NCBI GenBank assembly: GCA_030689665.1
Contig: JAUYFS010000033.1
Coordinates: 1-36,655 of the forward strand
Source: a bacterium
GTDB lineage: Bacteria; Patescibacteriota; Minisyncoccia; Minisyncoccales; JAUYFS01
Reading direction: 5' to 3'
Length of the DNA stretch: 36,655 bases
The translations under genes and the position numbers were made by a program. The notes beneath the pieces were generated by a model. The model saw only the letters and a program-made list of their open reading frames with translations. It searched no databases and was not told where the DNA came from. Positions 1 through 36,655 of the stretch are shown in pieces; positions within the stretch are counted from its first letter, which is position 1, and each line of letters starts with the position of its first letter.

Positions 1-2
1 AA

Positions 3-74
3 GAGTTTGATGGAAGAAACCTTACGGTTAATGAAGCCAGACCGATGAAAAAGGATTTTTTTAAAAAATTCTAA
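3..74 (+). CDS. RNA-binding protein (RRM/RNP-1 family), 3' end only
   Basis: Hand translation EFDGRNLTVNEARPMKKDFFKKF*; GRxLxVNEARP is the typical C-terminal strand of bacterial RRM proteins; TAA at 72-74. Confidence 0.85.
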   Translation, partial: EFDGRNLTVNEARPMKKDFFKKF

Positions 75-83
75 AGAAGACTC

Positions 84-126
84 AAAACAAAAAACCTTGC
101 CGCTTTGCGGCAAGGTTTTTGTTTTT
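84..126 (+). terminator. Intrinsic terminator, probably bidirectional
   Basis: AAAACCTTGCCGC-TTT-GCGGCAAGGTTTT hairpin (91-119) with an A-tract before and a T-tract after. Confidence 0.85.
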
Positions 127-127
127 C

Positions 128-156
128 TTGATTTTTTCTGATTTTTGTGTTATCTT
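128..156 (+). promoter_or_regulatory. Putative sigma70 promoter
   Basis: TTGATT(128-133)-N17-TATCTT(151-156) with extended -10 TG at 148-149. Confidence 0.45.
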
Positions 157-176
157 TTTTAAAAAGAGGTATTTTG

Positions 177-362
177 ATGATAAAACAAGGAATGGTGTTA
201 ACTAAAGAACAGCTTGAAGAACACGAACTTCGTTTTTCCACAACTTTTTCGGATTGTCTGGTATATATAAAAAAAGCAGAAAGAAAGACGATTTTTGTCT
301 TCTGGAATCCAAAAACTGGCGAAGTGGAGCTGATTTTACCAAGAAATTGTATTATATCTTAG
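177..362 (+). CDS. Small hypothetical protein (61 aa)
   Basis: ATG 177 preceded by AAGAGGT; the track's GTG 147 lies inside the putative promoter; followed by a terminator-like hairpin. Confidence 0.55.
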   Translation: MIKQGMVLTKEQLEEHELRFSTTFSDCLVYIKKAERKTIFVFWNPKTGEVELILPRNCIIS

Positions 363-372
363 AATCTTAGAT

Positions 373-420
373 GTCGGATTTTTTTCGTCTTTTGGGGCGG
401 GGGATTTCCGACCTTTTTTT
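373..420 (+). terminator. Putative intrinsic terminator rich in G-U pairs
   Basis: GTCGGA(373-378)...TCCGAC(407-412) enclosing a T-rich/G-rich wobble stem, followed by a T run. Confidence 0.5.
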
Positions 421-445
421 ATTTCTGATTATTTTCTATAATAAA

Positions 446-561
446 TTCACCCTCCCAAATTTTTGGTTTAGAAGGGTTAAAGTCAAAGAATGGCATTAAA
501 AATTAAATAAAACTTAATATTCCTTCCATTTTTAGTAAAGTCAAAAACTTAGGAGGGTGAA
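446..561. repeat. Family A palindromic element, long form (A1)
   Basis: TTCACCCTCCCAAATTTTTGG ... TCAAAAACTTAGGAGGGTGAA imperfect terminal inverted repeats around an AT-rich spacer; core 449-558 (110 bp). Confidence 0.9.
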
Positions 562-569
562 ATAAAAAA

Positions 570-3407
570 ATGGAATCAAATTTAAAAAACCTAAATAAGG
601 AACAAAAACAGGCGGTTATTTACAAACAAGGCCCGGTTTTGATAATCGCCGGGGCTGGAACCGGAAAAACAGCGGTGATAGCGCAGAGAGTGGTTTATTT
701 GATAGAAAAAAAACTCGCCAAACCAGAGGAAATTTTGGCGCTTACTTTTACTGATAAAGCGGCTGAAGAAATGGTTGAAAGGGTTGATGATTTGCTTTCT
801 TTCGGATACGCGGATTTGTGGATTTCCACATTTCATTCTTTTTGCGAAAGGATTTTGCGAGAAAATGGTTTGGATATCGGGATTTCAACTGATTTTAAAT
901 TATTAGACGAAACCAGCGCCTGGCTTTTGGTGAGGCAAAACCTGAACAGATTTAAATTTGATTATTACAAGCAGCTGGGAAATCCCAACAAATTTATTCA
1001 GGCGCTGATTTCCCATTTTTCCAGATGCAAGGACCAAGAAATTTATCCCGACGATTATTTGAGTTTTGCAAAAAAACAAAAAGAAGACAAAAAACGCTTG
1101 AATGAAGTGGCGGAAACTTACAAAACATACCAAGATTTGCTTTTGGAAAATAATTGCCTTGATTTTGGCGATTTAATAAATTTTTGTCTGGAACTTTTTA
1201 AAAAAAGACCGAAAATTTTAAAAAAATACAGGGATAAATTCAAATACATTCTGGTTGACGAGTTTCAGGACACAAACTGGGTTCAGTATGAACTGGTAAA
1301 ATTATTAGGGGAGCCGAAAAATAATTTAACGGTTTGCTTCGACGACGACCAGTCAATTTACGCTTGGCGAGGCGCTTCTTACAGAAATGTGGTTCAGTTT
1401 AGAAAAGATTTTGCCAAAGCAAAGGAAATAGCGCTAATAAATAATTATCGCTCCACGCAAAACATTTTAGATTTAGCTTATAAATTTATTCAAGCAAATA
1501 ATCCAAATAGGTTAGAGTTTATAAATGGCATAAATAAACAGCTAATAAGTTCTAGTAAGGAAAAAGGATTTATTGAGCACCTTCATTTTAAAACCCTGGA
1601 CCAGGAAATAATCGGCGTTGTTGATAAAATCGCGGAAATTTTAGAAAAAGACAAAACAGCCACATTCAGCGATTTTGCAATTTTAGCCAGAACCAACGAA
1701 GGCGCTGGGAATTTTTCCCGGGTTTTGGAAAGAGAGGGTTTGCCCTTCCAATTTTTGGCTTTAAGAGGAATGTATTCAAAGCCGATTATTTTGGACATAA
1801 TTTCTTATTTCAAGCTTTTGGACAATTATCACGAAAGTTCGGCAATGTTTCGCGTTTTAAATTTGCCGTTTCTCAAAATTTCAACTGAAGATATCGCGAA
1901 AATAACCCATTACAGCCACAAAAGAAATAGGTCTATTTACGAGAGTTTGTCAGAGTTGCCGGCAATCGGAGGAATTTCCAATGATTCTGAGAAAAAAATA
2001 AACTTGATTTTATCCTTGATAAAAAAACACTCGGAATTGGCAAAAGAAAAAAATGTTTCTGAAATTTTTATTTCTTTTCTTAAAGATTCCGGATATTTGG
2101 AATATCTGGCGAAAAAAGAGAGAAGAGAAGATTTTGACTTAATAAACCAGTTTTATGAAAAAATTAGAAATTTTGAAACAGCGAATTTAGACCCGATTCT
2201 CAAAAATTTTATGGTTGAAATGAATTTGGAACTGGAATCAGGGGAACAGGGGAAATTGAGTTTTGATGTGGAAACAGGACCTGATGTTATAAAAATAATG
2301 ACTGTTCACGCGGCAAAGGGTTTGGAATTCAAATATGTTTTTCTGGCGAATTTGGTTGATAAAAGATTTCCGGTTGATAATAGAAAGGATTCAATTGAAA
2401 TTCCCGAGGGCTTGATTAAGGATAAAATTCCTGAGGGCGATGTTCATTTAGAGGAAGAAAGAAGGTTGTTTTATGTGGGAATGACCAGGGCTAAAAGAGG
2501 ATTGTTTTTTTCTTCGGCTGAAAATTACGGCGGAATCAAAAAAAAGAAAATTTCCAGATTTTTGGCAGAACTTGGATTTAACGCCGGCAACATTGAATCA
2601 AATGAAGTAAATTTCAATACCAAAGAGAGAAAAATAAACAAGGAAAAAGAGGCGCACGAATTTTTACTGCCCAAATATTTTTCTTTTACCCAATTCAAAG
2701 CGTTTGACAATTGCCCTTTGCAATATAAATTTGCCCATATTTTAAAAATACCGGTCAGGGGCAAGGCGTCTTTCAGTTTTGGAAAAACAATCCACAACGC
2801 TTTATTTGATTTTGTTAAATTGGCTTCAGAACAAGGGCAAAAAATAGGTTTTGATAAATTATTTGGGATTTATGAAAAAAACTGGATTGACGAATGGTTT
2901 AAAGACAAAGAGCAGAAAAAAGAATATTTTGAGCAAGGAAAAAAATCTTTAGAAAAATTTTATGATGATTTTCGCGAAGAAAAACCGGAAATTGTTAAAA
3001 TTGGCGATGATTTGGCCCTGGAAAAAGATTTTAATTTGAAAATCGGAGGCCAGACAATTATCGGGAAAATTGACAGAATCGATAAGATTGGGGAACAAAT
3101 AGAAATAATTGATTACAAAACAGGAGCTTTCAAGGAAAAATTGGAAAAAGACGACAAAGAACAGTTGTTGCTTTACCAGATTGCCGCTGAAGAGGTTTTT
3201 AAAATTGAGCCCAAAAAATTAACCTATTATTATTTAGACCAAGGGCAAAAAATTTCATTTTTGGGAAGCGAAAAAGAAAAACAGGAATTAAAAGAAAAAA
3301 TTAATTCAAGAATTGAGAAAATAAAACAAAGCAAATTTGAGCCAACGCCCGGATGGCAGTGCGGCAGCTGTGATTTTAGGGATATTTGTGAATCTGCCAA
3401 AAAATAA
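570..3407 (+). CDS. UvrD/PcrA-type SF1 helicase fused to a C-terminal PD-(D/E)XK nuclease with putative Fe-S cysteines (AdnB/AddA-like)
   Basis: AGAGTGKT Walker A, LVDEFQD, NNYRS, MTVHAAKGLEF, EERRLFYVGMTRA; C-terminal GKIDRID..IIDYKT, QLLLY; Cys in FDNCPLQY and QCGSCDFRDIC. Confidence 0.93.
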   Translation: MESNLKNLNKEQKQAVIYKQGPVLIIAGAGTGKTAVIAQRVVYLIEKKLAKPEEILALTFTDKAAEEMVERVDDLLSFGYADLWISTFHSFCERILRENGLDIGISTDFKLLDETSAWLLVRQNLNRFKFDYYKQLGNPNKFIQALISHFSRCKDQEIYPDDYLSFAKKQKEDKKRLNEVAETYKTYQDLLLENNCLDFGDLINFCLELFKKRPKILKKYRDKFKYILVDEFQDTNWVQYELVKLLGEPKNNLTVCFDDDQSIYAWRGASYRNVVQFRKDFAKAKEIALINNYRSTQNILDLAYKFIQANNPNRLEFINGINKQLISSSKEKGFIEHLHFKTLDQEIIGVVDKIAEILEKDKTATFSDFAILARTNEGAGNFSRVLEREGLPFQFLALRGMYSKPIILDIISYFKLLDNYHESSAMFRVLNLPFLKISTEDIAKITHYSHKRNRSIYESLSELPAIGGISNDSEKKINLILSLIKKHSELAKEKNVSEIFISFLKDSGYLEYLAKKERREDFDLINQFYEKIRNFETANLDPILKNFMVEMNLELESGEQGKLSFDVETGPDVIKIMTVHAAKGLEFKYVFLANLVDKRFPVDNRKDSIEIPEGLIKDKIPEGDVHLEEERRLFYVGMTRAKRGLFFSSAENYGGIKKKKISRFLAELGFNAGNIESNEVNFNTKERKINKEKEAHEFLLPKYFSFTQFKAFDNCPLQYKFAHILKIPVRGKASFSFGKTIHNALFDFVKLASEQGQKIGFDKLFGIYEKNWIDEWFKDKEQKKEYFEQGKKSLEKFYDDFREEKPEIVKIGDDLALEKDFNLKIGGQTIIGKIDRIDKIGEQIEIIDYKTGAFKEKLEKDDKEQLLLYQIAAEEVFKIEPKKLTYYYLDQGQKISFLGSEKEKQELKEKINSRIEKIKQSKFEPTPGWQCGSCDFRDICESAKK

Positions 3408-3408
3408 C

Positions 3409-3526
3409 ACTCTTCCAAGTTTTGGCTTGAGGATCTAGGAATAACAAATAGAATTTCAGCTTAACAAAAATAACATTTAACCCTTAGAATTTTGTTTTTT
3501 TAAAAGCCAAAATTTAGGAGGGTAAA
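3409..3526. repeat. Family A element, long form (A2)
   Basis: ACTCTTCCAAGTTTTGGCTT ... AAGCCAAAATTTAGGAGGGTAAA; core 3409-3523 (115 bp), beginning just after the uvrD stop. Confidence 0.85.
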
Positions 3527-3546
3527 GGTCGCTGAGATTTTAAAAA

Positions 3547-3610
3547 TTCACCCTGTTAAATACTGCTTTGCAATAATTTCGCTGAAAGCGAAATTATTTA
3601 ACAGAGTAAA
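3547..3610. repeat. Family C palindromic element (C1)
   Basis: TTCACCCTGTTAAATA ... TATTTAACAGAGTAAA with inner hairpin AATAATTTCGC-TGAAA-GCGAAATTATT. Confidence 0.85.
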
Positions 3611-3614
3611 AATT

Positions 3615-4376
3615 ATGATTGATTTAAAAAATAAGGTTGCAATTATTACCGGAGCCAGAAGGGGCATGGGAAGGACACACGCTTTAATAATGGCTCAAGC
3701 AGGAGCAAGAGTAGCAATTTCCGATATTTCTTTGGAAGAATGCGAAAATGTTGTTTCTGAAATTGAGGCGCAGGCCGGGGAGGCAATGGCTTTTAAGTGC
3801 GATGTTACAAATGCCGAAGAAATCAATGAGATGGTAAAAAGGGTTGTTGGTGAGTGGGGCAAGATTGATATTTTGGTAAATAATGCAGGCGTTTTTTCTT
3901 TGAAACCATTTGTTGAAATGACGGAAAAAGATTGGGATTTTGTTTTGGATATAAATTTGAAAGGATATTTTTTAATGGCAAAATCAGTTGTGCCGCATAT
4001 GATTAAAAATAACAGCGGTTCCATTATAAATATTTCTTCAATTGCTTCAGGACAAGTTGGAATTGGGTTTGCCGCGGCAACCCATTATGTTGCTTCAAAG
4101 GGCGGAATTTCCGGTTGGACAGAGGCATTGGCAGTGGAGTTAGCGCCTCATAATATCAGAGTAAATGCGATTTCTCCGGGCCTGATTGACACGCCGATGA
4201 TAGATGTGATTAAAGAAAATAAAGAAGCGGAAAAAGCGGTTTTAGACAAGATTCCTATGAAAAGAGCGGGCAAGCCAGAAGAAATTTCATATATGGTGGC
4301 ATTTTTAGCTTCTGATATGGCTTCTTATATGACTGGTTCTAATGTTGTGATTGACGGTGGAATGTTGGCTGGCTAG
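3615..4376 (+). CDS. Short-chain dehydrogenase/reductase (FabG-like)
   Basis: TGARRGMG, NNAG, YVASK catalytic motif, VNAISPG, DGG. Confidence 0.93.
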   Translation: MIDLKNKVAIITGARRGMGRTHALIMAQAGARVAISDISLEECENVVSEIEAQAGEAMAFKCDVTNAEEINEMVKRVVGEWGKIDILVNNAGVFSLKPFVEMTEKDWDFVLDINLKGYFLMAKSVVPHMIKNNSGSIINISSIASGQVGIGFAAATHYVASKGGISGWTEALAVELAPHNIRVNAISPGLIDTPMIDVIKENKEAEKAVLDKIPMKRAGKPEEISYMVAFLASDMASYMTGSNVVIDGGMLAG

Positions 4377-4381
4377 ATTTT

Positions 4382-4440
4382 TAAAAGCCCTGCGGGGTTA
4401 AAAGCCCTGCGGGGTCTGACCCCGCAGGGCTTTTATTTTT
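4382..4440 (+). terminator. Terminator-like perfect 17-bp hairpin with duplicated left arm
   Basis: TAAAAGCCCTGCGGGGT at 4382-4398 and 4399-4415, loop CTG, reverse complement at 4419-4435, then a T run. Confidence 0.75.
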
Positions 4441-4454
4441 GGTAGAATAAAAAC

Positions 4455-5483
4455 ATGGCAATAAATTTACAAGAAAAATTTTTAAAGATAATTTTATATT
4501 TTATCATTTTGTTTTTAATTTTTTCAGTTTTGTTTTGCTATTTTTCCCGAAGCGAATCTTCCGAAGAAATATCAGCGAGTGTTTATGTCTCTGAAAAACC
4601 GCTGCATGAATTATTGTTTTTGGGGGATATGATGTTTGACAGGGGCGTTGAATATCAGATCGCAAAAAATCAAAATGATTTTTCTTATCCTTTCAAAAAA
4701 ATCAAAAATCTTTTAACCGAAGAAAAAATTATTGTTGCCAATTTAGAAGGTCCGATAAATTGCGCTCCGGCGCAATTTTCAGATAAATCTTTGAAATTTT
4801 CATTTGATTGCCGAATCGCTGAAAAATTGTCGGTTTTTGACCTGTTGTCTTTGGCTAATAACCATACTTTTAATACGGGAGAAAACGGCTTAAAAGAAAC
4901 AAAAAAGATTTTGGCAAGCAAAGGAATTAAGTATATTGGGCATCCTTTTTATCTTGAGAATTGTTTTTTGGATTACGAGAATTTGGTTTTTTTCGCCGTT
5001 AATCAGACCTATCCGTTTAATCCTTTGCCAGAGCAAGTTGTTGAAAAATTAAAAGAAGTTTCCGATGATAAATTTTTAATTGTTTTAGTCCATTGGGGCG
5101 AAGAATATCAATCTGAAAGCAATAATTCCCAAAAAAATTTAGCCCGCTTATTGGTTGATAACGGGGCAGATTTGATTATTGGCGGCCATTCCCACACCAT
5201 TCAGGAAGTTGAAAAATACAAGAATAAATTAATTTTTTATTCTTTGGGGAATTTTATCTTTGACCAGTATTTTTCAATTGAAACGCAAGAAAATTTAGGC
5301 GTTAGTTTGAAGATTTTTGAAAATAAATTAATTTTTTCTTTGATTCCGATTGACAGCGAACTTTCACAGCCATTTGTTTTAGAGGGAAAAGAAAAAGAGC
5401 AATTTCTGAAAGAATTGTCCGAAAAATCCGGCGAGGACTTAAGAAAAGATTTAGAAAAAGGAACAATAATCTTGAAACATTAG
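4455..5483 (+). CDS. CapA/PgsA family (PGA_cap) metallophosphoesterase with N-terminal membrane anchor
   Basis: GDMMFDRGV, ANLEGP, LANNH, HWGEEY, GGHSH, YSLGNFIFDQ. Confidence 0.92.
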   Translation: MAINLQEKFLKIILYFIILFLIFSVLFCYFSRSESSEEISASVYVSEKPLHELLFLGDMMFDRGVEYQIAKNQNDFSYPFKKIKNLLTEEKIIVANLEGPINCAPAQFSDKSLKFSFDCRIAEKLSVFDLLSLANNHTFNTGENGLKETKKILASKGIKYIGHPFYLENCFLDYENLVFFAVNQTYPFNPLPEQVVEKLKEVSDDKFLIVLVHWGEEYQSESNNSQKNLARLLVDNGADLIIGGHSHTIQEVEKYKNKLIFYSLGNFIFDQYFSIETQENLGVSLKIFENKLIFSLIPIDSELSQPFVLEGKEKEQFLKELSEKSGEDLRKDLEKGTIILKH

Positions 5484-5494
5484 AAAGTCTAATG

Positions 5495-5556
5495 TCCTGC
5501 CACCTATCCGCCAGTTGGCGGATTAATTTCATAGGCGGGATCCCGCTTTGGCGGGA
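5495..5556. repeat. Nested/tandem palindrome cluster (family D with a family E insert)
   Basis: TCCTGCCAC..[TCCGCC-AGTT-GGCGGA 5507-5522]..TAGGCGGGA joined directly to TCCCGC-TTTG-GCGGGA. Confidence 0.8.
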
Positions 5557-5696
5557 AAAATTTAAAATTAGACAACAAGCCAGCCGATAAAAAAATAATC
5601 CCCAATAAAATTTTAAAAAAAATAAAAACTGAGCTGAAAAAAGAATTTAAAAAAGGCAAAATTCCGTGGAAAAAAGAATATGATGTCAAGGGATAA
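5556..5696 (+). pseudogene. Open Lys-rich frame lacking an in-frame ATG; possibly a small gene interrupted after ATG 5492
   Basis: KNLKLDNKPADKKIIPNKILKKIKTELKKEFKKGKIPWKKEYDVKG*; in-frame TAG at 5532-5534 inside the repeat cluster. Confidence 0.35.
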
Positions 5697-5772
5697 AACC
5701 AGCAAAAGCAGGGTCAGACCCTCTTTTTTTGTCCCCTCTTTTTGTGTCGCATAAGCTGCGGGTAGGATTTGA

Positions 5773-5801
5773 TTGTATGGGTTTTTTATTTGCGATATAA
5801 T
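5773..5801 (+). promoter_or_regulatory. Putative sigma70 promoter
   Basis: TTGTAT-N17-TATAAT. Confidence 0.5.
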
Positions 5802-5828
5802 TATTAAAAGTATTAAACATTTAAATTT

Positions 5829-7250
5829 ATGAACCCAAAAGGATTTTCTAATATTTTAATAATCGGTTTAGTTGTTTTATTTTTAGCTGGCGGCACTGGC
5901 TTTTTTTATTTATGGAATAAAAATAAGCAGACAGAAGAGAATCTACAAACCACTAAATTATTTACTATTCCCGAGAAACACGAATGTTTTTCTTTAATTA
6001 TTGGTCCTGATAATAAACAATTTGCGTATGTGGTGGGACAACAATATGAGCAAGGGAAAAAATTTGTTGTCGTAAATGGAAATGAGCACAAAAAATATGA
6101 TTATATTGATATCGACAGCTTGAGTTTTAGTTCAGGCGGCAAACATTTTGTTTATATAGCGGCAAACGACGTAATATGGCCGTATAAAAGTCCAGCGCTA
6201 GCGGGTGGAAAGTGGTGGGTTGTTATTGATGGCGTGGAGCAAAAGGAATATAACAACATTCATTCTTTTACTTTCAGTGCTGATGGGGAACAATTTGCCT
6301 ATGTAGCTAGCAAGAGCACTTATAAGTTAAGTTCCAATATTGTTTATGCGGCAGGGGATAATTTGGACTATAAAGAGTTTATCGTATTGAATGGTAAAGA
6401 ACAAAAGAATTATTATAGAATTCATTCTCCGGTTTTTAGTCCTGATAATAGCCGATTTGCCTTTATAGGTGCTCAGGAGCAAGGGAAAGAATTTCTTGTT
6501 TTAGATGGAGAAGAACAGGAGAACCTTTACGGCCGAATTCACTCTTTATCTTTTAGCGCGGACGGTCAGCAGATTGCATATGTAACTATTTTGTCTAGTT
6601 GGCCAATTAGTACACAAATTCTTGTCTTGAATGGAGTAGAACAGAAACGATATAATAGCATCGATGAGGTTGTTTTTCATCCTGGAGGAAAGTTTACCTA
6701 TAGGGGTTATGACGGAGAAACCAATCATTTTTTGGTGGTAGATAAAAAAGAATACAAAAATGGGAAAAGTCCCGTTTTCAGTCAAAACAATAAACACTTT
6801 GCCTATGTGTTAAGTGAAGCGAAAAATTCGGCTATGGTTCTGGATGGGACAGCACAACAAAACGGTAGTAATATAATCAGCCCCGTCGTTTTTAGTGAAG
6901 ACGGCAAACATTATATTTATGTTGTGCGGCCTATGGGTCCAGATTATTTACAAAAAGGAACCTCAAAGGCATTTGTGGTGGTAGATGGAATAGCTAAACC
7001 GGAAACAAATGCTGATAATATTATATTTCCGACCTTAAGTTCTGACGGGAAAAACTTTTCTTATGTTGTACAAAAATATAATACGATGAGTTATATTATT
7101 ATAAATGAAGAAGGATTGTCCCAAAACAAAAAAGGATGGTATCAATATGACCAAGTTTGGCAACCGATATTTACTAAAGACGGGAAAAATCTAATTTATA
7201 ACGCCCTTGTAGGAAGAGAAATTTGGTTAATAGTTAATAGTGTAAATTAA
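5829..7250 (+). CDS. Membrane-anchored beta-propeller repeat protein (TolB/PD40-like) with prepilin-like N-terminus
   Basis: MNPKG|FSNILIIGLVVLFLAGG leader; ~9 repeats resembling FSxDGxxFAYVA....xVxxG. Confidence 0.8.
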   Translation: MNPKGFSNILIIGLVVLFLAGGTGFFYLWNKNKQTEENLQTTKLFTIPEKHECFSLIIGPDNKQFAYVVGQQYEQGKKFVVVNGNEHKKYDYIDIDSLSFSSGGKHFVYIAANDVIWPYKSPALAGGKWWVVIDGVEQKEYNNIHSFTFSADGEQFAYVASKSTYKLSSNIVYAAGDNLDYKEFIVLNGKEQKNYYRIHSPVFSPDNSRFAFIGAQEQGKEFLVLDGEEQENLYGRIHSLSFSADGQQIAYVTILSSWPISTQILVLNGVEQKRYNSIDEVVFHPGGKFTYRGYDGETNHFLVVDKKEYKNGKSPVFSQNNKHFAYVLSEAKNSAMVLDGTAQQNGSNIISPVVFSEDGKHYIYVVRPMGPDYLQKGTSKAFVVVDGIAKPETNADNIIFPTLSSDGKNFSYVVQKYNTMSYIIINEEGLSQNKKGWYQYDQVWQPIFTKDGKNLIYNALVGREIWLIVNSVN

Positions 7251-7275
7251 AGAAAAAAGCAGTGATTACTTTTGG

Positions 7276-7302
7276 CTCTCTGGGTGTTTCCGGAGAGATT
7301 TT
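7276..7302 (+). terminator. Possible terminator
   Basis: CTCTCTGGG-TGTT-TCCGGAGAG followed by ATTTT, downstream of the propeller gene. Confidence 0.4.
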
Positions 7303-7377
7303 ACTATTGCTGATTGGGGTTGATTTTTTTGTAAGATGTGCTCTTAAAATAAATTAAACCAAAGGGGGTTGGTACAA

Positions 7378-7583
7378 ATGAGTTTTGCTGTAAACCCGAA
7401 CATCAGCATCAGAGATTTTTTGTGAAAGATCCGAAATCACATGGTTTTGTGGTTGTAGACTCGGGACATTATCTCACAAAAAAAGGAGAATGGAAACGCA
7501 TTCCTCCTAATTCTGAAGGAATTTTCCCCGATGACGCTTTAAGAATATCAATGTTGAAAAAACCGGTAGCAACCGGCAAATAA
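7378..7583 (+). pseudogene. Small ORF split by a frameshift at a T6 run
   Basis: AAGGGGG then ATG 7378; TGA at 7423-7425; adding one T to 7416-7421 gives a 68-aa ORF ending TAA 7583. Confidence 0.35.
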
Positions 7584-7614
7584 TGTCCACATTTTTTGTG
7601 GGCGTTCGTTTTTT
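7582..7614 (+). terminator. Putative intrinsic terminator
   Basis: AATGTCCACA/TGTGGGCGTT stem with G-U pairs, then CG and T6. Confidence 0.55.
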
Positions 7615-7658
7615 AAGGGTTGGTTTTGTGGTAAAATATACAACAATATGGCGACAAA

Positions 7659-7714
7659 TAAAAGCGCAAAACACAAAACATGAAACATGAAGCATGAAAC
7701 ATGAAGCACAAACT
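7659..7714 (+). repeat. Degenerate 7-bp tandem repeat
   Basis: TAAAAGC GCAAAAC ACAAAAC ATGAAAC ATGAAGC ATGAAAC ATGAAGC ACAAACT. Confidence 0.8.
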
Positions 7715-7722
7715 CAAAAATC

Positions 7723-7775
7723 TCCCGCCACATATATTTTATTTTAGTAGGCGGGATCCCCGATAAAATCGGGAA
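7723..7775. repeat. Family D tandem palindrome pair
   Basis: TCCCGCCAC...TAGGCGGGA joined to TCCCCGAT-AAA-ATCGGGAA at a GGGATCCC junction. Confidence 0.8.
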
Positions 7776-7825
7776 AAACGCAAAAGTCAAAAGTACAAAC
7801 CAAGGGGCAAAATTGTATTAAAAAA

Positions 7826-8527
7826 ATGGAAACAAAAGTATTATACGAAGACAATCACATAATTGCGGTTTATAAACCTTCCGGGGTTTTGACGCAGGGC
7901 GATAAGAGCGGAAAAAGGTGTTTAATGGATGCGGTCAAGGAATATCTCAAAGAAAAATACCAAAAGCCGGGAAATGTGTTTTTAGGATTGGTTCATAGGT
8001 TGGATAAGCCGGTGTCCGGCATTGTTTTGTTTGGGAAAACAAGCAAGGGTTCGGCAAGGTTATCAGAACAATTCAGAAATCACTCAATAAAAAAAGTTTA
8101 TCACGGAATTGTGATGGGAAAATTGAAAGAGCAAAAAGGGGAGATAAAAGAAAAAGTTAAAAAGATTGCTTTTTTTGCCAAGGGACTTGTTGATAAAGAT
8201 GAAAAAGAACTTTTGGAAGAAATAAAAAAAGCAACCAAAACAAGGACAGCGGAATTGTCTTATGAAGTTTTGGATTCAAATGACAAATATTCATTGGTAA
8301 AAATAATGCCAAAAACAGGAAGATTCCACCAAATAAGGATACAAATGGCGAATTTGGGAAATCCGGTTGTGGGGGATGTGAAATACGGAGCGCCTTTTCC
8401 ATTGAAAGACAGGTCCATTGCTTTATCGGCAAATTCAATAAGTTTTAAACTGGCGACAAAAGACGAGACAAAAACAATTTCCATTCCGCCAGTTTTTGAT
8501 TTGAAAAACATTGAAGGGAAAATATGA
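7826..8527 (+). CDS. RluA-family RNA pseudouridine synthase
   Basis: KPSG, VHRLDKPVSG (catalytic Asp), TGRFHQIR, GDVKYG. Confidence 0.93.
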   Translation: METKVLYEDNHIIAVYKPSGVLTQGDKSGKRCLMDAVKEYLKEKYQKPGNVFLGLVHRLDKPVSGIVLFGKTSKGSARLSEQFRNHSIKKVYHGIVMGKLKEQKGEIKEKVKKIAFFAKGLVDKDEKELLEEIKKATKTRTAELSYEVLDSNDKYSLVKIMPKTGRFHQIRIQMANLGNPVVGDVKYGAPFPLKDRSIALSANSISFKLATKDETKTISIPPVFDLKNIEGKI

Positions 8528-8536
8528 AAAATTTTT

Positions 8537-9013
8537 ATGAAAATTATTGATGAAAAGTTTGAAAAAGTAAAACAAATAGCCAAATTAGATTATAACAAAA
8601 TTAAAAAAGTAAAATGTCCTTTTTTGCAGGATTATGTTTATTTTAATAAAGATGGTTTTGACCACTTATTATTTAAAACTTGGAACAGAAGCAGGTCTCA
8701 ATTAGAACAATACTCAAGACTAAGGCTTTTATCTCTAGTTCCTGAAATTATCGCTAAATCACATACTTTACAAGAATATGATGAACGAAAAATTTTTGTA
8801 AGACAAAAAATTAATTCTCGTTGGGAGCAAAGAATGAAAATGGTTCGTTATTATGTTTTTGTTGCAGTTGTTAAGACCGTAAGATTAAAAATAATCGTTA
8901 AAGAAATTGAGGGCGGCGAGAAGTTTTTCTATAGCTTGTATCCCTCTTGGAAAAAAGACAAAAAAGACCCCAAAAAGAAAATATTTTATTCTGGTAATCT
9001 AGAAGAGGATTAA
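8537..9013 (+). CDS. Hypothetical basic protein, possibly a BECR/RelE-like RNase fold
   Basis: Clean 158-aa ORF; YFNKDGFDHL, Arg-rich helix, C-terminal beta-strand run (YYVFVAVV, RLKIIVKE, FFYSLYP). The fold is inferred from pattern memory, not alignment. Confidence 0.6.
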   Translation: MKIIDEKFEKVKQIAKLDYNKIKKVKCPFLQDYVYFNKDGFDHLLFKTWNRSRSQLEQYSRLRLLSLVPEIIAKSHTLQEYDERKIFVRQKINSRWEQRMKMVRYYVFVAVVKTVRLKIIVKEIEGGEKFFYSLYPSWKKDKKDPKKKIFYSGNLEED

Positions 9014-9015
9014 AT

Positions 9016-9077
9016 AAAAAAGCACCCGTCTGCAGTTTATGTATTGACCGCGGGAGGGCCAAAGCCCTCACAGGTGC
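9016..9077 (-). ncRNA. Candidate ~60-nt three-way-junction small RNA
   Basis: Minus strand: GCACCUGU/ACGGGUGC closing stem, GAGGGC-UUUG-GCCCUC, GCGGU-N10-ACUGC, then U6; two G-U wobbles exist only on the minus strand. Confidence 0.7.
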
Positions 9078-9083
9078 ATTATT

Positions 9084-9112
9084 AAAATAACAAAATTTTA
9101 TATAGGTGTCAA
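9084..9112 (-). promoter_or_regulatory. Putative sigma70 promoter of the small RNA
   Basis: Minus strand TTGACA(9112-9107)-N17-TATTTT(9089-9084) with extended -10 TG; 6 nt separate it from the first paired base. Confidence 0.65.
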
Positions 9113-9156
9113 TGGCTACCTGTGGAAAATTAAAATCATTTTTAATATCTTAAAAC

Positions 9157-9185
9157 TTGCCCAAAATCGTTCTCTGAGATAAAAT
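9157..9185 (+). promoter_or_regulatory. Putative promoter of the kor operon
   Basis: TTGCCC-N17-TAAAAT. Confidence 0.5.
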
Positions 9186-9210
9186 AAAATATTACTTCAT
9201 TTTTTAGTTT

Positions 9211-10890
9211 ATGAAAGATTTTTCTTTTTTAATCGGCGGAAAAGCTGGCGACGGAATCAAACAAGCCGGGCATTTTTTAGCCCAGCTCTTTAATGAATTG
9301 GGATATAATATTTTTATTTACGAGGATTATCAGTCGCTGATAACTGGCGGACACAATTTTTCAATTGTCAGGGCCAGCGACAAAAGAATTTTAAGCCACA
9401 AGCAAAAAGTTGATTTTGCCATTGTTTTTAATAAAGACACCCTGGAAAAAAATCAGGAAAATTTCAAAAAAGAGACAATTATAATTTATGATTCTGATGT
9501 TATCCAAAGCAATGATTTGCCGAAAAAATACAAGGCAGTCGCTTTTCCAATGTCCAATGTTTTAAAAGAAAGCAATTTGCCGCTGATAGTGAGAAACGCG
9601 GTTTCTCTGGGAATTTTAGCAGGGATTTTGAAAATAGATTTTGAATTGGTTAAAAAAATCATTGAAAATTCAGTTCATAAAAAAATAGAAGAAAACATAA
9701 AAGTGGCTGAAATCGGATATAAAGAAGGTCTTGAACATAAAAACGGATTTGAAATTGAAAAACTCAAAAACGAACCTAGAAAAATTTTAACAGGCAATGA
9801 AGCAATTGCGCTTGGCGCGGTGCGGGCAGGAATGAAATTTTATTTTGCTTATCCAATGACGCCAGCTTCAGGCATTTTGCATTTTTTGGCTGCTAATGAA
9901 GATAAATTCGGAGTTAAAGCCATTCATCCTGAAAACGAAATCGCGGTTGCTTTAATGGCAGAAGGAGCGGCAACAGCAGGAAAAAGAGCAATGGTTGGCA
10001 CGTCGGGCGGAGGTTTCGCGCTAATGGTTGAAGCGCTAAGTTTGGCAGGCCAGGCGGAAATTCCAATTGTTTTTGTTTTGTCCCAAAGGCCAGGACCTGC
10101 GACCGGAATTCCGACTTACACTTCGCAGGCAGACCTTTTGTTTTCTTTATTTGCGGGCCACGGAGAATTCCTGAAAATTGTCGTTGCTCCTGGCGATGTT
10201 GACGAGGCAATGTTTTTAACGGCAATGGCAATGAATTTATCTTGGAAATACCAAACGCCAGCAATTATTTTAAGCGATAAACACCTAAGCGAAAGCGTTT
10301 TCAGCGCTTATTATGATGAAAATAAAATAAAAATAGAGCAGCCAAAATTATGGAGCGGCAAAGGAGATTATAAAAGATATTCTGACGAAAAAGACGGAAT
10401 TTCTTCCTTAGCTTTTTTGGGCGACAAAAACGCGATTGTGAAAGCGACAAGCTATGAACACAATGAATTCGGAATCACAACAGAAAACTCCGAAGAAGCC
10501 AAAAAAATGGCTGAAAAAAGATTAAGAAAAAAAATAACGCTGCTCAAAGAATTAAAAGGCGAAAAAACAATAAATGTTTTGGGAAACAAGAAAAGCAAAA
10601 ATGTTTTAATTGTCTGGGGTTCAACAAAAGGAGCTGCTGTTGAAGCGGCGGAAAACTTGGGAATCAAAGTTATCCAGCCAATGTTTATTGAGCCGTTTCC
10701 GGCTGATGAAATTAAAAAAGAATTAAAAGGAGCGAAAAAAATCATTGATATTGAAACAAACGCCACAGGGCAAATGGCATATATTCTTAAAGCCAACGGA
10801 ATTGAGGTTGATGAAAAGATTTTAAAATATGACGGCAGGCCGTTTATAATTGAAAAGCTGGAAGAAAAAATTAAAAAAATAATAAAATGA
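9211..10890 (+). CDS. korA: 2-oxoacid:ferredoxin oxidoreductase alpha subunit (gamma-alpha fusion)
   Basis: GGKAGDGI, TGNEAIALGA, AYPMTPAS, ENEIA, TSGGGF, QRPGPATGIPT. Confidence 0.92.
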   Translation: MKDFSFLIGGKAGDGIKQAGHFLAQLFNELGYNIFIYEDYQSLITGGHNFSIVRASDKRILSHKQKVDFAIVFNKDTLEKNQENFKKETIIIYDSDVIQSNDLPKKYKAVAFPMSNVLKESNLPLIVRNAVSLGILAGILKIDFELVKKIIENSVHKKIEENIKVAEIGYKEGLEHKNGFEIEKLKNEPRKILTGNEAIALGAVRAGMKFYFAYPMTPASGILHFLAANEDKFGVKAIHPENEIAVALMAEGAATAGKRAMVGTSGGGFALMVEALSLAGQAEIPIVFVLSQRPGPATGIPTYTSQADLLFSLFAGHGEFLKIVVAPGDVDEAMFLTAMAMNLSWKYQTPAIILSDKHLSESVFSAYYDENKIKIEQPKLWSGKGDYKRYSDEKDGISSLAFLGDKNAIVKATSYEHNEFGITTENSEEAKKMAEKRLRKKITLLKELKGEKTINVLGNKKSKNVLIVWGSTKGAAVEAAENLGIKVIQPMFIEPFPADEIKKELKGAKKIIDIETNATGQMAYILKANGIEVDEKILKYDGRPFIIEKLEEKIKKIIK

Positions 10891-11681
10891 GCAGGGAAAT
10901 GGATACAAAAATTGAAAAAACCTGGTGTCCGGGATGCGCTAATTTTACAATTGAAGCTGTTTTCAAAAATACTCTTTTGGAATTGGAAAAAGAGGGTTTG
11001 GATTTAAGCAAGGTTGTTGTTTTGAGCGGAATCGGCTGCCACGGGAAAATTTCCGATTATTTGAATTTAAGCAGTTTTTATTCTTTGCACGGAAGGGCAA
11101 TTCCTGTTGCGGAAGGAATAAAACTGGCAAACAAAGATTTAATTCCCATTGTTTTTGTCGGCGATGGCGATGCTTATGGAGAGGGTTTGGAACACTTGAT
11201 TTTTGCCGCTAAAAGAAATACCAATATAAATGTTTTTGTTCATAACAACAGAGTTTACGGACTGACAACAGGACAATTTGCGCCAACTTCGCCGGAAAAA
11301 TTCAAAGGAAGGTCAACTCCCAAGGGTTCTGTTGAAGAGCCGCTCAACCCGATTGAATTGATGCTGGCAAGCAAGGCGAGTTTTGTGGCGCGGGGCTATA
11401 CCGGCAAAGCGGAGCATTTGAAAGATTTGATGAAACAAGCCCTGCATCACAGGGGATTTAGTTTTATTGACATACTCCAGCCCTGTTTGGCTTATTTTGA
11501 CAGCCGGGATTTTTACGGAAAAAATGTTTATGAAATGGAAGCTCAAGATGTTTCTAATTTTAATTCAGCTATGGCAAAAGCATTGGAGTGGGATTATAAT
11601 AACGGGGGCAAAATTCCGGTCGGGGTTTTTTACAACCAAAAAAAATTAACTTTTGAAGAAAAAATATGTTTGACAAACTAA
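10887..11681 (+). CDS. korB: 2-oxoacid:ferredoxin oxidoreductase beta subunit (TPP-binding)
   Basis: WCPGC, SGIGC, HGRA, GDGD...NN, YGLTTGQ, QPC. Confidence 0.92.
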   Translation: MSREMDTKIEKTWCPGCANFTIEAVFKNTLLELEKEGLDLSKVVVLSGIGCHGKISDYLNLSSFYSLHGRAIPVAEGIKLANKDLIPIVFVGDGDAYGEGLEHLIFAAKRNTNINVFVHNNRVYGLTTGQFAPTSPEKFKGRSTPKGSVEEPLNPIELMLASKASFVARGYTGKAEHLKDLMKQALHHRGFSFIDILQPCLAYFDSRDFYGKNVYEMEAQDVSNFNSAMAKALEWDYNNGGKIPVGVFYNQKKLTFEEKICLTN

Positions 11682-11905
11682 GGGATTTGAAAAAGATAAA
11701 AGACATTCAGGATTCTTTTAAAAAAGAAAGGTTTGACGCGGAAAAAGACGGAGTAAAAATATCAATGAACGGAAATTTTGAGGTTGAAGAAATTATTTTA
11801 AACCCCGATTTTAATAACGAAAAAAATCAAGAAGCTTTAAAACAAAATTTCAACGATTTGGTAAAACAGGTCCAAATGAATTTAGCCAAACAATTTTTTA
11901 AATAA
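11666..11905 (+). CDS. YbaB/EbfC family nucleoid-associated protein
   Basis: 79 aa; MFDKLRDLKK..., VKISMNGNFEVEEIIL pattern. Confidence 0.8.
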   Translation: MFDKLRDLKKIKDIQDSFKKERFDAEKDGVKISMNGNFEVEEIILNPDFNNEKNQEALKQNFNDLVKQVQMNLAKQFFK

Positions 11906-11929
11906 AAAATAAGAAAAATTTTTATTTTT

Positions 11930-12385
11930 ATGGCTAAATATTTTACAAAAAAGGGTTTGGAAAAATTGGAAAAAGAGCTGGACTTCTTGAAAAAAAATAA
12001 AAGAAAAGAAATTTCTGAAAGAATCAGGCAGGCCGCTTCTTTCGGCGACTTAAAAGAAAATGCGGCTTATGACGACGCCAAGGACTCACAGGCCTTTTTA
12101 GAGGGCAGAATTTCGGAACTGGAAGAAGCGATAAGAAGCGCGATGATTGTTGAAGAATCGGAAAAGACAGACAAAGTTCAAATCAGTTCAACTATAAAAG
12201 TTAGTTCTGACGACGGCGAGGAAAAATACCAAATTGTTTTGCAAGAAGAGGTAAATGTTATGGAAGGAAAAATTTCTTACCAATCGCCGTTAGGCAGTTC
12301 GTTTCTTGGCAAGAAAATCGGGGAAACAGTGAAAATAGAAACTCCAAGCGGCGAAAAAATTTATAAAATCGTTGAAATTAGTTAA
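11930..12385 (+). CDS. greA: Transcription elongation factor GreA
   Basis: GDLKENAAYDDAK, EGRI, ISYQSPLG. Confidence 0.93.
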   Translation: MAKYFTKKGLEKLEKELDFLKKNKRKEISERIRQAASFGDLKENAAYDDAKDSQAFLEGRISELEEAIRSAMIVEESEKTDKVQISSTIKVSSDDGEEKYQIVLQEEVNVMEGKISYQSPLGSSFLGKKIGETVKIETPSGEKIYKIVEIS

Positions 12386-12386
12386 T

Positions 12387-13067
12387 ATGGTTTTTAAAGA
12401 AAAACAAGAGCAACCTGATTATTTAGTCGGTTCAGTTGATTTTCTCGGCTCTAAAATAGATTTATCTCAAAAACCCTTTATCCCAAGGTCTGAAACCGAG
12501 TTTTGGGTGGAAAAATCGCTGGACAAACTGCAGGATATTAAAAAAGACAAAATTTATTGCTTGGATTTGTTTTCTGGTTCTGGTTGCATAGGGATAAGCG
12601 TTTTGAAAAAAATCAAAAACAGCTGTTGCGATTTTGGAGAAGTTGATAAAAATTTTTTGAAGCAAATTGAAATAAACTTAGCTGGGAATAAAATCAGCGG
12701 CGAAAGGAGAAAGATTATTAAAACAAATATTTTTTCTGGTGTAAAAAAGAAATATGATTGCATTTTTGCCAATCCTCCGTATGTTGCGGAAAACAGGATT
12801 GACGAGGTTGAGGAATCGGTGAAAATGTATGAGCCAAACAAGGCCCTATTTGCCGGGGAAGACGGAATGTTTTTTATAAGAAAATTTTTGAAAGAATTTG
12901 AAAATTATCTTAACGATGAAGGAATGGTTTTTATGGAATTTGACCCAGACCAAAAAAAAGAAATTGAGGACTTGCTAAAAGCAAAAAAAGGAATCAAATT
13001 TGAATTTTGGGAAGATCAATTTAAAAAATTCAGGACGGTTTTTATCAAAAAACAAGCGCAAAATTAA
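12387..13067 (+). CDS. prmC: HemK/PrmC-family SAM methyltransferase, N-terminally short
   Basis: FIPRSETE, DLFSGSGCIG, NPPY, EPNKALFAGEDG; ATG 12387 directly after the greA stop is preferred over TTG 12372. Confidence 0.8.
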   Translation: MVFKEKQEQPDYLVGSVDFLGSKIDLSQKPFIPRSETEFWVEKSLDKLQDIKKDKIYCLDLFSGSGCIGISVLKKIKNSCCDFGEVDKNFLKQIEINLAGNKISGERRKIIKTNIFSGVKKKYDCIFANPPYVAENRIDEVEESVKMYEPNKALFAGEDGMFFIRKFLKEFENYLNDEGMVFMEFDPDQKKEIEDLLKAKKGIKFEFWEDQFKKFRTVFIKKQAQN

Positions 13068-13106
13068 CCCTCCAAAATTTTTCTGCGAAAAACTTGGGAG
13101 GGTAAA
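13067..13106. repeat. Family A element, short form (A3)
   Basis: ACCCTCCAAAATTTTTC-TGC-GAAAAACTTGGGAGGGT (13067-13103, 37 bp). Confidence 0.9.
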
Positions 13107-13111
13107 AACTT

Positions 13112-13399
13112 ATGGACAAAAATCTCGGGCAAACCCACATTTTTGTTTTTGGAAGGGTTCAAGGAGTTTTTTTTAGAGATGCAGCCAAAAGACAGGCGCA
13201 AAAATTAGGGCTGTTTGGCTGGGTTAGAAATTTGAATGACGGAAGCGTTGAGATTTTGGCAGAAGGTAAAAAAGAAGCTCTGGAAAAAATGATAAACTGG
13301 GTAAAACAAGGGCCTATATTGGCAAAAGTTGAGAAAATAAAGACAGAGCAAGGAAATTTTTCCGGGCAATTTAAAAAATTTGAAATTAGATTTAACTAA
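13112..13399 (+). CDS. acyP: Acylphosphatase
   Basis: GRVQGVFFR, GWVRNLNDGSVE. Confidence 0.93.
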   Translation: MDKNLGQTHIFVFGRVQGVFFRDAAKRQAQKLGLFGWVRNLNDGSVEILAEGKKEALEKMINWVKQGPILAKVEKIKTEQGNFSGQFKKFEIRFN

Positions 13400-14232
13400 T
13401 GAATTTTTTAAAATTGAGTTTATTTTCTATTTTTATTGTTATTGGTTTTGTTTCTTTTCTTTTTCAAACAGGAAAAGTTCAAACTGGAAAAATAAATTTC
13501 CTCCTTTTTGGCGATAATTTAGAAAAAATAACCGCGGTTTTAGACGGCGATACTGTTGTTTTGGAAAACGGAAAAGAGATTAGGTATTTGGGAATAAACA
13601 CAACAGAAAAAGAGCAGCCGTATACTGAAGAAGCGGCTGATTTTAATAGAAACTTGGTTTTAGGGAAAATGGTTCGCTTGGAATTAGATGTTGAAAACGA
13701 GGACAGATACGGAAGATTGCTTGCCTATGTTTGGAAAAACGGAGAATTGATTAATCAAAAAATAATTGAAAGCGGTTTGGCTATTAGTGTTGGGACTCAG
13801 CCAGACACAAAATACCAATACTTGTTTGACCAAGCCCAAGAAACGGCAAAAAATAATTGTTTGGGAATTTGGGAGGGTTTGTGCGAAAAAGAAAGGTGCG
13901 TGAAAATCGCAAATGTAGAGAAAAACTATCAAGGCAGGGAGAAAAAAAACAAAAACAATGAGTGGATAGAATTAGAAAACTTTTGTGGCCGCAAAATTTC
14001 TTTGGATAAGTGGTTGTTGAAAGACAATTCCTCAAGCAATTTTTATATTTTTGGCGGAGTTGATTTATTGGCTAATGCTAAATTATTTTTATATTCTGGG
14101 TGCGGAAAAAATTCAGACAAAAAACTTTATTGGCAATGTCCCGAGAGAGAATATTCAGTTTGGAATAATTCAGGAGACCAAGCATTTTTATTTGATGAGA
14201 AAGGTTTGCTTGCCGATTATTTTGCTTATTAA
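13399..14232 (+). CDS. Membrane-anchored thermonuclease (SNase) fused to a lamin-tail-like domain
   Basis: N-terminal TM; DGDT, IRYLGINT, DRYGRLLAYV; C-terminal NEWIELEN..W.LKD..VWNNSGD..LFD. Confidence 0.88.
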   Translation: MNFLKLSLFSIFIVIGFVSFLFQTGKVQTGKINFLLFGDNLEKITAVLDGDTVVLENGKEIRYLGINTTEKEQPYTEEAADFNRNLVLGKMVRLELDVENEDRYGRLLAYVWKNGELINQKIIESGLAISVGTQPDTKYQYLFDQAQETAKNNCLGIWEGLCEKERCVKIANVEKNYQGREKKNKNNEWIELENFCGRKISLDKWLLKDNSSSNFYIFGGVDLLANAKLFLYSGCGKNSDKKLYWQCPEREYSVWNNSGDQAFLFDEKGLLADYFAY

Positions 14233-14260
14233 AGCGACTTTAATTGTAAGACTTCCCAGC

Positions 14261-14394
14261 ATTGTTTACAATTTCTAACCTAAACTTCCAAATAGCCATT
14301 TGCCCGAAAACACGCTATCAATTTCCCCAGCGAGGCCTGCGAGACGATTTTCTTGGCAAATGGCTATTTGGAAAGCTAGAAAGGTGTAAATAAT
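14261..14394. repeat. Long inverted repeat / hairpin
   Basis: Perfect 19-bp stem TTCCAAATAGCCATTTGCC (14286-14304 / 14355-14373) plus outer stems TTTCTA/TAGAAA and ATTGTTTACA/TGTAAATAAT. Confidence 0.85.
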
Positions 14395-14450
14395 ACGATG
14401 ATTTTTTACACTTTAATTTATGCCGTAAAAGTGGTATTTTAAATAAAAGA

Positions 14451-15617
14451 ATGCCTAAAAAAAATTATTATTTTGATTACGCGGCAACAACACCGATTGA
14501 CCCAAGGGTAATAAAAGCAATGTTCCCTTATTTTTCTGATAAATTTGGAAATCCATCGTCAATTCATAGCGTTGGAACAGAGTCATTGGTTGTTTTAAAA
14601 AAATGCAGAAAAATTTTAGCCGAAGCTTTGGGTGCTGCGGATGAAAATGAAGTAATTTTCACAAGTTCTGCCACAGAAAGCAATAACCTGGTCTTAAAAG
14701 GAATTGCTCTTGCCAATAAAAAAAAGGGCAATGAAATAATCATTTCTCCGATTGAACATGCCTGCGTTTTTAAAAGCGCCGAATGGCTTGAAGGACAAGG
14801 TTTTAAAATTAAATTTGCCAAGGTTGATAAATACGGATTAGTTGATATTGAAGATTTGGAGCAAAAAATAAATTCCAAGACAATTTTAGTTTCAATTATT
14901 CACGCCAACAATGAAATTGGAACAATTCAGGATTTGGAAAAAATCGGCAAGCTTTGCAGAAAAAAGGGAGTGTATTTTCATACAGACGCGGCTCAAAGTT
15001 TCGGCAAGGTTGCTATTGATGTTAATAAAATGAAAATTGACTTGCTGACAGTGTCAAGCCATAAAATGTACGGGCCCAAGGGCGTTGCTTGTTTGTATAT
15101 TAAAAAGGGCGTAAAAATAGAGCCGATTCTTCACGGTGGCGGACAAGAATTTGATTTGCGTTCCAGCACAATAAATGTGGCGGGCATTGTTGGCTTTGCG
15201 AAAGCGGTTGAAATTTGCGTCAAAGAAATGAAAAAAGAGAGCGCGAAAACAATAAAATTCAGGAATTACATTATCAATTTTGTCAAAAAAAACATAAAAG
15301 GCGCGCATTTGAACGGGCATCCGCAAAAAAGATTGCCCAACAATATAAATTTTTCTTTTGAGGGGATTGAAGGAGAATCGTTGCTAATGGAATTAGACAG
15401 AAGAGGAATAGCTATTTCCACAAGTTCTGCTTGTTCTTCCGCAAAATTAGAGCCGAGTAGAATCCTTCTGGCAATCGGCTTGGACCCCTTTTTAACCCAA
15501 AGCGCAATCAGGATTTCTTTGGGAAGAATGACAAATAAAAAAGAAATTAATTATTTATTAAAAGTATTGCCAGAATCAATCAGGAAATTAAGAAAAATGT
15601 CGCCGTTTTTCAAATAA
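14451..15617 (+). CDS. iscS: Cysteine desulfurase IscS/NifS
   Basis: YFDYAATTP, GNPSS, FTSSATESNN, HTDAAQ, SSHKMYGPKG (PLP Lys), SSACSS. Confidence 0.95.
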   Translation: MPKKNYYFDYAATTPIDPRVIKAMFPYFSDKFGNPSSIHSVGTESLVVLKKCRKILAEALGAADENEVIFTSSATESNNLVLKGIALANKKKGNEIIISPIEHACVFKSAEWLEGQGFKIKFAKVDKYGLVDIEDLEQKINSKTILVSIIHANNEIGTIQDLEKIGKLCRKKGVYFHTDAAQSFGKVAIDVNKMKIDLLTVSSHKMYGPKGVACLYIKKGVKIEPILHGGGQEFDLRSSTINVAGIVGFAKAVEICVKEMKKESAKTIKFRNYIINFVKKNIKGAHLNGHPQKRLPNNINFSFEGIEGESLLMELDRRGIAISTSSACSSAKLEPSRILLAIGLDPFLTQSAIRISLGRMTNKKEINYLLKVLPESIRKLRKMSPFFK

Positions 15618-15621
15618 AAAT

Positions 15622-16143
15622 ATGGAATATTCGGAAAAAGTTTTGGGACATTTTAAAAGACCAAGCAATTACGGAAGAATGAAAAATCCGGACGCGGTCG
15701 GAAAGGTTGGAAATATCGTTTGCGGAGATGTAATGTGGCTTTACATTAAGGTCGGAAAATCCGCCAGCGGGCGGAAAAAAGGCGAGGATTTTATAAAAGA
15801 CATAAAATTTGAAACATTTGGGTGTGTGGCAGCAATTGCTTCCAGCAGCGTTATCACTGATTTGGCAAAAGGGAAAACCCTAAGAGAAGCGCTGAAAATT
15901 TCCAAAGAAGATGTCTTGAAAAGTTTGAAAGGATTGCCGCCGATAAAGGTTCATTGCTCGCTTTTGTCTGTTGACGCTCTTTTTGACGCTATTTACAACT
16001 ATTTAAAAGCAAATAAAAAATTGATACCGCAAAATTTGGAAAAAAATCATTCAAGAACTCAAAAAGAAAAGGATTTAATAAAAGAAAAATACAAAAAGTG
16101 GGTTAAATTGGAAGAAACAATCTATAAAAAGGGAAAAATATAA
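15622..16143 (+). CDS. iscU: Fe-S scaffold IscU/NifU
   Basis: GNIVCGDVM, FETFGC, LPPIKVHCS. Confidence 0.93.
   Translation: MEYSEKVLGHFKRPSNYGRMKNPDAVGKVGNIVCGDVMWLYIKVGKSASGRKKGEDFIKDIKFETFGCVAAIASSSVITDLAKGKTLREALKISKEDVLKSLKGLPPIKVHCSLLSVDALFDAIYNYLKANKKLIPQNLEKNHSRTQKEKDLIKEKYKKWVKLEETIYKKGKI
15760..15775. repeat. Family E palindrome inside iscU coding sequence
   Basis: TCCGCC-AGCG-GGCGGA, same arms as intergenic 5507-5522; encodes SASGR. Confidence 0.7.
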
Positions 16144-16251
16144 GCAAAAATTTTTAAAGAAACAAATTCTTTGAAAAAATATTTGTTGAAAAGGGGTAGT
16201 TTGTGATAAAATAATTTAAATAAACTTGCAAATAATTTTAGCAACAAAAAA

Positions 16252-17262
16252 ATGGATTTATTTATAAAAATAATAAATCAACTGGACATTAAAAAGCAGT
16301 GCAAGAAATTTCAGCTCCCCTTGTACCAGTGCCCGCATTTTCTTTTTATTGTAATGGGCATTCTTATTATTGCGGCGATTTTAAGCACCTATTTTATCGG
16401 TTTAAGATATGTTGACGACCCCTTGCTGATTGTGCTGATTGTAATGGTTTTAACGGTCTTTCTTTTGCTTATTGCTTTTTTAATAAATAATTCTTTTGAA
16501 AAAGTGGCTGAGGTGGCGCAACTAAAAACAGAATTTATAAACATTGTTTCGCACCAATTAAAAACCCCGATTTTAAATTTAAATTGGGCAGCGGATATTC
16601 TTTTTTCAAAAGAGAAAGAAATCGCGCCCGAGAAAAAAGGTGAATTTGTTGAGATTATTCGCGAAAACATAAAAAGGATGAGAGAGTTGCTAAACGAATT
16701 GGTAATGGTTTCCAAAATAGAAAACGGCAGGCATATTTTAAATTTGGAAACAGTGAATATTTTGGATTTGTTCAATAATGTTGTTTCTTTTTTCAGGCCC
16801 TGCGCAACCAAAAAGAATGTGGCAATTAATTTTTACAGCGAAGGGGATTTTTCAAAAGACATAAAAATAGACCCCTTAAAACTTAAAATAATAATTGAAA
16901 ATCTGGTGGAAAACGCTGTCCGCTACACCAATTCCGGCGGCAGAATAGACATATTTTTAACGATACTTCCAAAAGAAAAAATAATTTTTAAAATTTCTGA
17001 CACTGGAATTGGAATTAAAAAAGATGATTACAAGATTATTTTTAAAAAATTTTGCCGTTCTGAAGAAGCCCAAAAAATAAAAACACAGGGATTGGGATTG
17101 GGTTTGTACATTGTGAAAACATACACAGAACAATTAGGCGGAAAGGTTTCTTTTTATTCAGAATATCAGAAAGGAACAACTTTTATTTTGGAATTTCCAG
17201 TTGCTTTTAAACAAGCCAAAAACTTGGAGCGGTTCACCCTCCCAAATTTTTGGCTAAAATAA
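16252..17262 (+). CDS. Sensor histidine kinase (2 TM, HisKA, HATPase)
   Basis: SHQLKTP H-box, NLVENAVRY, DTGIGI, GLGLGL, GTTF. Confidence 0.93.
   Translation: MDLFIKIINQLDIKKQCKKFQLPLYQCPHFLFIVMGILIIAAILSTYFIGLRYVDDPLLIVLIVMVLTVFLLLIAFLINNSFEKVAEVAQLKTEFINIVSHQLKTPILNLNWAADILFSKEKEIAPEKKGEFVEIIRENIKRMRELLNELVMVSKIENGRHILNLETVNILDLFNNVVSFFRPCATKKNVAINFYSEGDFSKDIKIDPLKLKIIIENLVENAVRYTNSGGRIDIFLTILPKEKIIFKISDTGIGIKKDDYKIIFKKFCRSEEAQKIKTQGLGLGLYIVKTYTEQLGGKVSFYSEYQKGTTFILEFPVAFKQAKNLERFTLPNFWLK
17209..17233. repeat. Orphan right arm of a family A variant, inside the kinase 3' end
   Basis: AAACAAGCCAAAAACTTGGAGCGGT; its reverse complement matches the A8 left arm. Confidence 0.75.
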
Positions 17263-17352
17263 TTAGAATTGACAGCGATAATTTAAATAAATGGGTGATA
17301 TCAATATTTCAACAATTTATTATCAAACAAGCCAAAAACTTGGGAGGGTAAA
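17233..17352. repeat. Family A element, long form (A4)
   Basis: Core 17236-17349 (114 bp); 110/114 identical to A7 by hand comparison. Confidence 0.93.
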
Positions 17353-17366
17353 GGTCATTTTAAAAA

Positions 17367-17421
17367 TTCACCCTGTTAAATTGCCTTTGGCAGTATTTAA
17401 CAGGACATTTAACAGGGTAAA
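17367..17421. repeat. Family C element (C2)
   Basis: TTCACCCTGTTAAAT ... ATTTAACAGGGTAAA, with an internal second ATTTAACAGG arm and a TGCC-TTT-GGCA hairpin. Confidence 0.85.
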
Positions 17422-17426
17422 AAATT

Positions 17427-17798
17427 ATGAAAAATAAAATTTTATTTATTGAAGATGAGAGAGCATTGCATAAATCATTAAAAGAAATTTTAGAAATTGA
17501 AAATATTGAACTTATATCTGCCTTTGACGGAGAAGAGGGTTTGAAAAAAGTTCAAGAAGAAAGGCCGGATTTGATTCTTTTGGATTTAATTCTTCCCAAG
17601 CTTCATGGTTTTGATGTTTTAAAAAAAATCAAAGAAGACAAAGAGCTTCAGGAAATTCCCTTGATTATTTTGACCAATCTTGAGGATATCAATGAAGTGG
17701 AAAAGGTGCTTGAATTGGGAGTAACGACATATTTGTCAAAATCGTCATACACATTAATGGAAATAGTTAAAAAAATAAAAGAGATTTTGAATCCTTAA
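17427..17798 (+). CDS. Single-domain response regulator (receiver only)
   Basis: IEDE, DLILLDLILP, LTN, YLSK; 123 aa with no output domain. Confidence 0.92.
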   Translation: MKNKILFIEDERALHKSLKEILEIENIELISAFDGEEGLKKVQEERPDLILLDLILPKLHGFDVLKKIKEDKELQEIPLIILTNLEDINEVEKVLELGVTTYLSKSSYTLMEIVKKIKEILNP

Positions 17799-17807
17799 TT
17801 CTTTTTT

Positions 17808-19559
17808 ATGAAAATTGAAACAAAACAGCTAAAAGCTTTTATTTTAGATTCTAATTTGGCGAAAGAAGAAGACCTGGAAAACGCCCTGAAAGAAGCCATA
17901 GAAAAAAATCTTAAATTTGAGGATGTTTTAATCAATAAAAATTTAATTTCAAAAAAGGACCTATCCAAACTCAAGGCCTATATTTTAGGGATTCCTTACG
18001 TTAATTTGGAAAAAGAAACAGTTGAACCGGAAATTTTAAAAATTATTCCAGAGCCGATTGCCCGTTCCAATAATATAATCGCTTTCAGAAAAAGAGGCAG
18101 AAATTTGGAGGTAGCCATGGTTGACCCGGCAGATTTAAGGACCATAGATTTCATAAGGAAAACAGCCAACCTAAAAATATTGCCGCGTTTGACTGACGAT
18201 GAAAGCATAAAATCAGTTTTAAAACAATACCAAAAAAGTTTGGAAACTGAATTTAAAGACCTGATTGACCAAAAAGGCGAGGAAGTTAAAATTACCGCTA
18301 TTGAAGAACTAGCTGATAACGGCGAAGAAAATTTAAAAAAAGCGGCAAAAGAAATTCCCATAATAAGAATTGTGGATACTTTGCTTAAACACGCGATTAT
18401 CCAGAGGGCGTCTGACATTCATATTGAGCCGCAGGAAAAAGAAGTTGTTGTTCGTTATAGGATAGACGGGGTTTTAAGAGACGCGATGATTTTGCCGAAA
18501 CAGGTCCAAGAGGGAATTGTTGCCAGAATCAAGGTTTTGTCAAAATTAAAATTGGACGAGCACAGATTGCCTCAAGACGGCCGTTTCAAAATTGAAACCG
18601 GCGACTACAAATATTCAATCAGGGTTTCAATTTTGCCGATTTTTGACGGAGAAAAAGTCGTTATGAGGCTGTTGTCGGAAAGCAACAAAGGATTTACTTT
18701 GGAAGATATTGGTTTTTCCGGAAATTCTTTGGAATTGGTTCATGAAAATATAAAAAAACCAGTTGGCATGATTTTAATCACAGGACCGACCGGCTCTGGA
18801 AAAACAACAACGCTTTACACGATTTTAGAAATTTTAAATACCCCGGAAGTGAATATTTCCACTATTGAAGACCCGATTGAATACCGAATGTCAAGAATTA
18901 ACCAGACCCAAGTAAATCCTAAAATAAATTTGACCTTTTCAAGCGGATTGCGTTCTTTGGTAAGGCAAGACCCTGACATTATTATGGTCGGAGAAATCAG
19001 AGATAACGAAACCGCGTCTTTATCCATAAACGCGGCATTGACAGGGCACTTGGTTCTTTCCACGCTTCACACCAACTCAGCGGCAGGCGCGATTCCAAGA
19101 TTATTGGATATGGAGGTTGAGCCGTTTCTTTTGTCTTCAACCTTGAATTTAATAGTGGCGCAAAGATTGGTCAGGAGGTTATGCGAGGAAAAAATTCCTT
19201 ATAAATTAAATCAAGCGCAAACTAAAAATCTGGACAATTACTGCAATTTAAAAAATTTAGAGAAAGCTCTTAAAGAAGAAAAAATAATAGGACCTAAGGA
19301 GGGAATTGAAGATGCCACATTTTATAAGCCGAAAATCACCAAGGATTGTTCAGAGGGTTACAGGGGGAGAATCGGGATTTTTGAGGCCATGAGGGTTTCT
19401 GAAATCATAAAAGAAATGATTGTTAAAAGCGCCACCAGCGACAATATCCAAGACCAAGCGCAAAAAGAAGGGATGACTTTGATGGTTGAAGATGGTTTGG
19501 TTAAAGCTGCCCGCGGCTTCACGACGATTGAAGAAGTATTAAGAGTGATAACTGAGTAA
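17808..19559 (+). CDS. pilB: Type IV pilus assembly ATPase PilB/GspE
   Basis: ASDIHIEP, RLPQDGR, GPTGSGKTTT, TIEDPIE, RQDPDIIMVGEIRD, TGHLVLSTLH. Confidence 0.95.
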   Translation: MKIETKQLKAFILDSNLAKEEDLENALKEAIEKNLKFEDVLINKNLISKKDLSKLKAYILGIPYVNLEKETVEPEILKIIPEPIARSNNIIAFRKRGRNLEVAMVDPADLRTIDFIRKTANLKILPRLTDDESIKSVLKQYQKSLETEFKDLIDQKGEEVKITAIEELADNGEENLKKAAKEIPIIRIVDTLLKHAIIQRASDIHIEPQEKEVVVRYRIDGVLRDAMILPKQVQEGIVARIKVLSKLKLDEHRLPQDGRFKIETGDYKYSIRVSILPIFDGEKVVMRLLSESNKGFTLEDIGFSGNSLELVHENIKKPVGMILITGPTGSGKTTTLYTILEILNTPEVNISTIEDPIEYRMSRINQTQVNPKINLTFSSGLRSLVRQDPDIIMVGEIRDNETASLSINAALTGHLVLSTLHTNSAAGAIPRLLDMEVEPFLLSSTLNLIVAQRLVRRLCEEKIPYKLNQAQTKNLDNYCNLKNLEKALKEEKIIGPKEGIEDATFYKPKITKDCSEGYRGRIGIFEAMRVSEIIKEMIVKSATSDNIQDQAQKEGMTLMVEDGLVKAARGFTTIEEVLRVITE

Positions 19560-19563
19560 ATTT

Positions 19564-20787
19564 ATGCCTTTATTTCATTACGAAGCAAAAGATATAAATA
19601 ACAATTTAAGAAAGGGCTATTTGGAGGCAAAAGACAAAATAGATTTAGCCAAAAGGCTTCATAATGAGGGATTTTTTTTAATTGACGCTTTTAGCGACAA
19701 AGAAAAAAGCGGAGAAAAATTCGTGAATTTTTCCTCAATTCGGGAAATTTTTGGGATTTCAATAAAAGAAAAACTATTTTTTTTCAGAAATCTTCAAGTA
19801 ATGGTTTCGGCTGGAATTGCTTTGCCGAGAAGCATAAGAACCTTGGCAGAACAAACCAAAAATAATAAATTCAAAAAAGCTCTTTTACAAACAGAGGAAA
19901 ATCTTTTGAAAGGATTTAGTTTATCCCAGAGTTTTTCTTATTTCCCGGAAATTTTTCCTCCTTTAATAATAAATATGGTTAAGGTTGGGGAGGAATCAGG
20001 AACATTAGAAACAATTCTGGCAAATTTGACTGAACACTTGGAAAAACAAAATCAGCTGAAAAATAGAATAATCGGAGCTTTAATGTACCCCTCAATTATT
20101 ATTTTAGCGATGATTGGCATTGGAATTTTGATGCTGATTATAGTTGTTCCCAAACTTGCCGAAACATTTGAAGAATTGGGAATTGAGTTGCCAATAACAA
20201 CCAGAATTGTCATTTTCGCCGGGTACTCGCTTCTCAATTATTGGTATTTAATTTTGTTTTTATTGGTTGTCGTTGTTTTTCTTTTTCGCCGTTTGCTGAA
20301 AACAACGGGAGGAAAGGATTTTATAGACGAGATTGTGCTGAAAATTCCTGTTTTGGGCGAACTTTTAAAAAAATATTACACAGTTGAGATAATAAGAACC
20401 CTTTCTATTTTGATGAGAAGCGGCGTGCCGATTTTAAATTCTTTGGAAATAGCGGGAAATGTTGCTCTGAACAAGCATTTTAAAGATTCATTGGAAGAGG
20501 CGAAAAAAGAAGTAAAAAAGGGAGGCTCTTTGTCGGCAGCTTTAAAAAAGAGCTCTGAATTTTACTCGGATACGACAATTGAAATGTTTTTAGTTGGCGA
20601 AGAAACCGGACAAACCGGGCAAATTTTAGAAAAGCTGACGGCTTTTTACGACGACGAAATAGCCCAGACGACCCAAAACCTTTCTTCAATAATTGAGCCG
20701 ATTTTAATGATTATTATCGGCGCGGCCATAGGATTTTTCGCCGTTGCTATGGTTCAACCTATGTATTCAATGTTGGGTTCCATATAA
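19564..20787 (+). CDS. pilC: Type IV pilus platform protein PilC/GspF
   Basis: Two T2SSF domains (GEESGTL, GEETG), ALMYP, IIEP; follows pilB. Confidence 0.95.
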   Translation: MPLFHYEAKDINNNLRKGYLEAKDKIDLAKRLHNEGFFLIDAFSDKEKSGEKFVNFSSIREIFGISIKEKLFFFRNLQVMVSAGIALPRSIRTLAEQTKNNKFKKALLQTEENLLKGFSLSQSFSYFPEIFPPLIINMVKVGEESGTLETILANLTEHLEKQNQLKNRIIGALMYPSIIILAMIGIGILMLIIVVPKLAETFEELGIELPITTRIVIFAGYSLLNYWYLILFLLVVVVFLFRRLLKTTGGKDFIDEIVLKIPVLGELLKKYYTVEIIRTLSILMRSGVPILNSLEIAGNVALNKHFKDSLEEAKKEVKKGGSLSAALKKSSEFYSDTTIEMFLVGEETGQTGQILEKLTAFYDDEIAQTTQNLSSIIEPILMIIIGAAIGFFAVAMVQPMYSMLGSI

Positions 20788-20791
20788 AACA

Positions 20792-21691
20792 ATGAACTTC
20801 AAAAGAAAAACTAAAACAGGTTTTACCCTGATTGAATTATTAATAGTTGTTGCAATAATTTTTATTGTTTTTGCCTTGTCTGTTGTTTCCTTCAGGTTTT
20901 ATGAAAAAAAATCAACTCTTAACAATACCGTGAAAGAAATAGTCGCTGTTTTAAAATCAGCTCAAAACAAAACTCTGGCTTCAGAGGGAAATAGCAAATG
21001 GGGAGTTTATTTTGATTCGGGACAAAATAGATTTATTTTATTTAAGGGCAGCGAATACAATCCGGAAGGAGCTGAAAACGAAATAAACGAAATTTCAGAA
21101 AGAATTGAAATTAGCGCTTTAGATTTGGCTGGCGGAGAAAATAAAATCGTTTTTAAGCGTTTAACAGGAGAAACAGACCAGTTTGGAAGCGTTTCTCTAA
21201 GATTAAAAGAAAACCCAGCGGAAATTAAAACAATTTATATTGAAAATTCCGGGCAAATTTTCTCCAGCTTGCCGGTAAATCCCGATGACGAAAGCAGAGT
21301 AAGAGATTCAAGGCATTTTCATTTTGATTTGGGCTGGAGCATTCAGAACGCAACAACTTTAAAATTTAATTTTATTGACAGCGGGCAAATTAAAACTCAA
21401 GATATGGTTGCTTTTTTCAACGGAGATAAAACTGAGTTTAATTGGAATAACGAGGAAGAGCCTTTTGTGATTGACGAGGCAAATCAAATTTTTAAAATCC
21501 ATACCCATTATTTGGACGGGGCAAACACGGTTCTTTGCATTCATAGAGAAAGAGGCGAAAACCAAAATAATCAGGAGGTTTTTATTTACATAGTTGATGG
21601 CGGCGTGGACAAGGAAATTGCTCATTATTTTGCCGACAGCGGCGATTCCATTGCAAAAGGTTTTTATGTTTCCAGTTTTGAACCCCAATAA
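20792..21691 (+). CDS. Pilin-like protein (FimT/GspH-like N-terminus, long C-terminal domain)
   Basis: MNFKRKTKTG|FTLIELL class III signal; start reassigned to ATG 20792. Confidence 0.88.
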   Translation: MNFKRKTKTGFTLIELLIVVAIIFIVFALSVVSFRFYEKKSTLNNTVKEIVAVLKSAQNKTLASEGNSKWGVYFDSGQNRFILFKGSEYNPEGAENEINEISERIEISALDLAGGENKIVFKRLTGETDQFGSVSLRLKENPAEIKTIYIENSGQIFSSLPVNPDDESRVRDSRHFHFDLGWSIQNATTLKFNFIDSGQIKTQDMVAFFNGDKTEFNWNNEEEPFVIDEANQIFKIHTHYLDGANTVLCIHRERGENQNNQEVFIYIVDGGVDKEIAHYFADSGDSIAKGFYVSSFEPQ

Positions 21692-21692
21692 A

Positions 21693-22184
21693 ATGACCAA
21701 AAACAAAGGTTTCACAATTATAGAAATTTTAATCGTCATAACAATTGCGGGAATTTCATTTTCCGCGCTTCTGGGTTTAGCGGCCTTTTCTCTAAAAAAT
21801 TCAGTGCTGATAAAAGAAACCTATCAAGCCAATTATTTAGCCCAAGAAATGCTTGAAATCGCAAGAAATTTGCGCGACGGCACTGATTGGGGAACGGGCG
21901 GGATTGGTTCTTTTAGCGCTGATGTTGCTTTTCATCCAGAAAAAACCGCAGCAAGTCCTCCGAAATGGCAACTAATCTCCGGGACAGAAACAACAGGAAT
22001 TTTTTCCAGAAACTTGGTTTTTAAAAGGGTTTCCAGAGACGCCAATGACAATATTGAAGAGGTTTTTAATCCAGCCAACGAAGATGCAAATACCAGAAAA
22101 GCGATTGCAACCGCTTCCTGGAATAAACGGGGGATAGTTCATAAGGTTGAACTGTTTTTATATTTAACCAACTGGAAACAATAA
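21693..22184 (+). CDS. Minor pilin (PilV-like)
   Basis: MTKNKG|FTIIEIL; start reassigned to ATG 21693. Confidence 0.88.
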   Translation: MTKNKGFTIIEILIVITIAGISFSALLGLAAFSLKNSVLIKETYQANYLAQEMLEIARNLRDGTDWGTGGIGSFSADVAFHPEKTAASPPKWQLISGTETTGIFSRNLVFKRVSRDANDNIEEVFNPANEDANTRKAIATASWNKRGIVHKVELFLYLTNWKQ

Positions 22185-22185
22185 A

Positions 22186-22731
22186 ATGTTTTTAAAATTT
22201 TACAAAAATAACAGGGGATTCGCGTTGATAGAGGCCTTGATTTATGTCGCGGTTTTGTCAGTGATTATTTTGGTTATTTCCACATTTTTTCTTTGGGTTA
22301 ATAAAGCAAGCATTAAAGCAACGGTAATGGAAGAAACCCTAAATAACGCTAATAAAGCAATGGAGATGATTGTTTATGAAATAAAAACTTGCCAAGAAAT
22401 TTATCAGCCAACCTCGGTTTTTTCCAATGATAATGGCCAGCTTTCTTTAAAAACAAATGAGTTTAAGCCAGATGGCGAAAGCGCGACAATTATTGATTTT
22501 TTTATCTGCAACGACAGCAGAATTTGTTTGAAGAAAGAATCCCAAAATCCGATTTTTTTGACCTCGGGAAGCGTTAATGTTGAAAAATTAAAATTTGATT
22601 TGGTTTTCAATGATGATTTGGAGCCGTCTGTGTCAATAGATTTGCAGGTTGATTACGATAATCCATTAGAAAAACCTGAATATCAGCATTCGGTTAATTT
22701 AAAAACAACAACAACCCTAAGAAATTATTAA
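22186..22731 (+). CDS. Minor pilin (PilW-like)
   Basis: NNRG|FALIEAL class III signal. Confidence 0.88.
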   Translation: MFLKFYKNNRGFALIEALIYVAVLSVIILVISTFFLWVNKASIKATVMEETLNNANKAMEMIVYEIKTCQEIYQPTSVFSNDNGQLSLKTNEFKPDGESATIIDFFICNDSRICLKKESQNPIFLTSGSVNVEKLKFDLVFNDDLEPSVSIDLQVDYDNPLEKPEYQHSVNLKTTTTLRNY

Positions 22732-22739
22732 AATCCAAA

Positions 22740-23999
22740 ATGTTTTCATTAAAAAATTTTAAAAAATTGAATTCTGGCTTTGCGGCTTTTTACTCTTTGA
22801 TTTTGATATTGGGAATTGTTTGCGCGACAACAGCGAGCATTTCTTTTGTTGTAAATAAGCAGCAAAAAGCAATAAAAAATGTTGTTCGTTCCTCTCAATC
22901 TTACTATTCCACTGAAGCGGGAGTGGAAGATGCTCTTTTGAGGTTAGTCACAGGTAAAAAATGGTCAAACCCTATCCTCTTAGAAGTGGGAACAGGGCTT
23001 GCTTCAACCACTATTTCTGATGATATTGGCGGGCAAAGAAATATCATTTCTCAAGGCAATGTTTCTGATCGGATTAGAAAAATAGAAGTAATCTCTAGAA
23101 TTTCTGTTGAGGAGGAGAATTTTTATTATGCCGCCCAGGTTGGAGATAATGGGATAGTAATGCAAAATAATAGCCAGATTAGGGGCAATGTTTTTTCCAA
23201 TGGAAGCATTTTGGCTAGTGGTTTGGCTTCAGCAACAGGGACAGTGATTGTGGCCAAAGACGAAAATCAAATCTCAGGATTGGAAGTAGGAAAGAATGCC
23301 AAAGTTTATACCTGTCAAAATTCAGAGATCAAAAGTACTTTAACTTGTGTCATAAATAAGGGATGCACTGCTCAAACCATAGAAGCTCTCACTGAAGAAA
23401 TTTCTCCACTCAATCCGCCAATCTCAACTTTAACTATTCAAGGGTGGAAAAAAGAAGCTAGTGACGGAGGAACAATCGGATATCTGCATTTATCTGGTAG
23501 TCAAACTTTGAGCTTAGGGCCAAAAAAAATTGAGGGAAATCTTTTACTGGAAAACCAGGCTAAATTAACAATAACTGGAACAATCTGGGTTACTGGAGAT
23601 ATCCATTTACAAAATAGCGCTATTTTAGAATTAGCTTCTGACTATGGGTCAAATAGCGGAGTAATTATTACCGATGAAGAAATTTTGTTAGAAAATAATG
23701 TCATTACTCGAGGTTCCAGTCAGAAAGAAAGCTATTTGATGTTATTGAGCACCAGTCCTTCTTTAGAACTCGGTGATCCGGCCATTGAGATGAAAAACAA
23801 TGCCCAATCCGATATTCTTTATACCTCCAGGGGAGCAATTAGTTTAATTAACAGCGCTAACCTAAGAAGTATTTATGCGACTAAACTTTTCCTTCAAAAC
23901 AATGTAGTTTTATCTTATGAGGTTGGCCTAGAAAGTGTTGAATTTTTTTCCGGGCCAAGTAGGGGATGGAAGGTAATTAGTTGGAAAGAAATTGAGTGA
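22740..23999 (+). CDS. PilX-like minor pilin with large beta-rich C-terminal domain
   Basis: NSG|FAAFY without Glu5, SYYSTEAGVEDAL PilX-type motif, ends SWKEIE. Confidence 0.8.
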   Translation: MFSLKNFKKLNSGFAAFYSLILILGIVCATTASISFVVNKQQKAIKNVVRSSQSYYSTEAGVEDALLRLVTGKKWSNPILLEVGTGLASTTISDDIGGQRNIISQGNVSDRIRKIEVISRISVEEENFYYAAQVGDNGIVMQNNSQIRGNVFSNGSILASGLASATGTVIVAKDENQISGLEVGKNAKVYTCQNSEIKSTLTCVINKGCTAQTIEALTEEISPLNPPISTLTIQGWKKEASDGGTIGYLHLSGSQTLSLGPKKIEGNLLLENQAKLTITGTIWVTGDIHLQNSAILELASDYGSNSGVIITDEEILLENNVITRGSSQKESYLMLLSTSPSLELGDPAIEMKNNAQSDILYTSRGAISLINSANLRSIYATKLFLQNNVVLSYEVGLESVEFFSGPSRGWKVISWKEIE

Positions 24000-24040
24000 T
24001 TTTGTTTATCAAATATTTTTTAAGTGATATAATTTATAAA

Positions 24041-25174
24041 ATGTTTAATATATTTAATCTTGACCCGGAATTTTTTTCTTTGGATATTTCGGAGGACTCC
24101 GTAAAGTTTTTAGATATTGAAAAAAGCAACGACAAAATAATCGGAGTGCAAGTTAAAAATTTAATAAGCCAGAGGCCGTTGATAAAAGACGGAAATATTG
24201 TTGATGAAAAAGCACTTTTGGGAGTTTTATTAAAAATAAGGGAAATGACAAAAAAAAATTATTTGGCTTTTGCTCTTCCCGAAGAAAAAAGCTTTCTTCA
24301 AATGATAAAAATTCCAAAGGTGGAAAAAAGCAAAATTGAAGAATTGGTTTATTATGAGGTGGAAAACTACATTCCTCTTTCCATAAAAGATGTTTATGTT
24401 GATTTTCAAAAAGTGGAATCCCTGGCAAAACAAGACCTTAATCACATTAATGTTTTATTGGTCGCAGTTTCCAAAAATTTTGTTAATTCTTTCAGTCAAA
24501 TTGTGAAACAAGCCGGCTTCCGTTCCTTCGCTTTTGAAACAGAGTCCTTATCCATTGCCAGAGCTGTGGTTCCCGGCCAAATGACCCATAACCCGCTTCT
24601 TATAATTGACCTGGGAAAGGTTAAAAGCAGATTTATTATATTTTCAGGAAATAGCGTGAGGTTCAGTTCCTCGGTAAGCGTTTCTTCAAATGATTTCACC
24701 AGAAAAATCGCCAAAGAATTTAATTTAAACCCTGAAGAAGCAGAGGCGGAAAAAATAAAAAATGGCATAGAGTTTCAAGAAGTTCTTCATTTGGAAGGAA
24801 CTGCCGATGGCTTTAAAAAAGAAACAATAACCAACAAAACGATTTTTAATTCAACCAAGGGCTGTTTTATGAATTTAGTCAATGAAATTCAGGGGCATTT
24901 AGATTATTATTATTCCCATGATTTTTGCGAAAATTTGCCCAATGAGAACAGAAAAATCAACGAAATCATACTTTGCGGCGGCGGCGCTTATTTAAAAGGA
25001 TTGCCTGAGTTTTTAGAAAAGTCCTTTCATATGGAAGTAAAACTTGGAGATCCTTTGGTCAATTTTAATTCCCATGACAGAAAAATTTTAAGCAATTATT
25101 TAGGCAAAGAAAATTCATTGTTTTTTACCACCACACTGGGCCTTACTTTAAGGAATTTATATTCTAAAACATGA
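24041..25174 (+). CDS. pilM: Type IV pilus assembly protein PilM
   Basis: LDISEDSVK, IIDLG, LCGGGAYLKGL actin-like motifs; start reassigned to ATG 24041. Confidence 0.9.
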   Translation: MFNIFNLDPEFFSLDISEDSVKFLDIEKSNDKIIGVQVKNLISQRPLIKDGNIVDEKALLGVLLKIREMTKKNYLAFALPEEKSFLQMIKIPKVEKSKIEELVYYEVENYIPLSIKDVYVDFQKVESLAKQDLNHINVLLVAVSKNFVNSFSQIVKQAGFRSFAFETESLSIARAVVPGQMTHNPLLIIDLGKVKSRFIIFSGNSVRFSSSVSVSSNDFTRKIAKEFNLNPEEAEAEKIKNGIEFQEVLHLEGTADGFKKETITNKTIFNSTKGCFMNLVNEIQGHLDYYYSHDFCENLPNENRKINEIILCGGGAYLKGLPEFLEKSFHMEVKLGDPLVNFNSHDRKILSNYLGKENSLFFTTTLGLTLRNLYSKT

Positions 25175-25743
25175 TTAATCTTATTCCCGAAGAAGAAAAA
25201 ATAATATTGGAAGAAGAAAGGGGGTCAAAAATAAAAAACCTGTTCCTGATTTTTATTTTTTTCTGCTTATTGTCAATTTTTCTTTGTTCTTTGACATTTT
25301 ATTTCTATTATCTTGGGGAAAAAGAAGGAAAGGAAATTGAATTGAAAACGCTCCAACAAGAAATTGGATATCTGGAAAAATCTTCCTTGACTAAGGAAAG
25401 AACAAGGGTTGAAAAAGAAATTGATATTTTTGAGAAAAACTTAAAAAACAAAAAAGCTTTTTATTCTGATATATTAAAACCTATTTCCTTGTTAATTCCG
25501 CAAAATATTTATTTTAAGGAATTAACGATTTCTTTGCCTAAAACCTATTCTAAAAAAGAGACCACAAGCAGAAAAGAAGGTTTATCAGCGAGAATTAACG
25601 GTTATGCCGCGAACAGGACAGTTCTTTTGGAGTTGAAAGAAAATTTGTCAAAGGCGCCCTGGATTAATAATTTTTATTTTCCGCCGTCAAATTGGATTAA
25701 TGACAGAGATATAGATTTTTATTTAACTTTTGATATTCCATGA
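25171..25743 (+). CDS. pilN: PilN-like protein
   Basis: MINLIP N-terminal motif, TM, coiled coil; follows pilM. Confidence 0.82.
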   Translation: MINLIPEEEKIILEEERGSKIKNLFLIFIFFCLLSIFLCSLTFYFYYLGEKEGKEIELKTLQQEIGYLEKSSLTKERTRVEKEIDIFEKNLKNKKAFYSDILKPISLLIPQNIYFKELTISLPKTYSKKETTSRKEGLSARINGYAANRTVLLELKENLSKAPWINNFYFPPSNWINDRDIDFYLTFDIP

Positions 25744-26294
25744 AAAAAACTGCCTTAATTTTTTATTTCTTGCTGGTTATAAATTTTATTTTTTTGGTTG
25801 TTTTATTCTTTAGTTTTAAAAATTGCAGCCAAATTTTTGAAGATTATCTTAGTATTGCCGCTGAAAAAAGAGAGTTGGAGACAATTCGCGGCAATTATCT
25901 TGAGGATTTGGAATTTATCAGACAAAACAAAACAAAAATAGAAGCTTTTGACAATTCTTTTGTTAATTCTCAAAACCCCTTGCTTTTCATTTCTTATTTG
26001 GAAAAAGAGGTTTCCAAAAGAGGCCTAATTTTTGGTTTTGCGGATATCAGCAATGAAGACAAAGAAAACAGCAACCAAGCCCTTAATTTCAAGCTGAAAA
26101 TTTGCGGGCCATTTCCCAAAGTATCCAATTTTTTGGGCGGGCTGGAAGAGTCGCCGTATATTTTAAGAGTAAAAAATTTAAGTATTTTTAGGGTTGAAAA
26201 AGAAACCCAAAACGAAAAAGACAAATGCAGTTCTTTAAAAATCGGGGAAGTTAATGCTACTCTGGAAGTGGAAACGCCAATTAAGATTTTTTAA
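25740..26294 (+). CDS. pilO: PilO-like protein
   Basis: TM, coiled coil, G.F..V..FL..LE..PY motif; follows pilN. Confidence 0.75.
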   Translation: MKKTALIFYFLLVINFIFLVVLFFSFKNCSQIFEDYLSIAAEKRELETIRGNYLEDLEFIRQNKTKIEAFDNSFVNSQNPLLFISYLEKEVSKRGLIFGFADISNEDKENSNQALNFKLKICGPFPKVSNFLGGLEESPYILRVKNLSIFRVEKETQNEKDKCSSLKIGEVNATLEVETPIKIF

Positions 26295-26295
26295 A

Positions 26296-26559
26296 ATGTT
26301 TACTGATTTTTATAAAAAAATTTACGAGATTATTTACGAAAAATTTGTTTTAGCGTTTTTTCTTTTGGTTGTTTTGGTTGCTTTGATTCTTTTTGCCGCA
26401 GCAAATATTTTTTTACTTGAAAAAGAAATAGATGTTGAGAAAACAACGGAAAAATCTTTTCAAGAAAGATTTCTGAATGCTTACAGCTTTGTTGAAAAAA
26501 ATAAAAAAGGAGCAGATTTTTCCGATTCCTTGATTGATTTTTTTAATCTAAGGCGCTAA
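26296..26559 (+). CDS. Small single-TM protein at the end of the pilus operon
   Basis: ATG 26296 directly after the pilO stop; one hydrophobic segment. Confidence 0.7.
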   Translation: MFTDFYKKIYEIIYEKFVLAFFLLVVLVALILFAAANIFLLEKEIDVEKTTEKSFQERFLNAYSFVEKNKKGADFSDSLIDFFNLRR

Positions 26560-26560
26560 T

Positions 26561-26589
26561 TTGACACAAAGGAAAATAAAAGCTAATAT
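26561..26589 (+). promoter_or_regulatory. Putative ndk promoter
   Basis: TTGACA-N17-TAATAT. Confidence 0.55.
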
Positions 26590-26602
26590 TTAAAAAAATT
26601 GA

Positions 26603-26645
26603 TTCACCCTCCAAAATTTTTCTACGAAAAACTTAGGAGGGTAAA
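26603..26645. repeat. Family A element, short form (A5)
   Basis: ACCCTCCAAAATTTTTC-TAC-GAAAAACTTAGGAGGGT (26606-26642). Confidence 0.9.
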
Positions 26646-26650
26646 AAATT

Positions 26651-27238
26651 ATGGCTGAAAAACAAGAAAGAACGGTTGTTCTGGTAAAACCAGACGGAGT
26701 AAAGCGCGGCTTAGTCGGGGAAATTATTTCACGAATTGAAAAACGCGGTTTAAAATTAATTGCCTTACAAATGGTTTGGGCGACAAAAGACCAAATAGAT
26801 GGTAATTATCCAAAAGATGAGGCCTGGTTGAAAAAAATTGGCGAAAAAACCGGAAAAAATTATCAAACCTATGGTTTGGACGTAAAAGCCGAATTGGGAA
26901 CCGATGACCCGATGGAAATCGGGAAAATGGTCAGACAATGGCTGATTGATTATATGACTTCTGGTCCAATGGTAAAAATGGTTGTCAGCGGAATTCACGC
27001 TGTTGATATGGTCAGGAAAATTACTGGAAGTACAATGCCCTCAGAGGCGGAAATGGGAACTATTAGAGGCGATTTTTCAGTTGATGACGCCACAGCTGCC
27101 AACAGAGGAAAAAGAGCAATCCATAACTTGGTCCATGCCTCGGGAACAATTAAAGAAGCGGAAAGTGAAATGCTCGTTTGGTTTGCGCCAGAGGAAATTC
27201 ATGACTACAAAAGGGCAGAAGAAGACATAATGTTTTAA
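26651..27238 (+). CDS. ndk: Nucleoside diphosphate kinase (long form with internal insertion)
   Basis: ERTVVLVKPDGVKRGLVGEII, TSGP, GTIRGDF, NLVHASG. Confidence 0.95.
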   Translation: MAEKQERTVVLVKPDGVKRGLVGEIISRIEKRGLKLIALQMVWATKDQIDGNYPKDEAWLKKIGEKTGKNYQTYGLDVKAELGTDDPMEIGKMVRQWLIDYMTSGPMVKMVVSGIHAVDMVRKITGSTMPSEAEMGTIRGDFSVDDATAANRGKRAIHNLVHASGTIKEAESEMLVWFAPEEIHDYKRAEEDIMF

Positions 27239-27243
27239 AAAAT

Positions 27244-27390
27244 ATGTGGAAATTATTCGTGGCAATTTCAATACTACCAATCGCAATATCCATTGCTTAT
27301 TTTATTATCCACAAAGACAATATAATGGCAGTTGTTTTTATTCTTTTGGTGCCGCTTTATTTTTATATTTTTTCTCTTTTAAAAGAGTAA
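27244..27390 (+). CDS. Small two-TM membrane protein (48 aa), not in the ORF track
   Basis: Hand translation MWKLFVAISILPIAISIAYFIIHKDNIMAVVFILLVPLYFYIFSLLKE*; starts 5 nt after the ndk stop. Confidence 0.65.
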   Translation: MWKLFVAISILPIAISIAYFIIHKDNIMAVVFILLVPLYFYIFSLLKE

Positions 27391-27404
27391 AAAACTATGG
27401 GCTT

Positions 27405-27444
27405 GCCCTCCCAAATTTTTCTGCGAAAAATTTGGGAGGATGAA
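27405..27444. repeat. Family A element, short form (A6)
   Basis: GCCCTCCCAAATTTTTC-TGC-GAAAAATTTGGGAGGAT (27405-27441). Confidence 0.88.
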
Positions 27445-27490
27445 CTGGCGAGCTTTTAATCAGATTTGTTATAGCAAACTTTAGTTTGAT

Positions 27491-27559
27491 ATCCCGATAC
27501 ACAAAGTGATCGGGATCCCGACCCCAAACATTTTGAAATTATTATGAAGGTGTCGGGAT
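27491..27559. repeat. Family D tandem palindrome pair
   Basis: TCCCGAT..ATCGGGA joined to TCCCGAC...GTCGGGA at a GGGATCCC junction. Confidence 0.8.
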
Positions 27560-27579
27560 AACCGCTAGGATATAATAAA

Positions 27580-27704
27580 GAAGCATTGTCATTAGAAAGC
27601 ATCTGGTACAATTTTATTAAGGGGATTCCTAATTTGCCTTAATTTAACATCAGGGCATGCGGATACCCTTCTTAATAATTCCAGACGCTTCCTGACAGGG
27701 CTTC
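27580..27704. ncRNA. Candidate rod-shaped structured RNA (~125 nt)
   Basis: Nested stems GAAGC/GCTTC, TGTCA/TGACA, AAGCaTCTGG/CCAGAcGCTT, TTATTAAG/CTTAATAA, TGCCTT/AGGGCA; TATAAT at 27571-27576. Confidence 0.5.
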
Positions 27705-27729
27705 AAAATTTCAAAATTATTTATTTTCT

Positions 27730-28845
27730 ATGGATGCTCTAGATTTTCACAAAAAATACCGAGGAAAGGTAAAAATAATGCCCAAAATGGATGTTTCGCA
27801 AAAAAACCTTCATATTGTTTATACTCCGGGCGTTGCGCAAGTCACAAAAAAAATAGCGGAAAATCCGCAGAATTCTTTTATTTATACTTCTCGCTGTAAT
27901 AATGCGGCGATAATAACAGATGGAACAAGGACAATCGGAGTTGGCAACACGATTCCCGAAGCGTCAATGCCGGTAATGGAAGGCAAGGCGATTTTATTTA
28001 AAATACTGGGAAATGTTGACGCTTATCCGCTTTGTTTAGGAACTAAATCAGCCAAAGAAATCGTCAGAACTGTGGAAATTTTAGAGCCAAGCTTCGGCGC
28101 TTTTAACATTGAAGACATTGAGTCGCCAAAATGTTTTGAAATAATGGAAGAATTGGAACAGAAAAAAATCCTGACTTTTCACGACGACCAGCAAGGAACG
28201 GCAATTGTCGTTTTGGCGGGAATTTTAAACGCTTTTAAAGCGATGAAAAAAGATTTGAAAAAATCAAAAATTTGTTTGGCAGGAGCTGGGGCTGCCGGCT
28301 ACGGGGTTTTTAAAATTTTGAAAGAAATTGGGATTAAAAACCTGGTGGTTTTTGATAATAATGGGTTGATATATAAAAACAGAGAAGGCGATAATAAATA
28401 TCAACGAGAAATTGGTGATTTTAGCAATAGAGAGAATAAAAGAGGCGGACTAAAAGAAGCTATAGAGGGCGCAGATTTATTTATTGGATTGACTGGCAAG
28501 GCAGGACTTTTAAAAACAGAACATATTTCGCTAATGAATAAAAATCCGATTATTTTCGCGCTTTCAAATCCTGTTCCGGAGATTTTTCCGGAAGAAATCA
28601 ATAAAACGACAAAAAATTATTTATACGCCACAGGCCGTTCTGATTTTCCCAACCAAATAAATAATGCCATAGCTTTCCCGGGAGTTTTCAGGGGAATTTT
28701 GGATAAAAGACGAAAAATAGATTTAAAATTAGAGGTTAAAATTGCCAAAGCAATTGCCAACTTAATAAAAAATCCGAGCAAAAAAAGAATTTTGCCCGAT
28801 GTTTTTGATAAAAGATTGCTTAAAACCATAGCCAATTGTTTCTAA
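27730..28845 (+). CDS. NAD(P)-dependent malic enzyme, short form
   Basis: YTPGVA, PVMEGKAILFK, EDI, HDDQQGTA, GAGAAG, ALSNPVPEI, ATGRSDFPNQINN. Confidence 0.93.
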   Translation: MDALDFHKKYRGKVKIMPKMDVSQKNLHIVYTPGVAQVTKKIAENPQNSFIYTSRCNNAAIITDGTRTIGVGNTIPEASMPVMEGKAILFKILGNVDAYPLCLGTKSAKEIVRTVEILEPSFGAFNIEDIESPKCFEIMEELEQKKILTFHDDQQGTAIVVLAGILNAFKAMKKDLKKSKICLAGAGAAGYGVFKILKEIGIKNLVVFDNNGLIYKNREGDNKYQREIGDFSNRENKRGGLKEAIEGADLFIGLTGKAGLLKTEHISLMNKNPIIFALSNPVPEIFPEEINKTTKNYLYATGRSDFPNQINNAIAFPGVFRGILDKRRKIDLKLEVKIAKAIANLIKNPSKKRILPDVFDKRLLKTIANCF

Positions 28846-28863
28846 AATTGATTCAGCCATATT

Positions 28864-29904
28864 ATGCTAAAAATCGGAATTGTCGGTTTGCCCAATGTCG
28901 GAAAATCAACTCTTTTTAAGGCGCTAACCAAAAAAAGCGTGGATATTGCTAATTATCCTTTTTGCACTATTGACCCTAATGTTGGAATTGTTGAAGTTTT
29001 GGACGAGCGCTTGGATAAATTGTCGGAAAAATTCAATTCAAAAAAGAAAATTCCGGCTGTGATTGAATTTGTTGATATTGCCGGTTTGGTAAAAGGCGCG
29101 AGCAAGGGACAGGGTTTGGGAAATAAATTTTTGTCCCATATAAGGGAAGTTGACGCGATTGTCCAGATTGCGCGGGTTTTTGAAGGAAAAGACATTATTC
29201 ATGTTGACGGCAATATTGACCCCTTGCGGGACATTGAAGTTATAAATACGGAATTGATTTTGGCTGATTTGGAAACAATTGAAAAATATTCTGAGAAATT
29301 GGGAAAAGAAATGAGACAGCAAAACAAAGAAGCGATGAGAGAAAAAGAGATTTTGGATAAAATTAAAAAACATCTTGACCAGGGGAAACTGGCAAATGAT
29401 TGCGAAATTTCTTTTGAAGACAAAAAATCAATAAAAAATTTAAACCTTTTAACCTTAAAGCCGTTTCTCTATGTTTATAATTTTTCCGGAGAAAATTTTA
29501 TTGTTCCTGAAGAATTGAAAAATAAAAAGTATATTCCGATTGACGTGAAAATTGAAGAAGACATTATGAATATGACAGCTGAAGAAGTTTCTGATTTTGG
29601 GATAAACTCCAATTTGAACAATTTGATAAAAGCGTCTTTTGAACTTCTTGATTTGATTGTTTTTTTTACAACCGGCGAAGATGAATCAAGGGCCTGGGAG
29701 ATAAAAAGGGGAACAACCGCGCAAAAAGCGGGCGGGGCAATCCACAGCGATTTTGAGAACAACTTTATAAGGGCAGAAATAATTCTTTGGGACAAGCTTT
29801 TGGAAATCGGTTCTTGGCCAAAAGCCAGAGAACTTGGTTTGATAAAATCAGAAGGCAAGGAGTACATTGTTAAAGATGGCGATGTTGTGAATTTTTTGAT
29901 TTAA
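28864..29904 (+). CDS. ychF: Ribosome-binding ATPase YchF
   Basis: GIVGLPNVGKST, ANYPFCTIDPN, DIAGLV, GLGNKFL, IHSDFE, DGDV. Confidence 0.96.
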   Translation: MLKIGIVGLPNVGKSTLFKALTKKSVDIANYPFCTIDPNVGIVEVLDERLDKLSEKFNSKKKIPAVIEFVDIAGLVKGASKGQGLGNKFLSHIREVDAIVQIARVFEGKDIIHVDGNIDPLRDIEVINTELILADLETIEKYSEKLGKEMRQQNKEAMREKEILDKIKKHLDQGKLANDCEISFEDKKSIKNLNLLTLKPFLYVYNFSGENFIVPEELKNKKYIPIDVKIEEDIMNMTAEEVSDFGINSNLNNLIKASFELLDLIVFFTTGEDESRAWEIKRGTTAQKAGGAIHSDFENNFIRAEIILWDKLLEIGSWPKARELGLIKSEGKEYIVKDGDVVNFLI

Positions 29905-29941
29905 AACCAAAACCCCGCATTTGCGGGGTTTTGGTTTTAAA
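29900..29941. terminator. Bidirectional terminator between convergent ychF and rpmB
   Basis: Perfect inverted repeat TTTAAAACCAAAACCCCGCA-TT-TGCGGGGTTTTGGTTTTAAA. Confidence 0.88.
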
Positions 29942-29952
29942 ATCCTCAAAAA

Positions 29953-30144
29953 TTACAAACCTTTTCTGGTCATAGTTTTTATGCACTTAGTACAGGCTTT
30001 CACTTTTCTTCCGTCAGCCATTTTAAAAAACTGAAGGTTTGGTTTTTGCCTTGCAGTAGCAGTCGGATTTATTTTACTTCTTGATTTTTTGTATCTTATG
30101 ACTTTTTGGGATTTTTTCCCGCAAATTTCGCAAACCCTTGCCAT
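29953..30144 (-). CDS. rpmB: 50S ribosomal protein L28 (Cys-containing form)
   Basis: MARVCEICGK, KPNLQ, CTKCIK. Confidence 0.9.
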   Translation of the reverse strand: MARVCEICGKKSQKVIRYKKSRSKINPTATARQKPNLQFFKMADGRKVKACTKCIKTMTRKGL

Positions 30145-30216
30145 ATTTTTATTTTATTTATTACGCCAAATTATCTATAATGAAATAACAATACCACAAA
30201 ATAATTTATAAATCAA

Positions 30217-30819
30217 ATGAATTTTTTAATCGCTATTTTAATTTTGCTTTTTTCGGTTGTTATCCATGAAGTTTCCCACGGCTTAATGGCGGATTATTTG
30301 GGCGACCCCACAGCTCGTTATGCCGGCCGCTTGACCTTGAATCCAATAAAACATTTAGACCCCTTGGGCTCTATTATTTTGCCCCTAATTCTTTTTTTAA
30401 CCAGCAGCCCGATTTTGGTTGGTTGGGCAAAGCCGGTTCCGATAAATCCCTACAATTTAAAAGACCAACGATTTGGCCCGGCAAAAGTGGCCTTAGCAGG
30501 CCCGCTGTCAAATATTTTCGTGGCGATTTTTTTCGCCTTGCTGGTTCGTTTTCTTGGCGCTTTTGTTTCTTCGCCATTGATAATGATTTTCGCTTTTATT
30601 GTCCAGGTTAATTTGATGCTGGCTATTTTCAATTTGATGCCAATTCCGCCATTAGACGGTTCGCACATTCTTTTCGGTTTGTTTCCGGCAATAGAAGAAA
30701 AAACAAGGATGATTTTTTCCCAATTTGGAATCATATTTTTAATTTTTTTCATTTTTTTCCTTTTTCCTTTGATATTTCCGATTGTTCAATTTTTATACGG
30801 TTTTTTAATAGGTTATTAA
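30217..30819 (+). CDS. Site-2 protease (M50 family)
   Basis: HEVSH, GRLTLNP, AGPLSN, FNLMPIPPLDG. Confidence 0.93.
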   Translation: MNFLIAILILLFSVVIHEVSHGLMADYLGDPTARYAGRLTLNPIKHLDPLGSIILPLILFLTSSPILVGWAKPVPINPYNLKDQRFGPAKVALAGPLSNIFVAIFFALLVRFLGAFVSSPLIMIFAFIVQVNLMLAIFNLMPIPPLDGSHILFGLFPAIEEKTRMIFSQFGIIFLIFFIFFLFPLIFPIVQFLYGFLIGY

Positions 30820-30825
30820 ATCAAT

Positions 30826-30854
30826 TTGATAAAAAACCCTAGATAGGTTAAATT
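30826..30854 (+). promoter_or_regulatory. Putative sigma70 promoter abutting element A7
   Basis: TTGATA-N17-TAAATT. Confidence 0.4.
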
Positions 30855-30972
30855 TACCCTCCCAAATTTTTGGCTAAAATAATTAGAATTGACAGCGATA
30901 ATTTAAATAAATGGGTGATATTAATATTTCAACAATCTATTATCAAACAAGCCAAAAATTTAGGAGGGTGAA
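30853..30972. repeat. Family A element, long form (A7)
   Basis: Core 30856-30969 (114 bp), near-identical to A4 in the same orientation. Confidence 0.93.
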
Positions 30973-31081
30973 CCGCTCCAAGTTTTTGACTTGGCTGGTT
31001 GGACGTAATAAAATAAATCAGTTAAATAAAAATTAATAATTCAGCAACTTTTTAAACAACCCAAAAACATGGGAAGGTAAA
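30972..31081. repeat. Family A variant, long form (A8), tandem with A7
   Basis: ACCGCTCCAAGTTTTTGACTTG ... CAACCCAAAAACATGGGAAGGT; core 30972-31078 (107 bp). Confidence 0.8.
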
Positions 31082-31087
31082 AATAAT

Positions 31088-32728
31088 ATGGATATAAGCA
31101 AAACTCTTAAAATTTTAGCGCTGGTTGTGATTATTGGCGGCAGTATTGCCGGCTATTGGTTTTATCAAAAAACGATTTATTCAAAAGAAGTTTTGAAAGT
31201 TGAAATTTTGGGACCGGAAAAAATCGCTGCCGGCGAAGAATTTGAATACACGATTAAATACAAAAACAATGGAAATTTTCGTTTGGAGAATTTGAATTTT
31301 AATTTTCAATTTCCCGACCAAGCAATTGTCTCTGAAGAAGAAAACCAAAATTCCTTAAGAGTGGTAAAAGACCTTGAAGACCTTTATCCGGGCGAAGAAA
31401 AATTTATCCGCTACAGAGCGCGAATTTTCGGCACCCAGGATTCAATCCACACAGCGTATGCGACCATTGGTTTTAATCCCAAGGATTTAAATGCAAATTA
31501 TCAGGTCAAAACAAGTTTATCAACTAAAATTGATTCAATGCCCATAACCTTTGATTTTGATTTGCCCTCAAAGGCAATGAATGAAAAACCGCTTAATTTT
31601 TCCATAAATTATTTTTCAAACATTGATTATCCTTTATCTGATTTGAGAATTAAATTGGAGTATCCGGCTGGATTCCAATTTTTAGAAGGCCAACCGCTAA
31701 GTATTGAAAATGATGAGTGGGCTGTTCCGATTTTAAACAAAGTAGAGGGCGGAAGAATCAGCATAAAAGGGCAAGTTTCCGGCAGCGCGGGAGACAGTAA
31801 ATTATTTAAGGCAAAACTCGGATTTTGGAAAAACGATAAATATATTCTTTTAAAAGAAACCTCAAAAGCGACATTTTTAACAGAAGCGTCTATTTATATT
31901 ACGCAATTTATCAACAATTCTCCGCAATATAATCCGCGAGACGGAGAATTGCTCCATTATGAGATATTTTTTAGAAATGTCGGAGGCGAGGCGCTGGAGG
32001 ATTTGTCAATGCTTGTTAAATTGGATGGAAATGTTTTTGATTTAGACACTTTAAAATCAGACACAGGAAAATATAATTCCGGCGATAATTTCATAATTTG
32101 GAGTAAAAGGGAATCAGAAAACCTGCAATTTTTGGATGTTAATCAGGAAGGCAAGGCGGAATTTTGGGTGGAATTAAAAGACGATTGGCCTTTGGCAAAC
32201 AACGCAGGATTTAACCAAATTATAAGAAGCAAAATCAGCGTTGGGCAGACAAATGAAGAATTCAGCAGCAAGGTGGTTTCTAAACTGGCAATTAGTTCTC
32301 AGGTTTTATCCAGCGATAACGCTTATTTTAACAACAGCGGACCTTATCCGCCTCAGGTTGGAGAATATTCTACCTTAACTGTTGTTTTAAATGTAAAAAA
32401 TTATTTTAATGCAATGAAAAATGTTAAACTTAGGGCTGTTTTGCCGAGGTATATTGATTTAACGGGCCAGATTTCTCCAAGCGATTCAAAATTGGTTTTT
32501 GACCAAAAAAGCAGAGAAATGATTTGGGACATTGGCGATATGGGAATCGGAAAAGGAGTTTTAACAAAGGGGCCGGAAATAGCTTTTCAGGTCAGAATTA
32601 AGCCGGATTTGGATATGCCGCTCATTTCTATTCTTGGAGGCTTAAGTGTTGATGGAGATGACCAGTTTACAGGTTCCCGCGTTGAAGAAAAATTAGGCGA
32701 TGTGGTTTTGGATACGCAAGCTGAATAA
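31088..32728 (+). CDS. Membrane-anchored protein with repeated Ig-like/DUF11-like beta domains
   Basis: N-terminal TM; recurring GE...Y.I.Y.N.G...L..L and P.G motifs about four times. Confidence 0.7.
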   Translation: MDISKTLKILALVVIIGGSIAGYWFYQKTIYSKEVLKVEILGPEKIAAGEEFEYTIKYKNNGNFRLENLNFNFQFPDQAIVSEEENQNSLRVVKDLEDLYPGEEKFIRYRARIFGTQDSIHTAYATIGFNPKDLNANYQVKTSLSTKIDSMPITFDFDLPSKAMNEKPLNFSINYFSNIDYPLSDLRIKLEYPAGFQFLEGQPLSIENDEWAVPILNKVEGGRISIKGQVSGSAGDSKLFKAKLGFWKNDKYILLKETSKATFLTEASIYITQFINNSPQYNPRDGELLHYEIFFRNVGGEALEDLSMLVKLDGNVFDLDTLKSDTGKYNSGDNFIIWSKRESENLQFLDVNQEGKAEFWVELKDDWPLANNAGFNQIIRSKISVGQTNEEFSSKVVSKLAISSQVLSSDNAYFNNSGPYPPQVGEYSTLTVVLNVKNYFNAMKNVKLRAVLPRYIDLTGQISPSDSKLVFDQKSREMIWDIGDMGIGKGVLTKGPEIAFQVRIKPDLDMPLISILGGLSVDGDDQFTGSRVEEKLGDVVLDTQAE

Positions 32729-32743
32729 ATTTAATTTTTAATT

Positions 32744-34114
32744 ATGGACAACAATACAATGCAAAAAATAATTTCATTATCCAAAAGAAGGGGATTTATT
32801 TTTCCTTCGTCGGAAATTTATGGGGGCATTGAAGGTTTTTGGGATTACGGGCCTTTGGGTTCATTGCTAAAAAACAACATAAAAAAACTTTGGCTGGAAA
32901 ATTTTGTGCAAAAAAGAAAAGACATTGTTTTAATTGACGGCAGCGTGATAATGAACACAAAAGTTTGGCAGGCATCAGGCCATTTGAGCGCTGGATTTGC
33001 CGATGAATTGGTTGAGTGCAAAAAATGCAAAAAAAGATTTAGATTTGACCACATGGAAGAATTAAAAGGAAAAGAATTTGAAAAAAATTGGCGCAAGTGT
33101 CCGGAGTGCGGCGAAATTATAAAAGAAATTCCGAGAAAATTTAATTTGATGCTTAAAACATTTGTTGGCGCGATTGAGGATGATGCGTCCCGAGCTTATT
33201 TAAGGCCAGAAACAGCGCAGTCAATGTTCACTAACTTCAAAAATGTTTTGAATTCTTCAAGAATGAAACTTCCTTTTGGCATTGCTCAAATCGGAAAATC
33301 TTTCAGAAACGAAATAAACACCGGCAATTTTATTTTCCGTTCCAGAGAATTTGAAATCGCGGAAATTGAATATTTCACAAACCCGAAAGACGACGAAAAG
33401 TTCTTTGATTTGTGGTTTAAAGAATGGAATGATTTTATTTTGAAGCTAGGCGTTAAAAAGGGGAATCTTAGGGAAAAAGAGCACAAAAAAGAGGATTTGG
33501 CGCATTATTCAAAAAGAACAACTGATATTGAATATAATTTTCCTTTTGGCTGGTCTGAGTTGGCAGGAGTTGCTAATAGAACTGATTTTGATTTAAAACA
33601 GCATTCTGAATTTTCAGGAGAAAGTTTAAAATATCTTGAAGAAGAAGGGGGAAAAGAATTTTTCCCGTATGTCATTGAACCAACCATAGGCATAGACAGA
33701 TTGTTTTTAACGATTTTAGCTGACGCTTACAGCGAAATAAGCGGCGGTAGGGCGGGAGAAAAAAGCAATACTAAACAAGAAGCAGAGGTTGTTTTGAAGC
33801 TTCACAAAAAATTAGCTCCGATTACTGTCGCGGTTTTGCCGCTGGTTAAAAACAAAAAAGAAATAACGAAAAAATCAGAGCAAGTTTATGATTTATTGAG
33901 AAATTATTTTGTTGTTCAATACGACGAAACAGGTTCAATTGGCCGTCGCTACAGAAGACAGGATGAAATTGGTACCCCATACTGCGTAACCATTGATTTT
34001 GATACCCTAGAAGACGATACGGTAACAGTAAGGGACAGGGATACAATGAAACAGGAAGAAAGAGTAAAAATCAGCGAACTTCCGGAAAAAATACAAAAAT
34101 ATCTAAACGATTAA
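32744..34114 (+). CDS. glyQS: Glycine--tRNA ligase, alpha2 type
   Basis: KRRGFIFPSSEIYGG, YLRPETAQ, QIGKSFRNE, FRSREFE, IGRRYRRQDEIGTP. Confidence 0.96.
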   Translation: MDNNTMQKIISLSKRRGFIFPSSEIYGGIEGFWDYGPLGSLLKNNIKKLWLENFVQKRKDIVLIDGSVIMNTKVWQASGHLSAGFADELVECKKCKKRFRFDHMEELKGKEFEKNWRKCPECGEIIKEIPRKFNLMLKTFVGAIEDDASRAYLRPETAQSMFTNFKNVLNSSRMKLPFGIAQIGKSFRNEINTGNFIFRSREFEIAEIEYFTNPKDDEKFFDLWFKEWNDFILKLGVKKGNLREKEHKKEDLAHYSKRTTDIEYNFPFGWSELAGVANRTDFDLKQHSEFSGESLKYLEEEGGKEFFPYVIEPTIGIDRLFLTILADAYSEISGGRAGEKSNTKQEAEVVLKLHKKLAPITVAVLPLVKNKKEITKKSEQVYDLLRNYFVVQYDETGSIGRRYRRQDEIGTPYCVTIDFDTLEDDTVTVRDRDTMKQEERVKISELPEKIQKYLND

Positions 34115-34126
34115 AAGGCGATTATT

Positions 34127-35389
34127 ATGTTTTTTGAAAAAATAAAACTGCCAAACAAGGTAAGATTAATTCTTGTGCCTGATAAAAATGTTAATAGCGT
34201 GACTGTTTTGGGTTTGGTACGAATTGGTTCGCGATATGAAACAGAAAAAAACAACGGCGTTTCCCATTTTTTGGAGCATATGGTTTTTAAGGGAACTGAA
34301 AAAAGAAAAACGCCGCTAGAACTTATTGAAGTTTTGGATAAAATAGGAGGTGATTACAATGCTTTTACGGATAAAGAAATTACCGGCTTTCATGCTAAAG
34401 TTGATAAATCTCATATTGAAACAGCAATTGATTGGGTTTCCGAGTTGATTATTAGCCCCTTGCTTAAAGAAGAAGACCTTGAAAGAGAAAAAGGAGTTAT
34501 ATTAGAAGAGATTAAAATGTATTTGGACACGCCGATGAGTTTTATTTCCGATTTGTGGGAAAAGTTGCTTTATGGCGAACAACCATTGGGAAGATTGGGG
34601 TTGGGAAAAGAAGAAATTATAAAGAAAATGAAAATTCAACAAATGGTTGATTATTATCAAAATTATTATTCGTCTGAAAATTTGGTAATTGTAATAAGCG
34701 GTAATTTTAAAAAAGAAGAAGCGTGGAAACTAGTTAAAAGATATTTTTTAAAGATTGGCCGAAAAAAAATAAATAATCCAATAAAAATCAAAGAAATCCA
34801 GAAAAAACCAGAATCTTTCATAAATTTCAAGGAAACCGACCAAACTCATCTTTGTTTGGGGGTGAAAACCTATGATTTATTTCACAAGGACAGATATGTG
34901 CTGGATGTTATGTCCGTGATTTTAGGAGGAAATATGAGCTCTCGGCTTTTCTTGGAAATTAGAGAAAAAAGGGGTTTAGCTTATTATGTGAGAACCGCAA
35001 CTTCAAAGTATTTGGATACAGGAAGCTTATTTACTCAAGCTGGCGTGGCTCATAATAATTTAGAAAAAACAGCAAAAATAATACTGGAAAATTACAAAAA
35101 ATTAAAAGAAGAAATAGTTCCTGATGATGAGTTAAAAAAAGCCAAAGAGTATATAAAAGGAATTTCAACCATAGGAATGGAAAGCACTGACGCTAAAGCG
35201 CTTTTTTTCGGGATGCAGGAAGTTTTAACGAATAAAATAGTTTCTTTGGAAGAAAGGTTTAAAAAAATTGATAAAGTCAGTAAAATGGATATAAAGAGGG
35301 TTGCTAATGACATTTTTTGTCCAGAAAAATTGAATTTAGCAATTATCGGTCCTCACAAAATTAAAAAGGTCTCTTTTCTAAAAATTTAA
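34127..35389 (+). CDS. M16 family zinc peptidase
   Basis: GSRYE, HFLEHMVFKGT (HxxEH), NAFT, SSRLFLEIREKRGLAY. Confidence 0.94.
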   Translation: MFFEKIKLPNKVRLILVPDKNVNSVTVLGLVRIGSRYETEKNNGVSHFLEHMVFKGTEKRKTPLELIEVLDKIGGDYNAFTDKEITGFHAKVDKSHIETAIDWVSELIISPLLKEEDLEREKGVILEEIKMYLDTPMSFISDLWEKLLYGEQPLGRLGLGKEEIIKKMKIQQMVDYYQNYYSSENLVIVISGNFKKEEAWKLVKRYFLKIGRKKINNPIKIKEIQKKPESFINFKETDQTHLCLGVKTYDLFHKDRYVLDVMSVILGGNMSSRLFLEIREKRGLAYYVRTATSKYLDTGSLFTQAGVAHNNLEKTAKIILENYKKLKEEIVPDDELKKAKEYIKGISTIGMESTDAKALFFGMQEVLTNKIVSLEERFKKIDKVSKMDIKRVANDIFCPEKLNLAIIGPHKIKKVSFLKI

Positions 35390-35400
35390 TTTAAAATTTT

Positions 35401-36655
<1,255 letters not shown>

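What the first reader, a model, noticed from the sequence alone, without database searches (positions are those of the whole stretch)
446..31081. Dispersed palindromic element family (TTYACCCTCC...GGAGGGTRAA) in two size classes with variable spacers
Seen: eight full copies (cores 449-558, 3409-3523, 13067-13103, 17236-17349, 26606-26642, 27405-27441, 30856-30969, 30972-31078) and a half copy (17209-17233). Short copies are 37-bp hairpins with a TRC loop. Long copies are 107-115 bp with ~20-bp arms around AT-rich spacers of four different sequence types. Sister family C (3547-3610, 17367-17421) has different arms but the same TTCACCCT left end and near-identical right end. No transposase is in the window. 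Inference: a non-autonomous REP/REPIN/MITE-like system mobilised in trans by one enzyme recognising the shared termini. Conserved arms with a length-constrained but sequence-variable interior are more cassette-like than a simple MITE. I cannot tell whether it has been described.
Basis: partly seen in the sequence, partly recalled or inferred. Interest (0 to 1): 0.8.

Follow-up and report, generated by a model that had tools for sequence, protein, structure and literature searches.

The report
Nuclease-linked DNA hairpins at gene starts
These are gene-less copies of a tiny mobile DNA hairpin that in other ultra-small (Patescibacteria) bacteria carries a small GIY-YIG nuclease gene, and in this genome dozens of copies have landed just in front of gene start codons.

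Summary
Genome-wide (455 kb, 33 contigs) there are about 42 family A and 12 family C elements.

- About 39 of 54 elements end in GGGTAAA 3-12 nt before an ATG.
- The elements come and go: a metagenome relative (~80% nt identity) has three clean filled/empty differences and one site where family A is replaced by family C.
- In other Patescibacteria the same A arms (10 of 13 loci) and C arms (1 locus) bracket an ~90-aa GIY-YIG gene. Its last codons and stop (…GGG TAA) are the arm, which explains the shared termini.
- That protein is 38% identical to an Azospirillum GIY-YIG flanked by canonical NTS/SRM hairpins, the signature of Ssn single-strand nucleases (Chenal 2025).

The Shine-Dalgarno look is spurious: 6 of 6 same-order 16S tails lack CCUCC, and 0 of 21 relatives have an SD before tuf.

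No HUH or DDE transposase was found. The one Ssn-like gene in this genome has different arms.

Verdict: these are non-autonomous hairpin derivatives of Ssn-type GIY-YIG cassettes, a new variant of a known kind. The scan found this phenomenon before, in this genome (e1-3319294) and in many other CPR genomes.

The parts
446..561 (+). Family A, long form type 1. Right end GGAGGGTGAA lies 8 nt before the ATG at 570 (UvrD/PD-(D/E)XK helicase-nuclease).
   Evidence: downstream gene
3406..3526 (+). Family A, long form type 2, with a degenerate left arm (AACACTCTTCC…). It is the first member of a tandem A+C array.
   Evidence: 105 of 121 identical to C12:1907-2025
3547..3610 (+). Family C: outer stem TTCACCCTGTTAAAT/ATTTAACAGAGTAAA plus two small inner hairpins. 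Its end lies 4 nt before the ATG at 3615 (short-chain dehydrogenase).
13064..13106 (+). Family A, short 43-bp hairpin. Its variant 5' end TTAA supplies the TAA stop (13065-13067) of ORF 12372-13067. Its end lies 5 nt before the ATG at 13112 (acylphosphatase).
   Evidence: identical (43 of 43) to C3:5156-5198
17209..17232 (+).
   Evidence: the same junction is at C12:1907 and, mirrored, at 30972
17233..17352 (+). Family A, long form type 3. The histidine-kinase ORF 16252-17262 reads 30 nt into its left arm.
17367..17421 (+). Family C. Its end lies 5 nt before the ATG at 17427 (response regulator).
26603..26645 (+). Family A, short hairpin, 5 nt before the ATG at 26651 (nucleoside diphosphate kinase). 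It is absent from the orthologous site of the relative L025.
27402..27444 (+). Family A, short hairpin with degenerate ends (CTTGCCC…GGATGAA). It is not next to a start codon, and L025 has unrelated sequence here.
30853..30972 (+). Family A, long form type 3, the first of two tandem copies. L024 and L025 carry family C at the same left junction GGTTAAA|TTYACCC.
30973..31081 (+). Family A, long form with a variant left arm (CCGCTCCAAGTTTTTG…) and right arm …CATGGGAAGGTAAA, 6 nt before the ATG at 31088 (DUF11 surface protein).

Best explanation
Families A and C are non-autonomous, gene-less hairpin derivatives of two related miniature cassettes. Each full cassette is an inverted repeat that encloses one gene for an ~90-residue single-domain GIY-YIG nuclease of the Ssn type.

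Shown here:
- The arms are identical to those around such genes in other Patescibacteria.
- The 3' arm encodes the last codons and the stop of the nuclease.
- Copies are gained and lost between close relatives, with no target duplication needed to explain the junctions.
- Elements sit immediately upstream of start codons or at the ends of RNA genes. The asymmetric long type 1 always points with the gene.

Inferred:
- In single-stranded DNA the element folds into a hairpin.
- A cognate Ssn-type nuclease recognises the hairpin and cuts at its base. This was shown only for proteobacterial Ssn, in PMC11893778.
- Host repair then copies or re-inserts the element into easily melted A/T-rich leader DNA.
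- Selection keeps only copies that leave an A-rich, weakly structured stretch before the ATG.

The CCTCC/GGAGG in the arms is not a working Shine-Dalgarno pair in this lineage.
For: Link between arms and gene:
- L001 has A arms around a 91-aa GIY-YIG ORF whose end …SKNLGG* lies in the arm.
- 10 of 13 loci that encode its relatives have the same arms: 9 on both sides and 1 cut by a contig end.
- C arms bracket a GIY-YIG ORF ending …YLTG* in L136.

Ssn link:
- The L001 protein is 38% identical to an Azospirillum plasmid protein flanked by four hairpins that match the published SRM pattern.
- This genome's own GIY-YIG (contig C22) is 42% identical to L001's. It sits in its own 28-nt inverted repeat that abuts the next ATG.

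Mobility:
- 26603-26645 is empty in L025.
- L025 has a C element where the window at about 27238 is empty.
- L025 has a 40-nt variant A hairpin where the window at 35389-35401 is empty.
- A is replaced by C at 30853-31081.
- Short copies are 40-43 of 43 identical.
- The family is lineage-specific: 52 core hits here against 0-2 in each of 40 same-order genomes.

Position:
- 26 of 36 paired A elements and 8 of 9 paired C elements have an ATG opening an ORF of at least 60 aa within 3-12 nt.

Other points:
- Genomes with the armed gene also hold gene-less hairpins.
- Arm positions 4, 7, 10, 16 and 17 change on both sides in a compensating way.
Against: - No A- or C-armed nuclease gene is in this assembly (96.5% complete, 33 contigs). 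The one Ssn-like gene has unrelated arms that occur only once.
- GIY-YIG enzymes are hydrolytic nucleases with no known strand-transfer step, so how a copy reaches a new site is unexplained.
- The arms do not match the published SRM pattern: 0 hits in the genome and 0 in 14 CPR loci.
- In the CPR loci each flank is half of one hairpin, not a complete hairpin as in NTS-ssnA-NTS.
- Membership of the CDD clade cd10448 could not be tested.
- The position before start codons, and the downstream genes (tuf, groEL, dnaK, clpB, rpoC, rpoD, eight ribosomal proteins), would also fit a host function.
- Contigs have nearly one-directional genes, so orientation relative to genes cannot be separated from orientation relative to replication.
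Confidence: 0.7

Rival explanations
1. Host cis-regulatory RNA hairpins. They would act as 5'-leader stem-loops that stabilise or gate translation of the downstream, often highly expressed, gene. This includes the anti-SD/SD sequestering or translational-coupling version. Their repetition would then reflect recruitment, not mobility.
For: - Fixed spacing of 3-9 nt to the ATG.
- The left end is often 1 nt after the upstream stop.
- Downstream genes include tuf, groEL, dnaK, clpB, rpoC, rpoD, mreB and eight ribosomal proteins. Enrichment was not tested statistically.
- By eye, several same-order relatives also have unrelated inverted repeats in the tuf leader.
- 20 of the 23 GGAGG found within 25 nt upstream of the 466 ORF starts examined belong to the element.
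Against: - 6 of 6 complete 16S genes of same-order relatives have no CCTCC in the 3' tail. 0 of 21 relatives have an SD-like 4-mer before tuf. GGAGG therefore has nothing to pair with. The genome's own 16S is not assembled.
- Family C has no GGAGG yet takes the same position.
- Sites are empty, or filled by another family, in a relative at ~80% identity.
- The gene-sense strand folds less stably than the antisense strand in 24 of 28 elements, with 3 the other way and 1 tie.
- Copies also flank the RNase P RNA gene and lie between two tRNA genes.
- The same arms carry a nuclease gene elsewhere.
- There is no Rfam match.
Confidence: 0.12
2. Domesticated marks for an Ssn-type single-strand nuclease. 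As proposed for NTS repeats in Neisseria, the hairpins would tag DNA around important genes so that incoming or exposed single strands are cut, modulating natural transformation. The elements would then be kept for that use rather than being purely selfish.
For: - PMC11893778 (Results and Discussion read) shows NTS/SsnA lowering integration of NTS-flanked transforming DNA, and NTS clustering around particular genes.
- The window encodes a type IV pilus set: PilB-, PilC- and PilM-like proteins and pilins.
- The elements sit by core genes.
- The repeats show strand asymmetry.
Against: - No cognate nuclease gene with these arms is in the assembly.
- Turnover between close relatives is fast, which does not fit a maintained marking system.
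- Nothing here tests transformation.
Confidence: 0.1
3. A classical transposase- or recombinase-driven element: a REP/REPIN with a RAYT, an IS200/IS605 relative, a DDE-type MITE, or attC-like integron cassettes.
For: - Terminal inverted repeats, a hairpin shape and no target duplication.
- Orientation bias and doublet-like long forms.
- Variable cargo between constant arms.
Against: - No Y1_Tnp and no rve match in the genome. The single tyrosine recombinase is a lone Xer-like gene on another contig.
- The gene found between the arms in 10 of 13 + 1 loci is a GIY-YIG nuclease.
- The arms lack the GTAG of REPs and the GTTRRRY of attC. Both motifs are recalled, not taken from a call.
Confidence: 0.04

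Closest known systems
Ssn single-strand-specific GIY-YIG nucleases with NTS/SRM hairpin repeats (Chenal et al., Nat Commun 2025, PMC11893778; abstract, Results sections 6-8 and 10, Discussion and Methods section 17 read; supplements not seen)
   Same: - A single-domain GIY-YIG protein of ~90 aa whose gene is bracketed by a repeat that also occurs gene-less in many copies.
- The repeats are intergenic and directional.
- The CPR protein is 38% identical to an Azospirillum homologue flanked by canonical NTS-like hairpins.
   Different: - Here the two flanks are the two halves of one hairpin, so the gene lies in the loop. In NTS-ssnA-NTS each flank is a complete hairpin.
- The 3' arm is coding (…GG-stop).
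- The arms do not fit the published SRM pattern (0 hits).
- Copies sit 3-9 nt before start codons.
- The host is a Patescibacteria lineage, a word absent from the paper's main text.
- This genome has the repeats without the matching gene.
REP/REPIN sequences with RAYT (HUH Y1) transposases, and IS200/IS605 (compared in the Discussion of PMC11893778; further details recalled)
   Same: - Short palindromic repeats that fold as single-stranded hairpins.
- One gene-bearing copy plus many gene-less ones.
- No target duplication, and orientation bias.
- Doublet forms: long type 1 looks like two hairpins joined by an AT-rich linker.
   Different: - No Y1 transposase is in the genome.
- The enclosed gene is a GIY-YIG nuclease.
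- The arms have no GTAG tetranucleotide (a recalled feature).
Bacterial MITEs such as Correia/NEMIS, RUP and ERIC (recalled; reviews PMC3184786 and PMC2229807 seen only in a search listing)
   Same: Small non-coding elements with terminal inverted repeats, dispersed in intergenic DNA and often co-transcribed with neighbouring genes.
   Different: - The three filled/empty comparisons need no target-site duplication.
- The parent is not an IS with a DDE transposase.
- The placement before start codons is very tight.
Free-standing GIY-YIG homing endonuclease genes (phage T4 Seg/Mob proteins; recalled)
   Same: A GIY-YIG gene inserted between host genes. A relative of this element carries a tRNA and sits inside a tRNA gene.
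   Different: - Those enzymes are more than 200 aa and have DNA-binding domains.
- They have no inverted-repeat arms and no gene-less miniature copies.

Membership tests
Ssn nuclease / SRM repeat system | Single-domain GIY-YIG protein of about 90-100 aa | tested here: met
   The ORFs between arms are 91 aa in L001 and 98 aa from a GTG start (85 aa from the ATG) in L136. The genome's own homologue matches PF01541 at E 1.4e-19 and is 42% identical to L001's protein. The best solved relatives are UPF0213 GIY-YIG proteins.
Ssn nuclease / SRM repeat system | Homology to a protein whose gene is flanked by canonical NTS/SRM hairpins | tested here: met
   tblastn gives E 8e-6 against 7.3 Gb of plasmids. 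The pairwise comparison gives 38% identity over 79 residues, E 3e-14. That Azospirillum gene has 4 matches to the published SRM pattern within 130 nt of its ends.
Ssn nuclease / SRM repeat system | Placement in the CDD clade cd10448 | not testable with these tools
   No CDD library or named SsnA sequence was on hand. NCBIfam gave only weak, uninformative matches.
Ssn nuclease / SRM repeat system | Repeats match the SRM consensus HGTCWY…RNCYNB | tested here: not met
   There are 0 matches in the whole genome (shuffles give 0-1) and 0 in 14 CPR GIY-YIG loci. The same script finds 4 in the Azospirillum locus.
Ssn nuclease / SRM repeat system | Gene flanked on both sides by the repeat, which also occurs in many gene-less copies | tested here: inconclusive
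   Both sides carry the repeat in 9 of 13 loci, plus 1 cut by a contig end. Gene-less copies occur in the same genomes, and about 54 occur here. However, each flank is a half-hairpin, and this genome lacks the armed gene.
Ssn nuclease / SRM repeat system | Cuts only single-stranded DNA next to its hairpin | not testable with these tools
   This is a biochemical property.
REP/REPIN with RAYT | HUH Y1 transposase gene flanked by the repeats | tested here: not met
   PF01797 has 0 matches in the genome, and the control search hits 6 of 14 known genomes.
MITE of a DDE insertion sequence | Target-site duplication and a parent IS with a DDE transposase | tested here: not met
   The three filled/empty pairs are explained without duplication. 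AT-rich flanks leave 1-3 nt of ambiguity. There is no rve match.
Integron attC cassettes | Integron integrase nearby and a GTTRRRY/RYYYAAC core | tested here: not met
   The only tyrosine recombinase is one 324-aa gene on contig C23. The arms end in GGGTRAA. The core motif is recalled.
Anti-SD/SD sequestering or translational-coupling hairpin | A 16S anti-SD able to pair with GGAGG, and conservation at orthologous sites | tested here: not met
   6 of 6 same-order 16S tails lack CCTCC and 0 of 21 tuf leaders have an SD. Sites are empty or differently filled in L025. The genome's own 16S is not assembled.

The most novel reading that the evidence does not exclude
These hairpins and their ~300-bp nuclease-bearing parents are a distinct, so far unnamed class of minimal mobile element. 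An Ssn-type single-strand nuclease lies inside the loop of its own recognition hairpin. The arms act as cassette borders that can also carry a tRNA gene. The gene-less miniatures specifically colonise the few bases in front of start codons, and the ends of RNA genes, in a bacterial order that has lost Shine-Dalgarno translation initiation.
Probability: 0.35. Interest if true: 0.8.

Novelty: new variant of a known kind. Interest (0 to 1): 0.6.

Why it matters
Ssn nucleases were described only in 2025. Their biological role outside Neisseria, and the way their repeats multiply, are open questions.

- **A minimal architecture.** Here the gene sits inside one hairpin whose arm encodes its own stop codon. 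This shows up in some of the smallest known bacterial genomes.
- **Real-time turnover.** Insertions are gained and lost between close relatives.
- **A strict landing place.** Copies sit 3-9 nt before start codons, in a lineage without Shine-Dalgarno pairing.

Together these give a compact system to test how a plain hydrolytic nuclease can drive spread of DNA hairpins. They also supply candidate nuclease/hairpin pairs for single-strand DNA tools.

For annotation, the GGAGG motifs here should not be read as ribosome-binding sites. Upstream ORF ends and stop codons can also be supplied by the element.

Tried and rejected
- **SD/anti-SD or translational-coupling reading:** rejected.
- **Rfam:** no family at gathering score in the window. 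Near other copies only RNase P RNA and tRNAs matched.
- **Intrinsic terminator:** the elements lack a T tail on the gene strand. Real terminator-like sites lie elsewhere, at 90-120 and 4399-4435.
- **Outward promoter:** consensus hits fall inside only one element (3427-3490) and are at background level for this AT-rich DNA.
- **Published SRM pattern:** 0 hits.
- **HUH, DDE and integrase searches:**
- **NCBIfam naming of the nuclease:** uninformative.
- **Dispersed hairpin families in relatives:** the tuf-leader repeat of G005 occurs at only 4 places, all close together. That of G008 occurs once, plus 2 loose hits at the level of the control.
- **Viral contigs:** 0 matches to the arm.
- **Sequencing runs:** only the probable source sample holds the stretch, and no RNA holder is listed. 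The laid contigs simply break at the elements, so they say nothing on excision.
- **Target duplication:** not resolvable beyond 'none needed', because both flanks are A/T runs.
- **Start-proximity test:** in all 20 start-adjacent elements with at least 25 nt of free spacer, the element lies nearer the start than the upstream gene. These rows were chosen for adjacency, so this is only descriptive.
- **Literature searches:** searches found no paper on such elements in Patescibacteria. PMC12455944 (two passages read) only lists GIY-YIG genes among transferred genes.

Full report
**Setting.** The window is contig C15 of a 455-kb, 33-contig genome with 32-36% G+C on most contigs. The gene set is typical of Patescibacteria/CPR: type IV pilus genes and few biosynthetic genes. 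All window ORFs that matched Pfam lie on the + strand. No 16S gene is assembled.

**Observation.**
- With up to 1 mismatch there are 13 matches to TTYACCCTCC, against 4.5 +/- 2.2 in shuffles. The hairpins are recovered independently.
- The window holds three short 43-bp hairpins (13064, 26603, 27402), five long forms (446, 3406, 17233, 30853, 30973), one arm fragment (17209) and two family C elements (3547, 17367).
- The long interiors cluster into a main type 1 (13 members genome-wide, plus several type-1-like copies), type 2 (2 members) and type 3 (3 members).
- Type 1 reads as two hairpins joined by an AT-rich linker: the left arm with a degenerate G-rich partner, then a degenerate left-arm copy with the right arm.
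- Genome-wide I count 36 A elements with both arms, plus 13 single-arm hits. I judge about 6 of the single hits real and 7 chance hits in coding DNA. Family C has 9 paired elements and 3 single arms.
- The 17-nt core occurs 26+26 times here. It occurs 0 times in 38 of 40 same-order genomes.

**Position.**
- In 26 of 36 paired A and 8 of 9 paired C elements, an ATG opening an ORF of at least 60 aa lies 3-12 nt beyond one end (3-9 nt in these paired elements). Three single-arm A and two single-arm C sites add to this.
- The gene-proximal end reads GGGTAAA and the distal end TTCACCC.
- Of the 10 non-adjacent paired A elements, two abut the two ends of the RNase P RNA gene on contig C2 and one lies between tRNA-Pro and tRNA-Gly. 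At least three are upstream members of tandem arrays whose last member abuts an ATG (17233, 30853, C31:12300).
- The left end often follows the upstream stop by 1 nt. In some cases the upstream ORF runs into the arm (16252-17262). In one the element's TTAA supplies the stop (13065-13067).
- All 13 type 1 copies point the same way as the downstream gene. Family C interiors occur in both orientations while the termini keep TTC…TAAA relative to the gene. Part of the terminal asymmetry may therefore arise after insertion.
- Downstream genes include rpoC, rpoD, tuf, groEL, dnaK, clpB, mreB, ribosomal proteins L21, S17, L15, L17, L10, L7/L12, S12 and L35, a pilin, pyrG, ppdK and polA. They also include ordinary genes. 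I did not test enrichment.

**Not a Shine-Dalgarno device.**
- Only 23 of 466 ORF starts have GGAGG within 25 nt upstream, and 20 of those are GGAGGG, the element's own motif.
- In 21 same-order relatives, none has an SD-like 4-mer before tuf.
- All 6 complete 16S genes recovered from relatives end …GGATCA followed by A/T-rich sequence, with no CCTCC.
- Family C lacks GGAGG altogether.
- The gene-sense strand carries A·C mismatches where the antisense strand has G·T. The antisense strand folds more stably in 24 of 28 elements, with summed energies of -908 against -789 kcal/mol.

**Mobility.** A metagenome contig, L025, is syntenic with window 23979-36655 at 79-82% identity in its three long aligned blocks; a short fourth block is 90% identical.
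- The 26603 hairpin is absent from L025.
- L025 has a family C element after ndk, where the window reads …GTTTTAA|AAAATATG.
- L025 has a 40-nt hairpin with compensated CCGCC/GGCGG arms before the AI-2E transporter gene, where the window is empty.
- At 30853-31081 the window's two A elements are replaced in L025 and L024 by family C, at the same left junction.
- None of the three clean pairs needs a target duplication, although A/T flanks leave 1-3 nt undecided.
- Short copies are 40-43 of 43 identical among five loci, and 17233 and 30853 are 114 of 120 identical.

**What the arms are.**
- An exact-pattern scan of species genomes found the A arms in three other Patescibacteria MAGs.
- In L001 the arms enclose a 91-aa GIY-YIG ORF whose last codons, AAA AAT TTG GGA GGG TAA, are the arm.
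- Of 13 loci that encode relatives of that protein, 9 have the arms on both sides and 1 is cut by a contig end. These come from Wolfebacteria, Paceibacterota, Liptonbacteria, Saccharibacteria and others. The 3 without arms are the most distant, at 41-47% identity.
- Family C arms enclose a homologous ORF ending TAT TTA ACA GGG TAA in L136.
- The shared TTCACCC…GGGTAAA termini of A and C are therefore the Gly-stop end of two related ORFs and its inverted copy.
- The five genomes with the armed gene that I searched have additional arm matches. Clear gene-less arm pairs appear in at least three of them. One is a copy whose arms enclose a tRNA-Val nested in a split older tRNA-Val.
- Across 69 arm pairs, several stem positions change on both sides together.

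**Link to known biology.**
- Chenal et al. 2025 (PMC11893778) describe Ssn: ~94-aa single-domain GIY-YIG enzymes that cut only single-stranded DNA next to a hairpin repeat (NTS/SRM). That repeat flanks their gene and is dispersed in the genome. The authors liken NTS-ssnA-NTS to IS200/IS605 and REP/RAYT.
- The CPR protein is 38% identical to an Azospirillum plasmid GIY-YIG gene that lies between sufB and sufC. That gene is flanked by four CGTCATCCCCGCGAAGGCGGGGATCCAG-type hairpins matching the SRM pattern.
- The CPR arms themselves do not match that pattern. Patescibacteria are not mentioned in the paper's main text.

**This genome's enzymes.**
- There is no Y1 or rve transposase and only one Xer-like recombinase.
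- Two GIY-YIG genes are present. The one on contig C22 is 42% identical to L001's protein and sits in its own unique 28-nt inverted repeat, whose end touches the next gene's ATG.
- No nuclease gene with A or C arms is assembled.

**Conclusion.**
- The best-supported reading is gene-less derivatives of Ssn-type GIY-YIG hairpin cassettes (confidence 0.7).
- That a cognate nuclease mobilises them in trans through single-stranded hairpins is inference (about 0.4-0.5).
- A primary regulatory role is unlikely (0.12), although copies are surely transcribed within operons.
- Earlier notes of this scan reached the same picture, for this genome and for many other CPR genomes. I had derived it independently before reading them.

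Noticed in passing
L084-L089 (16S genes of six same-order genomes) and L061-L081 (tuf leaders): The whole order seems to have lost the anti-Shine-Dalgarno tail. The 16S ends read …GGATCA plus A/T-rich sequence in 6 of 6 genomes, and 0 of 21 tuf leaders carry an SD-like motif. By eye, several tuf leaders instead hold lineage-specific inverted repeats between a canonical promoter and the ATG.
   Followed up: partly
G000 contig C2:34532-34966 (locus L096 733-1167): The RNase P RNA gene (Rfam 151.9 bits, minus strand, C2:34582-34923) is bracketed directly at both ends by two short family A hairpins.
   Followed up: partly
L227 340-510 (G041 contig C15, a Wolfebacteria MAG): Family A arms enclose an intact tRNA-Val (CAC). 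The whole unit sits inside an older tRNA-Val that is split after about 12 nt. The element thus brings a replacement for the gene it disrupts.
   Followed up: partly
G000 contig C22:16461-16775 (locus L009 1418-1746): The genome's own Ssn-like GIY-YIG gene lies in a unique 28-nt inverted repeat (…CCCCGTAGT…). The end of that repeat overlaps the ATG of a small downstream ORF (82 aa, not scanned against any family).
   Followed up: partly
window 27570-27730: A non-coding block upstream of the malic-enzyme gene is better conserved against L025 than the neighbouring genes. There is no Rfam match at gathering score. It may be a leader or a small RNA.
   Followed up: no
window 14286-14373: A perfect 19-nt inverted repeat (TTCCAAATAGCCATTTGCC / GGCAAATGGCTATTTGGAA) with a 50-nt spacer lies between the nuclease gene and the cysteine desulfurase gene. 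It is unrelated to families A and C.
   Followed up: no
window 4382-4435 and 29900-29941: Perfect GC-rich palindromes after genes. The first is followed by a T run and looks like an intrinsic terminator; the second lay outside the stretch scanned for terminators. They are clearly different in kind from the A and C elements.
   Followed up: no
L099 (Azospirillum lipoferum 4B plasmid AZO_p3, 255376-255884): An annotated 'GIY-YIG nuclease family protein' sits between sufB and sufC with an inverted pair of NTS-like hairpins on each side. It is a textbook-looking Ssn locus inside an essential operon.
   Followed up: partly
L136 (contig binned as Bdellovibrionales) and single-arm hits in Desulfobacterales MAGs: Family C arms with a GIY-YIG gene occur on a contig binned outside Patescibacteria. 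Most single 15-mer hits in other phyla are at the level expected by chance in 596 Gb, so only paired hits count.
   Followed up: no

What the first reader, a model, noticed from the sequence alone, without database searches (positions are those of the whole stretch)
8537..9112. Putative RNase gene with a convergent, independently promoted three-way-junction small RNA: candidate RNA-antitoxin or defence module
Seen: just past the stop of the 158-aa ORF, the minus strand reads TTGACA-N17-(TG.)TATTTT, 6 nt, then GCACCUGU GAGGGC-UUUG-GCCCUC CC GCGGU-CAAUACAUAA-ACUGC AG ACGGGUGC UUUUUU. This is a closed three-way junction starting at the expected +1 and ending in a U-tract. Both wobble pairs work only on the minus strand, and the nearest minus-strand gene needing a terminator is far away. 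The RNA barely overlaps the ORF, so it is not a classic type I antisense. Established: type III TA systems (ToxIN, AbiQ, CptIN) use structured RNAs that bind an endoribonuclease. Inference: the protein has a BECR/RelE-like fold and the RNA is a decoy or antitoxin. A single-copy, downstream, convergent layout would differ from the upstream repeat arrays of type III systems.
Basis: partly seen in the sequence, partly recalled or inferred. Interest (0 to 1): 0.8.

Follow-up and report, generated by a model that had tools for sequence, protein, structure and literature searches.

The report
Conserved small RNA guarding toxin-like protein
A tiny groundwater bacterium carries a two-gene cassette, a nuclease-like protein and a small three-armed RNA made from the opposite strand, that recurs as an inseparable pair across its whole phylum and most likely works as a poison-and-RNA-antidote module of a layout not described before.

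Summary
On the minus strand, 9077..9016 encodes a 62-nt RNA that folds as a closed three-way junction. It has a near-consensus promoter (9112..9084) and a U-tract ending 3 nt from the stop of the 158-aa ORF.

The ORF is a solo LPD3 (PF18798) protein, a domain of unknown function. Two AlphaFold models from 30%-identical members both find BECR/RelE-type RNase toxins as nearest solved folds, but weakly (Z at most 5.1).

- **Linkage, protein first:** 41 of 43 testable homologue sites in 401 same-order genomes have the RNA in the same convergent position. The two exceptions are the weakest protein hits.
- **Linkage, RNA first:** 21 of 24 sites have the full-length protein. The other three keep an intact RNA beside a truncated or missing protein.
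- **Structure:** all 37 RNAs fold alone as the junction, all three stems covary, and the signal is strand-specific.
- **Known families:** nothing matches in Rfam.
- **Context:** flanking genes differ at every locus. Co-resident copies belong to different clades.
- **Extra feature:** a DnaA-box-like 9-mer abuts the −35 in about a third of loci.

Best reading (about 0.5): an RNA-antitoxin module acting by direct protein binding, with a new architecture. Binding, toxicity and expression are not shown.

The parts
8537..9013 (+). Gene for a 158-aa solo LPD3-family protein, the putative RNase-like toxin. H43, R53 and S133 are invariant.
   Evidence: ORF. Pfam LPD3: E 7.4e-4, profile positions 11-113 of 114, 20.1 bits against a 27-bit cut-off. 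21 of 39 relatives match LPD3, best E 3.6e-7. Invariant residues. AF2 pLDDT 88.7. Nearest folds are BECR/RelE toxins at Z <= 5.1. BFVD top hits are phage LPD3 polyvalent proteins.
9016..9077 (-). 62-nt small RNA forming a three-way junction: P1 9077-9070/9029-9022, P2 9069-9054, P3 9051-9032, then U6 9021-9016 as terminator tract.
   Evidence: Sequence. Fold -27.9 kcal/mol, z -4.24. Model R1 scores 63 bits here and finds no other copy in the genome. Covariation in P1 and P2. P3. 37 of 37 homologues fold alone as the junction.
9084..9112 (-). Sigma-70-type promoter of the small RNA: TTGACA, 17 nt, TGT-TATTTT. The predicted start G is at 9077.
   Evidence: TTGAC is invariant in 28 of 28 aligned loci, with a TAnnnT -10 placed 6-7 nt before P1.
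9121..9129 (-). DnaA-box-like 9-mer TTTTCCACA, ending 8 nt upstream of the -35. The consensus TTWTNCACA is recalled, not taken from a tool.
   Evidence: one of 4 matches in the window. Strict consensus in 11 of 37 RNA promoters, 9 of them starting at -51..-46, against 52 of 2380 background 100-nt windows. Repeated in 12 of 27 RNA-first loci. In the own genome only 2 of 92 promoter-like sites have such a box 3-14 nt upstream.

Best explanation
The ORF and the minus-strand RNA form an autonomous two-gene toxin-antitoxin-like cassette.

- **Protein:** a solo LPD3 domain whose alpha/beta core resembles BECR/RelE RNase toxins. It is the harmful or effector component (inferred).
- **RNA:** a 56-nt three-way junction made in excess from a near-consensus promoter. 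It ends at or next to the protein gene's stop codon. It neutralises the protein by binding it directly through its folded junction, as type III antitoxins and the AbiF RNA RCd22 do, possibly as a pseudo-substrate (inferred).
- **Trigger:** loss of RNA synthesis or stability would free the protein (inferred). Candidate causes are phage takeover, loss of the cassette, or a change in DnaA activity acting through the box beside the -35.

Shown here: the RNA's structure, strand, promoter and terminator, its one-to-one linkage with the protein, the cassette's patchy and context-free distribution, and the asymmetry of decay.

Not shown: toxicity, RNase activity, binding and expression.
For: 1. **One-to-one linkage, protein first.** The protein occurs in 35 of 401 same-order genomes, at 45 places. 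Of 43 testable places examined, 41 have an R1 match on the opposite strand just past the stop codon. The two without it are the weakest protein hits (E 3e-4 and 7e-4). All 5 genomes tested that carry two protein copies have exactly two RNAs, one beside each copy.
2. **Linkage, RNA first.** A model scan of 151 genomes gave 16 real sites, 14 beside the protein and 2 orphans. A pattern scan of 185,579 species genomes gave 28 sites, 24 of them testable. Of those, 21 have a full-length convergent homologue, 2 have only a C-terminal remnant of the gene, and 1 is a pure orphan.
3. **Decay is one-sided.** An intact RNA persists beside a lost, truncated or stop-ridden protein gene at L053, L054, L061 (two RNAs), L076, L097, L104 and L105. 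No solid intact protein lacks an RNA. This fits an antidote that must be present whenever the poison is.
4. **The fold is what is conserved.** All 37 RNAs fold alone as the junction. Double changes occur in 14 of 20 pairs, and 0 of 500 shuffles reach any of the five measures; slid controls pair at 30-45% against 90%. The P3 core pairs at 95-100% with up to 3 pair types.
5. **The junction has no antisense target in most loci.** In 19 of 29 loci a hairpin with a U-rich tract on the mRNA strand lies between the stop codon and the junction, so the mRNA probably ends before it. There is no cognate-specific complementarity to the mRNA 5' region: -15.66 against -15.69 kcal/mol.
6. **Selfish-module traits.** Neighbouring genes differ in all 15 loci checked. 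Distribution is patchy. Co-resident copies come from different clades: 43-69% against 28-34% identity to the query. The RNA promoter is near-consensus, while the protein gene's upstream regions vary.
7. **Toxin-like fold.** Two models from members about 30% identical both rank CdiA-CT, RelE, BrnT, RegB, colicin D, MqsR, YoeB and ParE first among 48,161 chains. An invariant H/R/S set is present.
Against: - No experiment or expression data exists: no RNA run holds the locus.
- Fold similarity to RNase toxins is weak. Z is at most 5.1, and the tool warns that Z under 8 may mean only a common arrangement. Foldseek against the PDB and PDB sequence profiles find nothing.
- LPD3 has no known activity (PMC5512222, passages read).
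- Nothing in PADLOC beyond weak hits: PDC-M04B in 6 of 39 members, best E 0.0036.
- In the window the protein gene sits 10 nt after a housekeeping pseudouridine synthase gene and among housekeeping genes, not in a defence island.
- In clade A, which includes the window, there is no terminator between the stop codon and the junction. The mRNA may therefore read through and be fully complementary to the RNA.
- In 4 of 37 loci (L008-L011) the RNA's terminator lies inside the last ~13 codons, so an antisense tail exists there.
- Strict linkage and co-inheritance fit a cofactor RNA equally well.
- Related genomes are not independent samples, so the counts overstate the support.
Confidence: 0.5

Rival explanations
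1. Ribonucleoprotein. The three-way-junction RNA is an obligate cofactor, scaffold, guide or dedicated substrate of the LPD3 protein. The pair acts together, for example as an RNA-dependent nuclease or an RNA-modifying or RNA-sensing unit, rather than as poison and antidote.
For: - The same strict one-to-one linkage and conserved fold.
- RNA clades track protein clades.
- LPD3 has no known function (PMC5512222).
- The weak fold matches do not prove toxicity.
Against: - Decay is one-sided. Intact, promoter-bearing RNAs persist beside truncated, stop-ridden or absent protein genes (L053, L054, L061, L076, L097, L104, L105). No solid intact protein lacks an RNA.
- One genome keeps two different orphan RNAs in tandem with no LPD3 gene.
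- A convergent layout with a much stronger RNA promoter is not needed for a stoichiometric cofactor.
Confidence: 0.2
2. Type I-like antisense control. The convergent RNA acts on the 3' end of the protein's mRNA by duplex formation with RNase III cleavage, or by transcriptional interference. txpA/RatA and par RNA I/RNA II work this way. The junction would serve only for stability or kissing-loop initiation.
For: - Converging transcripts that abut or share a terminator are the layout of txpA/ratA (~75-nt 3' overlap) and par of pAD1 (PMC4147584, passages read).
- In clade A, including the window, no terminator separates the stop codon from the junction.
- In L008-L011 the RNA terminator lies inside the last ~13 codons.
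Against: - In 19 of 29 loci a bidirectional terminator sits between the stop codon and the junction. The element conserved in all clades would then have no complementary mRNA.
- G.U pairs and the strand-specific model score show selection on the RNA's own fold.
- No cognate-specific pairing with the 5' region.
- The protein is a 158-aa soluble alpha/beta protein, not a small membrane peptide.
- Orphan RNAs persist without any target mRNA.
Confidence: 0.13
3. The RNA is an unrelated trans-acting or housekeeping small RNA, or merely an elaborate terminator or insulator, that happens to travel with the gene.
For: - P1 plus the U-tract does work as an intrinsic-terminator shape in clade A.
- The DnaA-box-like element hints at regulation of its own.
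Against: - It has its own near-consensus promoter, and no minus-strand gene lies upstream.
- It is found only beside LPD3 genes or their remnants, in about 9% of genomes, so it is not housekeeping.
- Most clades carry a separate terminator after the junction, so the junction is not there to terminate.
Confidence: 0.05

Closest known systems
Type III toxin-antitoxin systems (ToxIN, CptIN, AbiQ/antiQ)
   Same: A protein effector is paired with a small structured RNA. The RNA is made in excess and would neutralise the protein by direct binding. Distribution is patchy, as for mobile cassettes. (Definition from PMC4147584, passages read.)
   Different: The known systems use an array of tandem repeats upstream of the toxin, co-transcribed with it, with a leaky terminator between them, and the toxin processes the array. 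Here there is one non-repeated RNA, downstream and convergent, with its own promoter and terminator. The protein is LPD3, not ToxN/AbiQ. The RNA is a three-way junction, not a pseudoknot.
AbiF (Abi_2) with the non-coding RNA RCd22 of Clostridioides difficile
   Same: A structured, non-array RNA neutralises a toxic protein by direct RNA-protein interaction and acts in trans (PMC12373285, abstract read).
   Different: RCd22 is reported as associated with abiF and carries two abiF motifs. Neither the abiF RNA motif nor an Abi_2 protein is found here. The layout here is convergent, and the phylum and protein fold differ.
Type I systems with converging transcripts (txpA/RatA; par RNA I/RNA II of pAD1)
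   Same: Toxin gene and RNA gene converge. Their 3' ends abut or overlap and may share one terminator (PMC4147584, passages read).
   Different: Those toxins are small membrane peptides under 60 aa, and the RNA works by base-pairing. Here the protein is a 158-aa soluble domain. The conserved part of the RNA lies beyond a bidirectional terminator in 19 of 29 loci. No 5' complementarity exists.
LPD3 domain (PF18798) of phage and conjugative-element polyvalent proteins
   Same: Sequence-profile relationship. Best structural matches among viral models are LPD3-bearing polyvalent proteins, with probability 0.94-1.00 and TM 0.42-0.55.
   Different: The polyvalent proteins are giant multidomain virion or transfer proteins, and the domain's function is unknown (PMC5512222, passages read). 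Here it is a solo 140-165-aa chromosomal protein of Patescibacteria with a dedicated RNA partner. tblastn found no homologue in 50,697 phage or 72,556 plasmid records.
BECR/RelE-ParE fold RNase toxins (CdiA-CT, colicin D/E5, RelE, BrnT, RegB)
   Same: These are the nearest solved folds for two independent models, covering residues ~14-140. The proteins are small and basic, with invariant His, Arg and Ser.
   Different: Z is only 3-5.1, with no sequence-profile link. These toxins are neutralised by protein antitoxins or immunity proteins, not RNA. From recall, not checked here: colicin D's immunity protein is described as a tRNA mimic.

Membership tests
Type III toxin-antitoxin (ToxIN/CptIN/TenpIN/AbiQ) | The antitoxin is an array of tandem direct repeats upstream of the toxin gene, co-transcribed with it | tested here: not met
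   The RNA is single-copy, downstream, convergent, and has its own promoter and terminator. Only one orphan locus (L061) has two units in tandem, and they belong to different clades.
Type III toxin-antitoxin (ToxIN/CptIN/TenpIN/AbiQ) | The toxin belongs to the ToxN/AbiQ-type endoribonuclease families | tested here: not met
   A Pfam scan of the window protein and 38 relatives returns LPD3 only. No ToxN-type family appears at E <= 0.1.
Type III toxin-antitoxin (ToxIN/CptIN/TenpIN/AbiQ) | The RNA binds the protein directly and inhibits it | not testable with these tools
   Needs co-expression rescue, pull-down or EMSA. The complex predictor on hand takes no RNA chains.
Type I toxin-antitoxin | The toxin is a small hydrophobic peptide, typically under 60 aa | tested here: not met
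   The protein is a 158-aa soluble alpha/beta protein, AF2 pLDDT 88.7.
Type I toxin-antitoxin | The antitoxin RNA base-pairs with the toxin mRNA | tested here: inconclusive
   No cognate-specific 5' complementarity. A terminator lies between the stop codon and the junction on the mRNA strand in 19 of 29 loci. Read-through overlap remains possible in clade A, and the RNA terminator is inside the CDS in L008-L011.
LPD3 (Pfam PF18798) | Match to the family profile over its length | tested here: met
   The window protein matches at E 7.4e-4 over profile positions 11-113 of 114, but at 20.1 bits, below the 27-bit curated cut-off. 21 of 39 relatives match, best E 3.6e-7. Many homologues carry the precomputed PF18798 label. 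BFVD top structural hits are LPD3 proteins. It is filed as a divergent solo subfamily.
BECR / RelE-ParE fold RNases | Shared alpha/beta core: helices packed on a 4-stranded antiparallel sheet | tested here: inconclusive
   VIA-align on two models gives CdiA-CT 6cp9_A at Z 5.1 (rmsd 4.1, 96 aligned) and 7m5f_C at Z 5.1 (rmsd 3.4, 89 aligned). RelE, BrnT, RegB, colicin D and MqsR score Z 3-4.8. Foldseek against the PDB finds nothing at E <= 0.001.
BECR / RelE-ParE fold RNases | Endoribonuclease activity | not testable with these tools
   Invariant H43, R53 and S133 are compatible with it but prove nothing.
Any Rfam 15 RNA family (including abiF, type III antitoxins, riboswitches, ribozymes) | Covariance-model match | tested here: not met
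   No match at gathering score in the window. At E <= 10 on 8850-9300 there are only chance-level hits, best 18.1 bits against a 39-bit gathering score. No tRNA or tmRNA.
AbiF/Abi_2 with abiF-motif RNA | Abi_2 family protein | tested here: not met
   No Abi_2 hit in Pfam or PADLOC for the protein or its relatives.

The most novel reading that the evidence does not exclude
This would be a previously unrecognised class of protein-RNA toxin-antitoxin or defence system, widespread in Patescibacteria.

- A single three-way-junction RNA, transcribed convergently from a DnaA-box-flanked consensus promoter, sequesters an LPD3 effector.
- That would imply that the LPD3 domain injected by phages and conjugative elements in polyvalent proteins is an RNA-targeting or RNA-binding effector.
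- Orphan junction RNAs, such as the tandem pair in one genome without any LPD3 gene, would serve as immunity decoys against incoming LPD3 effectors.
- The DnaA-box link would tie release of the effector to the replication-initiation state of the cell.
Probability: 0.22. Interest if true: 0.88.

Novelty: new variant of a known kind. Interest (0 to 1): 0.78.

Why it matters
- **A function for LPD3.** The finding gives the first functional handle on LPD3, a domain of unknown role in the giant polyvalent proteins of phages and plasmids. The handle is a dedicated, covarying RNA partner.
- **A new RNA class.** It adds a well-supported structured RNA to a phylum of ultra-small, mostly uncultured bacteria in which almost no regulatory RNAs are known. 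The supporting evidence is 37 sequences, three covarying stems, a promoter and a terminator.
- **A wider view of RNA antitoxins.** If the RNA is an antitoxin acting on the protein, RNA-antitoxin systems need not be upstream repeat arrays processed by their toxin. Many more may then be hidden as 'terminator-like' structures downstream of small hypothetical genes.
- **Testability.** The protein family is large: 1,515 clusters at 50% identity, of which 1,010 score E <= 1e-10. The cassette is about 650 bp and self-contained, which makes it easy to test in E. coli.
- **A possible regulatory link.** The DnaA-box-like element suggests a link between replication control and release of the effector.

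Tried and rejected
- **Rfam:** gathering and E <= 10 scans gave nothing relevant. ARAGORN found no tRNA or tmRNA.
- **Protein libraries:** NCBIfam, PHROGs and PADLOC gave nothing meaningful for the window protein. PADLOC on 39 relatives gave only weak PDC-M04B (6 of 39, best E 0.0036) and PtuB (4 of 39) hits, treated as leads only.
- **Solved structures:** a PDB sequence-profile search gave 0 hits at E <= 10. Foldseek against the PDB gave 0 hits at E <= 0.001.
- **Phage and plasmid records:** tblastn found no match.
- **Viral contigs:** one hit at a contig end for the clade-A RNA core, untestable, and none for the clade-B and C1 cores.
- **Expression:** no RNA holder was listed for the locus, and read laying was not used.
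- **Related loci:** The search for related loci with the 39-row alignment failed for lack of a conserved stretch. The single protein gave 4 loci.
- **Pairing with the mRNA 5' region:** the idea that the RNA pairs with it is rejected. Cognate and non-cognate duplex energies are equal, and cognate ranks are scattered.
- **'1 TAA' matches as pseudogenes:** rejected for G489, G513, G409 and G229. The stops are the real ends of shorter proteins. Only G543 is a true pseudogene.
- **False positive:** the RNA hit in G077 (20.6 bits) lies inside an rpoC-like ORF.
- **P3 counts:** the CM-fitted alignment misregisters P3 for 18 of 37 sequences, so its P3 counts were replaced by an anchor-based count.
- **DnaA box as a general promoter feature:** rejected for this genome. 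Only 2 of 92 promoter-like sites have one 3-14 nt upstream, and boxes are not enriched overall (49 found, 66 expected).
- **Earlier findings of this scan:** three look-ups returned nothing.
- **Literature:** searches for this module or an LPD3-associated RNA found none. Supplements of PMC5512222 could not be seen and might hold LPD3 context data.
- **Other tools:** the protein atlas gave only 'hypothetical protein' clusters. Complex prediction was not used because it takes no RNA.
Full report
**What is in the window.** The 158-aa ORF runs 8537..9013 on the + strand. Three bases past its stop codon, the minus strand carries a complete small transcription unit:
- TTGACA at 9112-9107, a 17-nt spacer and TGT-TATTTT at 9092-9084. 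The promoter scan scores this 10 of 12, with a TG extension.
- Six bases, then a 56-nt RNA beginning at G9077.
- U6 at 9021-9016.

RNAfold gives a closed three-way junction at -27.9 kcal/mol, z -4.24, with 0 of 200 shuffles folding as well. P1 has 8 bp, P2 has 6 bp with a UUUG loop, and P3 has 5 bp with a 10-nt loop. Of the 34 ORFs of 130 aa or more in the window, 31 are on the + strand. The three minus-strand ones each lie inside a longer + strand ORF, so nothing on the minus strand needs this terminator. The RNA is single-copy in the 455-kb, 96.5%-complete genome. No Rfam family matches at gathering score or meaningfully at E <= 10, and there is no tRNA or tmRNA.

**The protein.** Pfam gives one collinear hit, LPD3 (PF18798). 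It scores E 7.4e-4 over profile positions 11-113 of 114, at 20.1 bits against a 27-bit cut-off.
- Relatives make the link firmer. 21 of 39 aligned members match LPD3, best E 3.6e-7. Many of the 220 homologues found carry the precomputed label, and those that a source names are 'hypothetical protein' from Patescibacteria-type metagenome bins.
- LPD3 is one of 40 domains of unknown function described in phage and conjugative-element polyvalent proteins (PMC5512222, passages read).
- A profile search of 1.84 billion representatives finds 1,515 clusters at E <= 0.001 and 1,010 at E <= 1e-10. The best 150 are all 98-220 aa, so the family is a large set of solo proteins.
- tblastn found no homologue in phage or plasmid records.
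- H43, R53 and S133 are invariant in 39- and 47-sequence alignments reaching down to 25% identity.

**The protein's fold.** AlphaFold2 models of the window protein (pLDDT 88.7, pTM 0.82) and of a roughly 30%-identical member (pLDDT 90.1) share one topology. A long N-terminal helix and a small beta-alpha unit are followed by a long helix and a four-stranded antiparallel meander.
- Foldseek against the PDB finds nothing at E <= 0.001.
- Against viral models, ranks 1, 3, 5 and 6 are named LPD3 or large-polyvalent-protein entries, with probability 0.94-1.00.
- VIA-align against 48,161 chains puts RNase toxins of the BECR/RelE-ParE kind at the top for both models. CdiA-CT 6cp9_A and 7m5f_C score Z 5.1. 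A Salmonella TA toxin scores 4.2-4.8, RegB up to 4.6, BrnT 4.0-4.4 and RelE 3.8-4.4. Colicin D, MqsR, HigB, YoeB and ParE also appear.
- These Z values are low by the tool's own standard, but the same families recur for two distant sequences. I read this as a weak, reproducible hint of a BECR-like core, not as membership.

**The RNA is conserved with the protein.** The protein occurs in 35 of 401 genomes sampled from the same order, at 45 places. Just past the stop codon of every homologue with enough flank lies a homologous junction followed by TTGAC on the opposite strand. In a 28-sequence alignment TTGAC is invariant, and a TAnnnT -10 sits 6-7 nt before P1. A covariance model (R1) gives the tallies below.

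| Approach | Sample | Result |
|---|---|---|
| Protein first | 45 places in 401 same-order genomes; 43 examined and testable | 41 have the RNA, convergent. The 2 without it are the weakest protein hits (E 3e-4 and 7e-4). One place was cut by a contig end and one fragment was not fetched. |
| Two-copy genomes | 5 genomes with two protein copies | All 5 have exactly two RNAs, one beside each copy |
| RNA first, model scan | 151 same-order genomes | 17 matches, one a false positive inside an rpoC-like ORF. Of 16 real sites, 14 flank the protein and 2 are orphans. |
| RNA first, pattern scan | Clade-A core in 185,579 species genomes: 28 sites in many candidate phyla, 24 testable | 21 full-length convergent homologue, 2 only the last ~50-60 codons of the gene (L097, L104), 1 no trace of it (L105) |

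- **Strand.** The model scores 44-75 bits on the RNA strand and at most 16 bits on the gene strand.
- **Phylum level.** The protein profile hits 17 of 151 genomes at 19 places. R1 with strict filters finds the RNA at 7 of them and, with filters off, weakly at 8 more in the right place and strand. When the regions downstream of the 12 divergent loci are folded from the best promoter, 9 give clear junctions, 1 a weak one and 2 do not.

**Structure support.**
- Each of 37 RNAs folds alone into the same junction.
- On the model-fitted alignment, 90.3% of cells pair, against 81.1% after shuffling. Double changes occur in 14 of 20 pairs, and 0 of 500 shuffles reach any of the five measures. Slid registers pair at only 30-45%. 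P1 shows double changes in 7 of 9 pairs and P2 in 4 of 5.
- That alignment misregisters P3 for 18 sequences. An anchor-based count gives the five core P3 pairs as 100, 100, 100, 100 and 95% paired. The pair types are AU/UA/GC, CG, GU/GC/AU, GC and CG/UA.
- Sequence conservation concentrates around the junction and in an AA just 5' of the P3 3' strand.
- P2 is capped by stable tetraloops: GUCA, UUUG, GAAA, CUUG and GCAA.

**Ends of the RNA.**
- In 5 of 37 loci, including the window, a U-tract follows P1 directly.
- In 31 of 37 a separate hairpin plus U-tract follows.
- One orphan has neither.
- In L008-L011 that hairpin lies inside the last ~13 codons of the protein gene.
- In 19 of 29 loci, chiefly clades B and C, the hairpin between stop codon and junction also has a U-rich tract on the mRNA strand. 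It is therefore a bidirectional terminator, and the mRNA probably never contains the junction's complement.

**Cassette behaviour.**
- The flanking genes of 15 loci are all different: LeuRS/RecG, Fic, GNAT/MreB, N6-methylases, RNase H, LexA-methylase, GroEL, L11 and others.
- Co-resident copies always come from different clades, at 43-69% against 28-34% identity to the query.
- Decay is one-sided. Intact RNAs with promoters sit beside an absent protein (L053, L054, L105), a truncated one (L097, L104) or a stop-ridden one (L076).
- One genome with no LPD3 hit carries two junction RNAs of different clades in tandem under one promoter and terminator, next to a Fic gene.
- No solid intact protein lacks an RNA.

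**An added feature.** A 9-mer fitting the DnaA-box consensus lies just upstream of the -35. The consensus TTWTNCACA is recalled, not taken from a tool. In the window the 9-mer is TTTTCCACA at 9129-9121.
- The strict consensus occurs in 11 of 37 RNA promoters, 9 of them starting at -51..-46, in either orientation and in all clades. The background is 52 of 2380 100-nt windows.
- Allowing one mismatch gives 17 of 37, against 100 of 2284.
- The RNA-first set repeats this at 12 of 27, partly from the same genomes.
- In the own genome, boxes are not enriched overall (49 found, 66 expected). Only 2 of 92 promoter-like sites have a box in this position.

**Interpretation.** The data establish a new structured RNA class and its obligate pairing with solo LPD3 proteins. 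The mechanism is inferred. I favour an RNA antitoxin that acts on the protein (confidence about 0.5) for five reasons:
1. Selection acts on the RNA's own fold and strand.
2. In most loci the conserved junction has no complementary mRNA, and there is no pairing with the 5' region.
3. The RNA outlives the protein, but not the reverse.
4. The cassette is patchy, context-free and present as orthogonal paralogues.
5. The nearest folds are RNase toxins.

The rivals are a ribonucleoprotein in which the RNA is a cofactor or substrate (0.2), type I-like 3'-overlap antisense control (0.13), and an unrelated small RNA or terminator (0.05). The antisense reading is most plausible for clade A and for L008-L011.

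**Comparison with known systems.** The cassette works most like type III systems and the AbiF-RCd22 pair (PMC4147584, passages read; PMC12373285, abstract read). It is a member of neither. There is no repeat array, no co-transcription, no ToxN or Abi_2 protein, and no abiF motif. Its gene layout resembles txpA/RatA and par of pAD1, but the protein is not a small membrane peptide. Five literature searches found no description of this RNA or of any LPD3-associated RNA, and Rfam 15 has no such family.

**Limits.**
- There is no expression evidence: no RNA run holds the locus.
- All genomes are metagenome bins, and related genomes are not independent samples.
- Fold matches are weak.
- Supplements of PMC5512222, which may hold LPD3 context data, could not be seen.

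Noticed in passing
window 9121-9129 (and 45-54 nt upstream of the RNA start in related loci, e.g. L006, L010, L014, L018, L043, L053, L105): A DnaA-box-like 9-mer sits directly upstream of the small RNA's -35, in either orientation, in about a third of loci. It is rare at other promoter-like sites of the own genome (2 of 92).
   Followed up: partly
G000 contig C10, about 11620-11760 (own genome, outside the window): This is the only other promoter-like site in the genome with a DnaA-box-like 9-mer just upstream (TGTGGAAAA, 6 nt, TTGACA, 17 nt, TATTAT). It is followed by a short non-coding stretch ending in a hairpin plus U-tract, near a contig end, and may be another small RNA.
   Followed up: no
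L061 1446-1561 (genome G443): Two three-way-junction RNAs of different clades lie in tandem, 2 nt apart, under one promoter and one terminator. The genome has no LPD3 protein hit, and a Fic/Doc-family gene lies divergently upstream.
   Followed up: partly
L006 1-705, L023 2-943, L061 161-1219: A Fic/Doc-family gene is the neighbour on the promoter side of the RNA in 3 of about 17 contexts inspected. N6-adenine methylase genes are neighbours in 2 (L009, L015).
   Followed up: no
upstream of the protein genes in L005, L011, L026, L029, L030, L033 and others: Many LPD3 genes have a TATAAT-like hexamer only 4-10 nt before the start codon and no visible Shine-Dalgarno sequence, so they may be leaderless mRNAs. 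In the window the gene instead starts 10 nt after the stop of a pseudouridine synthase gene.
   Followed up: no
L008-L011, RNA strand 23-27 nt past P1: In this subclade the small RNA's terminator hairpin is encoded inside the last ~13 codons of the protein gene (the conserved ...ILHSGDLETQ tail). The RNA would therefore carry an antisense 3' tail. P3 also carries an extra inserted hairpin in L009-L011.
   Followed up: partly
window 1-36655: 31 of the 34 ORFs of 130 aa or more lie on the + strand. The three minus-strand ones are embedded in longer + strand ORFs. The small RNA is therefore the only evident minus-strand transcription unit in 36.6 kb.
   Followed up: no
L097 and L104: These are truncated remnants of the LPD3 gene. 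Only the last ~50-60 codons survive, and the region holding the invariant His and Arg is gone. Both still lie beside an intact RNA. L097 also keeps a DnaA-box-like 9-mer upstream of the RNA; no box or TTGAC -35 was detected at L104.
   Followed up: partly
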